From: Mytilus californianus
Lineage: Eukaryota
Direction of reading: 5' to 3'
NCBI RefSeq assembly: GCF_021869535.1
Contig: NW_026262674.1
Coordinates: 1,364,001-1,428,000, forward strand
Length of the DNA: 64,000 nucleotides
Shown in pieces: positions 1 through 64,000 of the stretch. Every line of letters starts with the position of its first letter. The first letter of the stretch is position 1. A program made the position numbers and the translations under genes. The notes under the pieces were generated by a model. The model saw only the letters and a program-made list of their open reading frames with translations, was not told where the DNA came from and did no database searches.

Positions 1-1140
1 TTCAGTGACTACTCGAAAAAAGTTAAGATTTTTTGTAATGTTAATTTCTTTCTTATTATGAGTAATAGGATAACTGTATTTAGTATATGCGTACCTTGCA
101 AGGTCCTGATGCCCGTCAGACAGATTTCATTTGACCTCGACCTCATTTCATGGATCAGTGAACAAAGTTAAGTTTTCGTGGTCAAGTCCATATATCAAAT
201 ACTATAAGCAGTAGGTCTACTATATTTGGTATATAGAATGATTGTAAGGTGTACATGTCCAACTGGTAGGTGTCATCTGACCCTGACCTTATTTTCATGG
301 TTCAGTGTACAAATTAAAGTTAAGTTTTTGAGTTTTGGTCTTTTTTTTTTCTAATACTATATCCACTAGGTCAACTATCATGACTATGTTTGGTGTATGG
401 AAATATTTTATGATGTACATGTCAGTCTCACAGGTTTTATTTGACCTTGACCTCATTTTCACGGTTGTTTTGGTCTGTTTTTCTTTAACTCACAAAATTG
501 TTCATAAGTGGGGGCCCACTGTCTGCCTAAGAAAGGGTCCGCTTCCATCACGCTTCAGTGATTCCCTATGTAACCAACCAAAATTTTCCCACAAAGGGGG
601 GGGGGGGGGCTGGGCCACTCCCCTAAATCCGCCTCTGACTAAAAGCAATAGATCAACTATATTTGTTGTATGGAAGGATTGAAAGGTGTATATGTCTGTC
701 TGGCAGGTATCATCTGAGCTTGACCTCATTTTCATGGTTCATTAGTCAATGTTAAGTTTTCATGGTTAAGTTTGTTTCTTAAGATACTATAAGCAATAGG
801 TCAACTATATTTAATGCATTGATTGATTGTAAGGTGTACATGTCTGTCTGGCATGGTTTATCTGACATTGACCTCATTTTCATTGTTCATTGGTCAATGT
901 TAAGTTTTTTATAGTAAAGACCGTTTCTTATAAACTATAATCAATAGGTCAACTATGTTTGGTTTATTGAATGATTGTAAGGTGTACATGTACATTGTAT
1001 TTATCTGACCTTGACGTCATTTTCTCGGATCATGTTAACTTTATGTGTTACTTGTAGTAAAGCTTTATAGTTAGGACTATAAACACAAAATCAATGGTTT
1101 GTAAAGAAGGCGAGACATGTCAGCGTGTGCACTCTTGTTT
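1..1140 (+). mobile_element. Non-autonomous interspersed repeat, family A (Helentron/HINE-like), cut by the window edge
   Basis: Internal subrepeats carrying atctgaccttgacctcattttcatggttca; 3' end aaggcgagacatgtcagcgtgtgcactcttgt. Homologous to 17000-18140, 26090-26620 and 53780-54050. Confidence 0.55.
490..637 (-). mobile_element. Short MITE nested in family A repeat
   Basis: GC-rich island ending ccctaaatccgcctctg with a G-run, interrupting the family A subrepeat; similar terminus type at 59735-60202. Confidence 0.4.
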
Positions 1141-1582
1141 TCACTTGGTTTATATTTGAAGGATTTAGCAGGACTAACAGTTTTTCAGTATCAGACAAAT
1201 TTGGAAATAAAGGATTATCTATTGCACTGTCATTAAAAAAAATCATACGTAATATATTATCAATTTGACAGTAGAGGAGAAAGTTATTTTCATTTTCTAA
1301 GGTTTTGCAAGTTAGACATGTTCTTTTGTCTCGAGGTATTTTCAGATATCTACCCTTGTATATGAGTAAATTATGATCACTTATTCTAATTTTTGTAAAT
1401 AAACGTCTAGTTTCAAAATTTGGGTTTCTTAGATAGAATTCTTGGTCTTGTTTGGCTTTAAAAAGTTTGCTATTTTCGTTTAAACTGTTTATTTTATTTC
1501 CCAGTACATCTGAATAAAAGTTGCTTGAAATATTCTTAATCCAAGTCCTAATATTTTTTACTTGAAATATAATATATGTCAA
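1091..1582 (-). pseudogene. CR1/L2-type LINE ORF2 C-terminal remnant
   Basis: RRLFTKIRISDHNLLIYKGRYLKIPRDKRTCLTCKTLENENNFLLYC resembles the post-RT Cys-containing tail of CR1/L2-group LINEs. Confidence 0.65.
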
Positions 1583-1636
1583 GTGGTATTTTTAATGAGG
1601 AGTTTAGACAAAAGATAAAAACAACATTGCAACGTG

Positions 1637-3735
1637 ACATGAACACATGCTGATGACAATTCTTTTACACTTCTGTAATATAAAGTACACATGAACACAT
1701 CCTGATGACAATTCTTTTACACATATGTAATATAATGACAATTCCTTTACACATCTGTAATATAAAGTACACATAAACACTTCCTGGTGACTGTTCTTTT
1801 ATACACCTGGAATATATAGTACACATGAACACATCCTGATGACAATTCTTTTCCAAATCTGTAATATAAACTACACATGAACACATCCTGATGACAATTC
1901 TTTTCCACATCTGTAATATCAAGTACACATGAACACATCCTGATGATAATTCTTTTACACATCTGTAATATAAAGTACACACGAACACATCCTGATGACA
2001 ATTCTTTTACACATCTGTAATATAAAGTACACATGAATACATCCTGATGACAATTGTTTTACACATCTGGAATATAAAGTACACATGAACACTTCCTGAT
2101 GACAATTCTTTTACACATCTGGAATATAAAGTACACATGAACAGCCTGATGACAATTCTTTTACACATCTGTAATATAAAGTACACATGAACACATCCTG
2201 ATGACAATTCTTTTACACACCTGGAATATAAAGTACACATGAACACATCCTGATGACGATTCTTTTACACATCTGTAATATAAGGTACACATGAACACAC
2301 CCTGATGATAATTCTTTTACACATCTGGAATATAAAGTACACTTGAACACATCCTGATGACAATTCTTTTACACATCTGGAATATAAAGTACACATGAAC
2401 ACACCCTGATGATAATTCTTTTACACATCTGGAATAAAAAGTACACATGAACACTTCCTGATGACAATTCTTTTACACATCTGGAATATAAAGTACACAT
2501 GAACACAGCCTGATGACAATTCTTTTACACATCTGTAATATAAAGTACACATGAACACATCCTGATGACAATTCTTTTACACATCTGGAATATAAAGTAA
2601 ACACGAACACAGCCTGATGACAATTCTTTTACACATCTGGAATATAAAGTACACATGAACACATCCTGATGACAATTCTTTTACACATCTGGAATATAAA
2701 AATCACATGAACACAGCCTGATGACAATTCTTTTACACATCTGTAATATAAAGTACACATGAACACACCCTGATGATAATTCTTAAACACATCTGGAATA
2801 TAAGTACACATGAACACACCCTGATGATAATTCTTTTACACATCTGGAATATAAACTACACATGAACACATCCTGATGACAATTCTTTTACACATCTGGA
2901 ATATAAAGTACACATGAACACATCCTGATGACAATTCTTTTACACATCTGTAATATAAAGTACACATGAATACTTCCTGATGACAATTCTTTTACACATC
3001 TGTAATATAAAATACACATGAACACATCCTGATGACAATTCTTTTACACATCTGTAATATAAAGTACACGTGAACAAAGCCTGATGACAATTCTTTTACG
3101 CATCTGTAACATAAAGTACACATGAACACTTCCTGATGACAATTCTTTTTCACATCTGGAATATAAAGTACATATGAACACATCCTGATGACAATTCTTT
3201 TACACATCTGTAATATAAAGTGCACATGAACACATCCTGATGACAATTCTTTTACACATCTGTAATATAAAGTACACATGAACACACCCTGATGACAATT
3301 CTTTTACACATCTGTAATATAAAGTACACATGAACACACCCTGATGTTAATTCTTTTACACATCTGGAATATAAAGTACACATGAACACATCCTGATGAC
3401 AATTCTTTTACACATCGGTAATATAAAGTACACATGAACACATCCTGATGACAATTCTTATACACATCTGTAATATAAAGTACACATGAACACACCCTGA
3501 TGACAATTGTTTTACACATCTGGAATATAAAGTACACATGAACACATCCTGATGACAATTCTTTTACACATCTGTAATATAAAGTACACATGAACACATC
3601 CTGATGACAATTCTTTTACACATCTGTAATATAAAGTACACATGAACACATCCTGATGACAAATCTTTTACACATCTGGAATATAAAGTACACATGAACA
3701 CATCATGATGCCAATTCTTTTACACATCTGGAATT
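1637..3735 (+). repeat. 52-bp tandem minisatellite, about 40 copies, probably ZF-derived
   Basis: Unit acacatctgtaatataaagtacacatgaacacatcctgatgacaattctttt; ORF-track repeats are offset by 312 = 6x52. Confidence 0.95.
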
Positions 3736-3829
3736 TATACATTTAGCTTTATTAGTTACAGATTATGTATGGATTTGGAAAATTGAGTATGCTACTTTGC
3801 TAAAATCTCATCGAAACGGTCAGTGGCAG

Positions 3830-4810
3830 TCAGAAATTACATAGACATGCCAGTCAGAACTTACTGCGAAAGTGAACACATATAAAAGTGGTGTAAGTGT
3901 GTAATGTTCCAATACCAGTCAGAACTTACAGGGACAAGTGAACACACATAAAATCAGTGGATAACAGACAGAACTCTTGAGATTGATTGATTGATTGTTG
4001 GTTTCTAAACGTCCAGTGGCACATATTTCATGTATCTTTAGGACGGGAAGTTAAAAATGTGAACACATATGAATATGGTGTAGGTGTTCAATTGGTCACT
4101 GACCGTTACAACTTACACAGACATGTGAACACTCGGAACTTACAGACATGAGAACAGTCAAAACCTACTGGCATGTAGAACTCATAGAGAAACATGAGAA
4201 TAGTCAAAACCTACTGGCAGGTAGAAGTCGTAGAGAGACATGTGGACACATTCTGGTGATAAACATAGTTAACGAGGTGTAAGCTTAAGTGGTCAATGTT
4301 TTACTGACAGCTCGAACTTACAGAAAGACATGTTTGTGATAAACCTGATGAATGTGGTGTAAGTGTTCAATATTTTACTGACAACCAGAGAACTCACAGT
4401 GTAAACACATGTTGGTGATAAACCTGATGAATGTGGTCTAAGTGTTCAATGTTTTACTGACAACCAGAGAACTCACAGTGTGAACACATGTTGGTGATAA
4501 ACCTGATGAATGTGGTGTAAGTGTTCGATGTTTTACTGACACCAGAACTCACAGTGTGAACACATGTTGGTGATAAACCTGATAAATGTGGTGTTAGTGT
4601 TCAATTTATTACTGACAACCAGAACTCAAAGTGTGAACACATGTGATAAACCTGATGAATGTGGTGTATGTGTTTAATGATTTGCTGACAACCAGAACTC
4701 ACAAAGTGAACATATGTTGGTGATAAACCTGATGAATGTGGTGTAAGTGTGTAATGTTTTACTGAAACCTAGAACTTACAGAGATCTGTGAACACATCCT
4801 GTAGATTAAA
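3830..4810 (+). repeat. Degenerate ZF-derived repeats (27-bp type, then ~78-bp type)
   Basis: Recurring tggtgataaacctgatgaatgtggtgtaagtgttcaatgttttactgaca..agaactcaca; resumes at 5250-5530; paralogous to 19790-20360 and 57090-57460. Confidence 0.75.
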
Positions 4811-5247
4811 CTACCTAGACATCATTGACATGGGAACCATCTCTTTAGGCCCCGCTGTGAATAACGTGTGGTAAAAATTTGTATCTTTACCATAGGACAT
4901 GGGGTTTTCAACTAAAAACAAATCTTTTGACCTTGACCTTTGACATAGGAAGTTGTACATATATTATGACACACCCTCTGGTGTTGGTTAATATGCATGT
5001 CAAGTATAAACTTTAAAATCATAACGGTTCTCAAGATATAGAGCGGACACGATCTTTACCATAGGACATGGGGTTGTCAACTGAAACCAAAGTTTTTGAC
5101 CTTGACCTTCGACCTAGGAATTTGTACTAACATTATGACACACCCTCTGGTGTTGGTTAATATACATGTCAAGTATAAAGTATGAAACTATAACGGACGG
5201 ACAGACTGATCACTATAGGGCGACCGCCATTCGGCGGGGCCCTAATT
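4810..5247 (-). mobile_element. HINE/pearl-like element, family B
   Basis: Two ~170-bp internal repeats, an acggacggacagac microsatellite and terminal hairpin ccgcc-attc-ggcgg; truncated paralogue at 56860-57088. Confidence 0.6.
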
Positions 5248-5639
5248 ATTATGGTATAAGTGTTCAATGTTTTACTGACAGCTAGAACTCAAAGTGTGAA
5301 CACATACTTGTCACAAATCTAATGAATGTGGTGTAAGTGTTCAATGTTTTACTGACGACTAGTCTAAGAACTTACAGAGATCTGTGAACACATTCTGGTG
5401 ATAAACTAATTAAGTGCTCCTTGTTTTACTGACAGCTCGAACTCACAGAGAGAACTGTTAACACATACTGGTTATAAACCTAATTACTAGTAATGTGGTG
5501 TAAGTGTTAATGTTTTACTGACAGCTAAAACTTACAGAGACCCTCAAAATGTAAAACAACGCAAACACCGACATCTAGAATGTGTTTTTGTTAAACTCTG
5601 AACGTTCAGTTCTCGAATGAATAAACAAAAAATACAAAC

Positions 5640-7260
5640 GAGAACACACACTTGAGATAAACTGCATAACTGTGATGTGTTTGGGAAATGATTAAGTCGG
5701 CATGATGATGGTTTACAGAGACATACGAGAACACATACATGTAATTAACCTCATGACCGTGATGTATGGTGTAAAAGGTTTTGTCAGCATGGTAATTTAC
5801 ATAGACTCATGTGAACTTATACTGGTGATAAACCTCTTGGTCGTGATGTGTGGTGTTTAGTCAGCTTGGTAAATTACAGAGACAAATAAGAATACATATA
5901 GGTGATAAGCTGCATAACTGTGATGTATGCTGTAAAAGGGTTTACTGAACATGGGAATTTTACAGAGACACATAGTGTTTCCCCTAACACACAAAAAGGG
6001 CATGGTAACTTAATTGAAAAAGGGCATCTAGAGGGCGCAAACATTTATAAAAAGGGCACCTATAGTGTATGGAAAATTAGCAAAAAGGCACCTACAGTAT
6101 GCTACAGAAAACAAAAAAGTAACAGGTAACCAGTTCAATAATTACTATATGGAACATTAGTCTAATTTAAACCTTATTTAGAAATTATTGTACATGTTCT
6201 TGATGTTGGTTGGGAGTTATTTAGTCTCATTTAAATTGTTTAGAAAAAGTGTTTTTTTAAGTGCACACTAAAGTGCTCCTATATAAGTAAGGAGTTTTAT
6301 AAATATAACAGGTGGAACAGGGGTGATATATTGATGCAATACTACATTGCATACATTGAAGAAGGTATTAACAGTTTCTTTTTTTTCTCCATAATTGTTA
6401 GAAATAAAGCATTTGTTAAGTGCTCCTATATAAGAAGGAGGATTATCAATACAAGAAGTAAAACAGGAAGTGGTGCTGTACATAAACAAATGGATAACAT
6501 GTGGACATTTTCATTCTGTATTAAATATCTAGTATTTGTTTAATTATCTTAAATCCCCTAATTAGCAGTAAACAATCATTAACAGAGGTGATAAAACTGC
6601 CAAAGGCAAGGTATTTAACTTTATCCCATGGTCAGTTAATTAGAGAGTTACACAATTAGGTAACAAGTTTACCGGAATTGCCGATGCATGGAATTTTGAA
6701 ATTTTGTTTTTTTGAAAAAGGCTTCTTTTAGGGCATTTTCGAGACAATGGCGTCATTCAAAGAAGTGAAAAAAGGGCATGGCGTCATTTATAAAGACAAA
6801 AAAGGGCATATGGCGTCACTTAAAAATGGCATGGCGTCTATCCATGCCGCAAACATGCTTGGGGAAAACACTAGACACATGAGAACACATACTGGTGATA
6901 AACATTATAAATTTTATTTATATTGTTGAAGATTCAGTTACTGTAAGAGTTATAATCAACATAGATCGATGCAAACACATACTGGTGATAAATTATCATT
7001 AATCTTTTTATGTGCTAAATAATTTTATTGGAAGAAGCGACTTATACAGAGAACACAATGACATATACTTGTGATAAACATAAAAAAATATGACGCAATG
7101 TATTATTTATTTGCTTTAAATTTGTTTTTAGAAGAAATGCCTTGAACAGACACATTTGAACAAATACAAGAACTCATCATAAAACCTTATAAAAATAATT
7201 TAGTGACCAGGGTCCAAAAACCATGAAAATAATGAAACTTAACAGACATTGGAGAACATG
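5640..7260 (+). pseudogene. Decayed C2H2 zinc-finger array interrupted by a TIR element
   Basis: 84-bp periodic remnants of CxxC, HxxxH and TGDKP codons with stops and indels; colinear with 57545-58330. Confidence 0.7.
5974..6872. mobile_element. 899-bp non-autonomous TIR element (hAT-like)
   Basis: Termini agtgtttcccc / ggggaaaacact; agacacat duplicated at 5966-5973 and 6873-6880; empty site at 57977-57984; subterminal aaaaagggca repeats. Confidence 0.85.
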
Positions 7261-7269
7261 TTATGGTGA

Positions 7270-7520
7270 TAAAACCTCATACATGTGAAGTATGGGCTAA
7301 AACCTCTTACATGTGATGTATGGGCTAAAACCTCATACATGTGAAGTATGGGCTAAAACCTCATACATGTGATGTATGGGCTAAAACCTAATACATGTGA
7401 AGTATAGGCTAAACATATTACAGTGATAGAACATCATACATGTCGCAGTGAAGTATGGTCTAAACCCTCATACATGTGAAGTATGGGATAAAACCTCATA
7501 CATGGGAAGTATAGGTTAAA
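7270..7520 (+). repeat. 28-bp minisatellite derived from the KPHTCEVCG part of a finger
   Basis: Unit aaaacctcatacatgtgaagtatgggct; paralogue at 58345-58550. Confidence 0.85.
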
Positions 7521-8245
7521 ACTAGTGGTAAGTTAATTATAATTGGTATGCAGTTGTATAAGCATTGGCATATCTCATTTCCATGGAAATTTTTTGGCCC
7601 TGCCACCTCAGTCATTGTCTATTGACTTTGAATTTTTTGCTTAGTTTTCATGTATTAGTTTGTGATTATTTCAGTTTATGGGGAACCACTAGTGGTAAGT
7701 TAATGATAATTGGTGATAATTGGTATGCAGTTGGATAAGCATTGGCATATCTCATTTCTATGGAGATTTGTTGCCCCCCCCCCCCCCCCCCTCAGTCATG
7801 GTCTATTGATTTTGAAACTTTTTCTTAGTTTTCATGTATTAGTTTGTGATTAGGTTGGTTCATGGATAACCACTAGTAGTAGGTCAATGATATTTGGTAT
7901 GCAGTTGAATAAGCATTGGCATATCTCATAACCATGGAGATTATTTGACCACGCCCCCTCAGTTATGGTTTATTGACTTTGAAATTTTGCTTAGTTTACA
8001 TCATGTATTAGTTTGTGTTTAGGCCTGTTTAAAGGGAACTCTTTATGATAAGTCAATGGTAATTGTTATACAGTTGTATTAGCATTGGCACATCTCATTT
8101 CTATGGAGTTTGTTTAGCCATGTACTTTCAGTCATGGTTCATTGACTTTGAATATTTTCAAAGCTTACATGTTAAAGTGTTGCTATTTTAATTTCAACAT
8201 TTGCATTATCGAAATTACAAAAAAGCGAGACATATCTCTGTGATA
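7520..8245 (+). mobile_element. 5'-truncated interspersed repeat with ~185-bp internal repeats (HINE-like)
   Basis: Three to four copies of attggtatgcagttgtataagcattggcatatctcattt; ends aaaagcgagacatatctctgtgataacagttt; absent from the paralogous segment. Confidence 0.5.
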
Positions 8246-8379
8246 ACAGTTTATGTTTCAATTTGTTGGTTTAAGGATTTCTTATGTGAAACGGATTCTG
8301 GTTGGTCGGAACGGGTATTTTTATACTAGATGATATCATGTACTAGTATATTACGACCAAGGTCGGAAAAGATATATCT

Positions 8380-9135
8380 TAAGGACTACCAACTCGCTCA
8401 ACTTATGAGAAGGAAGTTTAATCCCGACACATAGAGGTTTGCCAACACGCCCTCTTATGAAAAAATCCCCAACATATTTTTTATACCAACTCGCCCCACT
8501 TATGAAAGGAGTTTAATCCCATTAAATAAAGGTCTGCCAACTCGCCCCACATATCATCGGAAAATTAAAGGAGAATAAAATCTTACTGCATTAAGGACTA
8601 CAAATTCGCCAATCTTAAGAAAAGGTGTCAAAGAATAAAATCGTGAAGCATTACTGAAGGACTACCAACTCAACCCACTTATAAAAAGGAGTTGAATCTC
8701 GACAAAAAGGGTCTGCCAACTCGTCCTCTTATGAAAAGGAGTCAGTTAATCACATTGAATGAAGGTCTACAAACTCGCCCCACTATCGGAAGAAATTAAA
8801 CCGCAATGAATTTTAAAAGGCCTACCAACTCGCCCTACCTAAAAATTAAATCAAAATTGATGAAAACCTTAGAAATACTCCTCAATTTGTTTTACTATTT
8901 TTCAGGAAGAGGTAATTATCCTCAAGTAATTATCAGCCTTTCTAAGTGTGGCGTACGATGTGATAATCATTGAACATGTAACTGGGACAAGCTGGCAGGA
9001 CTAAATTCGTTGGGATATAACTCTTTTTATAAGTCAGGCGAGCTGGTAGTACTACATTGAACGGGAAATTAACCCTTTTTCACAAGTGGGGCGAGCTGGT
9101 GGAAAAGTGTGGCGATTTTGTATTGGTGCGAGTTT
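8380..9135. repeat. Element with arrays of ccaactcgccc, inverted at the right end (foldback-like)
   Basis: ccaactcgccc motifs at 8385-8840 and ggcgagctgg/gcgagtt motifs at 9035-9135; left arm paralogue at 59030-59720. Confidence 0.5.
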
Positions 9136-9296
9136 TGTTTCCTTCGTAATAATGCTGATTTCTTTCCCTTGACTCATTTTAACCCTTGTAGAGAAAGTTA
9201 CATTATGTAAGTTTATCAGTAAACAACGATTTATCTTATTTTTTATAAGCTGAAATGCTAAATAATCTCAATGCTGTTATAAAGTAAAAACTAATA

Positions 9297-10258
9297 GGCA
9301 CTGGCTACGGTTACATGGAAATGTAACAATAATAATTAAAATAATTATTGTTACATTGAGACTAATTGCCGGAATACAGGGTTGGGCAAGGAACCGATTA
9401 ATTACGAATGTGACAATAATATTTGTGTCTCCGGTTACATAATTTGCGTTATTGTTACATTAAAGAATGCCATCAAAATAAAGATCTTAAACTTTAACCT
9501 TCTATAGTTTTGTTGCTTAATTCTTTGATATGAACTAGATAATATTTGTAATAATGATAATAATAAATTATTATAATATTATTTATATTCAACAAATTGT
9601 GTTTACATACATGACATAGTTTTAAGTATTAATTGTTTTGATGTTCTTAAAGATACAGTGCCGAAGGCGAAAAATTGTTCTATGGTTCCTTGTTAAGAAC
9701 TTGGACTGTGAAAAGTGTAAACTTCTATGCATTTAACTGCACACCTACCCTTATTACTGTCGCTATACTTTGAACAATGGACATGATGGATGAAGTGTTT
9801 TGGGTGAAAAAATTAAAACTTCGGATACGCTTTAATAAATCGAAACTAAAACAATATCAAGACTCAAATTTTTAACTTAAAAAAAGTGCAGAATGGAATT
9901 GAACAGTATGCATGCAAATTCAGCAATATACAAACGTGCACAATGCCCGGCATCACTGGGTTGAAATGGCTGCTTGGAGTGGTTTCACCAAAAATGCGTC
10001 GGACTAAAACATCGCTCCAAAAACAACATACTGGATTTGTAGAAACTGTCATTGTAAATAAAAAATTTAGTACCATCGTACATTGCTGTGCATTGATGAC
10101 GATGTAACAATAACGCAATGTAACCGTAGACACAAATATTATTGTTACGTTCGTAATTATTCGGTTCCTTACCCAACCCTGCATTCCGGCAATTAGTCTC
10201 CAATGTAACAATAATTTTTTTATTATTGTTACATTTCCATGTAACCGTAGCCAGTGCC
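9297..10258. mobile_element. 962-bp non-autonomous Mutator-like element
   Basis: About 160-bp TIRs (9297-9460 and 10102-10258) starting ggcactggctacgg; 9-bp TSD aaactaata at 9288-9296 and 10259-10267. Confidence 0.85.
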
Positions 10259-10399
10259 AAACTAATAAGCAATTTACTTACAGTAAACATATTTGTCATT
10301 TAAATAACCATGAACTCCAAGTAGATCTACTCATCTAGACGCGGCAGCTAGTTGCCTTTGGAGAGGGATTGGCTGATGGCTTAGTTTCCATCCAGATAA

Positions 10400-11270
10400 A
10401 TGTACTGTGCTATCTGTCACCAAAAAGACACAACCTATACAGCACAACTATATTTTAAATGGTCATACACTTGAATTAGTAACATCTGTCATCAGCTAAG
10501 TACCTTGGTACACACTAGTCAATACAGTCAAACCTTCATGGGATAAACATATAAACGACATTACATCCAATGGTAACACACCACTGGGTTTTCTAAAACG
10601 AAATCTAAAAAACAACAAACCCAGGCATACCAAGCACTAGTCCGAGATTACTATTATTACTATTATTACGACCCCAGCTTGTCTGGCAAAACAGCCCTTG
10701 GACGTCAGAGTAATCTCGGACTAACCAAGCACTCGTCCGACATAAACCAGTCTGTGCCAAACTTGAAATTTGAATTTTTCTACTATATATTCAACCAAAA
10801 AATCCTAAAAATTCTGTCTGAACGAATGATTTTTTGTCTGACATTTTGTCGGTCTGACAGACAGAGTTTGGGATACACTGCCAACTTGAATAATCTTGTT
10901 CTGTTTGGGACCCTCACACAACCGAATCGGTATCCAAAATTGAGATGGTCCAATGACGAGCTGCTAGGTATGTCTGCAATAAATATCATAATACAAGTAG
11001 TGTTACAAACATGCTCACAACATTAAATGTACCATCACTAGCAGAACACAGGCTACACACAAGATTGGTATACTAGTAATGATGTACAAAATATCATTCC
11101 ATCTTGTTGCCACAATGCTATTCCATCAGTCATACGTACATAATCATATATACTCATAAAAGCAGACTCAAGAACTAGAAAAAAATCATCCACTCTCATA
11201 TAGGCACATTCATACATCTAAGGAAGGACTCCTACAGATATTAATACTTTCTGTGTACAATACCAGTGGA
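10400..11270 (+). pseudogene. Degenerate CR1/L2-type LINE, RT C-terminal region
   Basis: Broken-frame translation gives LSVTKKTQPIQHNYILNGHTLE, KYLG, WDKHINDI, LGFLKRNL, AYQALVR and AARYVCNKYHNTSSVTNML. Confidence 0.7.
10638..10723. mobile_element. 86-bp MITE with TAG...CTA termini and 9-bp TSD
   Basis: TIR tagtccgagattact / agtaatctcggacta; TSD accaagcac at 10629-10637 and 10724-10732; removing it restores LINE codons AYQALVR; a right-half copy lies at about 16933-16990. Confidence 0.8.
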
Positions 11271-13000
11271 AACTGCTCCCTGTGGTACTTTCATTCCACT
11301 GCGTTTTTATTCCGGGTAGCTGTTTTTCACTAGAGAATATTGGATGTAAATAGTGTGAAAGCGTCAATCTTGGTATCATTGTTTTTGTTTATATTCATGA
11401 TATTAGACCGGTTTATTGTTAACATAAATAAATGGGTTAAAATTAGATTTTCAAGGAACCAGTTTAATTAATCTGAGTCAATCTAGCCAGGGACTTTCTA
11501 TACTAAGAGAAATATATAGAAAGTCCCTGATCTAGCGAATAATCATGATTGATGATGATGAGGAGGATATTTTTATAACTTAAAATACTTTCAACAATAA
11601 TCAAGACATAAAACTTGATATAAACCAAAGAGCAGATGTGTTCTTACAGAAAGTTTCAATTATAGATATTGACATAGAAGATATGATTTAATCTCCAAGT
11701 CAACCCGCGAATACACAGAAAAACTTCGGCAATTTAGTACATATACAAATAACAATTAGTGATAATTTAAAAGTATATGCCAATTTTATAGATTTACATA
11801 GAAATATTATTTAAATCTTATTCGTTAATAAGAATTATCATTGTGTTATCTTGTGTTTAAAATGAGTACTAAAACACTTCATCAATGTATGGATCTAAAG
11901 CACTTGAGTAATCAATCCCGGTATAAAATAACTAGTGCTATCATTCCAGTACAAAATCACTAGTGAAATCATTCCTGGTTCAAAAGCAATAGTGTGGACA
12001 TTCCGTGGATGAAAACTCACCATTTATTACATAAATCAACTTTGCAAGTTTCGAATACATCAAAAAATATCAATAAGCCCAATTTTATATATATTTCCCC
12101 TTCAAAAAAACTTTTTTAGAACCTTATAATGACTGGTGGATGTTTTATCGGATAAAAGAAAAAAGTGATTTTTTGTTGGTGGATAAAAATCACTAGGTAT
12201 TTTATTCCTCCGGATAAAGTGCACTGGCGGAATCAAACCACTGTTACAGTACTACATTTGTAGGTCAGGCCCAATCCATTGATAGATTCAGGGAACAGTA
12301 GATTCAGGGAACAGCTCACTTCAGCTGTTCACTGTTCTATTAATTAATAGCATTAATTAAGATTGTACACAGTTTTAATCACAAATTTGATATTTTCATT
12401 GCCTAATTTTGTAAATAGTTCACGTATGAGAACAATATGTAATCATCAGATGTCGATGGAATATTGTATACCAAAAGAAGAAGATGATAACATATTTTAC
12501 AGAATTTTATTTGGTTTTCAAACATTCTTTTAACACATTCAACATGTTCAATGTGACATACTTTCTCAGTTGTTAGTTCAAGTTAATATAAATGAAACTA
12601 GAATTGAATGCCTGAATGAAAATGAATGAAATATTTAAATTTATATTTGATTTATGCCATTCATCTTGTGTTTTTGTGTGTGCAATTTATGAAAAAAATA
12701 ATGGTAACAATATTTATTTGAGTGCTCTGACGAATTTTAATCCATTTGACGCTATTGATAGCTGAAAATGACTGTTATCTCCTGACAGTAAAGGGCATAA
12801 CTACGTACCTTCATATATAGTATTGTAGTAGTAAAACTACCCTAACATGTAGATGCTTAAATGTAGAATATGTTGTAATTCACCAAAACAGTGTATACAA
12901 TATATATATATATATTTTAAAGATAATTTACTAGGAAGGTTTAAAATGGTTTAAGTCTTAACTTTTTTGTGTTTCTTACAGAGATAAACCTATTATAAGG

Positions 13001-14125
13001 ATGAATGTGGAAGAGGATCTAGTCACAATCAATGGTACTCTACACAGACATGTGGGAACAGAGGCTGTAGTCACAATCAATGGTACTCTACACAGACATG
13101 TGAGAACAGAGGCTGTAGTCACAATCAATGGTACTCTACACAGACATCTGGGAACAGAGGCTGGTAATAAACTGCATGAATGGGATGTTTGTGCTAGAAA
13201 AAATAGTCCCGGTAGAGACTTAAAGAGACACATGAGAAGGGAAACTGCTGAAAAACATCACAAATGTGATATGTGTGAGAGAGAATTTTCTAGAGAAAGT
13301 AACCTATTAAAGATACACATGAAAACACATACAGGTGATAAACCTCATAACTGTAGTGAATTTGGTAAGGAGTTTAGTCATCTTGGTAATTTACGGGGTC
13401 ACACGAGAACACATTCAAACGAAAAAACTCATGTCTGTGATGTATGTGGTAAAGGGTTTCGTCATCTTGGTAGTTTACAGATTCACATGAGAACGCATAC
13501 AGGGGATAAACATGATAAACCTCATGACTGTGATGTATGTGGTAAAGGGTTTAGTCAGCATGGTAGTTTACAGATTCACATGAGAACACATACAGGGGAT
13601 AAACCTTATGACTGTGGTTTATGTGGTAAAGGGTTTAGTCAGCTTGGTCATTTACAGAGACACATGAGAACACATACAGGGGAGAAACCTTATGCCTGTG
13701 ATGTATGTGGCAAAGGTTTTAGTCTTCTTAATAATTTACAGATTCACATGGGAACACATACAGGGGATAAACCTCATAACTGTGATGTATGTGGTAAAGG
13801 GTTTAGTCAGCTTGGTGATTTACAGAGACACATAAGAACACATATAGGTGATAAACCTCATAACTGTGATGTATGTGGTAAAAGGTTCAGCCTGCTTGGA
13901 AATTTACAAAGACACATGAGAATACATACCGGCGATAAACCTCATGACTGTGATGTATGTGGTAAAGAGTTCAGTCGACTTGGTGATTTACAGAGACACT
14001 TGAGAATACATACAGGTTATAAACCTCATGAATGTGATGTTTGTGGGAAAGGGTTTAGTGATCTTAGTAATTTCAAGAGACATATGAAAACACATACAGG
14101 CAAAACATGTAAACCTCACATTTGA
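13001..14125 (+). CDS. C2H2 zinc-finger protein 1 (ZF exon): 8 canonical, 1 atypical and 2 degenerate fingers
   Basis: CxxC-x12-HxxxH repeats with TGDKP/TGEKP linkers; pyrimidine tract and ttacag acceptor ending at 12981; frame is open from the acceptor. Confidence 0.85.
   Translation: MNVEEDLVTINGTLHRHVGTEAVVTINGTLHRHVRTEAVVTINGTLHRHLGTEAGNKLHEWDVCARKNSPGRDLKRHMRRETAEKHHKCDMCEREFSRESNLLKIHMKTHTGDKPHNCSEFGKEFSHLGNLRGHTRTHSNEKTHVCDVCGKGFRHLGSLQIHMRTHTGDKHDKPHDCDVCGKGFSQHGSLQIHMRTHTGDKPYDCGLCGKGFSQLGHLQRHMRTHTGEKPYACDVCGKGFSLLNNLQIHMGTHTGDKPHNCDVCGKGFSQLGDLQRHIRTHIGDKPHNCDVCGKRFSLLGNLQRHMRIHTGDKPHDCDVCGKEFSRLGDLQRHLRIHTGYKPHECDVCGKGFSDLSNFKRHMKTHTGKTCKPHI
13019..13165 (+). repeat. In-frame 48-bp (16-aa) triplication in ZF1 N-terminus
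   Basis: VTINGTLHRH(V/L)(G/R)TEA occurs three times; ZF2 and ZF3 have one copy. Confidence 0.9.
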
Positions 14126-14174
14126 AATGTTTGTGACTAAGGGTTTAATCAATTGAATAGTTTAAAGGGAAGTA

Positions 14175-14480
14175 TGCAATTAACCTCATGACTGTGATGT
14201 ACAATGTATATGGTACAGAGTTTGGTCAGCATTGTAATTTACATATTGACATGAGAACACATACATGTTATTAACTTCATGACTGTGGTGTATATGGTAC
14301 AGAGTTTGGTCAGCATTGTAATTTACATATTGACATGAGAACACATACATGTTATTAACTTCATGACTGTGGTGTATATGGTACAGAGTTTGGTCAGCAT
14401 TGTAATTTACATATTGACATGAGAACACATACATGTTATTAACTTCATGACTGTGGTGTATGTGGTAAAGGGTTTAGCTA
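14175..14480 (+). repeat. 84-bp tandem repeat of a dead finger, about 3.5 copies
   Basis: Near-identical units, each with TAA in the linker, Cys to Tyr and His to Asp. Confidence 0.85.
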
Positions 14481-14659
14481 GCTTAGTAAGCATGCTAACA
14501 CATGAGAACACATGATTGTGATGTATGTTGCATATGGTTTAGTCATATATTCATGATCTTAGTAATTTAAGGAGACATATGAACATGATGAAAATACATA
14601 CAAGCAAAGCATATAAATTTCACATTTGTAATGTATGTGGTAAAGGATTTAACTAGCTT

Positions 14660-14830
14660 AAATAATAATAAAATTGAGAATGGAAATGGGGAATGTGTCA
14701 AAGAGACAACAACCCGACCACAGAACAGACAACAGCAGAAGGCCACCAACAGGTCTTCAATGCAGCGAGAAATTCCCGCACCCGGAGGCGTCCTTCAGCT
14801 GGCCCCTAAACAAATATATATACTAGTATT
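14660..14830. mobile_element. Short SINE-like interspersed repeat
   Basis: aataaaattgagaatggaaatggggaatgtgtcaaagagacaacaacccgacca; second copy at about 18545-18715 and a stub near 62500. Confidence 0.6.
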
Positions 14831-14903
14831 TCAAAGAAACACATGAGAACACATAAAGGCGATAAAAATCATCACTGGTGAAGTATGTGGTAAACAGTGA
14901 TAA

Positions 14904-15809
14904 AGGTTTCATTTTACTCAATGTGATTTACAGAGACACACAAGAACACATACAGGTTATAGATCTCATGACTGTAATGTATGTGGGAAAGAGTTCAGTC
15001 TACTTTGTGATTTACAGAGACACACGAGAACACATACAGGTTATAGACCTATTGACTGTAATGTATGTGGGAAAGAGTTCAGTCTACTTTGTGATTTACA
15101 GAGACACACTAGAACACATACAGGTTATAGACCTATTGACTGTGATGTATGTGGGAAAGAGTTCAGTCTACTTTGTGATTTACAGAGACACACTAGAACA
15201 CATACAGGTTATAGACCTATTGACTGTGATGTATGTGGGAAAGAGTTCAGTCTACTTTGTGATTTACAGAGACACACGAGAACACTTACAGGTTATAGAC
15301 CTCATTACTGTGCTGTATGTGGGAAAGAGTTCATTCTACTTTGTGATTTACAGAGACACACGAGAACACATACAGGTTATAGACCTATTGACTGTGATGT
15401 ATGTGGGAAAGAGTTCAGTCTACTTTGTGATTTACAGAGACACACGAGAACACATACAGGTTATAGACCTATTGACTGTGATGTATGTGGGAAAGAGTTC
15501 AGTCTACTTTGTGATTTACAGAGACACACGAGAACACTTACAGGTTATAGACCTCATTACTGTGCTGTATGTGGGAAAGAGTTCAGTCTACTTTGTGATT
15601 TACAGAGACACACGAGAACACATACAGGTTATAAACCTCAGGACTGTGATGTATGTGGGAATGGGTTTAGTCATCTTATTGATTTAAGGAGGCATATGAA
15701 AATACATACAGACAAAACATGCAAACCTCACATTCATGACATATGTCAATTTGTGTTGTACCAAACAAATGTATGCAAATACATAACATACAGGCAAATT
15801 ACCTTATGA
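14904..15809 (+). pseudogene. Cryptic ATG-less open frame with 9 near-identical C2H2 fingers (7 intact)
   Basis: Frame offset -1 from the listed 14878 ORF reads (CDVCGKEFSLLCDLQRHTRTHTGYRPID)n; stop-free from 14904 to TGA at 15807-15809. Confidence 0.8.
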
Positions 15810-16189
15810 CTGTAATGTATGTGGTACAGGGTTTTGTTGGCATTGTAATTTACATATTGACATGAAAACATATTAATTTGATGACTGTTGTGTATATGGT
15901 AAAGGGTTTAGCTAGCTTAGAAATGTAAAGAGACACATGAGAACACATACAGGTGATTAATCTCTTGACTGTATCATGTGTATGTGGTAAAGCTTTTAAT
16001 CAGCATGTTGACTCAATGAAACACATTGGAATACATAATGGGGATAAAACTCTGAAATGAGATGTTTGAGGTTTCGGGTTTAATATGAGTGATAATCTAC
16101 ATTCTAAAACACGTACTACATTTGTACTAGTAAATATATAATAACATGGATAATTTACAAAGATAATGAGAACGCATGCTAATGATAAT

Positions 16190-16630
16190 TTATAGACACG
16201 TGAGAACTCAAACTAGTGATTGTTTACATAGACATTTGAGAACACATACCAGTGACAATTTACATAGACACATGAGAACACATACTAGTCTAGTGATGAT
16301 TTACGTAAACACACATGAGAACCCATACTTGTGATAAGGGATAATTTACATAAACACATGAGAACACATACTAGTAATGATTTACGTAAACACACATGAG
16401 AACCCATACTAGTGATAACGGATAATTTATAAGACACATGAGAACACATACTAGAAAATAAGTGATAATTTACGTAGACGTATGAGAAATCATATTAGTG
16501 ATAACTTACATAGACATATGAGAACACATTTATTAGTGATAATTTACACTGAGAACACATACTAGTGATAATTTACATAGACACAAGAGAACACATACTA
16601 GTGATAATTTACATAGACACATGAGAACAC
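16190..16630 (+). repeat. 36-40-bp minisatellite from the finger helix and linker
   Basis: Unit actagtgataatttacatagacacatgagaacacat. Confidence 0.8.
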
Positions 16631-16999
16631 ATATCAGCATGATTAGTAAATAATGGATAAATGTCATTCATCTAGAATAATAGAATACTTGACTGTAAAT
16701 AATCTATGTGTAAATATCTGTTTTTGATTGTATTGTGATGTGTGTGTGGTCTCACTGAAGATAAGTTTTTTTGTAACTAACTATAATTGTTAACCCTCTT
16801 TAAATAAAGAATTAATACTAATATTATTATGATAATTATTATTATGATTGTATGAGAGTTCATCCAGGTATTTTACTATGTTATAAATAGCATTAATTGA
16901 TTGATGGATTTTAAGCATTTTTCGTCACTTTCACGACCCCAGCGTGTCTGGTAAAACAGCCGTTGGACGTCAGAGTAATCTCGGACTAATCATAACGAA

Positions 17000-18140
17000 G
17001 CCCGTTTTTGTCTCGCCTGCGAAGAAAGTCGCAGTATGCGGGACATGGGTATTCTATCCGGCGGCATCGTAAACTATGTATTCTATCCGGCGGCAGCGTA
17101 AACTATTTGAATAAAGCTATATTTCAGATGGTAGAAGACCTGGATGTTTCATATCTTGTATATAGATACACAATGTTACGAAGTTTCCGTCTGTCATATG
17201 TTCAATGTCATTAACCTCATTTTCATGGTTCAGTGACTGCTTGAAAAAAAAATTGTAATGTGAATTTCTTACTTATTATGAGTATATACCGGTATATATA
17301 ATATTCTTTGCATCATCTACATGTCTGTCAGACAGGAATCACCTGACCTCGACCTCATTTCATGGACCAGTGATCAAGGTTAAAGTTACGTGATTAGGTT
17401 CGTTTCTCTATTACTGAATGCAGTAGGATCACTATATGTGGTGAATGAAATGAGTGTAATGGGTGCATATCAGTCCGACAGGTTTCATCTGATTTTTGAC
17501 CTTATTTTCATGGTTCATTAGTCAATGTATTTTTTTGTGTGTTTTGGTCTGTTGTTACAAGAATAATAAGCAACAGGTCAACTATAATTGGTGTATTGAA
17601 TGACTTTAAGGTGTGCATGTCTGTCTGGCAGGCATTATCTGACCGTAACCGCATTTTCATGTTCATTGGTCAATGATACATTTTCGTAATTGTGTCAGTC
17701 CATCAGATACTATAAGCATCTGGTCAACTATATTTGGTGTATTGAATGATTGTATTAAGGTATACATGTAGTTCTAGCCAATATAACATGACCTTGACCT
17801 CATTTTCACGATTCATTGGTCAATTTTAAGTTTTTGTCTGTTTTTCAAGTACTATTATAAAAGGTCAACTATATTTAGTGTATACAATGATTATATACAT
17901 GAAGTTCTCGCAGTATCATCTGACCTTGACCTCATTGGTCAATGTTAAGTTTTTGTTTTTCGGTCTGTTTTTCAAATTTTTGATGTAGTAGGTCAGCTTT
18001 ATTTGGAGAAGGAAATTATTGTAAGGTGAACATGTCTGTCTTGCCTGGGTCATCTGACCATGACCTCATTATCATAGAACATCTTACAAACTTTCAACAT
18101 AAATTTAATGATAACTAAAACAGACATGTGCACTCTTGCT
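17000..18140 (+). mobile_element. Family A HINE-like element, near full length
   Basis: 5' ttttgtctcgcctgcgaagaaagtcgcag, internal subrepeats as in 1-1140, 3' agacatgtgcactcttg. Confidence 0.55.
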
Positions 18141-18779
18141 GTTGGTGGAAGAAGCTGGTGTTCCCGGAATGAACCGACGACCTTCGGTAGGAAACAGAAT
18201 ACCTATCGTCAATTTAGATTTGATTCGATTCTATTCTGGTTTTAAACTACCGGCATGTTAAATATTTGAAAGTATTAATCCCTTTAAAATAGGTGTGTGA
18301 TTAAGAATTGAGGTTTTATAAAAAAAAACTTGTACTCACGTGAGAGTACACACAGCGATTACACGTGTGATGAAGGTGTAAACTGACGTCGACCGTCAGA
18401 ACTTGCAGCGAAAAGAAAACACATATTAATGTTACCGTTCATCCCTAACAATGAGCAAAACCCATATCGTATAAAAGATAAAAGCCCACTCCCAATGGTT
18501 CAATTCAATTCAATTCAATTAAGTTTTATTTAAAGTCGGTACCCAATAAAATAAAATTGAGAATGGAAATGGGGAATGTGTGAAAGAGACAACAACCCGA
18601 CCAAAGAGTAGAAAACAGCCGATAGCCACCAATGGGTCTTCAGCACTGCGTGAAAAACCTCATCGTGAGGCTGGCTTCAGTTGACCCCTTAACAAAATTT
18701 GTACTAGTTCAATGAAAATTAACTTCATAAACACATGTATTTAATATTTCAATAACAGTCAGAACTTATAGACATGTGA

Positions 18780-19660
18780 ACACATATGAATGTGTTGTAA
18801 ATGTTTATTTTGTAAATGACAGTTAACGCTTACAGACATACGAACACATATAAATGTGGTCAATTGGTAAATGGCAATCAGAGATTACCCAGACATGAGA
18901 ACAGTCAGAACTTACATAGACATGGGAACAGTCATAGCGTACAGAGATATGAAAGCAGTTAGAACTTAGACATGAGAACAGTCAGAGCTTACATAGACAT
19001 GAGAACCGTCAGAACTTATAGACATGAGAACCGTCAGAGCTTACACAGACATGAGGACCGTCAGAACTTACATAGACATGAGAACAGTCAGAGCTTACAG
19101 AGACATGAAAACAGTCAGAACGTATAGACATGAGAACCGTCAGAGCTTACACATACATGAGGACCGTCAGAGCTTACACAGACATGAGAACAGTCAGAAC
19201 TTACATAGACATGAGAACAGTCAGAACTTACATAGACTGGGAAAATCAGAGCGTACTGAGACATGAAAACAGTTAGAACTTAGACATAAGAACAGTCAGA
19301 GCTTACAAAGACATGAGAACAGTCAGAACTTACATAGACATGAGAACAGTCAGAACTTACATAGACATGGGAAAATCAGAGCGTACTGAGACATGAAAAC
19401 AGTTAGAACTTAGACATAAGAACAGTCAAAGCTTACAAAGACATGAGAACAGTCAGAACTTATAGACATGAGAACAGTCAGAGCTTATAAACATGAGAAC
19501 CGTCAGAGCTTACACAGACAAGAGAACAGTCAGAACTTACATAGACATGAGAATTGTCAGAACTTACAGAGACATGAAAACAGTCAGAACTTATAGACAT
19601 AGGAACAGTTAGAGCTTACACAGACATGAAAACAGTCAGAACGTATAGACATGAGTCAGA
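18780..19660 (+). repeat. 27-bp minisatellite, about 30 copies, ZF-helix derived
   Basis: Unit gacatgagaacagtcagaacttacata; 9-aa periodicity in the ORF track. Confidence 0.9.
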
Positions 19661-19789
19661 ACTTACACAGCTTTGTAAACACGCACTGGTAGAAACCTTA
19701 ATAATCTAGTGTAAGCGTTCTTTGATCATGGCTCATCGACTGCCGAGACATAAAAATTAATGATTGTATAATATATATCTGCTGACAGC

Positions 19790-20360
19790 CAGTTCTTACA
19801 TGTACAGAGACATGTGGACACAAAATGGTGATAAACCTAATTAATGTGGTGTAAGTGTTCAATGTTTTACTGACAGCCAGAACTTACAGAGAGACATGTG
19901 GACATATGCTGGTGATAAACCTAACCAATGTGCAGTAAGGGTTCAATGTATTATTGACAGCTTAAACCCACAGAGAGACATATAGACACATACTGGTTAT
20001 AAACATAATTAATGTGGTGTAAGTGTTCAATGTTTTACTGAGAGCCAGAACTCACAGAGAGATGTGTACATATACTGGTGATAAACCTAATAAATGTGAT
20101 ACTAGTGTTCAATGCTTTACTGAGAGCCAGAACTAACAGAGAGACATGTATAAACATACTGGTGATAAACATATTTAATGTCGTACGTGCTCATTTTTTC
20201 ACTTACAGCCCGAACTCACAGAGAGACATGTAAATTACACATTACTGGTGATAAATTAATGTGGTGTTGGTGTTCGATGTTGCCTGACAGTCAGCTAGAA
20301 CTAACCAGAGAGACGTACGTGTGGCTACATGCTGGTGGTAAACCGTTACCAAATTAATGT
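19790..20360 (+). repeat. ~78-bp degenerate ZF-derived repeats
   Basis: ctggtgataaacctaattaatgtggtgtaagtgttcaatgttttactgacagccagaacttacagagagacatgtggacaca units. Confidence 0.8.
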
Positions 20361-21650
20361 GTTGTTAGTGTTCAAAGGTTTTTTTTAATTTTTCTCAAAA
20401 ATCTATATGAATTACCACTTGACGTCAATTCGTTGTTTACAATTAAGTAGAACACATATAATTGAAAAAAAATGAAAAAAAAACCCTAAATCTTCGTGTT
20501 AACCAGAGACCTGAGCTATCTATATTTAATTATCTAATTGAACATTTTTACTGAACATAAGATTATTTTCCTCATTTTGTGTGGTTATAGATGGTTGCAT
20601 TGTAAAGTAAATAAACATTATCTCCGTTTTTTAGGCTCTCATGCATATTTTTCTTTAGAAGACAAAGCATTGTCTTTCAATGTTGTCATAATTTCATGTA
20701 GATGCTTGACCTCTTTATAAATATGCTTGGGTCTTGAAGTTGACAAATTTTGGTAACTTATCGACTTGTAGGAGTCAATATTTGCAACTTTTTAATTCAG
20801 GTCAAATATTTCTTGCTTTACACTAATTGACTTATTGAAGTCATAATTTGTCTTAAATTAAAGGGAGACAAATCTTGAAACCTACAAATTTAGACCTCTA
20901 TGAGTCAAAAGCAGATTTAGACTTATTTACATGTTTGTCTGAGCTCTGACTGACTAGTCCAACACCCCATTAGTTTCAACATCATTTGGTCCGACACCCC
21001 ATTGATGTATTTACATTTGTATGCTAATTTATCCACCGTTACGTAAAGTCACACAGGTTCCCGTAAACTTTGACATCACAATAAAAAAAATTGCTGTCAC
21101 AATTAAATAGTGATTGCTGCTCATGCTGCTTGACATGCTTGATGTCAGAAGGTTATTCTGAGCAGATTTAAGGTCATTCGGAGCTAAATTCAGCTAATTA
21201 CCAAAAGTGTAAATACGTATATTTGTCCGACAGCCCAGTAGTCCAACACCCCAATAGTCTGACAATGAAAGGTGCATTACTGCTGTTATAGAAAATCAAT
21301 TCATAGAATCGTTGTTGGTGTGGTATTTGAACAACTCTTTCTTATATAAGTATGTCAAAGAAACCAAAACAGAGGATACCATACCACCCAATCTAATCAA
21401 ATTCATATTTATATTAACTCTGGTGATCTCATACATGATGGTGTTTTTATGGGAAAATGCACTACTCTTAAAAGAAAATGCAAAGAATATTCCCCAGTAG
21501 TGCAGTCTGTCATCTTTCACGTAATTTAGTCTCGGAAATTGTCATTACTAAAAAAGAATCATTTTACCCTGCAAACATGGCAAAGGGAATATTTTATACC
21601 AAGAATGATTTTCATCTACACCATGTACACTGTACATGCAAGTACATGAA

Positions 21651-22487
21651 GCACTTGGGCAGAATCAATTTGCGCCAATTGCAGTTTTGAAAAGGTATCA
21701 ATTGCGCCACTCTCTTTTTTTCTGATGGTATTAATTGCGCCAATAAACAGAACCAAATTGCGCCACATTTACCTGTATATTTTTTACCTATATCATACAT
21801 GTATCCGTTAACCTATCCACTTTAGATTAAACTGAACTCATCAAAATTAAGAAAACTCACTAATACATATTAAATTGTTCAGTATAAAAATTAGTTTTTC
21901 ACATGGAAAGTATATCGAGTCCGATAAAGAGAAACCTATCATAGTTATAGAAGATCAGAAATTCTGTCAGGCATTTAATTGTGAAGAAAAACGAAGAAAT
22001 CTGATGGAGATCTCGAAAAAAACCTTAAAAAAACCAGTGAGAGAATTGAGCAGAAAGGAATGTGTTTCTATTTTAAGTTATAAAGTTTTTGGTTATTGTT
22101 GAAAAGAAACATTTTATAGCTTTACCTGTATATATGTTATATTAAAATTTTGTCTTTGGCAATTCATAATTTTACTAAGACAAAATTTTAATATGACATA
22201 TATATATATGTGAGTGAGCATTTTAATACAGCATATTTTTTGTAGTCTGTAAATTGTCGGACTCAAGCCTGGAAAAAGGAAGAGGGCAGTCAATCGTATA
22301 GTTGATATATAATATATAAGTAAATATAAATAAGTTGATAAAATTGGCGCAATTAGATAATTTTTTAATTGGCGCAAATTATACCAATTGTTTTTAATAT
22401 GAAGTGACGCAGAAGTAGTATTGGCACAAATAAGTTGTGGCGCAAATGAGTTCATTTTTGGCGCAAAAAGATCTCGCCCAAGTACTT
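21651..22487. mobile_element. MITE with inverted ttgcgcca subterminal arrays
   Basis: aattgcgcca repeats on the left and tggcgcaa repeats on the right; ends cttgggcagaatc / gatctcgcccaag; TSD not resolved. Confidence 0.55.
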
Positions 22488-22859
22488 ATAGATAGAAAAC
22501 TTTCAAAACTGAAAGTTGTCGAGCTGTTAATGGGGCACTAGCTGTCTTACATGTCAAATTCATGTTCACCGATTTGACTCAAATTCTCATATTAGATTTA
22601 TAACAGATGTAAAACATTTATTCAAATTATAAAAAGTCTAAAATAAACAATTTACCAGGCATACATGGGCTCGATAATATGCAGCTTCGTTTCGTGTGTA
22701 TTTTAGTCTAGACACCATCTAACTAACTATCGAAAAGTAAACAACCGACTGTCACATTACACAATCTAAACATAAACATGATAAATATAAATAGATATAT
22801 GGACCTTGTGCAAATGTGTTAGTAAATGGCTCTGTACTGTGCCAGATCGCTCCTGCTAG

Positions 22860-23520
22860 GCCATCGAAACCGGAAAGTATGTCAGGCTGCCAATTCCAGT
22901 TCATACCAGACTTTGTGTGCTTTGTATGAACAATTGTGTTGAATCTGAAAAACACTTTCTTTTAAATTGTTCTCTTTATGATGACTGGAGATGGCTTTTA
23001 TTTTCTGAATGTTCAAATTATATTGAAAATTTTGCTATTTTAGACGATGATCAGAAATTTGTTAAAATGACGAACAAATGATCATGATGATGAAATAAGT
23101 TAAAAAAAAATTGTCATGAAATTCAATCAATTTATAAGCAAAAGTATTTAATTTTTTTTTTTATGATACGACAGTTATTTTTAGTTTGAGATACCAATTG
23201 TTATTGTTCTTTTAACATGTTTAACTTACTTTTAAAGTCATGTGATATATTTAAATGAAATAAATAATTATAATTTTTATGTATTTAATTTATAATATTA
23301 TTTTAATTTATTAATTGAATTTAAATAATAAATCTTTTTGAAAATGTACAAAAACAAATGGTGTGAAAATGTTTTGTAAATATGTGTCTCATAAGCCAAC
23401 TTGATGGCTGGGTATTGATTGTTTTATTTTAATGTATATTTTTATTATGTCATTGTATAATGTACTATCAGTATGTGACACAATTATAAATTAAATTTAT
23501 TATTATTATTATTATATATT
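22860..23520 (+). pseudogene. CR1/L2-type LINE 3' end
   Basis: RLPIPVHTRLCVLCMNNCVESEKHFLLNCSLYDDWR, then an AT-rich 3' UTR and (tta)n tail. Confidence 0.6.
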
Positions 23521-24349
23521 ATTATATATGGACTTCATGCAAATGGATTTTTCTATGTCTGTTTGATTTCAAATTTAAGGTTAAATTTTTTTTTATCTGA
23601 ATAAGAATGATTTTTTGTGGATCGATTCAGTCAATCAAATGATTTACCTTTGTTTCACTTTCAATGTTGACATTCTCTTCTTTTTATAACCTAAAATGCA
23701 TCAATCATGCATAATCTATCTCTAGCTAAGGCGTTAAATTGAAGATCACATGAATACGGATTCAATGAGGTTGAATTATTCACTTGCAAGTGAATAATTC
23801 ATCATCGATGTTTCTTAGCTTATTTTAACAAAATTGAACCAAACTGGCTGCTATTTTTAGATCCTGTCCCTAGTTCCTGGTCCAGCAACTTCATATTAAT
23901 AAGCAATGTTGCTGTACATCAGATTGTCTCTTCTGAATTTTTTTCTGCAGACAGACGAGACATATGTCTGTGTCAACAGTTTATTTATTATAAATAAATT
24001 AAGAAGATATGGTATGAATGTTAATGAGACAATTGTCCATCCAAATCACAATGTATGAAAAGTTAACAATTATGTAGGTAAAAGTGGCCGCCTTTAAAAT
24101 AATGTTAACATTTACCAACATTCTTTTCCTTATGAATAAAGAAAACGTGAGGTATACATCAATGATGCAGTACAGCTTATATAATTCTTCTTCATGTTGT
24201 ACAAAGTATGGAATTAAATAACCCAAACAAGCAGATGCTTAAATGCAGAGAATGTCAAAATAGATATTTTATGTGTAATTTGCGGGAAAGTATCAAAAGG
24301 AATATGTCTTTACAGAGTTGTACACGATCATACATTCACATTAAAAAGA

Positions 24350-24871
24350 ATGTATGAGGTAGAAGATTTTGTCACAATCAATGGCACACAACAGAGACAC
24401 ATAAGAACACAGACTGGTACACTTCATAAATGTGGTGTTTGTGGTAGAGAATTTAGTAGATGTAATGACTTGAAGAGACATGTGAGAACACATACTGGCG
24501 AAAAACCTCATGACTGTGATGTTTGTGGTAAAGGGTTTAGTCAGTCTGGTAGTTTACAAAGTCATATGAGAATACATACAGGTGAAAAACCTCATGACTG
24601 TGAAGTATGTGGTAAGCGGTTTAGTCGGCTCTTTATATTACAAATGCACATGAGAACACATATAGGAGATAAACCTTATGAATGTGATACATGTGGTAAA
24701 AGGTTTAGTCAGCATTGTCATTTAAATACACACATGAGAATACATACAGGAGATGAACCTCATAACTGTGATGTATGTGATAAAGTGTTTAGTCGGCTTG
24801 GACATCTACAAAGACACATGAAAACATATACAGGAGATAAACCTTATGAGATGTCTGTGATCAAAATTTAA
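24350..24871 (+). CDS. C2H2 zinc-finger protein 2 (4 canonical fingers plus 1 His-to-Tyr), truncated
   Basis: Canonical fingers and linkers; ttacag acceptor ending at 24315; broken finger remnants continue to about 25140. Confidence 0.7.
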   Translation: MYEVEDFVTINGTQQRHIRTQTGTLHKCGVCGREFSRCNDLKRHVRTHTGEKPHDCDVCGKGFSQSGSLQSHMRIHTGEKPHDCEVCGKRFSRLFILQMHMRTHIGDKPYECDTCGKRFSQHCHLNTHMRIHTGDEPHNCDVCDKVFSRLGHLQRHMKTYTGDKPYEMSVIKI

Positions 24872-25354
24872 TTCGTCTTAGTAATTTACAAATTCACATG
24901 AGAACACATACAGTTGAAAACTGCATGACTGTAATGTTTGTGGAAACAAGTTTGGTCACCATAGTAATTTACAACGTCACATGAGAACACATACATGTGA
25001 TTTACCTTATAACTGTGATTTATGTGGAAAAAGATTTAGTCAGTATGTGATAAACATGATAAAACTCATGACGGTGATGGACAATATATGTGGTTAAGGC
25101 TTGGTGAAGAACAGAGACGCATGAGAACACATATTTCACATGAACATGATGATGATGATATTTTTTAATGGTATTGTCGGCTTACATTCTGTATATGTGA
25201 CTGTCCCAATTGAGGAGCCACAATAATTATATACATGTAGTTGTCATTTATTGTTGTATATTATATCTGTTTTTAGTTGACTGTTTGGTAATAATCAGTA
25301 TAATCTAAAATCAGTGCGTTAGTTTTCTCTTTTGAATTGTTTTACACAAATGTT

Positions 25355-25684
25355 TTACATTTTTATACGACCGTAAAATTTTGCGGTCGTATGCTGGTAT
25401 TGGTATCACGTTGTCGTCGTTGTCGTCGTTGTCGTCGTCGTCGAAGTCCGAAGACACTTGGTCCGGACAATAACTTTAGTATAAGTGAATAGAAATCTAT
25501 GAAATTTTAACACAAGGTTTATAACCACAAAAGGAAGGTTTGGATCGATTTTGGGGGTTGTTGTCCTAACAGATTAGGAATTAGGGGCCAAAATGGAGCC
25601 TAAATAAGCATTTTTCTAGTTTCCAGACTATATCTTGTGGAACGGTGTATGGATCTCTCTGAAATTATACCACAAGATTTCATC

Positions 25685-25717
<33 letters not shown>

Positions 25718-25810
25718 CGGGGGGGGCGGTCGGCGGGGGGTTATGGCTCAAACCGTTTAGGAATAAGGGTCAAAAAGGGGAAAAAACAAGGGTGTCCTGC
25801 AGGGCTTCCA
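25355..25810 (+). mobile_element. 5' part of a HINE-like element
   Basis: T-run followed by hairpin atacgaccg..cggtcgtat, a (gtc)n microsatellite and an internal G-run. Confidence 0.5.
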
Positions 25811-27080
25811 AAATTATTTTTAGCCAGCCGGACATTTTAATATATCATCCCGATTTTAATCCCTTTTTAAGACTAATTCAATGGAATAATTACAAATTAT
25901 TTTTGACATTTTCATCAAATCAAATATTAAACACACAAGACAGCACATTACATGACCCTGTATCGATTCCATCGAGGTTCAATAAAGGAGCCACAATCAA
26001 TACCTCAGTCACTGGCTGACTAGAAGTTCGAATTAAAAAACAATTCGTTTTATTGTCCGCAAATGATGAAGTTTTTTGTTGTTTTTTGTTTCACTTAGTC
26101 GCAAAATGTGAGCCGTAGGCATTACAATCTAGCGGCGGTGTAATCTATTTGTATAAAGCTTTATATTTCAGATAGCAGAAGGTCTGAAGGGTTCATAGAT
26201 ATAAGAAGATGTGATATGAGTGCCAATGAGACAACTCTCCATCCAAGTCACAATTTGTAAAAGTAACCCATTATAGGTCAAAGTACGGCCTTCAATTTGG
26301 ATCCTTGGCTCACACATAACAACATTTAAGCTAGAAAGGGCCCCATGCATAAAGATTAGTGTTAAACCATTCAAACAAAAAAACCAATGGTCTTATATAT
26401 GTATAAAAAAAAAGAGAAACAATTATGAACCACATTAACAAACAACAGCCACAATGGCACTGAACATCAGGTTCCTGACTTTAAAGATGTCTTATCTATC
26501 GAAGTTTTCATCTTTCATTTGTCCATGACCTCATTTTCATGGTTCGGCTATGTCTTGAAAAAATGAATAGTATTTTTGTCATGTGAATTATTCACTTATT
26601 GTGAGTAAATATAACTGAATTTGACAGGTAGAACTCACAGAGAGACATGTGGACACATGCTGGTTTAAATGTCTTAGATTAACAAAAGAAGCCATTACCC
26701 GAGCTATCAAGTTATTTTTTAATCCACATAATTTAATGCTTGCTGGGCTATAGGCAGTAGAATTTTATGCATAATGCCATTTTCTGTCTACTTATAAAAA
26801 ATCTTACCCTATATTACATAAATCCTTGATAAAACAGGGCCGTAACTAGCCTCTGTTTAAAGTGAGGCAAAATTATTCGCCGAGCGGAGCGAGGCTAAAA
26901 AATTTCCGGCGAGGGGTCTGTGGCCGCTCAAGGCCCCCAGAAGCTCTGGAAAAAATTACGCAAAATCGTGCATTTTGAGCGTTTCCCGGACCCTTTCTTA
27001 ATCTGAAACGCAAGTTTTGTTTGAATTATTTTTTTGACAATATTCTGGTCTCAAAGCAACATATATAGATTCAGTGTAAG

Positions 27081-27637
27081 TATTCTGGATCACGTTATCA
27101 ATTGTATTTGCTACGGCATCTATTGGATTGAATTTTCAGACATTCATATTTTCCGGAAATGATCTGGACTTATCCGTATGTTCACTACCGTTTACTTTCT
27201 CTTCCTCGCCTGTCTATTACAAATGGATGCCACGACAAAACTGCTCCTGTGGATATTGTGACAAATCACCGTCAAGTACGTTTCAAATCGATTATAAACT
27301 GTTAAATATAAATTCCGTTAAATTGACAAACACGTTGATTCAACAAATATGAACTGTAATTGTTTATTTCTATGAATTGAACTGAGAATTCTACTTTCGT
27401 TTTTGACTTGATATTAATATTGTCTTGAACGTTCAAATATTTCTTTCGTGCATATTGTAAAATATTGTATTTTTATTTCTTTCAGTTTACCAAACAATAC
27501 ACACTCTGTAAAAACTCCTGTATCCCTTCTGGTGGAATTATAATCTACAATCTTCACACACAAGTTGTTATTCTTTATAATTTGCCGAGATTGCGATACA
27601 ATCACATGGTTATACTAGCTGAGTCAGGCTCAGCATA
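27081..27637 (+). repeat. Extra LTR copy 1 (557 bp)
   Basis: Two visible mismatches to the 3' LTR. Confidence 0.9.
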
Positions 27638-28126
27638 GTAAATTGACGACTACCTGTCTTTACATATCCAGACAAGGAACTCACAGAGAGACATGTGGAC
27701 ACATGCTGGTTTAAATGTCTTAGATTAACAAAAGAAGCCATTACCCGAGCTATCAAGTTATTTTTTAATCCACATAATTTAATGCTTGCTGGGCTATAGG
27801 CAGTAGAATTTTATGCATAATGCCATTTTCTGTCTACTTATAAAAAATCTTACCCTATATTACATAAATCCTTGATAAAACAGGGCCGTAACTAGCCTCT
27901 GTTTAAAGTGAGGCAAAATTATTCGCCGAGCGGAGCGAGGCTAAAAAATTTCCGGCGAGGGGTCTGTGGCCGCTCAAGGCCCCCAGAAGCTCTGGAAAAA
28001 ATTACGCAAAATCGTGCATTTTGAGCGTTTCCCGGACCCTTTCTTAATCTGAAACGCAAGTTTTGTTTGAATTATTTTTTTGACAATATTCTGGTCTCAA
28101 AGCAACATATATAGATTCAGTGTAAG

Positions 28127-28683
28127 TATTCTGGATCACGTTATCAATTGTATTTGCTACGGCATCTATTGGATTGAATTTTCAGACATTCATATTTTCC
28201 GGAAATGATCTGGACTTATCCGTATGTTCACTACCGTTTACTTTCTCTTCCTCGCCTGTCTATTACAAATGGATGCCACGACAAAACTGCTCCTGTGGAT
28301 ATTGTGACAAATCACCGTCAAGTACGTTTCAAATCGATTATAAACTGTTAAATATAAATTCCGTTAAATTGACAAACACGTTGATTCAACAAATATGAAC
28401 TGTAATTGTTTATTTCTATGAATTGAACTGAGAATTCTACTTTCGTTTTTGACTTGATATTAATATTGTCTTGAACGTTCAAATATTTCTTTCGTGCATA
28501 TTGTAAAATATTGTATTTTTATTTCTTTCAGTTTACCAAACAATACACACTCTGTAAAAACTCCTGTATCCCTTCTGGTGGAATTATAATCTACAATCTT
28601 CACACACAAGTTGTTATTCTTTATAATTTGCCGAGATTGCGATACAATCACATGGTTATACTAGCTGAGTCAGGCTCAGCATA
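28127..28683 (+). repeat. Extra LTR copy 2 (557 bp)
   Basis: Appears identical to copy 1. Confidence 0.9.
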
Positions 28684-29865
28684 GTAAATTGACGACTACC
28701 TGTCTTTACATATCCAGACAAGGAACTCACAGAGAGACATGTGGACACATGCTGGTTTAAATGTCTTAGATTAACAAAAGAAGCCATTACCCGAGCTATC
28801 AAGTTATTTTTTAATCCACATAATTTAATGCTTGCTGGGCTATAGGCAGTAGAATTTTATGCATAATGCCATTTTCTGTCTACTTATAAAAAATCTTACC
28901 CTATATTACATAAATCCTTGATAAAACAGGGCCGTAACTAGCCTCTGTTAAAAGTGAGGCAAAATTATTCGCCGAGCGGAGCGAGGCTAAAAAATTTCCG
29001 GCGAGGGGTCTGTGGCCGCTCAAGGCCCCCAGAAGCTCTGGAAAAATTACGCAAAATCGTGCATTTTGAGCGTTTCCCGGACCCTTTCTTAATCTGAAAC
29101 GCAAGTTTTGTTTGAATTATTTTTTTGACAATATTCTGGTCTCAAAGCAACATATATAGATTCAGTGTAAGTATTCTGGATCACGTTATCAATTGTATTT
29201 GCTACGGCATCTATTGGATTGAATTTTCAGACATTCATATTTTCCGAAAATGATCTGGACTTATCCGTATGTTCACTACCGTTTACTTTCTCTTCCTCGC
29301 CTGTCTATTACAAATGGATGCCACGACAAAACTGCTCCTGTGGATATTGTGACAAATCACCGTCAAGTACGTTTCAAATCGATTATAAACTGTTAAATAT
29401 AAATTCCGTTAAATTGACAAACACGTTGATTCAACAAATATGAACTGTAATTGTTTATTTCTATGAATTGAACTGAGAATTCTACTTTCGTTTTTGACTT
29501 GATATTAATATTGTCTTGAACGTTCAAATCGTATATTTCTTTCGTGCATATTGTAAAATATTGTATTTTTATTTCTTTCAGTTTACCAAACAATACACAC
29601 TCTGTAAAAACTCCTGTATCCCTTCTGGTGGAATTATAATCTACAATCTTCACACACAAGTTGTTATTCTTTATAATTTGCCGAGATTGCGATACAATCA
29701 CATGGTTATACTAGCTGAGTCAGGCTCAGCATAGTAAATTGACGACTACCTGTCTTTACATATCCAGACAAGGAACGACTACGTAGCAACGTAAATACCT
29801 TTACACTGACAGTGGACTACATAACTTGTGTGTACTAGGCAGCAACCCAACAACGTTGAGTCACC

Positions 29866-32733
29866 ATGGATCCCAGTCACGTGGAACAGCAAGAAGAGGT
29901 TCAGCCCCAAGAGGGAGATGTCCCTGAACTATTAGAAAATCCGTCTAAAACAACACATTCAGATGAAAATCCCGAGACTAGGCGAGTACGTGACCTCACG
30001 GAAAAAGGAAAAGGAGCTTTCACAGAAAAACGTGACAAGTTCTGTCAGGAACAAGAGGCTCTCTGGACAGACATTGAATCCCAGTTATTGGAAGTTACCA
30101 CGCCTCCTAACGAGCTCCAGCAACTCCTAACAGCCCAGGACAAACTCGTTAAAGCCTGTAATAATTATCGTAGGCTCACAGATGAATTCCTGGACTTTCT
30201 GAAAAGGACCAGAACATCGGAGAGTCAAAAAGAAATAGAAGCATGTAATCTCTCATTGGATTTTCGTCTGTCCAAAGTGGAACTGGTTATGGAAAAACTA
30301 CACGAGCATCGCCTCGCCCTAACAAAGGCCAAATCCACTAAAACAAAGACCTCAAAGGGTAAGAAAACCTCACACAGCGGTAGCTCTAACGTGTCAGACA
30401 TGTCAAGCCTAGCACGGAGAAAGCGTGCGAAGGCAGAGGCTGCCAAGTCAAAAATAGCCTTTGTCGAAAAACATGCCCTTATCCTACAACAGGAGGCAAT
30501 GTTAGAGGAACAAGCCCTGTTCAGACAAATTGAAATGGAACAGGAAGCAGCACGCAAAAAGGCTGAAATGGAACAGGAAGCCACACGTAAAAAGGCAGAA
30601 ATGGAGCAAGAAGTCGCTCAACGTAAAGTTCAACTAGAACAGGAGGCCGCACAGAGAACAGTTCACTTAGAACAAGAGGCCATGCGCAGGAAGGCTCAAA
30701 TGCAACAAGAAGCCGCACGAGTAAGCCGGGAAAAGACCGAGCTGAAAGCCAAATTTAACCTTCTTGAAGCACAGAGAGAAGCTGCAGCCGCAGAAGTAGA
30801 GGCTCGTATCCTGGAATACGACGACAGCCAAGCATTTAGCGATCTCCCTGATGAAACGGAAGACCCTCTCCAGCGTGTGAAAGATTTCGTCAATAAGCAT
30901 CCTGTACCAACTGCTGTACGGGAAGTAACAGGACCTCAAAAGCAAATTCCTGTTAAGATTGAGCTGAGTCATGAAGCACCAGCGTTTGTGCCATCTGTGG
31001 CACTGAACTTGCCGTCACAGACATCTGCTGTCTTGCCTTCCGATACTAAGTCACCGGAAGTTACCTTAATCCCAGATCTGGGAATAGTAACCGGCATGCA
31101 AAAACTAGGCCTTTCAGATGAGATCCCTGCTGAACACCAAAAACAGGGTGTTAAAGAAAAGATCCCTGTTGCACACCAGCAACAAATCAACCCTACATCG
31201 GAGATAACTAGATTTCTTTTACGTAAGGACCTGCTTTTAACCCGACTAACAAGCTTTAACGATCGGGCAGAATCCTTTCATACATGGAAAGCAAGTTTTA
31301 ACAACGTGACTGACGAGTTGCAAGTCTCTGACTCGGAACAGATTGATTTACTGATCAAGTGGCTCGGTCCAGAGTCTGCTAAACATGCCATTAGCATAAG
31401 AGCGTCGAACGCCAATAATCCTACAAAAGGTATACAAAGACTATGGAAGAGGCTTGACGAGCGGTATGGTGCTCCAGAAATGTTGGAGGCCTCACTCACG
31501 AGTAAACTTGCCAAATTCCCAACCTTGACGAATAAGGACAACGCACGTCTCTATGAACTGTCTGACATTCTATTAGAAATAGAATATCACAAGGAAAATC
31601 CCAAGCTGGGATGTTTGCTAGCTTATTTCGACTCTTCGTCCGGGATAAATCCTATTGTGGAAAAACTGCCATATGGACTCCAAGAAAAGTGGATTACAAG
31701 GGCGTCTAGATACAAATCTAACCACGGCGTTGCCTTTCCTCCTTTTACAGAGTTATCTGCATTCATCAGTGAAATCAGCAGAATTAAAAACGATCCTGGA
31801 TTCATCTTTGGGTCAAAAGTCACACCAAATACAAAAGGTGCTGCGCCAAGGTTCACGTCTTACCCCAAGACTAAAGTTGGTACTCATAAAACAGCGGTTG
31901 AGCAGCAATCTGGAGACGCCAGCAAACAAGGTCTTTGTATTCTGCACAATACAAAGCATTCCTTAAATGAATGTCGAGCGTTCCGAGCCAAATCAATAGA
32001 GGAACGCAAAGGTCTTTTGAAAGAAAACAATGTCTGTTACACGTGTTGTGATTCTACCAAACACAGGAGCCGGGAATGCAATGCACGCATAAGTTGTAAA
32101 GAATGTGGAAGTAAACAACACACTACCGCACTTCACATAACTAGACCACAGCAACCTGCAAGTTCTCAGTCTAGCTCGCCCAAGGAAGCCTACGGCGGGG
32201 AGCCAACAGAATCCGCTGAAACTAAGTCAACCTCAGTGAACTCTACCTGTACTGAGATCTGCAAGGATACATATAGCGGGAAATCTTGTGCTAAAATACT
32301 ACCTGTGAATGTTTATCACAAAGATAACCAGGACAAAGTTATCCGGATGTACGCCATCATGGACGACCAAAGCAACCGGTCACTAGCATCGCCTGAATTC
32401 TTCAACCTTTTCGACGTAAAAGACAAACCGGAGAACTATACCTTATCAACATGCTCCGGCAGAGTAGTCACTTCCGGGAAAAGAGGAAGAGGTTTCGTCA
32501 TGGAATCAATAAATGGCAATGACAAATTTGACCTGCCTGTACTGATAGAATGTGATCATATTCCTAATAATAGGGACGAAATACCGACTCCTAAAGTCAC
32601 AATGCTTCACCCTCATTTAAAAGAACTCAGAGGTAGCATTCCACCAATAGAGGAAAATTGCCAAATTCTTCTCTTAATTGGCAGAGACCTTATAGAGGCA
32701 CACCACCCAGAACTCCATATGCACAACAGTTGA
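29866..32733 (+). pseudogene. gag: BEL/Pao gag and protease part of the polyprotein
   Basis: Coiled coil with 11-aa EQEA repeats; three Cys/His knuckles (CILH..H..C, CYTC..H..C, CKEC..H..H); protease motif YAIMDDQSNRSL; frameshift near 32707. Confidence 0.85.
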
Positions 32734-33248
32734 AACTAGGTTGGGTAGTGATAGGAGAAACTTGCATTAACAAGCAGCATGTGCCTCTTGAATTAAATGT
32801 CAAAATAACCAACATTTTACCTACAGGACAACCGTCAACGTTTCAACCATGTACAAGCAAATTCGACATTCGGGAAAACTACACAGACCCCGTTAAGAAA
32901 GATTTACAATCGCCTCTCTTTGAAAAAACTAGGGACGATGATAAACCCGGAATGTCATTTGAAGACAAAATGTTTATGAAACAGATGGACAACGAATTTG
33001 TCAGAGACTTGGAAGGAAGTTGGGTAGCACCGTTACCGTTCCGAGTGCCAAGACAGTCTTTGCCTAGCAACAGACCACAAGCTCTTCATCGTGCTAATAT
33101 GTTAGACGCAAGCCTGAATAGAAACCTAGTAAAGCGGGAACACTTCCTCACATTTATGAGTAAGATCCTAGACAATAATCATGCAGAGCTCGCTCCACCG
33201 TTGGACGAACATGAAGAGTGCTGGTATTTACCACCCGAAGAAACCTGA
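32658..33248 (+). pseudogene. BEL/Pao polyprotein middle segment between two frameshifts
   Basis: PYAQQLKLGWVVIG, WVAPLPFR and ECWYLP motifs typical of the Pao pre-RT region. Confidence 0.8.
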
Positions 33249-36240
33249 TCAGATTAGGGGTGTGTTTGATTCATCCGCCAAATGCAACGGAGTTTCACTC
33301 AACAGCGTCCTGCTAACAGGTCCAGACTTGACCAATGATCTCTTGGGAGTACTGCTGCGTTTCAGGAAAGAAATGGTCGCAGTAACTGCAGACGTTCAAC
33401 ACATGTTTCACTGCTTTGTAGTAAGAAAAGACCACCGAAATTATCTGAGATTTTTATGGCATAAAAACAACGACCTACAAGAGAACCTTGTCGAATTCCG
33501 CATGAGAGTTCATGTTTTTGGAAATAGTCCGTCACCTGCCGTTGCTACGCTTGGACTCAGAAAAGCAGCTCAGGCATCAGAACAAGAGTTCGGCAGTCAC
33601 GTGACTAGCTTTGTTACAAGAGACTTCTATGTCGACGACGGTCTTACATCATGTCCTACAAAAGAGGAAGCTGTTAAGCTCATGAAGGACACACAGCAAG
33701 CATTGGCAAAGTATGGAAACTTACGGCTTCACAAGTTCGCCTCTAATTGTGCGGAAGTTATGTCTGCGTTTCATGCCAGTGATTTGGCTTCAAATCTGAA
33801 GGATCTAGACTTAGAATCCGACAGCAAACCCCTACAACGTAGTCTTGGGCTCAGCTGGGACGTAAACACTGACAACTTCTTATTTCAATTAACATCAGAA
33901 AACAAACCGATCACTCGGAGAGGAATTTTATCAACGATAAACAGTCTCTACGATCCTCTGGGATTTTTGGCTCCGGTGATTATACAAGGGAAACTCCTAT
34001 TAAGGAAAATAGTATCAGAAACCGTCGATTGGGACCAACCTCTCTCTGATGAGACAGCAGCTGAGTGGAAATCTTGGAGAGATACTCTAATTGCTATCGA
34101 AACATTGCGCATTCCACGTACCTACGTGCCGTATCTCAGCAAAACCGCCACAAAGGAGTTACATGTCTTCTCTGATGCATCAGAAAAAGCCATAGCAGCT
34201 GTTGCATATCTACGCACGACCGACAGTAGTGGTGAACCAAACATAGGTTTCATTCTTGTGAAAGCTAAAGTTGCACCAACAAGTGGTCATACTATTCCAC
34301 GACTTGAACTATCAGCTGCTGTATTAGCAGTTGAGATCACCCAAACCGTCATGGATAATTTAGATTTACATATAGACACCGTAAAATTCTACACAGACAG
34401 TAAAGTGGTTTTAGGTTACATCAGTAACGAGACAAGAAGGTTCTTCATCTACGTCGCCAATAGAGTAGAGAAAATAAGGAAATGTAGCTCTCCAAGTCAA
34501 TGGAATTATGTACCAACTAACCGTAATCCCGCAGACTCGGGAACAAGGTCCGTACCAGCCCACGAAATTCATAGCAGTGAATGGTTATTGGGACCAAGAC
34601 AACTTCTTTCCTCAGAACAGAAGAATTCTGAGGACATATATCAGCTGATAGATCCAGAGGAAGATGGAGAAATCCGTGCAACTGTTAATGTTGCAAAAAC
34701 ATTTGCCACACTTGAGCATAAAGGTATCGGAACTGATAGATTCAACCGATTCTCCAACTGGACATCACTTGTGCGAGCGATAGCCTTTTTGGAACGTTTC
34801 TCCCGTTTACACGGGTCAAAACAGGCATCATCAGTGACTTCTTTGGATAGTTTTTCGAATGCCGAAAATTTCATCTTAATATCTGCACAACATGAAGTTT
34901 ATGGAGATGAAATAGATTGTATAAAACGTCAGGAACAAATTAATAAGCGGAGCCCGATAGCTAACCTCAATCCGTTTTTGGACGAAAGAGGACTATTACG
35001 AGTAGGAGGCCGTATTGTCAAATCTGACTTAAACTTCCGTGAAAAGAAACCATTGATCGTCCCTGGACGCCATCATATAGCGATATTATTAGTTCAACAC
35101 TACCACGACAAGATAAAACATCAAGGTCGCCATTTCACAGATGGAGCGATTCGATCCGCAGGATTTTGGATCGTTGGAGCAAAACGCTTGATCTCTTCTA
35201 TTATTCACAAATGTGTAACATGCCGCAAACTCAGAGGAAAAACAGAGTATCAAATCATGTCTGATTTGCCAGAGGACCGTCTTGAACCGTCACCTCCGTT
35301 TACTAACGTTGGAATAGACACCTTTGGCCCCTGGACAATTGTTTCACGTAAAACACGTGGTGGGTACGCCAACTCTAAACGTTGGGCAATTTTATTCACA
35401 TGCTTAGTGACAAGAGCTATTCACATCGAATTAATCGAGGAAATGAGTTCTTCAGCCTTCATAAACGCCGTCAGGAGATTCGCCGCTATAAGAGGCCAAG
35501 TTAAGATTTTCCGATCTGACCGTGGAACGAACTTTATTGGCGCAATCGACGATTTAAAGATTGACTCAATCAACGTTGAAGATGGACCCTTCAAGAACTT
35601 TCTGTATAATTCTGGTACAACTTGGATCTTCAATCCGCCGCATTCGTCCCACATGGGTGGAGCCTGGGAGAGGATGATTGGTATTACCAGGAGAATTCTT
35701 GATTCTATGCTTCTAAACGCAGCCGGAAGAAGCCTAACACATGATGTGCTTAACACACTAATGGCAGAAGTTTCAGCAATAGTGAACTCTAGACCTCTGG
35801 TACCGGTATCAACAGATCCAGAGAATCCGTTAATATTAACTCCGGCTATGTTATTGACACAGAAAACCGACTACATTTTCACTTCAGATCATCTTGGAGA
35901 ATTCGACAAACGAGATCTCTGTCTTGCCGAATGGAGGCGAGTACAGGCTCTGGCCAGTGTTTTCTGGTCCCGTTGGAGGAAAGAGTACCTGCCGTTACTA
36001 CAACAACGACGAAAATGGACCGAAGATCGCCGTGATCTCATCGAAGGAGACGTCATTCTTCTAAAGGATAAAAACCTTTGCCGTACCCAATGGTCCGTTG
36101 GAATTATAGTGAATTCATTTAAAAGTTCAGACGAACATGTCCGAAAAGCAGAAGTGCGAGTAATCGTTAATGGAAAAGCCACAACCTACACACGTCCTAT
36201 CGTGGACATGATTCTTCTCGTAGAGAACAACCCTATGTAA
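33181..36240 (+). pseudogene. pol: BEL/Pao RT, RNase H and integrase
   Basis: FYVDD; LHVFSDAS, IPRLEL and NPAD (RNase H); HxxxxxH..CxxC; GIDTFGP, SDRGTNF and GGAWERM (DDE). Confidence 0.9.
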
Positions 36241-38947
36241 TTATGTGTATATATATATATATATTTGATTTAGATAGGACATTCACATGTGTTATGTTTT
36301 ATGGAATAGTGATATCAGATAGATTTCAGACGGGGAGTATTCTGTATCACGTTATCAATTGTATTTGCTACGGCATCTATTGGATTGAATTTTCAGACAT
36401 TCATATTTTCCGGAAATGATCTGGACTTATCCGTATGTTCACTACCGTTTACTTTCTCTTCCTCGCCTGTCTATTACAAATGGATGCCACGACAAAACTG
36501 CTCCTGTGGATATTGTGACAAATCACCGTCAAGTACGTTTCAAATCGATTATAAACTGTTAAATATAAATTCCGTTAAATTGACAAACACGTTGATTCAA
36601 CAAATATGAACTGTAATTGTTTATTTCTATGAATTGAACTGAGAATTCTACTTTCGTTTTTGACTTGATATTAATATTGTCTTGAACGTTCAAATATTTC
36701 TTTCGTGCATATTGTAAAATATTGTATTTTTATTTCTTTCAGTTTACCAAACAATACACACTCTGTAAAAACTCCTGTATCCCTTCTGGTGGAATTATAA
36801 TCTACAATCTTCACACACAAATTGTTATTCTTTATAATTTGCCGAGATTGCGATACAATCACATGGTTATACTAGCTGAGTCAGGCTCAGCATAGTAAGA
36901 CTTTTAGTTTTTAGGGACAATATCAAAAGACCGATATGTAGGATATAGCAAAAATCGTAATTCACATAGTTAAGTGTGCGGCTGCTGTTTTTTTTTTTTG
37001 TTATTGAGTTTCTGCTTGTAGGAAAAACGTATTATACCTGTCAATTATGTTTTTTTTCAAATTAAGTTAAGAGGGGCTGATTATCATTGATACAACTATA
37101 TGAATTCAGTTTTTATAACACATATTAATTAAAAATTGATGTAATTCCTAACTGGGATAGAAATGTACACTCAGGGTACACTCTGGAAAGCTGTTCTTAA
37201 GACCTCATTGCTACATTTTTGTGCTGTTTTAATATGTATACCGGGTGATTAATGTAGGATCTGCCTGTTCTGGTCTTGTATTGTGTTTAGACTTTGGTGT
37301 GATTTTTTTGTGACTTTGAAATTTATTCACAGCTACTTTAAGTACCGCTTAAGTCGACGCTAGGGGCCGTCTTGACATTGTTTTAAGGTATGAATGATTC
37401 GTTCATTGTTGAAGACCCTACAGCGACTGTCAAGACGAAGAACAGGAATAAAAGCCCTGTTCATTGATAATTTGTATTTTTTCCATGCACATTTACTCCA
37501 TATCCCTTTATTTTCTATTAAATGGCCTGAACACGGCTTAATGTAAGTTTACGCCCTTCAATGTAAAAGGTCATATGGCAATACATTATTTTTCTTTTTA
37601 AATGATTTGATTCCGGGAGATTGGTTGTCTCACTTTAATTTAACCCATGTCATCTTTTTAGTTTAACAGAAAAGAGAGCCATTTTTGTATTCTTTAATAT
37701 AAAGTATAATTTTCCATGAAAAAACTACCAATTTTTCTATGTCCCGGTAGCTTCGTATCTTCTTAAAACATTTTCTCGAACAATATCTGGACATCGGTGG
37801 ACATGTAACATTGCCAAACCACACAACCGTTCACCCGTCATTACCGACCACTTCGACTATGCTATTTCGATATTTTTTTTTTTTTTATTATCAATGTTTC
37901 ATAGACTAACCGATACATATTTTTACAACTTAAAGTATAGTTTTTAAAATTAGACGAAAGGTCCTTAAATATAATAAAACTCAAGCTTAAAACAAAATTA
38001 CTAATTTACAAATGAAATTCAACGCTAAGACAATAGTCCTGAAGAAGGGCAATCAATGAACAAAAGGCAAACCCGTGAAAAGATAAGACACATAACAACA
38101 AATTATAGACAATCAACACTGAAAACTAAAAATAAATGAGGAACATGGATCCCGAAAAAACAGGGGCGACGTCAGAGGGTGAACAGAACTTGCTTCTTGC
38201 AAGACACTCGCCGTGAAAACAATTTGATATGAAGACACGCTTTTGTTTCAACTTATTATTTTTTTTTTAATTTTCCAACATGAGGCATTTGCCTCATTTG
38301 CCTCAATGTAGTTACGACCCTGTAAAATGAATAACGCTGGCATTAGTTTTGTATCAAATCCCTATATACACCGTTATTGTGGTGCGCCTGACATAGGCGG
38401 AACTTGCAGATAATGTAGGTAGGGGACCTGGAAAGATAACGTTGGTTTCTTTCCCTCCACCTATATTATCCCTGTAAAGAAAAAGTAATTAGTAAATGAG
38501 AAGACAATGATTTATATTATATTTTATAAACTGGAGTGAATGATATATGGGTAGACTTGGTGATGTTTATAACGTGAAAACCAAACAAGATAGTATTCAC
38601 TCGTACAGACTTATATTTGCTATTTTGAGACCGTAATTTACATGTTGCATGAACTGTTGTGTTGTGATTGCAAAATTATGAGATCAAATGACGTATGAAT
38701 TTCAACAGAGATATATATATTTTGCCGGCTCCGATTAAAATATCTTAATTCATGAATATAGTACATGATATAGTTTATATTTCAAAAGCAAGTTTAATTT
38801 ATTTATTTTTTAATTTTTGACATGTTTGAAGCTATATGTGAATGACTTTGTTGTATAGTATAATGTTTTATCAAATTCATGATGCATCGCAAAGAGTTTT
38901 TTTTTAACTTTTATTTTTTTTACAATATACATGTACCTGACATACAT

Positions 38948-39742
38948 CAGTCAGGGATATAACTCTACAGGGTTATAATTTATTACAGAAAAATAACATA
39001 CATTTGTTATTGTGGACTAAAAAATCAAAGAACTGTGATAACATATGTATGTTACATGTTTCAAAGGGACAATATACATCATTAGTTTACATGTAGTTAA
39101 AATGTATACAAGTTCTATTGATATTACTATTGTCTTTATGTATACTTAACTGTAGAAAGATATAACAGTTCATAGTTTGCCAATCTTGCATAGTACACCT
39201 ACATGTATGTTATTACAGAAAAAATATGCCTGTAATAACTAAAGGGTGTTATCACAGCTTCTCTACTTCACTCCAAAGCATTTGCTCAGACATAAATCAT
39301 GCTTAATTACAATGTATTTTAATTTATTGTAAGAAATAATGACCAGAGCATGTAATGAGGTTCTGCGCAAGCTTCCCAGTAATTCCCAAGTGTCTCATAT
39401 AATAAGTTACATTCCTTTAAAAACTAAGCCTTGTTATTACAGCTTAGTTTATCCCTTAAAAGCCTCGTCTCATTGATTTACCATGGTTAATCAAAAATGT
39501 ATTTATTTAATTAAAAAATTAGTTATCAAGGCTATGCATTTAGTTTCTGCGCAATGTCTCTAGAGTTCCCTAGAGCCCACTATAAATTAAAATAATTTTG
39601 ATTTATTTTACAAATAACAAACATATGTTATTACAGATTTAGAAACTTTAAGGAATAAAGAGTAGACAACTCATGAAAGTATCTGTAATAACACACGCAA
39701 GTTATTTTCTGTAATAACCCTATAGAGTTATATCTCTGACTG
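38948..39742. mobile_element. MITE with ~45-bp imperfect TIRs
   Basis: cagtcagggatataactctacagggtt..attacagaaaaataac versus gttattttctgtaataaccctatagagttatatctctgactg; tacat flanks both sides. Confidence 0.65.
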
Positions 39743-40203
39743 TACATCATGTACATGTACAGTTTAAAATTATGAGATTATATTCTTTAATTATCATGAT
39801 TATGCATTAGACTGACTGATTTTAGAAATAATTTCAGCTAGTAAATGTTTAGAATTTCATTCAACAAATGGATTCTCAATATTTTTATTTTGTTTATTTC
39901 TTGTAATAAATTCTTACTTAAGTTATTTACACTTTGACTAATAAAAGTTTTAAAACGATCGATCGTATGTGTTTCAAATACTGTTAGCCGTTTTCCTATA
40001 TTTAACTATAAGTCTGGTATATATTAGTAATTCTTTTATTCTTTTATGTTGACAGTGCACATTATCATAGTATTTTTCAAAGGCAAACATCAAATTTCAC
40101 TCTTTACAAAGAACCGGCCAAATAACAAATTCACTACTTCATGTATTTAGTATATAAAATGCTGGTGATGGCAAACTAGTCATTTCTATAGAAATAGGCT
40201 ATT

Positions 40204-40513
40204 GGCTTGAACATGTTTACATGTTCACACGAAATTCGAATTCGATTTGCATTAACTAATTGAATTAGTTTAATTCGCATTCAAAATGTTTTACGTCCGA
40301 ACGTTAATTCTAATTCGAATTGCAATCAAATTCACTTTACTGTCCGAACGACGTTAACTTTTAGTTCGTATTAACAAAAACGCATTTTTAATGTGAATTA
40401 GCCAATTCGAATCAATTCGAATTAAAAAAGAAGAGTGTGTGAACGTGATTAGCGAATTCGATTCCCATTTGATTCAAGTTCAACTCGAATTAAAAGTACG
40501 TGTGAACGAGGCA
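40204..40513. mobile_element. MITE rich in ttcgaa motifs
   Basis: tgttcacacg / cgtgtgaacg inverted termini; left end degenerate. Confidence 0.45.
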
Positions 40514-41074
40514 TAAGATATTTTTATCAGATCAGGCAAAATAAATATCAGTTTAAAAGGAATAATTACTCATCAGGTTTATATTACACACACAAAAATA
40601 ACAAAAATGCTTAAGACACAAATTAAGGCACATAAAGAGTTAGTAAAGTTAGTTAAAAACCAATATTGTAAACTCAGAAATTATTGGATGCATTTATCAT
40701 GTTTATTATTGAGATTTTTAAGAATTAACTAAAATTGAAAGTTAAATAAGTTAATATTTTAGGAAAAGCCACATTCAGATGTATTTCATGTATTTAATAA
40801 TTTTTTGATATCAGAATGCTTCTTAATTATCATGATTATAATGATTTTTATTCAAGTAGTAGCATTATTCACATTGATAAAAACCTTGCAATAATTTCTG
40901 AATTTACAGTAACTACTTTTAAAGAATGTCATTTATCTATTATAGACTAAAAAAATATCAGCACACATGTATGCAACATCCAATGGATTTAGTGTAAAGA
41001 AAACATGAACATGACCATGTGTAATGTCAAAATAATGAAAATTGCAAAATGTACCACACTGATAAATTATATAA

Positions 41075-41918
41075 GGCCAAAAAAAAATATATGTCTGTTT
41101 AAGGTTACATACTTTAAAAATATAGGGTAGGTAGTCGGTATTTCCATTTTATTTTATTTTTTCATTTTATTTTTTGTGACATGATTTTGAGTCATGCCGT
41201 TTTGTCTTGTCGTGGTCCGAGTTGATCATGGGCCGAGTTACCCATATTTTTAATGATTAGAATATTTCCCTTGGTAATTGGTTGGAAAAAAATGGTGGCA
41301 AAGTGTTTATTTCATCACACGAGTTGCGAATTTCCTTAAAACAGCTGTCACATTCACGATTGTGAACATTGGGATGTATCAGGCAATTGATTTAAATTAT
41401 TTGCAACACTAACTTCGCTTTTGACACGAGTTCAGTTAATTAAAATGACTTAGGGTCGGTGCTCAAAAGAGGGACGAAAGATACCAGAGGGACAGTCAAA
41501 CTCATAGATCGAAAACAAACTGACAACGCCATGGCCAAAAATAAAAAGACAAACAGACAAATAATCGTACATATGACACAACATAGAAAACTAAAGACTA
41601 AGCAACACAAACCCCACCAAAAACGGGGGGTGATCTCAGGTGCTCTGGAAGGGTAAGCAGATCCTGCTCCACAAGTGGCACCCGTCGTGTTGCTTATGTT
41701 ATTACAAATCCGGTAGATAGTCCAATTCGGTAGGTCACATTCGTGAAAAGGGAAGGGTATTGTAGTTACGACATAAGGAACATATCCGATATCATCTGTG
41801 AAAAGGTTATTCTATAATGGTCAACCAACTCGTGATGGTGTCCGTAAAATTTACGAAGGGATGCATTAAAGTAGGGTCGGTCGGGTAACCGTAAACAGAC
41901 ATATATTTTTTTTTGGCC
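41075..41918. mobile_element. PIF/Harbinger-type MITE with a nested retro-fragment
   Basis: TIR ggccaaaaaaaaatatatgtctgttta.ggttac; 3-bp TSD taa at 41072-41074 and 41919-41921. Confidence 0.75.
41465..41865 (-). mobile_element. 3' fragment of a non-LTR (possibly Penelope-like) retroelement
   Basis: Minus strand reads LRKFYGHHHELVDHYRITFSQMISDMF, an RT C-terminal motif I recall from bivalve repeats; the class assignment is tentative. Confidence 0.45.
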
Positions 41919-42300
41919 TAATAGTTATTTTGTACACTGAAAAAAGGAATATTAAAATCAAGGATAGTTTTAATCAACAATGATCAAGTACAAATGTATA
42001 CAAATCCTTGTTTTAATTAATTCTTTAAGAAAATATTCATTTAGGTTACAGATTAAAAGTTTAAATTCTAAGAGCAATCATACATTTGAAAAAAAATATT
42101 TGTAAAACTGTGTTATAAGCATTATACATGTTATAAGATATGCAAAAACATGTTTTAAGTTCATTTAATATTTACATACATATTTGCATTAGAAGCTTGT
42201 GAAGCTGAAATTTAAAAAAAAAAAAGTTGATCTTTGCTGCATATTGCATGTATTGATAAAGAAATTGGAAAATTCATATACATCATTAATATTGTACATA

Positions 42301-43428
42301 CCCGTATGAAATTATAAGGCGTATTACGCCTGGAAATAAGGCGTAAACCAGGCGTAAGTGGTACTTACGTGTCTAGATCCAAGCGTAAGGGAGCAGGAAA
42401 CGTAAATTTGAAGTCCTTACGAGCGTAGAAAAAAAATGGTAAACCTGGCGTAAATTGAAATAAGCAAGGCGTAAATTTTCTTACGGGCGTAAAACTGTTG
42501 GTATGGCGTAAATCATAATACCCATAATGCTTTGTTTAAAGGATCAAGGGAATTTTTTTCAAAATTTGGCTCTTTGGTTTTAGTTTGCAAGAGTTGGACT
42601 TATGGCAGCTTCATATGTTCAGGGATAATTAGCTTGTTTTGTGCTTTTTGAAAGAATTTGAAATTGGAAATGTGGAATCAAATTGATTAATAAAAATTGT
42701 GAAAAAATGGAAAGTAAAACATGGTAAATAATAATTATGTGAGTATAACCTAAGTTATTAAGTTTTAAGTTCTAATAAACAGTAATTTTGAAATCCCAAA
42801 ACCTGTAACCTTGGATAATAACATTAAAATCTTTTACATGAAGTTAAATTGCAGTATTATCATTATATTTTAAAGGACATTAATTTATAAAAAACTTAGT
42901 TAATTAAAATGCTTAAGTTTTATTTCAAGAAAAATTAATTGTCATAATTCTTATTTAAACTTTAAACTTATTTGAGCCAGTGGCAGTGTCTGTCTAAAAT
43001 GTATTTATTTATATATTAGCTTCTTCAATGGTTAATATTTCCAGTTTTATGTTAAACAATGAGAAATTAAAGCAACAGTACAGAAGTTTGTATTAAATAC
43101 ACAAAAGAACACAGCTAGGGTAATACACTGATTTGAAATAAGTGTACATTTTGTAGTATTATGTAAGGATATTACGCCTGGTTTATTTATTGACCAGGCG
43201 TACTCATTTGCATATTACACGTGGTTTTCTCTGGACCAGGCGTACTCATTTAAATATTACGCCTAATTTTACGCCTGGTTTCCGCCTCAGTTACGCTTGG
43301 TTTCCGCCTGGTTTACGCCTGGTTGACGCCTGGACATGCATTCCTTAAACACTGCAATGACGCCCGGATAAAGTATGATTTTTACGCCTGGTTTCCGTGT
43401 CATATACGGGCGTCACAGTTCGTACAGG
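42301..43428. mobile_element. MITE with inverted ccaggcgtaa arrays, flanked by TA
   Basis: ggcgtaa repeats on the left and ttacgcctgg repeats on the right; ta|cccgtatgaa and ttcgtacagg|ta. Confidence 0.6.
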
Positions 43429-44503
43429 TATACATGGTATACATACATAACATACAAACAAAATGTAAAGATTTGTCAGGTAAAACATTGTAGAGTGTGA
43501 CGTGTTTCACATTGTCGTTAGCCATGTTAGCATGTTACAATTTTCCATAATTTATCTATTTTTTTTGCATTAATTATTTAATCTTTGCTGCATATCAATC
43601 GAGTCCATTTGAATTTTTCTCTTGAACTTCTCTAATCCTGCTAAATACATGTAGGGACAATTGGCGTGTTCCAGAGAGGTATATACATAATAAAGAGGTT
43701 TTACTTTATATATATATATATATATATATATTTAAAAAGAAGATGTGGTATGTGTGGCAGTGAGACAACTATCCATCTAAGTTACAAAGTTAACTTGTTT
43801 CTAAACACTTTTGCATATTGAAGCAAATAGAAGATGTTTAAACTATAATATGTATAATACATTTAAATAACTTTTACAAAATGATTTGGATGTGTTTAGG
43901 AAGCTGCCATTTTATGTGGATGTGTTTAACCATAGTTGCCAAGAACACTTTTCATGCCCCTGCAACTGAAAGTTAGGAGGAATACTGTTTTACCACTGTT
44001 GTTGGTTCGTACACCCAATTATGGGTTCTTATGTATAGATATTCCACATGACTCCTCTTACAGTTTGATTGCAACCTAGGTCAATCTTGGTTTAGTAACT
44101 GAATTTATTGTTCAATCATATTTTTTATAAAGTTGCATATCTATAATCCAAGCAAATCAGTTTGACAACTATCTTGAGGTCTTATCCCTAAATATGGGTA
44201 AGAAACTTCACATTAATAAGCAATGTTGTTGTCCATCAGATTGTCTCTTAATTTTTTTATGCAGACAGGCGAGACATATCTCTGAGTCAACAGTTTATTT
44301 ACTACAAAATGTATAATAAGAATATGTGACATGCGTGCCAATGAGAAAACTCTCCATCCAAGTTACAATGCATGAAAAGTTATAGGTCAAAGTACAGCCT
44401 TCATTTAACACGGAGCCTGTGAATAATGTTGACATTTACCAACATTCCTTTCCTTGTGAATAAAGAAGATGTGAGGATTACATCAATGAGGCAGTGCAGC
44501 ATA

Positions 44504-44688
44504 CAGTCAAACCTGTTTTAAGAGACCACTTAATGGAGAGCAAAAAAGTGGTCTCTTATTACAGGTGGTCTTTACATTTTAAAACAGATTCAATTTATAT
44601 GAAATATACTACAAAGGGATCTAAAATTGATGGTCTTTTGAAACAGGTTTTTGCTTAATACAGGTGGTCTCTTAAGCAGGTTTGACTG
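44504..44688. mobile_element. 185-bp Tc1/mariner-type MITE in the ZF3 intron
   Basis: TIR cagtcaaacctg..aagagaccac; TA on both sides; absent from the paralogous ZF2 intron near 24180. Confidence 0.85.
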
Positions 44689-44894
44689 TATATATATACT
44701 TCTTGTACATGTTGTATTATTAAATATATAGTATGGGATTAGAATTACCCAAACATACAGATGCATAAATGCAGAGAATGTCTAAATTGCAGAAAGGTAT
44801 CAAAAGGTTTATATGTCTTTATTTTTTTTGTGTTCCTTACAGAGTCGTTCAAGAACGCACATACTGGTCAGTGGAGATAAACATTATCAATAAG

Positions 44895-46073
44895 ATGTTA
44901 GAGGGAGGAGAGGATTTAGTCACACTCAACGGTACTCTACAGAGACACATAAACATACAGGCTGGTACAACACATCATAAATGTGATGTCTGTGCTAGAG
45001 AATTTAGTCAAAGAGGTCACTTAAAGAGACACTTGAAAACACATACTGGTGAAAAACCTCATGAGTGTGATGTTTGTTTTAGAAAATTTTCTCGCAGTGA
45101 TGACTTAAAGAGACATACGAGAACACATACTGGTGAAAAGCCTCATAAATGTGATGTTTGTGCTAGTGAATTTTCTCAAGGTAGTCAACTAAAAGCACAC
45201 ATGAGTACACATACTGGAGATAAACTTCATGGCTGTGATTTATGTGGTAAAGGGTTTAGTTATCTTAGTAGTTTACAGAGTCACATGAGAATACATACAG
45301 GCGTTAAACCCCATGAGTGTGATGTATGTAGTCAACGGTTTAGTCGGCGTTGGAATTTACAGATACACATGAGAACACATACAGGTGATAAACCTCATAA
45401 CTGTGATGTTTGTGATAAACGCTTTAGTCAGCATGGTTCTTTACGGATTCACATGAGAACACATACAGGGAATAAACCTTATGACTGTGGTGTATGTGGT
45501 ACAGGGTTTAGTCGGCATTGGAATTTACAGACTCACATGAGAACACATACAGGAGATAAACCTTATGACTGTGATGTATGTGGTAAAGGGTTTAGTGAGC
45601 AAGGTAGTTTACAGAGACACATGAGAATACATACAGGGGATGAATATGATAAACCTCATGACTGTGATTTATGTGGTAAAGGGTTTAGTCAGCTTGGTAG
45701 TTTACAGATTCACATGAGAACACATACAGGTGATAAACCATATGACTGTGATGTATGTGGTAAAAGGTTTAGTGAGCAGGGTAATTTACAGACTCACATG
45801 AGAACACATACAGGTGATAAACTGTATGACTGTGGTGAATGTGGTAAGGGGTTTAGTCATATTAGGAATTTACGGGATCACATGAGAATACATACAGGTG
45901 ATAAACCTTATATATGTGATGTATGTTGTAAAGGGTTTAGTCAGCATAGTAATTTACAGACTCACATGAGAACACACACAGGTGATAAACTGTATGACTG
46001 TGGTGAATGTGGTAAGGGGTTTCGTCGTATTAGTAATTTATGGGATCACATGAGAACACATACAGGTGATTAA
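44895..46073 (+). CDS. C2H2 zinc-finger protein 3 (13 fingers)
   Basis: 13 canonical fingers; ttacag acceptor ending at 44842, so the listed ORF start at 44769 is probably intronic; ATG at 44895 aligns with the ZF1 and ZF2 Met. Confidence 0.85.
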   Translation: MLEGGEDLVTLNGTLQRHINIQAGTTHHKCDVCAREFSQRGHLKRHLKTHTGEKPHECDVCFRKFSRSDDLKRHTRTHTGEKPHKCDVCASEFSQGSQLKAHMSTHTGDKLHGCDLCGKGFSYLSSLQSHMRIHTGVKPHECDVCSQRFSRRWNLQIHMRTHTGDKPHNCDVCDKRFSQHGSLRIHMRTHTGNKPYDCGVCGTGFSRHWNLQTHMRTHTGDKPYDCDVCGKGFSEQGSLQRHMRIHTGDEYDKPHDCDLCGKGFSQLGSLQIHMRTHTGDKPYDCDVCGKRFSEQGNLQTHMRTHTGDKLYDCGECGKGFSHIRNLRDHMRIHTGDKPYICDVCCKGFSQHSNLQTHMRTHTGDKLYDCGECGKGFRRISNLWDHMRTHTGD

Positions 46074-46730
46074 CCTTATATATGTGATTTATGTTGTAAA
46101 TGGTTTATTCAGCATAGTAATTTGCAGATTCACATGAGAACACACACAGGTGATAAACCTCATAACTGTGATGCATGTGGTAAAGATTTTAGATTGCTTG
46201 GTCATTTAAGAAGACACATGAGAACACATACCGGTGACAAACCTCATGACTGTGATGTATGTGGTAAACGGTTTAGTCAATATGGTAATTTAAAGAGACA
46301 CATGAATACACATACAGGGGATAAACCTATCGACTGTGATGTATGTGGTAAAGGGTTTAGTCTGCATGCTTCTTTACAGAGACACATGAAAATACATGCA
46401 TAGTAGTTTACAGATTCACATAAGAATAGATACAGGTGATAAACCTCATGACTGAGATGTATGTGGTAAACGGTTTACTAAGCTTGTTAGTTTACAAATT
46501 CACATGAGAACACATACAGGTGATAAACCACATGACTGTGATGTGTGTGGTAAAGGGTTTCGTCATCTTGGTAGTTTACAGAGTCATATGAGAACACATA
46601 CAGGCGATAAACCTCATTACTGTGATGTATGTGGTATATGGTTTAGTCAGCTTGGTAATTTACAGAAACACATGAGAACACATACAGATGATAAGCTGCA
46701 TGATTGTCGTGTTCGCGGTAATGTCAGTTA
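46074..46730 (+). pseudogene. ZF3 continuation: 4 intact in-frame fingers after a linker TAA, then a frameshifted tail
   Basis: 46122 is in frame with 44895; after the stop at 46401-46403 the finger frame shifts and contains a further TGA. Confidence 0.8.
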
Positions 46731-47539
46731 AAGAATAAACATGGTAAAGGGATCAAGTCAAGTTTGTAATTTACATCATCAGGGGTACTATTTTAACAAG
46801 TAATTTCATTATCACCTATTCCAGTGATTTTTTAAAAATAGGTATCACCTATTTAAGTGATTTTGGTGTTTCCTTTGATCTTTAAAAGCTAATTTTATTG
46901 ATTTTTCATATTTTGATAAACTTTTCTATTATTTTCCTTCTTAAATCAATTGCGCTAAAGCTTTTAAAAGTACCCTTGGGAATTTTTCTGTAATCAAATA
47001 TTCATTAACTACTCTAACTATCAGACAAAGGTCAACAATATTAGGTAACCTGATTGGTTTTTTAGAGTTTAAATGATCTACTTTAAGGTTATGTCCTGAT
47101 CTATAAATTATTCCAGTTTTTGCATGTTTTAAATAAACTGTAAAAACTGACAGGCTTATCAAGCAAAAGACAATTTCTGCATGTACATAGTTGTTTTTTC
47201 AATGGAATACATATCTTTTTACCAATAAAAAAATCAAACTTGTGGGAAAATCATCAAGAAAATGTTAAAAACACTTATTGAAGTGATTACATTTAAACTT
47301 CTCAAATTACTTGTTTCAGTGATTTTAAAAAGTCTGTGTCTATTTTTCTGAAATTTTTTAGTATTTCACAGCCAAAATTCACTCAAAGAAGTGATTTTGA
47401 AATCACTTGTTTAAGTAGTATGGTAACCCCTGACTGTCTCTACATAGAAATGTGAAAATTTGTATATATTATTTACCTGATGCATTATAATTCTTTGATT
47501 GTGGATCATTTCCAGCCCAAGTTGTGTCATGTAGTTGAT

Positions 47540-47765
47540 TAATAATACATATGGGAGAAGATTAATAATACATATGGGAGAAGATTAATAATACATATGG
47601 TAGAAGACTTTATAAGTTGGCAATCTGATTAATAATACATATGGGAGAAGATTATATAAGTTGGCAATCTGATTAATAATACATATGGGAGAAGACTTTA
47701 TAAGTTGGCAATCTGATTAATAATACATATGGGAGAAGACTTTATAAGTTGGCAATCTGATTAAA
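47540..47765 (+). repeat. 23/44-bp tandem repeat
   Basis: attaataatacatatgggagaag, with or without actttataagttggcaatctg. Confidence 0.8.
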
Positions 47766-48523
47766 ATTCAGATCTACCTTAACTCACGCATATGTAAGAA
47801 CTGAGATGCACAGTATACATGGTACAGAGGTTTTACTTTATCAGGGGTTAAAAAATTTTGTTACAGCTCACTAGCTCAGGACTTATTGGTAGCAGGATTT
47901 TACTAGCCCTGTTGAAAGAGCTGCTAGCCCATCAAAACTGACCTGCTAGCCCGAGTATACCTTACAAATTCAGAGTGGGTGTCCCTTGTTTTGAATGCGG
48001 CATTATACACGGTATTTGATAAAATAAATCAAATAAATTTTTGTTTTATTAATTATAACAAGGATCTCTAGACATCTTTTTGGATTTCCCTTGTACTATG
48101 GGTTGTTAAATATTTTCGGGCACAGAAAACATGTTCATTGGTCTTGTCATGTGAAACCAGTGGTTCAATTCGTATATTTGTTGTTCCCACATACAAAGCA
48201 GACTTTATTAGCGTGATCAGGGAAATAACGGCAATATTCACAAAACATCATCTCTTGTTTATCATCAGTAACAGTCGACCTTGTCCATGGGGAATCTTTC
48301 TGTCCATGACACTATAAATGTTTTTTTTTCCGCTTTTCCTGGTCGTATTTGGCATTTTTTGGGATAAATTTTCAGCCTCATTACCCCCTTCATCTACCGA
48401 TTTTCGTTTTGAAACTGACAAAGTTCCTGTGGTGGCCGTACTAAAATGTTTAGAAATAATTTGTGCATGGTTTCAAGCTCAAATTAACAGCTGTCCGACA
48501 AGACAGATCAATATCGATCATTA

Positions 48524-50065
48524 GGGGACGACCATTTGATATTCTGGCGGGGGCCAGGAGGATTTGTTTTGAATCGGTTATTCATTTTTGTAAACTAAGA
48601 GGACAGATTATTTATTTTCTGCACTGTTGAAGCAAGATTTTTCATTTTCATTAAAACAAGGGACTGATTATTTATTTTCATAACTATATTAATAATATTT
48701 GAAAACATGCAATTTTTAAATTCATTTTTTATTATAAATAATACATGTACAGTCAAGTCATTAATGTACCATTTAATCAGAATTAATCATCATCCTCTGT
48801 GGAAATGAATCTTCTGAATATTCCCAACTGCATATACATGTATTGCATACATACATGGTATTAGAGTTGGGCTGTGACTAGCCTCTATTAAAAGTATTGC
48901 CAAATATATTTATGCCGAGCGGAGCGAGGCAAAAAAATTTTGAAGGGTTTTGAAGCCGCTGAAGGCCCAAAGAAACTATAGAACAAATGATGCAAAATCG
49001 TGCTTTCTGGGCGTTCCCAGACCCTTTCTTATTCTGAAAATGCAAGTTCTGTTTTAATAATTTTTTGACAATATTTTGGTCTCAAAGCAAAATGTATAGA
49101 TTCAGCGTAAGACTTAAGTTTTTACAACATTAAAAGACCAATATGAAGAATAAAGTAAAAATGTAATTCACATAGTTAAGTATGTGGCTGCTGTTTTTTT
49201 TTTTTTTTTTTTTTTTTTGTTGTTTCAGCATGCAGAACTTAAATCTTTTATACCTGTAAATTATATGGGGTTTTATTAAAATTAAGTTAAGAGGGGGCTG
49301 ATTATCAGTGATGTAACTATGTCAAGTAATTTTTAATAACACATTTCAATTACAACTTGATGTAGCTCTTAACTGGGATACAATTTAAAGTAGTAATAAG
49401 TTGTAAAATTAGCTAAAAAGTCTTAAATAAAATAAAACTCATGATCAAGTTGAAAACAAAATTACTGAATCACAAAAGGAATGCAACACTAAGAGAATAC
49501 AGAAGGGCAATTAATGAACAAAAGACAAATTTAAAGAAACATTGATCCCGAAAAAACAGGTGGGGAGAACTTGCTTCTTGCAAACACTCGCTGTGAAAAC
49601 AATTTGATATGAAGACAAGCTTTTGGTTTTAAAATTTCCTACATAAAGGCATTTGCCTCAATGTAGTTACAGCCCTGTAATAAAAGTGAGGTAAGTGTTC
49701 CTGGGCCAATATAACTCAAGTTAAATGAAACCCATTTTCAGACATTTCAAGTATATCTAAATAATATTTATACCTTTATTATTAAAAGATTTGGGAAGTG
49801 TTTCCCGAATTTTTTTTTGAAATAAAGATGAATTTTATGAAGAATCTGGTGCCACTTCATACTTTCAAATAGCATTGATAAAATGGCTTAAAGACCTGCC
49901 GAGTTATTTATTTTCAATACATTGTAAGTCAGATTATTTATTTTCGAACTACCACAGAACAAACCATTTATTTTTGTGATTATCAAGGCTGAGTTATTTA
50001 TTTTCAAAATCCTCCTGCCCCCCCCCCCCCCCCCCCCCCCCCCAGAATATCAAATGGTCGTCCCC
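48524..50065. mobile_element. PIF/Harbinger-type MITE containing a nested MITE (48867-49677)
   Basis: TIR ggggacgaccatttgatattctgg; TSD tta at 48521-48523 and 50066-50068. Confidence 0.8.
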
Positions 50066-51590
50066 TTACATCATACACCCAAGAACAATTAATTGAAAAT
50101 CTCGGCATAAGCAATGTACAATACCCCCTGTACTGAGAAATTGATATTGAAAGTACGTGAATTGCGATCAATACACGATACCGGTACAACCAGAGTTAGT
50201 TGTTCTATTTTTAAAACATGTATAAAATCGGTTCAAATTCTTGGAATCCCGGATGACGTAATTGAATCTGATTGGCTAAGATAGAATAGTGATGAGGGGA
50301 TTTTCCACTTACTATTTTGGAAATGCCAAGAATTTGTTGTTACTAGTCCGTCGGGCATATTCGGTTACAAGTTTTTATTGCCCGAAGTGTAAAAGTCTAG
50401 TCCCGGGCGTCGGGCTAGTGGATATTTTAACCCCTGCTTTATATAATACCAGTAAATACGAAGATATGGTATGAGCGACAATGAGACAACTCTTCATCCA
50501 AGTCACAGTGTATAAAAAGTAGGCATTAGAAATTACATACATGTATGTTGTGCATGGAGTTATTCTTCATATAAGTTCAGTATGCACAAAGAAAGATAAC
50601 TCTAATTCAAAAGTGTTCCCATTACAAACTGATGCAGTAGGGTGACCAGTCAACGAATTTTATCGATTTGGCATAAAAGAATAACACACGGCTGTATTCA
50701 TGGCATTTGATATTATTAGAAAGAGATCTAGAAGAACAAGCCTCATCGAAATAATGATGTCGTCGTTGTGTACAGTGGTCAAATTTGGGTCAAAGGTCAG
50801 AGCTAAAATTTCAAGGAAAACGCATATATATATATATAGTCACGTTTAGACAACTGGTTGCCCCTACCTACATGTGTGTGCGTTTATATCAAAATGAATT
50901 CAAATATTGAAAAGGATTATACTTATAGTCTCTATATTTAGGACACATTATTATGTTAGTAAATATGGTTGAAGATTGACATTTGTACTTTTAGGGTGCA
51001 CATTGACAATTATCATTCATCTGAAAAATCATCGCAGTGATCTTGACCTATTGAAATGCCCAAAATTTGGATTTTTTTCTTAATATCCGATATAGGTGAT
51101 TTCCATAGATGCTTTTTTTTTTTTTTTAGATATTAACATTTATGAGTTGCTCTTCCAAAATATATTTTTTTCTGTCTATTGATCATGTTGATAGAAGCTG
51201 TTCGCATTGATTGTCTGAGGAAAAATCTAGTTTTCTTTTGGTGCGTGTGGAAGCACATACAATTGTATTCAGTTCCAAATCTGGTGTAATATTAACGTAT
51301 AATGAATTGAATTAGCAGGTCTGAGAATATCTTTGCTCTATAAAAATAAGGAAGACTGCAAACGGTGAAAATGGGGGAAGGTTGTCCGTCAAAGTTAAGA
51401 AAACTAAATGACTATAAGAAACAGGTTACTCGATCCATCTAATCTTACGCACTTATATATATACCTTATTGAGCATAAATTGGCCTACACCTAATTTATA
51501 AAAAACATTCTACAAAAAGGTAAATGTCAACAACATCAATCTAAAATATATATATCAGTCTGATTTCGTTATCCGTATATGAGCTTATAT

Positions 51591-51739
51591 AGACAATAAT
51601 AGTGCATTGATTTGACATATCAACGATATAAGGATGAGGCTTAGAAACGGGGAAATGCGAGGCTCTGTCGAGCTTTTTCCCCGTTTCGGGCCGAATCCTT
51701 ATATCGTTGATATGTCAAGTCAATGCACTATTATTGTCT
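51591..51739. repeat. 149-bp near-perfect palindrome
   Basis: Arms of about 45 bp (agacaataatagtgcattga.ttgacatatcaacgatataagga) with one mismatch, and a partly paired centre. Confidence 0.85.
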
Positions 51740-52645
51740 TTATACTGCAATCTAGAAAAAAACATTTTCAATTGTTGTTTAATGTGTAAATGCTATTTAT
51801 TTGATTTACATATTGGAAAAATCCCCCTTTAAAAAGGCCTTATAACGGTATCAGGCGGAGAAATAGACAACGCAATGAAATGTACATTACCTGTTGAAAC
51901 CCGCAATCGATGGTGAACGAATTCGTTTGAGAATGGACTAAAATATCAACAATAAGCAGAAAACATAATGATTTATAGGTTTCAAACAAAAAATATTAAC
52001 AAGTGAAATATGTTTTTCCAAAAATTGTAAAAGAAATAAGTTTGGGTCGTTCCACGCTTCATTCATGATTGTATACATTGGAAACAAGAACAGGTTGAAG
52101 AGGTCGTATGAAAAATTAAATATAGTTTCGGCAACTTCTATTTAAATATTCATGAGGAAAAGTGATATCGGGTCAGTGACTGTATATGACATAGCAATAT
52201 ACAGTCAACGCATTTTGACTGCTCAAATAGAACGAGTGCAGTATAAATATATATACGAGCACGATAGTAATAATAGATTAGAATTTTGTCAGATCATGGA
52301 AGTATTATATAATACTTCTATGGTAAGATTTATCATTAAAATATAACCGAAAAATTGCCTAAGCTAGCAATTCAGTTATTGTAACGTTTCATTGTCTTCT
52401 AGCTGTTAAGTAAGTTGAAAGCCCACCGACCTGGTTTAGGTTCAAGAGCTAATTTCAGTTGTTCCTTTTTAAATCGCACTTGAAGCAAGTCGCAGAATGC
52501 GAGGCATATAGCATACATTATGATGGTAGATGCGGCAACACTGTAAACTATTTGTATATCGTTATATATCTGAAGGTAAAGGAATACGATTATCAAACTT
52601 TGTATATAGATGCACTGTGTTACGAAGTTCTCGTCTGTCATATAA

Positions 52646-53775
52646 TTATTAGGTCTTTCCACCTTTCCGTGGAAAGACCTATTGGTTTTCTTCTGATTAT
52701 TTTTTTTTTCTTCCGCCTAATTTTTTTCTTGCGGTGTATTTTTGTTTCAAAAGATGTCGCTTAGTTTTTTGGTATATGATATCATACAATCTATACGCTT
52801 TTGAAACTGACCCTGTTTAACCGAACACTTTTCTTTGTTAGAGTTATCTCCCCAAACACCGTTTTTCTTGTTATGAGATCTCCTCCGCAACCGTAAAAGA
52901 AAGCGACAAATTTATTTTTCCAAATTGCTCGTTATATCCTCAGGATGTTAGGTTTTATTTAGACCGAAGCTTTACGAAGACTCCATATGAGAGTTATTTC
53001 CCCTTCTGTATTGATATAAGTGAAATTTATTTGTAACTGGAAAACCATAAGTCATAGAGGCCTAGGGTCTTTTGATTTGAGGTCCTTGGTCCATAAAAAT
53101 GAAAATGAGGTCAAGGTCAAAGGTCAAGGTCATGTTAAAAATTTTGATTTTGGCTTGTTATCACTAATTTTCAGAAATCTTATAAGATATCGACAAATTT
53201 TTTTACAGAATTGTTAGTTGCGACATGATATTCAAAATTACACGTATGGTGATATAACTCATTCATCATATATAGTTGACACCTAGGGTATTTTGATTTG
53301 AAGCCCTTGTTTCATGACCTTGAAATTGGGGTCAAGGTCAAAGGTTGATTCGACGTTCTATATTTTGACCTTTGCTTTTACCTCATATATGTACATGATA
53401 ATGCCATGGGACTTTTTGCATTAGGTTGCAAGCCATTTGACCTTGAAAAAGCCAACCGGAAGTGACCTTTTGTAAACCGGAAGTAGCTATTTATTGTACT
53501 AAATTAGTGTAAAAGTATATAGAACTATTTTTGGAATCAGTGTCAAGTAAACTATCAAACAATACCGGAAGTGACATTTTTTAAACCGGAAGTCAAAAAT
53601 TATCTCCCTTATTTATCTTTTTTTATAGAAACCATATATTTTTGGAATAAGCGTACATTAAGCTGTCATTTGACGCTTGAATTGACATTAAAAACCTAAT
53701 TTTAATATTTTTCATATCAAAATAGATCCTTACTGGTGGAAAGACCTTCAATTGTTCTCAGAACAATTGGTTTTT
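52646..53775 (+). mobile_element. Complete Helentron-associated (HINE/DINE-1-like) element
   Basis: 5' subTIR aggtctttccac with adjacent inverted copy; 3' subTIR gtggaaagacct at 53736-53747; stem-loop caattgttct-c-agaacaattg; T-rich flanks. Confidence 0.75.
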
Positions 53776-55949
53776 AATTTTTCTTGATCTCATTTTCATG
53801 GTTTTAGTGACAGCTAAAACACACTGCATAGCTTTTTTTCGTCATGTGAATGTCTCGGTTGTGACTTTGAATGTCTCTTTATATCCTTCGCATTTCTTTT
53901 ATCATCAGTTCTAGGATAATTATATTTGGTCTACATATCGGTCATACATGGTTAACCTGACCTCGACCTCATTTCATGGATCAGTATACAAGGTTAAGTT
54001 TCATTGGTCAAGTTCTTATCTCAAATATCATAAGAAGTGGGTCAAATCTATGAGAAAAATCCATACCGCATGGTCGGATATAAAAAACCCGGATATAAAA
54101 AAATTGAAACAATTTATTTGAGAAAACTAACGGCTTAATATATAACAAAAAATTTTGCCAAAAAAAAGCTGGACAGAAAATCACTCAAATACCGGTTCGA
54201 TTCTGACTTGGAGCAGCTAAGCATTTACAGAATGTATTGATTGATTGATTGTTGATATAGCTGATAGCTTTACGCAGTTTCGGCACAAAAAATGCCATTT
54301 CGCTGCTAAATGTATATAATCCTGTTCTCTAAGAATTCCGACATAAATTAGTCAGTTAGTACAACATGCTGTACCAGTATAATCCTATTTTTTCTGTGAT
54401 GATGTTTGATCATGATTTTCTCAGACCTTCAACTGATGACTCCCTTTTATAAGCTTGCATTAAGGGAACGATATTTTGATTCGAAAGGAGGGAGGGGGAT
54501 TTTGAAAATCAATAACTTGGCCTGATATGAACTGCAAATCACACATTGCGCAAGACCGGATGAAAATGATACTCTGCAACATGAAATGCAGCATATTTAA
54601 AATATTTTTTGCGCAGCTAAGCCGCCGAAAAAAATAAGAATGCACAGCAACAAACGGAAAAAAATAAATGGACAGTCTGGGAAAATTTGGAAAAATTGTC
54701 CTGCTTCCAGCTTGGAATATACTGGCTTCATGACGATTGGTTTGCTCGACCAAACCTTTGCCAATGCCGCTTTAAAATTGTTGCAATTAAAATTATTGCA
54801 ATTGTTTCTGCTGGTGTTTAATTAATAGCAGGAACGGTGATACATTTTTGTTGTCCATCACACCGAGGGTGTTTAGGTTGAAAGCAACATGCATAAATCA
54901 TATTACATAGACTTGGTGTGCCATATTCCGGGTGTGATACGAAATCGACCGATTCGATTCTTATACTACAGTTATAACAAAAATATCTATTCAATAAAAA
55001 GGTTTTGAAAAACAGACAAAAAACATATTCTCCCGAAGAAAATAGAAGTTAAACAAAGTCAGCCAAACAAATAAATCAACCACACACCAATAAAAAATGA
55101 GAAATGTAATAGGTGACCACTGTCCTTGTTAATGACGTCCTATTATAAATAATGAAGGCAAACGAAATATGAATCAGATTATGATACGGGATAATCCGTG
55201 TTTAATCAATGCCAAAATGTTGACTTAATTTGTGTTATTAATTTCTTATGTTCTTCAAAACTACGTTTAGTTCACACATGAAATTTGGCACACACATGCA
55301 CCGTGTCTTATTGCTTTAATCAGAGTTAAAAGGATCGTGATGATACACACGATACACGTGCTCATTTTGTTTTAGATGAAAATGGGGTAAAATAAGGGTA
55401 AAATTTAGTCTTACTGAAATAGTTATAGCAAAATCACTTATTTATAGATACTTTCCGCTGTTGTTTATGATATATTTAATGTATAAACTATATTATAAGT
55501 ACTACATTTGTATTCTCACCACCAACAAAGAGCGTAATAATTTTATGTTTCATGTTTAAGATATCAACCTTATCCCGTACAATACGGTGTCTAGGGATAC
55601 CCTGTAAAACACGACATTTAGAAAATCGTGCCAATGGGTACTTACGACGACTTCATGATTTTAATATATAATGATTTTCCTATAATTTGCAAAAAAAAAA
55701 ATTAAAAAAAAATAGCCGTACGTGTGTTATCCGTAAACTGGAGGACTTTTTGGACAATTAATGGACACCCTACTAATATACGCTACACAATGAAAACTGC
55801 ATATTGACAATAATAGCAATGTTTTTTACCTATGTGTTTAACATTTCTTTTTATCAGATAGTATTTATTGAATATGAATAGAGTAGTCAACATATAAAGT
55901 ATAATTGAGAATTTTGTCCCCCTTTTTATGCCCCATCGTAGCCGAGGGG

Positions 55950-56735
55950 ACATTCTGACAATCAGAACTAACACAGACATGAGAACAACCAGAACTAACA
56001 GAGACACGAGAACAATCAGAACTAACACAGGCATGAGAACAACCAGAACTAACAGAGAAACGAGAACAATCAGAACTAACACAGGCATGAGAACAATTAG
56101 AACTAACAGAGACACGAGAACAATCAGAACTAACACAGGCATGAGAACAACCAGAACTAACAGAGACACGAGAACAATCAGAACTAACACAGGCATGAGA
56201 ACAACCAGAACTAACAGAGACACGAGAACAATCAGAACTAACACAGGCATGAGAACAACCAGAACTAACAGAGACACGAGAACATACAGAACTAACAGAG
56301 ACACGAGAACAATCAAAACTAACAGAGACACGAGAACAATCAGAACTAACACAGACATGAGAACAATCAGAACTAACAGAGACACGAGAACAAACAAAAC
56401 TTACACAGACATGAAAACAATCAGAAAAAACACAGACAAGAGAACAATCAGAACTAACAGAGACACGAGAACAATCAGAACTAACAGAGACACGAGAACA
56501 GTCAGAACTTACACAGACACGAGAACAATCAGAACTAACAGAGACACGAGAACAATCAGAACTAACATAGACACGAGAACAGTCAGAACTTACACAGACA
56601 TAAGAACAATCAGAACTAACAGAGACACGAGAACAATCAGAACTTACACAGACATGAGAACAATCAGAACTAATAGAGACACGAGAACAATCAGAACTAA
56701 GAGACACGAGAACAGTCAGAACTTAAAGACTTGAA
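55950..56735 (+). repeat. 27-bp minisatellite, about 29 copies
   Basis: Unit gacacgagaacaatcagaactaacaga, alternating with ggcatgagaacaacc variants; explains ORFs 55783, 55865 and 55928. Confidence 0.95.
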
Positions 56736-57089
56736 AGCACATATTGATGGGAGGTCCGAATGAAGCCAGTTTAAGCAACTTTAGGTCACCGTATGGCCCA
56801 ACAATGACCAAAACCCATTAACCATATCATATAATGCGACATAAAAGACCCGGACACGATCTTTACCATAGAACATGGGATTGTTAACTGAAACCAAAGG
56901 TTTTGACCTTGACCTACGACCTAGGAATTTGTACTAACATCATGACACACCCTCTGGTGTTGGTTAATATACATGTCAAGTATAAAGTATGAAATTATAA
57001 CGGTTCTCTAGATATAGAGCGGACACAGTTTGTAACGGACGGACAGACTGATCACTATAGGGCGATCGCCACTCGGCGGGGCCCTAATT

Positions 57090-58330
57090 GATACGGTATA
57101 AGTGTTCTATGTTTTACTGACAGCTAGAACTCAAAGCGTGAACACATACTTATGATAAACCTAATTAATGTGGTGTAAGTGTTCAATGTTTTACTGGCGA
57201 CTAGTCTAAGAACTTACAGAGATCTGTGAACACATTCTGGTGATAAACCTAATTAAGTGCTCCTTGTTTTACTAACAGCTCGAACTCACAGAGAGAACTG
57301 TTAACACTTACTGGTTATAAACCTAATTAATGTGATGTAAGTGCTCCATGTTTTACTGACAGCTAAATCTTACAGAGAGACATGTGGACACATGCTTGTA
57401 ACAACCTAATTAATGTGGTGTAAGTGTTAATGTTTTACTGACAGCTAGAACTTACAGAGACCCCGACCCTCAAAATATAAAACAACGCAAACACCGACAT
57501 CTAGAATGTGTCTTTGTTAAACTCTGAACGTTCAGTTCTCGAATGAATAAACTAAACAATCATACACATGAGAACACACACTTGAGATAAACTGCATAAC
57601 TGTGAGGTGTGTGGGAAATGATTAAGTCGGCATGATGGTTTACAGAGACACACGAGAACACATACATGTAATTAACCTCATGACCGTGATGTATGGTGTA
57701 AAAGGTTTTGCCAGCATGGTAATTTACATAGACTCATGTGAACACATACTGGTGATAAACCTCTTGACCGTGATGTGTGGTGTTTAGTGAGCTTGGTAAT
57801 TCACATGGACAAATGAGAATACATACACATGAGAAGCTGTATGACTGTGATGTATGTTGTAAAGGATTTAGTCAGCTTGGTAATTTACAGAGACAAATGA
57901 GGATACATATAGGTGATAAGCTGCATAACTGTGATGTATGTTGTAAAGGGTTTAGTGAACATGGGAAAATTTACAGAGACACATGAGAACACATACCGGT
58001 GATACACATTATAAATTTTATTTATTTTATTGAAGATTCAGTAAGAGTAATAATCAACATAGATCGATGCGAACACATACTGGTCATAAATTATCATTAA
58101 TCTTTTTATGTGCTAAATAATTTTATTGGAAGAAGCGACTTACAGAGAACACAATGACATACTTGTGATAAACATAAAAATATGACGCAATGTATTATTT
58201 ATTTGCTTTTTCGAAATGCCTTGAATATACTCTTTAAAACTCATACAGGATTTCATCATAAAACCTTATAAATCTAATTTAGTGACCAGGGTCCAAAATT
58301 AATGAAACTTAACAGACATTGGAGAACATG
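57090..58330 (+). pseudogene. ~78-bp repeats followed by a decayed C2H2 array
   Basis: CDVCCKGFSQLGNLQRQMRIH-type broken fingers; colinear with 5270-7260. Confidence 0.75.
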
Positions 58331-58344
58331 TTGCGGTGATAAAA

Positions 58345-58550
58345 TCTCATACATGTGATAGTATATAAGCTAAAACCTCATACATGTGAAGTATGTGCAA
58401 AAACCTCATACATGTGAAGTATGTGCAAAAACCTCATACATGTGAAGTATGGGCTAAAACCTTATACATGTGAAGTATGGGCTAAAACCTCATACATGTG
58501 AAGTATGGGCTAAACATATTACACTGATAAAACCTCATACATATGTAGCA
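58345..58550 (+). repeat. 28-bp ZF-derived minisatellite
   Basis: aaaacctcatacatgtgaagtatg(t/g)gc units. Confidence 0.85.
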
Positions 58551-59734
58551 TGGGCTTAACAATATTTAAAATATTGACTTATACAGACAGATAGTCATAA
58601 GAACACATACTGGATATGTTCCTTATAAATGTAATTTTTTTTTAGAATCGTACCTTTCAGGAACATAGTACTCCTGCGACTTTAACCTTTTAATGTGATA
58701 CATGTATTTGGTAAACGTTTTAGTCATATTGGCAATTTACTAATTATTTTCTTTTACGTAGACCCCATCCAGATCCTTAATATATAACTATATATGATAT
58801 GCCTAAGACCAGTTTTATTTTAATTTGTTGGTTTACGGATATCTTATATAAAAGATTCTGGTTGGTCGGCTTGAATGGGGATTTTGATACTTATATAACA
58901 TGTATATTACAACTAAGGTCGGAAAAGATATATATAATTATTTTTTTTACAAATTACTAGACATAATGTTATAGTATGTACAGAACTGAACTGTACTGTA
59001 TGACAGACTACCAACTCGCCCCATTTATGAACAAAAGAATAAAATTTTGAAGCATTAAACAAGGACTACCAACTCGCCCAACTTAAGAAAAGGAGTTTAT
59101 TCTCGATGAATAAAGGTCTGCCAACTCGCTCCACCAAGAATAAACCATATTACTGAAGGACTACTAACTTTCCCTACTTATGAAAATGAGGTTAATCCCG
59201 TCAAATAAAGGTCTGCCAAGTCGCCCCATTTATGAAAAAAGAGTTTAATTGAACCAGAGACATAAGTCTCTGATTGAACTGTTGAATAAAGGTCTGCCAA
59301 CTCGCCCCAATTATGAAAAATCGAATAAAACTTACTGCATTACAGACTACCAACTCGCCCCACTTATGAAGAGGAGTTTAATCACATTAAATAAAGTTCT
59401 GCCAACTCGCCCCACTATTGAAAAATATTAAACCGTATAAATTAAGGCCTATATAACTCACCCGACTTATAAAAAGGAGTTTAATCCCGACAAATTAAGG
59501 TCTACCAACTCTCTTTCTTACGAGAACCAATTCGCCCCACTTATGAAAAGGAGAATATAAAATCTTAGTGCATTTAGGTCTGTCAACTCGTCCAACTTAT
59601 AGAAAGGTGTAAAAGAATAAAATCTTGAAGCATCTTAAGGACTACCAACTCACCACACGTATAACAAGGAGTTCGTCAAATAAAGGTCTGCCAACTCGCC
59701 CTTTATATGAAAAGGAGTTAAATCGTACCGGTAT

Positions 59735-60202
59735 CAGCGAAGGATCCAGGATTTATGAAAGTGGGGGCGAAGTATGAAATCTTTTGCCGAGCGTAGCGAG
59801 GCGCAAAAAATTTTGACCTTTTTTTGGCTAAAAAACATAAAATAAGTGTAAAATGCACTCATTCAACGGCTCCTGATGTGGGGCATGTATATTCTTACAG
59901 TTAAAGTGTAAGGGTTAGACATTTTTTATGACATATTCTCCCCATTAAATGTCTATCATAAAATGATTGGATGGATCCAAAGCTATGTACCAATATATTT
60001 GATGTGGGATTTGTCAGTAAAAAATGGACACGGAAAAATTATCGTTTGTTGTATGGTTACTTAGAATAACCTCACAGATTTCTTGTTGTAAACAAGATAT
60101 ACGGACATTCAATGAAATTTACAATACGAACGACACGAAGAAAGACAAAAAAGCAATTTGTATCCAAAACGCCCTCTACGCCCCCCTCTGGATCCGCCAC
60201 TA
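59735..60202. mobile_element. MITE with ggatccag / ctggatcc termini
   Basis: cagcgaaggatccagg ... ctggatccgccacta; truncates the ccaactcgccc array. Confidence 0.55.
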
Positions 60203-60349
60203 ACAGATAGCTTTCTATTACCAGTTTTATGGCATTGCAACACTACTGCATGGGCATCCAATTAAAATTTAAATATTTATTTTATTACATAAGCGTTATC
60301 ATCCGTATCAATAAATTGTTAATCAAAATTTGAAGTGAGTATATATATA

Positions 60350-61261
60350 CCGGATATGGTGTACATAAACCTTTGCACCTTTTGTTTGCGGTATATCATC
60401 TTTTCCGCAAGTTTATTGTTTTCTGTTTAGTATTAAAAATTTAATAAAGATCCATTGATTACATCTGTGATCCGTTTATTTGGCAATCGCCAATGGCAGT
60501 CAGCAGGGTTTAAGAACATTTGTTGTTCGACCTGTTAGTCAAATGCGTTTTGTTAAAATATACTTTTTCACTTTTTTTGGTCTTTTGGAAAATGTTGTTT
60601 GTGCTGTATTTAGACCCCTCTAACAAGAAATTTGTTTTGCATGCACACGTATAAAAATTGCGGTTTTTATCCAACGCAATCATAGGTTTGAACGTTGTTT
60701 TCAATTTAGACTTGTTTATATTTTTTCGTTTGGGCTTGTATTATATTTGCCTTCGGGTTTATATGATCCGTTCATCCTTTTTTGACTCCTCAAAATTCAA
60801 GAGTCTATCCTAAATTGAGGTAAATTGTATGGCTTTCCAAATACCGTTTCGATTCCTAACATCACTGAAGAGACATTAATTGTCGAAATCCGGATATGGT
60901 GTACATAAACCTTTGCACCTTTTGTTTGCGGTATATCATCTTTTCCGCAAGTTTATTGTTTTCTGTTTAGTATTAAAAATTTAATAAAGATCCATTGATT
61001 ACATCTGTGATCCGTTTATTTGGCAATCGCCAATGGCAGTCAGCAGGGTTTAAGAACATTTGTTGTTCGACCTGTTAGTCAAATGCGTTTTGTTAAAATA
61101 TACTTTTTCACTTTTTTTGGTCTTTTGGAAAATGTTGTTTGTGCTGTATTTAGACCCCTCTAACAAGAAATTTGTTTTGCATGCACACGTATAAAAATTG
61201 CGGTTTTTATTCAACGCAATCATAGGTTTGAACGTTGTTTTCAATTTAGACTTGTTTATAT
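60350..61261 (+). mobile_element. Partial tandem (about 1.7x) of a 540-bp monomer in a (TA)n site; retrozyme or Penelope pseudo-LTR-like
   Basis: 60350-60721 and 60890-61261 differ at one base; hammerhead motif at the junction; (ta)n on both flanks. Confidence 0.75.
60859..60902 (+). ncRNA. Minimal type I hammerhead ribozyme
   Basis: Stem I acatca/tggtgt, core CUGAAGA, stem II gaca-ttaat-tgtc, GAAA, palindromic stem III tccgga, AUA cleavage triplet (cut after 60896). Confidence 0.85.
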
Positions 61262-61849
61262 ATATATATATATCAATAACGTCTAGGATAAGTGTGGGAT
61301 TTGTCTGTTGATGTGAATACACAAAATTTAGCTAAATTTGTATTATCTAAATTAATGAAAAGGACAGCTAGTGTGTGTTTAAAATGATATTGTTGGAATG
61401 GATTTACAGCATGAAAATTGTTTGTGACAGAGATTTTCCGTTGACTTGGACTGCGAATTGGAAAATAATATATTTGTCAATTCACATTCTACAAGATGGC
61501 ATATTTTGTAAGTACTTTAACCTTTTATTCTAATTATGGTATCTTTGAGATGACCTGTTACTTACAACTGTCACGTGTACATGTTCAAGGCTCGTGCCGC
61601 TGAAATAGGTCACCTTTCAAGTTTGAAAATATGTGAATAGATCGGGAAAACTATCAGAAATATATATGATAAAATCAGTAAAGTTCCCACAACTTCTTTG
61701 GTAAACTTTCTTGCTGTTCCCGGGTGTGTTTTAATCGAAAAATATTCTCTCTTTTGACACTATGGCATTCCACCCTTACATTGCACACCACATAAAACCT
61801 AAACAATCCAAGTGCACTTGTAAATTAACTGATGAAAAATTGAATTGCG

Positions 61850-62460
61850 TATAAGAATAAGAATAAGAATATTTTATTTCCAATTAAAGGGCCCTGTAAA
61901 GAGCTTTCATCACATTACATACAAGTACATAAGATTAGACATAAATTAGAGACATATAAGAAAACAACACCGTTTAATACTATTAAAAATGCTATAAAAG
62001 GCCAGGACAGAACCAGATAATACAATTCACATCTTTGATATATACCATTCAAAAATCATATACCACTCAAAATATGTGTATTTGTGGCTAATTTGCATTT
62101 ATTATCTTTGAACTTCTCCTTCTCTCAAGATTTTTAGATAAATACTTTCCCAAACATTTATACATATTTAAATTTTCTTGTGTAAATAGCCATGAAGACT
62201 TTGAAAAATTGTCTAAAGATTGAAAATTATTACAAGTTAGAGAAATTTCAGTAAAAAACTCATTTCTGTTATCAACATATAGTGGACATTCAGTCACAAA
62301 GTGTATCTCATCTTCAACTTTATTTAATGTACAGTATAAACATTTTCTAGACTTGTTAACATTTTCTAAGTATATATAGTATAGATTTGATTTGGCAATC
62401 TTCGTTTAGAGACCTTTGTGATTTATGCAATTTCATTTATGGATTACTGGCATAAAGAAT
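61850..62460 (-). pseudogene. CR1/L2-type LINE 3' end
   Basis: Minus strand reads CTLNKVEDEIHFVTECPLY; (attctt)n tail at about 61853-61870. Confidence 0.65.
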
Positions 62461-64000
62461 TACATGCACTTTATATATAAATGACATATTTTCTACATTA
62501 AAATAAAATTGAGAATGGAAATTAAAAGCCTATTTCAAAAAACATAATAAGGATTTTTATTTGTAACTTTAAAAATCCTCGAAAAAAACTTTGTAATTGA
62601 AAGTTTCTTTAATATATTCTACACGTATACGGAAGTGTGTTCATACCAATTTTGTTCGCTTAATACCGAACCCGCGTAACCTTAAAAATTAAGACATTAC
62701 ACGATCAAAACATTAAAATTTTGTTTATTACAGATATTTTATAATATCCACGGTTGAATGCACAATGTCCCTATCCAAGAGAACCGTCTACTATTAGAGA
62801 AGGGACGACAGCCTAGATGCCGTGTGCAAAAATAATAATCACTTGGTACGATTTCAGCTAGCGTTTTGCAATTTTAAATAGTATAGATCGATTTGTACGT
62901 GTTTTAAAATCAAATAAACTCTACTGCATTCCTGGAAAATATAGCAAGTTTCACATAGAAAACCTTCATTGATGATCGAAAATCACTTTGATATATATAT
63001 ATAATAATGTATTTGTTACTTCTTTTTGGTAAATTGTATCTTGTGAAGATCATATTCCGTAATGACCGGAATTCTATTCGATGTCTATAAAAATACCAGG
63101 CAAAAGTTTTTGTTAATATTTCGTTAGATCGCCAGTAGAAATCATTGGAATTTATAACAATTAAAGAATATTGTTCATACACACAAAAGGCATTATTATG
63201 TCTGCATCCGTTGCTGCATACTTACGACGCTAAAAACGACGATTTTCAAGTAAAATGTCCAAATATATTAGTCAAATACGTGACCCTAGGCCATACAAAC
63301 TTCTTTTTTTTGTGTATTTTGATTAAATTCAAGATAACAAAAACACCTGAACAAGCGATGTAATAAAAAAGCTTATTTAAAAATGAGTGTTATTTGAGTA
63401 TTGGTCGACTTCGTTCTCTAGTTCTCGTTTGTGTTTTTTTTTTGTACTAACAGATAAATGAAGAATGAGTACAATATATCTGATTATGTAACAAATACAG
63501 TTTGGTACGAAATAAAAGCTTAAAACCAATCAAACTATTCTAGTAATCTCTCCTTGCCGTATGAAATAAGCCCTTGGGGAAAGCAGTTAAATATCGGGAT
63601 AAGTATGACAAGTACGTGTATTCCCGACAAATAATGACAATTACCAAATTCGTTTATTACGTGTACATGAATGTAAATTGTATAACCATTACATCTGTTT
63701 ATAAATGTATAATTTCCTTTCGTATTTATTGACACGTGCATTGTGAGGTTAATTTAATTTGAATAATTAATTAATAAATAAAGTTTGACGAATACATGAC
63801 AAATAATTGCACATAAAGTATTTTTTGGTAATATTAATATTTAGGCTCTTTCTGTCAGTAAACGAGTCTGGCTAAACAAAAGACAGATAATACAAAACTG
63901 CCTGTATGACATTATTAGTAATAACACGGGCTCCGCTTGTAAAAACTGTGTGATAGTCGTTTTAGTTCGTAACATAAGTCCAAGTTGGTAGTCAGGGACT

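What the first reader, a model, noticed from the sequence alone, without database searches (positions are those of the whole stretch)
1637..58550. Zinc-finger coding unit as a seed for many minisatellite families
Seen: independent arrays with periods of 52, 27, 28, 36-40, ~78, 48 and 84 bp each copy a different slice of the 84-bp finger, in the same + orientation as the genes. Most contain the HMRTH core acacatgagaacacat. Inference: the ZF cluster continually converts its own coding DNA into satellites. If transcribed, these could yield small RNAs or decoys matching the whole paralogue family.
Basis: partly seen in the sequence, partly recalled or inferred. Interest (0 to 1): 0.7.

Follow-up and report, generated by a model that had tools for sequence, protein, structure and literature searches.

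The report
Decayed zinc-finger arrays turned minisatellites
In a mollusc-like zinc-finger gene cluster, finger-coding repeats left beyond the stop codon or in dead gene copies have lost part of their 84-bp unit and been re-amplified locally into shorter tandem arrays; this looks like an ordinary by-product of repeat instability, with no sign so far of a function.

Summary
TRF finds every array named. All finger-like DNA is on the + strand (102 of 103 HMM hits).

How well each unit traces to the finger:
- Robust under dinucleotide-preserving shuffles: the degenerate 79/84-bp units, the 36-43-bp unit (finger positions 37-74) and the 28-bp unit (73-84 plus 1-18).
- Probable (p about 0.002-0.02, plus a 46-bp intermediate, adjacency and strand): the 25/27-bp family and the 52-bp unit.
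- Not significant at DNA level: the in-frame 48-bp repeat.
- Not finger-derived: the 44-bp array.
- The 16-nt core survives only in the 36-43-bp array among the short families.

The arrays are not independent: 13 arrays collapse to about 6 families shared by paralogous blocks.

Genome-wide, the short units give 2-24 candidate sites, almost all in finger clusters and in the fingers' orientation (15 of 16). A dispersed repeat used as control gives 1,556.

Best reading: fingers released from selection decay, lose part of the unit, and are re-amplified in place. Segmental duplication then copies them.

RNA depth is near zero, so the small-RNA or decoy idea has no support. No small-RNA library was tested. 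Precedents exist in mouse (MMSAT4) and human (ZNF252 3'UTR fingers). I found no description of sub-finger periods. The scan holds no earlier report of this on other DNA.

The parts
1637..3737 (+). 52-bp minisatellite (about 38 copies, 92% matches), maps to finger positions 22-74; unique to this locus in the genome
   Evidence: a single-copy homologue with a collinear right flank sits in paralogue L021
3820..4132 (+). run of decayed fingers with internal deletions of varying size, leading into the 25/46-bp array
   Evidence: sequence read directly; nhmmer hits at 3882-3950 and 4066-4132
4117..4242 (+). 25-bp and 46-bp units; the 46-bp unit links the 25/27-bp family to the degenerate 84-bp unit
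   Evidence: (46-bp vs degenerate-84: 0/2000 shuffles)
4286..4781 (+). 79-bp degenerate finger array (the finger unit minus 5 bp), non-coding
   Evidence: (z about 30)
5241..5973 (+). decayed 84-bp finger array, paralogue of 57160-57898 (82% identity)
6873..7079 (+). decayed fingers upstream of the 28-bp array
7262..7522 (+). 28-bp minisatellite, finger positions 73-84 plus 1-18 (linker and Cys knuckle); the first unit is preceded in register by the second half of a decayed finger
13001..14125 (+). open C2H2 finger ORF B (374 aa); its N-terminus holds the in-frame 48-bp triplication at 13012-13163
   Evidence: the 48-bp repeat is not significant at DNA level, though nhmmer gives E=6e-5 at 12982-13060
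14127..14659 (+). post-stop tail of frame-broken 84-bp fingers, including three near-identical units
14667..14827 (.). dispersed-repeat insertion inside the decayed finger tract
   Evidence: very high depth in both directions, with loose ends at 14667-14669 and 14827
14904..15790 (+). open finger frame of about 10 fingers with no start codon, homogenised as a 252-bp three-finger repeat (94%); ends with the same KTCKPHI tail as ORF B
15786..16101 (+). post-stop decayed fingers
16152..16634 (+). 36-43-bp minisatellite, finger positions 37-74 (24-74 in the 42-bp variant), at the 3' end of finger tract B; the same arrangement recurs in at least 5 paralogues
18878..19655 (+). 27-bp minisatellite (29 copies), about finger positions 24-60 with two small deletions
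19800..20383 (+). degenerate 84-bp finger array directly downstream of the 27-bp array
   Evidence: (z about 43)
24350..25134 (+). short finger gene C (173-aa ORF) with a decayed finger tail
44769..46073 (+). finger gene D ORF (434 aa, at least 13 fingers)
46074..46703 (+). post-stop fingers of gene D: four still in frame, a frameshift near 46398, then three more
47536..47764 (.). 44-bp array, NOT finger-derived (negative result)
   Evidence: 453/2000 shuffles reach it
55958..56723 (+). 27-bp minisatellite (28 copies, 86%), paralogue of 18878-19655; its long ORFs on both strands are artefacts of a 9-codon period
   Evidence: no Pfam family
57103..57461 (+). degenerate 84-bp finger array
57562..58249 (+). 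decayed 84-bp finger array (pseudogene)
58340..58521 (+). 28-bp minisatellite, paralogue of 7262-7522 (92%); finger-like sequence lies on both sides
58530..58740 (+). decayed fingers that continue from the 28-bp array (HMM positions 73-165)

Best explanation
The window is part of a tandemly duplicated C2H2 poly-zinc-finger gene cluster in a 1.65-Gb, 33%-GC genome. That the genome is a mollusc's is an inference.

Each gene's finger exon is an 84-bp coding minisatellite. When a stop codon truncates the array, or a whole copy dies, the fingers downstream are no longer under selection. They remain a highly recombinogenic tandem repeat.

They first drift as frame-broken 84-bp units. Out-of-register slippage or unequal exchange then creates a unit that lacks one contiguous piece: 84 to 79, 52, 36-43, 28 or 27 bp. 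That truncated unit is amplified in place by the same slippage and unequal-exchange process.

The arrays therefore stay in cis, in gene orientation, inside or at the 3' end of decayed finger tracts. Segmental duplication of the cluster unit later copies them.

Shown: the slice mapping, strand, contiguity and register, confinement to finger clusters, paralogy, and the post-stop position. Inferred: the molecular mechanism (slippage or unequal crossing-over) and neutrality.
For: Arrays and units.

Slice mapping and statistics. The 36-bp, 28-bp and 79/84-bp units are far above dinucleotide-preserving (36, 28) or mononucleotide (79/84) shuffles, above the reverse strand and above 60 scores from non-finger arrays.

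Strand: 102 of 103 finger-HMM hits are on +.

Contiguity and register: the short arrays sit inside tracts 1634-7492, 12982-16634 and 57103-58740. The first 28-bp unit continues a decayed finger in register. A graded series of deleted fingers runs into the 25/27-bp array.

Post-stop position: ORF B, the open frame 14904-15790 and gene D are each followed by frame-broken fingers.

Confinement: first-look candidates number 2 (28-bp), 3 (52-bp), 19 (27-bp) and 24 (36-bp), against 1,556 for a dispersed repeat. Of 20 upstream 10-kb stretches, 12 hold at least 6 intact fingers and 17 hold an 84-bp-type finger array, against a baseline of about 3.5% or less (binomial 3e-13). Orientation agrees with nearby fingers in 15 of 16 sites (p=0.0003).

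Propagation: paralogous blocks are shown.

Recent private amplification: the 52-bp array is unique, and its unit is single-copy in paralogue L021.
Against: The direct unit-to-finger test is only marginal for the 27-bp family (9-34/2000 affine; 15-80/1000 by PWM) and modest for the 52-bp unit (1/1000; 10/2000). The 48-bp repeat fails it.

The paralogous sites are not independent samples. Several are near-identical duplicates or possible haplotigs.

These clusters also hold many minisatellites with no finger similarity. General repeat-proneness of the region is therefore part of the picture.

Neutrality is assumed. The recurrent position of the 36-43-bp array after the finger exon would also fit a conserved role.
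Confidence: 0.8

Rival explanations
1. Only the 28-bp, 36-43-bp and 79/84-bp arrays derive from fingers. The 25/27-bp family and the 52-bp array are unrelated A/C-rich minisatellites of a repeat-prone region, and their short matches to the finger are chance or shared composition.
For: Under dinucleotide-preserving shuffles the 27-bp units reach only 15-80/1000 and 9-34/2000. That is similar to the rejected 44-bp unit in the PWM test (21/1000). The single-copy 52-bp homologue in L021 shows no clear finger alignment in its surrounding 400 bp. Many arrays in these clusters are not finger-like.
Against: The 46-bp unit overlapping the 25-bp array matches the degenerate 84-bp unit at 0/2000. The 27-bp unit scores 28 against it, where 60 null-array scores reach at most 18. 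The 25/27-bp arrays lie directly upstream of degenerate 84-bp arrays at most sites where they occur. All weak HMM hits inside the 52-bp array are on + and share HMM coordinates 44-74. A graded deletion series is readable at 3820-4240.
Confidence: 0.15
2. The arrays are cargo of a mobile element, for example a Helitron-like or composite element that captured a finger fragment, and they were spread by transposition.
For: A composite unit recurs at several loci on five contigs: a flank of about 1.1 kb containing a 148-bp array, then the 27-bp array, then the degenerate 84-bp array. Bivalve satellites are often TE-borne; this last point is general knowledge and was not tested here.
Against: Only 2-24 candidate sites exist in 1.65 Gb, against 1,556 for a real dispersed repeat. 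The sites cluster within finger-gene regions and keep the fingers' orientation in 15 of 16 cases. Copies diverge like the neighbouring genes, at 72-87%, as segmental duplication would predict. I did not look for terminal repeats or target-site duplications.
Confidence: 0.04
3. The truncated-unit arrays are kept for a function. Candidates are precursors of small RNAs, transcript decoys matching the paralogue family, or dense DNA platforms for heterochromatin or recombination control at finger-gene 3' ends.
For: The 36-43-bp array holds a conserved position a few hundred bp after the finger exon in at least 5 paralogues. It carries the most conserved coding core, with 10 matches at up to 3 substitutions. 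Weak single-direction RNA signal runs from the gene tail to about 16.7 kb.
Against: RNA depth is 0.2-1.5 over the 36-43-bp array, no higher than the gene tail, and 0 over the 27-bp array in the only definite RNA run, of which about 6% was read. The arrays vary widely in period and copy number between paralogues, as neutral minisatellites do. No Rfam family matches. Conserved position follows from inheritance by duplication alone.
Confidence: 0.07

Closest known systems
Mouse 'MMSAT4' satellite, shown to be arrays of C2H2 finger triplets belonging to KZFP genes and related units (PMC5363842)
   Same: Finger-coding DNA behaves as, and is annotated as, a satellite, concentrated in finger-gene clusters. 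The window's 252-bp three-finger repeat at 14922-15711 is the same kind of thing.
   Different: MMSAT4 keeps whole fingers (multiples of 84 bp). Here several families have sub-finger periods of 27, 28, 36-43 and 52 bp, made from one slice of the unit, and are non-coding. Sequence relatedness to MMSAT4 was not tested and is not expected, since these are different phyla.
Post-stop finger tails in mammalian KRAB-ZNF genes, e.g. human ZNF252, whose 3'UTR holds eleven complete or degenerate fingers after the stop codon (PMC2865497)
   Same: An in-frame stop truncates the array, and the downstream fingers persist and decay. This is seen here after ORF B, after the frame 14904-15790, and after gene D.
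   Different: The mammalian descriptions I read stop at degenerate fingers. Here the tails go on to form new shorter-period tandem arrays. Whether the tails lie in the mature 3'UTR here is not shown.
PRDM9-type coding minisatellites: finger arrays evolving by unequal exchange and slippage of 84-bp units (established knowledge, not re-read here)
   Same: The instability mechanism inferred is the same. There is also evidence of recent homogenisation, at 94% in the 252-bp repeat and 93% in L036.
   Different: Those arrays stay in frame under selection. Here out-of-register products survive because the DNA is non-coding.
Satellites derived from transposable elements (reviews PMC6947457, PMC3389668; titles and abstracts only)
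   Same: Tandem arrays are born from a slice of a pre-existing repeated sequence.
   Different: The source here is a host gene's coding repeat, not a mobile element, and the arrays are not dispersed (vs 21).

Membership tests
C2H2 poly-zinc-finger gene cluster | Repeated C-x2-C-x12-H-x3-H motifs joined by TG(E/D)KP-type linkers, with a 28-codon (84-bp) period | tested here: met
   39 motif matches on + in the finger tracts; zf-C2H2 and zf-H2C2_2 at E 1e-29 to 1e-110; 84-bp periodicity
C2H2 poly-zinc-finger gene cluster | Several paralogous genes in tandem in one orientation | tested here: met
   ORFs B, 14904-15790, C and D are all on +; further fingers lie nearby on the same contig
Minisatellite (tandem array of 10-100-bp units) | Head-to-tail copies of a 10-100-bp unit, several copies | tested here: met
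   TRF: periods 25-84, 2.6-38.5 copies, 70-95% matches
Finger-derived satellite (MMSAT4-like) | Unit is recognisably finger-coding sequence, above composition-matched controls | tested here: met
   Met for the 79/84, 36-43 and 28-bp units. Met more weakly for the 25/27/46 and 52-bp units (p 0.002-0.02 plus an intermediate). Not met for the 44-bp unit, and not significant for the 48-bp unit.
Finger-derived satellite (MMSAT4-like) | Unit is one or more whole fingers (a multiple of 84 bp) | tested here: not met
   Met only by the 252-bp repeat and the 84-bp arrays. The 27, 28, 36-43, 52 and 79-bp families are sub-finger slices.
Transposon-borne satellite | Copies dispersed genome-wide, independent of the source gene family | tested here: not met
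   2-24 candidate sites against 1,556 for a dispersed control. 17 of 20 sites lie next to finger arrays.
Transposon-borne satellite | Bounded by element termini and target-site duplications | not tested
   No search for termini was made.
Small-RNA (piRNA/siRNA) source locus | Transcribed, with abundant 21-30-nt reads mapping to the arrays | not testable with these tools
   Only one long-RNA raw-read run could be laid: depth 0-1.5 on the arrays. No small-RNA library was available to lay.
Post-stop 3'UTR finger tail (ZNF252 type) | Recognisable fingers directly after the stop codon, same strand | tested here: met
Post-stop 3'UTR finger tail (ZNF252 type) | The tail is part of the mature transcript | tested here: inconclusive
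   Single-direction depth of 0.1-3.4 from 13.7 to 16.7 kb, too low to define transcript ends

The most novel reading that the evidence does not exclude
The sub-finger arrays, above all the 36-43-bp array that sits after the finger exon in many paralogues and repeats the family's most conserved core, are retained as cis platforms. They might act as dense binding or nucleation sites for heterochromatin or recombination control of the cluster, or as a source of small RNAs matching all paralogues. On this reading they are not neutral debris.
Probability: 0.07. Interest if true: 0.65.

Novelty: new variant of a known kind. Interest (0 to 1): 0.3.

Why it matters
It shows step by step how a coding tandem repeat becomes non-coding satellite DNA. 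The stages are: intact fingers, post-stop frame-broken fingers, units with one internal deletion, then amplified short-period arrays. All stages are preserved side by side in one locus and its paralogues. That makes it a clear worked example of minisatellite birth from a host gene rather than from a transposon.

It also carries practical warnings. Such arrays generate long spurious ORFs; the 27-bp array gives frames of 204-280 aa. They will be mis-annotated either as satellites or as genes.

It does not change how zinc-finger clusters are understood. The instability of finger arrays, post-stop finger tails and finger 'satellites' are all already described in mammals.

Tried and rejected
I then derived all units inside scripts by running TRF on the window file.

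2. Mononucleotide shuffles overstated significance. I replaced them with dinucleotide-preserving shuffles. This demoted the 27, 25/46 and 48-bp units.

3. The PWM aligner's linear gap cost hid the two small deletions in the 27-bp unit, so I repeated the test with affine gaps.

The baseline is therefore the genome-wide candidate count of PF00096 plus a dispersed-repeat control.

5. The 44-bp array at 47536-47764 was tested and rejected as finger-derived.

6. The long ORFs over the 27-bp array (55783-56734, both strands) were rejected as coding. They have no Pfam family, and a period of 9 codons keeps any stop-free frame open.

7. Rfam at gathering threshold found nothing in the window.

8. Literature searches found no description of sub-finger-period arrays. 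PMC8210747 was a false lead: it mentions zinc finger only as a control gene.

9. The large protein searches, structure prediction and atlas tools were not used. The proteins are unambiguous C2H2 fingers, and the claim does not rest on them.

Full report
**What the window is.** The window is G000:C94:1364001-1428000 of a 1.65-Gb assembly in 175 contigs, with about 33% GC. It holds:
- C2H2 finger ORFs, all on the + strand: 13001-14125, 24350-24871 and 44769-46073. Pfam gives zf-C2H2 and zf-H2C2_2 at E 1e-29 to 1e-110.
- A further open finger frame without a start codon at 14904-15790.
- A BEL/Pao retroelement at about 26.6-36.9 kb (Peptidase_A17 plus RVT).

One RNA run holding part of the locus is labelled 'mollusc metagenome'. 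That the genome is a mollusc's is an inference.

**Checking the observation.** I built a profile from 25 intact 84-bp fingers of the window and aligned each TRF consensus unit, tandemised, to it.

With mononucleotide shuffles, all named families except the 44-bp one scored z of 4 or more on + and about 0 on -. That control was too lenient. With dinucleotide-preserving shuffles the picture sorts into tiers:

| Unit | Shuffles reaching the observed score | Verdict |
|---|---|---|
| 36 bp | 0/1000 (PWM), 0/2000 (affine) | robust |
| 28 bp | 0/1000, 2/2000 | robust |
| 79/84 bp degenerate | z 30-56 (mononucleotide shuffles) | robust |
| 52 bp | 1/1000, 10/2000 | modest |
| 25 and 46 bp | 11 and 8/1000; 4 and 5/2000 | probable |
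| 27 bp (two arrays) | 80 and 15/1000; 9 and 34/2000 | marginal on its own |
| 48 bp | 11/1000, 233/2000 | not significant |
| 44 bp | 21/1000, 453/2000 | not finger-derived |

The 27-bp family gains support from an intermediate. The 46-bp unit that overlaps the 25-bp array matches the neighbouring degenerate 84-bp unit at 0/2000. The 27-bp unit scores 28 against that unit, where 60 scores from non-finger arrays reach at most 18. The three 25/27-bp arrays are plainly one family.

**Slices of the finger** (position 1 is the first Cys codon):
- 52-bp unit: positions 22-74.
- 36-bp unit: 37-74, and 24-74 in the 42-bp variant.
- 28-bp unit: 73-84 plus 1-18.
- 27-bp unit: about 24-60, with two small deletions.

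**The core claim.** With up to 3 substitutions, the 16-nt core occurs 71 times on + and never on -. Among the short families only the 36-43-bp array has it.

**Contiguity and strand.** A two-finger nucleotide HMM gives 103 hits, 102 of them on +. Even the weak hits are therefore not chance. They form continuous tracts: 1634-7492, 12982-16634, 19800-20383, 24350-25134, 44829-46703 and 57103-58740. Every short-period array lies inside or at the end of such a tract.
- The first 28-bp unit at 7262 is preceded in register by finger positions 39-72.
- The 28-bp array at 58340 has finger-like sequence on both sides, and the downstream hit starts at the array's own phase.
- Between 3820 and 4240 one can read a series of fingers with internal deletions of varying size that grades into the 25/27-bp unit.

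About 13.3 kb (21%) of the window is finger-derived. Only 3.8 kb of it is open finger ORF, and 4.7 kb is sub-finger-period array.

**Independence.** The arrays are not 13 independent events.
- Self-comparison shows 5044-5973 matching 56851-57898 and 6873-7441 matching 57977-58542 at 82-87% identity. It also shows 18872-19670 matching 55949-56739 at 76%.
- The two 28-bp arrays are 92% alike.
- The left flank 1-1140 recurs before the 27-bp array in other blocks.

This leaves about six families: 52, 25/27/46, 28, 36-43, 79/84 degenerate, and the coding 48-bp repeat.

**Genome-wide distribution.** First-look candidates in the whole assembly:

| Query | Candidates |
|---|---|
| 28-bp array | 2 |
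| 52-bp array | 3 |
| 27-bp array | 19 |
| 36-43-bp array | 24 |
| degenerate 84-bp array | 111 |
| dispersed repeat at 60350-61261 (control) | 1,556 on more than 20 contigs |

The hits fall in a few regions: C24 at about 12.6, 13.0-13.2, 20.8-20.9, 21.6-21.7 and 25.9-26.0 Mb; C94 at 1.32-1.43 Mb; C109; C174; C35; and C13.

I fetched 20 stretches of 10 kb upstream of hit sites. Twelve hold at least 6 intact fingers and 17 hold an 84-bp-type finger array. PF00096 has 5,706 first-look candidates in the genome. So at most about 3.5% of random 10-kb stretches should hold a finger (binomial 3e-13).

There are three caveats:
- The candidate count is a lower bound.
- The sites are not independent, and some are near-identical duplicates.
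- True random loci could not be fetched.

Array orientation agrees with nearby fingers at 15 of 16 sites (p=0.0003).

Paralogous loci carry further finger-derived periods: 34-44, 52, 71, 86 and 90 bp clearly, and 64 and 107 bp only marginally. The order 'finger array, a few hundred bp, 36-44-bp array' recurs in L018, L023/L024, L030, L036 and the window. The same loci also hold many arrays with no finger similarity.

**Where the source DNA sits.**
- ORF B ends at 14125 and is followed by frame-broken fingers, three of them near-identical.
- The open frame 14904-15790 is homogenised as a 252-bp three-finger repeat at 94%. It ends with the same KTCKPHI tail as ORF B, and is followed by decayed fingers and then the 36-43-bp array.
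- Gene D has an in-frame stop at 46071-46073 inside a linker. Four in-frame fingers follow, then a frameshift near 46398, then three more fingers.

The raw material is therefore fingers already outside the reading frame, or whole dead copies (blocks 1.6-7.5 kb and 55.9-58.7 kb), not live coding sequence.

**The 52-bp array.** It is unique in the genome and 92% homogeneous. In paralogue L021 its unit is single-copy, followed by a collinear flank. It looks like a recent, private amplification. Its finger origin is the least secure of the accepted families.

**Transcription.** Over 13700-19699, the definite RNA raw-read run X21 (about 6% of it read) gives these depths:
- 0.1-0.5 over the tail of ORF B.
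- Up to 3.4 over the 252-bp finger repeat.
- 0.2-1.5 over the 36-43-bp array.
- 0 over the 27-bp array.

All this signal has the first mate on -, which would mean + strand RNA in a usual stranded library. The large peaks at 14.5-14.9, 17.1-18.1 and 18.5-18.7 kb are dispersed repeats, with both directions represented, loose ends and very high contig depths. One of them (14667-14827) is inserted in the decayed finger tract.

Contigs of runs from a second coded organism cover parts of the 36-43-bp and 27-bp arrays at 95% or better. Those runs may be DNA. No small-RNA library could be examined. Rfam finds nothing at gathering threshold.

**Explanation.** I am about 0.8 confident in the following.
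- Finger arrays are coding minisatellites.
- Once fingers fall outside the ORF, out-of-register slippage or unequal exchange can fix a unit lacking one contiguous piece.
- The same process amplifies that unit in place.
- Segmental duplication of the cluster unit then spreads the arrays.

The anatomy is shown. The molecular mechanism and neutrality are inferred. Overlaps of 1-2 nt at slice junctions are compatible with microhomology but carry no weight.

**Comparison with what is known.**
- The mouse 'MMSAT4 satellite' is really triplets of C2H2 fingers in KZFP genes and related units (PMC5363842).
- Human ZNF252 has eleven complete or degenerate fingers after its stop codon, and truncation by in-frame stops is described as a general feature (PMC2865497).
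- In three full-text searches I found no description of sub-finger-period arrays made from slices of the unit. This is limited evidence of novelty.

I file the finding as a new variant of a known kind, of modest interest.

**Limits.**

Noticed in passing
window 26631-29776 and 36336-36937: The BEL/Pao element has three exact tandem copies of a unit of about 1,046 bp on its 5' side. Each copy contains the LTR-like segment of about 600 nt. A single copy sits at the 3' end, 100% identical over 300 nt and 86% over the rest.
   Followed up: partly
window 14667-14827, 17100-18100, 18551-18640: Dispersed repeats show extreme depth in all four runs, both directions, and loose ends at their borders. 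One is inserted inside a decayed finger tract. A contig joint links 14709 to 18594, which suggests the same repeat family.
   Followed up: partly
window 60350-61261: A tandem repeat of about 540 nt, flagged by another first-stage note as a hammerhead or retrozyme candidate, has 1,556 first-look candidates genome-wide, often in long tandem runs (for example C165 at 24.40 Mb). Rfam at gathering threshold reports no hammerhead in the window.
   Followed up: partly
window 55783-56734, both strands: The 27-bp array (9 codons) produces mechanical ORFs of 204-280 aa in several frames on both strands, with no Pfam family. This is an annotation trap.
   Followed up: yes
window 638-991, 4883-5196, 7521-8158: Arrays of 148 bp and 169 bp (two different 169-bp units), not finger-like, recur as parts of the duplicated cluster unit. 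Examples: 1-1140 matches L022 at 87%, and 7537-8200 matches L022 at 80%.
   Followed up: partly
L036 6431-9209 (G000:C24:21630431-21633209): A paralogue carries a 33-copy 84-bp finger array at 93% identity, with 24 intact finger motifs in 10 kb. It is a very recently homogenised or expanded array, followed by 44-bp and 36-bp arrays.
   Followed up: no
C24:21.70 Mb, C24:25.99 Mb and C109:1.16 Mb: Three loci give identical or near-identical scores and spacings in every search. They are either very recent large segmental duplications or redundant (haplotig-type) assembly of one region.
   Followed up: no
window 25687-25726, 49194-49218, 50018-50043: Long homopolymer runs: 40 G, 25 T and 26 C.
   Followed up: no
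window 1091-1582 (-): A 163-aa ORF with a Cys-rich C-terminal motif lies between the conserved cluster flank and the 52-bp array. It looks like a retroelement fragment by eye, but has no Pfam hit.
   Followed up: partly

Follow-up and report, generated by a model that had tools for sequence, protein, structure and literature searches.

A zinc-finger gene and the array behind it

The window, a stretch of 64,000 nucleotides of the Mytilus californianus genome (C94:1364001-1428000), contains ZF1, a C2H2 zinc-finger gene with a 374-codon ATG-to-TGA frame on the forward strand (13001-14125). A likely splice acceptor lies in front of this frame at 12980-12981 and, as we read the sequence, the exon opens with one base that completes a codon. 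The frame matches no Pfam families other than zinc fingers, and its penultimate finger (13946-14029, forward strand) reads KEF...GDLQRH...TGYKPH. Near the N-terminus a 48-bp unit is repeated 3.2 times (13012-13163, 95% matches) and encodes TINGTLHRH... three times, a further in-frame tandem amplification located within the presumed coding region. Relatives of the family are found on the same strand at 24350-24871, 44769-46073 and 57564-58004; the member at 57598-57926 has stops within its fingers. The cluster also houses an LTR retrotransposon (29866-36240). Its two long ORFs encode 955 and 1019 aa, and a Pao (BEL/Pao) peptidase and DUF5641 are found in the latter. A 52-bp satellite with 38.5 copies and 92% matches occupies 1735-3734.

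Behind ZF1 and also on the forward strand runs a second finger frame (14904-15809). A sequence-only reading had described here about 300 stop-free codons lacking an upstream ATG, with eight near-identical LLCDLQR fingers and a terminal finger, a 252-bp higher-order duplication and a tail resembling the end of ZF1, and all of these elements were recovered. Translation yields 301 stop-free codons (14904-15806) closed by a TGA at 15807-15809. The frame is directly preceded by TGA TAA (14898-14903), its sole ATG is at 15696 in codon 265, and the first ATGs available to a scanning ribosome lie in frames other than the finger frame. Eight homogenised 84-bp C2H2 units follow one another at exact 84-bp spacing (14952-15623, forward strand). 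In a repeat search of the window they are 93-100% alike, and all eight share the helix LLCDLQR and the linker TGYR(P/S). Tandem Repeats Finder describes the array by a period of 252 with 3.1 copies, 94% matches and a score of 1361. This period reflects a higher-order repeat present in two copies (15120-15623, forward strand), as units 3-4-5 (15120-15371) and units 6-7-8 (15372-15623) differ at 2 of 252 bases. Both copies carry CTT, encoding Leu in place of the second zinc His, at 15285-15287 in unit 4 and 15537-15539 in unit 7, so that these two units read HTRTL; all four zinc ligands are retained in the other seven of the nine fingers. Variants specific to the window copy include these CTT codons, an Ile codon ATT in the linker and GCT in units 5 and 8. 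Pfam zf-C2H2 (PF00096) matches nine stretches of the array with E=1.1e-37 and zf-H2C2_2 (PF13465) matches with E=1.2e-66. With its C-x2-C-x12-H-x3-H spacing, the conserved Phe and Leu and HMM scores above the curated cut-off, the array belongs to the C2H2 zinc fingers.

The array ends in a terminal finger (15624-15707) and the tail DKTCKPHI, together spanning 15624-15809 on the forward strand. This is a copy of the last finger of ZF1, which ends in GKTCKPHI; the copy is devoid of ZF1's stop and reads on to the TGA at 15807. The earlier proposal that ZF1's 3' end was duplicated and its penultimate finger amplified is supported by two alignments. Scanning the whole window with the consensus unit of the array identified the penultimate finger of ZF1 as its closest relative outside the array (77/84), with the runner-up finger at 72/84. 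Furthermore, 15600-15972, which runs from the last unit through the terminal finger into dead fingers, is colinear at 76% with 13988-14370, which comprises the ZF1 3' end and its own trailing dead fingers.

Degenerate fingers surround the array. In front of it lies unit 0, a dead head finger (14828-14951, forward strand) with Trp in place of the first Cys and with additional sequence, compared to a normal finger, that puts TGA TAA in frame. As a partial duplicate of a coding gene with a dead head and no start, the array resembles an unprocessed pseudogene fragment. Dead finger relics with stops in every frame follow ZF1 (14126-14656, forward strand). Among them, the stop-riddled 84-bp units at 14205-14405 contain copies that are 100% identical over 117 bases, and homogenisation therefore also acts on dead units. 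Downstream of the array, dead fingers homologous to those behind ZF1 extend over 15810-16633 (forward strand) and include a 36-43-bp repeat array (16152-16633) made of the helix-linker part of the finger alone. In this cluster, DNA is amplified irrespective of whether it can code and of where a finger starts or ends.

Other repeats are found nearby. Between the relics behind ZF1 and unit 0 sits a fragment of an interspersed repeat (14657-14827) that is absent at the corresponding point in L013, one of the paralogous loci described below. Its very high copy number was deduced from loose ends and read depth: of the RNA and DNA reads that fall on the fragment, nearly all continue into unlike sequence at both edges. 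Two 27-bp tandem arrays at 18878-19655 (~29 copies) and 55958-56723 (~28 copies) have a unit that holds AGACATGAGAAC, a string from the end of the finger helix, and resemble satellites seeded by finger fragments. In the array at 55958-56723, several reading frames on the two strands are open, giving ORFs of 204-280 aa; this is the same effect of a repeat-made ORF as is discussed for the finger array below.

Four copies of the array in the genome

We searched the 1.65-Gb genome with 252 bp of the array and, at an identity of at least 89%, only three further loci matched. L013 (C94:1323590-1324175) lies 55 kb upstream of the window array and has 4 units, L012 (C24:25921030-25922287) has 13 and L011 (C24:21630364-21633229) has 32, as counted by anchor spacing. 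Related 84-bp finger arrays number in the hundreds, on at least eight contigs, in the whole-genome search. The terminal finger of the three paralogs is 92-95% identical to that of the window copy and the downstream flank is 95-96% identical. Unit 0 with its TGA TAA is present in four of four copies at 95-98% identity. Since the dead head is common to all, the array was headless before the copies separated.

Unit number is unstable. The four loci have 4, 8, 13 and 32 units, the copy-number instability of a minisatellite, and L011 differs from L012 by 19 units even though both lie within one segmental duplication (>10 kb, 96.5-99% identity). The finger frame is broken in all three paralogs. Units of 82 bp, shortened by a 2-bp deletion, occur at least once in L013, three times in L012 and eight times in L011. 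Further defects, several of which occur repeatedly, are a +9 insertion, Cys1>Trp, Cys2>Tyr, His1>Pro and His2>Tyr; defective units were amplified as readily as intact ones. The window copy is the sole one of the four in which all units are exactly 84 bp and no stop is found.

Between loci, array identity is 92-97% compared with 91-98% for the flanks. The two are equal, so the array shows no special conservation. That gene conversion or selection might conserve it beyond its flanks had been considered with a BLAST flank identity of ~80% and was dropped when segment-wise comparison replaced this value with 91-98%. We also rejected the idea that the C24 copies are alleles or haplotigs of the window, as upstream of them lies an unrelated flank with a transposon terminus at its end.

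Both C24 arrays lie flush against the terminus of a dispersed repeat (L012:6860-7009 and L011:6215-6364). The repeat has at least 460 candidate copies, matches to which stop at the junction base, and its last 60 bases contain two short perfect palindromes, recalling the 3' end of rolling-circle (Helitron-type) elements. Two more ends of this repeat, 99% identical, occur 9 and 23 kb from L011 with no array attached. The transposon may have inserted beside the array or carried it along. At the remaining locus, a ZF1-like gene precedes the L013 array (L013:5670-7238, C94:1321669-1323237). An in-frame stop (L013:6531-6533) separates two long finger frames of this gene, which is probably a pseudogene or has an intron at this point.

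The same comparison bears on the assembly. Eight perfect units might partly be an artefact of a longer or different repeat: DNA-like short-read contigs of run X15 are patchy on the array, with word depth 0 at 15220-15400, X15 joints across the array are short-sided, and short-read contigs break inside it. This is highly improbable, as unit, head and tail are the same at four separate loci, the variants give a clean 252-bp higher-order pattern, and 15146-15258 and 15658-15825 are each matched, with 2 mismatches, by contigs of other runs.

Open frame, substitution pattern and expression

In random sequence of the same composition a 301-codon open frame has a probability of ~1e-11. However, this figure is not independent evidence, as the frame results from the eightfold copying of a single stop-free unit. 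Moreover, two of the three sense frames are open across the array: the second frame (14866-15687, forward strand) has 273 codons, with its first ATG at 14968, and encodes a non-finger repeat peptide. The open frames therefore stem from the repeat itself and are no sign of selection. About 5% of the possible substitutions in the finger frame produce a stop, and given the 9 variable sites of the array the probability that no new stop arose is 0.62. The intact frame of the window copy thus needs no selection to be explained. A long ORF composed of near-identical repeats is no evidence of coding, since amplification of a stop-free unit gives an open frame automatically.

The substitutions agree with neutral evolution. 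We aligned 57 units and counted each distinct single-base variant once, whatever its copy number. The 35 distinct variants comprise 7 synonymous and 28 non-synonymous changes against 17:67 sites, a ratio of 1.0 based on small numbers, and are distributed 13:13:9 over the three codon positions. A ratio near one and a flat distribution, small as the counts are, form the pattern of neutral substitution. In the window array itself eight of nine variable sites are non-synonymous and one of these changes removes a zinc ligand.

The sequence-only reading had left two options, an alternative exon that produces a repeat-binding protein or neutral turnover. The former would make the array an alternative 3' exon or a young gene, translated into 8-9 near-identical fingers that bind a simple repeated DNA motif. 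The 301 open codons, their perfect 84-bp spacing and the seven fingers with complete ligands would fit such a protein. Each unit also holds TTACAG, a possible cryptic splice acceptor, and one acceptor of this type, at 14928-14933, is in phase with the finger frame. An exon starting from 14934 would, however, begin on a whole codon, so ZF1's upstream donor would be out of frame, and codons ahead of the acceptor are closed by the in-frame TGA TAA in all four copies, and the frame offers its first ATG at codon 265. The loss of a ligand in two fingers, a substitution ratio of ~1 and the frameshifts of the paralogs also count against this reading. A word-index search of proteins of 165-527 aa returned none more than 52% identical to the finger frame. 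We regard a translated exon as very unlikely; the dead head, the neutral ratio, the lost ligands and the frameshifted paralogs favor turnover instead.

RNA reads add little to this choice. In raw RNA of run X21 (~6% of one run, at least 97% likeness) depth on the array is 0-2, and on the ZF1 control it is 0-1.9. This sample contained no joints on the array and neither a joint nor a loose end at the proposed acceptor, which counts against splicing only weakly because the positive control is also near zero. The few sense-oriented X21 reads, consistent with a translated exon, fall at the array ends (14858-15038 and 15582-15762) with a depth of ~2. Contigs of RNA library X12 have a word depth of 0-4 on the array versus 15-337 on ZF1 bins 13410-14133, although these short contigs may derive from paralogs.

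The array could also be transcribed and left untranslated, as ZF1 read-through or 3'-UTR or as a non-coding RNA, perhaps acting on related zinc-finger transcripts. It lies 780 bp downstream of the ZF1 stop on the same strand, and the trace of sense reads on ZF1 and on the array ends is of similar depth (~2). Yet depth falls to 0-0.14 at 14134-14495, between the two, and an AATAAA is located at the repeat-fragment junction (~14667) on the way from ZF1 to the array. The heavy read coverage at 14496-14857 stems from copies of the interspersed repeat elsewhere, as 94% of these reads continue into unlike sequence. Together with the lack of any sign of function, these data make a transcript of this kind very unlikely.

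Origin of the array and comparison with known finger repeats

Overall, the array is very probably a headless, non-coding relic of the 3' end of ZF1 that evolves as an 84-bp minisatellite. The sequences demonstrate its anatomy, its descent from the ZF1 3' end, the conserved dead head, the neutral substitution pattern and the instability and decay of the paralogs. Most likely, an ancestral tandem duplication of a ZF1-type 3' end took along the penultimate and terminal fingers together with the dead ones that follow, and the duplicate came without promoter, start codon or the first fingers of the gene. The 84-bp unit of the penultimate finger was then multiplied and homogenised, presumably through slippage or unequal exchange, of which we take unequal exchange to be the probable mechanism. 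Amplification would have proceeded in the manner of a minisatellite, single units first and then the 252-bp block. The open frame would be inherited from the one stop-free unit copied eight times, with little time for decay, rather than held open by selection, and the window copy is presumably not translated.

Lineage-specific tandem C2H2 clusters with pseudogene fragments occur elsewhere, for example the vertebrate KRAB-ZNF clusters. Like these, the mussel cluster consists of tandem paralogs on one strand, partial duplicates, dead relics and transposon insertions. In KRAB-ZNF-type clusters, however, fingers within a gene normally differ, as they do in ZF1, and eight near-identical neighbors are unusual. 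Such near-identity marks recent DNA-level amplification.

DNA-level homogenisation had prompted a comparison with PRDM9-type arrays, which stands for the DNA repeat alone. The zinc-finger array of PRDM9 is an 84-bp coding minisatellite (PMC3890296; PMC5519329), and its diversity is concentrated at the contact positions -1, 3 and 6 (PMC5519329). The mussel array shares the tandem 84-bp one-finger units with very high DNA identity, the turnover in unit number and the higher-order duplications. In PRDM9, however, the array follows KRAB, SSXRD and PR/SET domains in a gene that is intact and expressed, whereas the mussel array has neither start nor N-terminal domain and is cut off by the upstream TGA TAA. 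Nor is the frame kept while unit number varies, as amplified 82-bp units and lost ligands occur in the paralogs, which have 4, 13 and 32 units. The contact-residue signature is absent as well. Using the contact-diversity statistic of PMC5519329, for which the uniform expectation is 0.11, we obtained a proportion of 0.00 for the eight units and 0.04 including the terminal finger; the values for ZF1 and the gene at 44769 are 0.24 and 0.21. Helix positions -1, 2, 3 and 6 are invariant across the eight fingers, and the differences fall in the linker, the hairpin and one zinc ligand. With no contact-residue diversity, no gene head and a substitution ratio of ~1, a PRDM9-like diversifying array was rejected.

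The degenerate PRDM7 of ruminants is a better counterpart than PRDM9. PRDM7 of ruminants and horse and PRDM9 of dog are degenerate paralogs with stops and frameshifts inside the array, and ruminant PRDM7 retains the 84-base units but with multiple disruptive mutations (PMC4874674). There, as in the three mussel paralogs, 84-bp repeats outlive coding function as a minisatellite. The likeness has its limits: these are whole-gene paralogs, whereas the mussel array represents just the 3' end of an ordinary multi-finger gene from a zinc-finger cluster, and the window copy, unlike them, has so far no stop inside the array.

A further use of the arrays may be imagined, in which the window copy is a newborn or alternatively spliced coding exon with eight fingers of the same specificity, or in which the headless arrays form a reservoir of fingers with the unusual recognition helix LLCDLQR. 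In the latter case the finger would be amplified off-gene and fed back to expressed neighbors by unequal exchange or gene conversion. We consider both very unlikely.

As a probable non-coding relic of ZF1 the array opens no new biological question. Its four loci with 4, 8, 13 and 32 units constitute a natural series of a dead zinc-finger unit acting as a minisatellite, in which frameshifted units were themselves propagated. The series provides a neutral baseline for studies that take the homogenisation of fingers as a PRDM9-like signal in invertebrate genomes.
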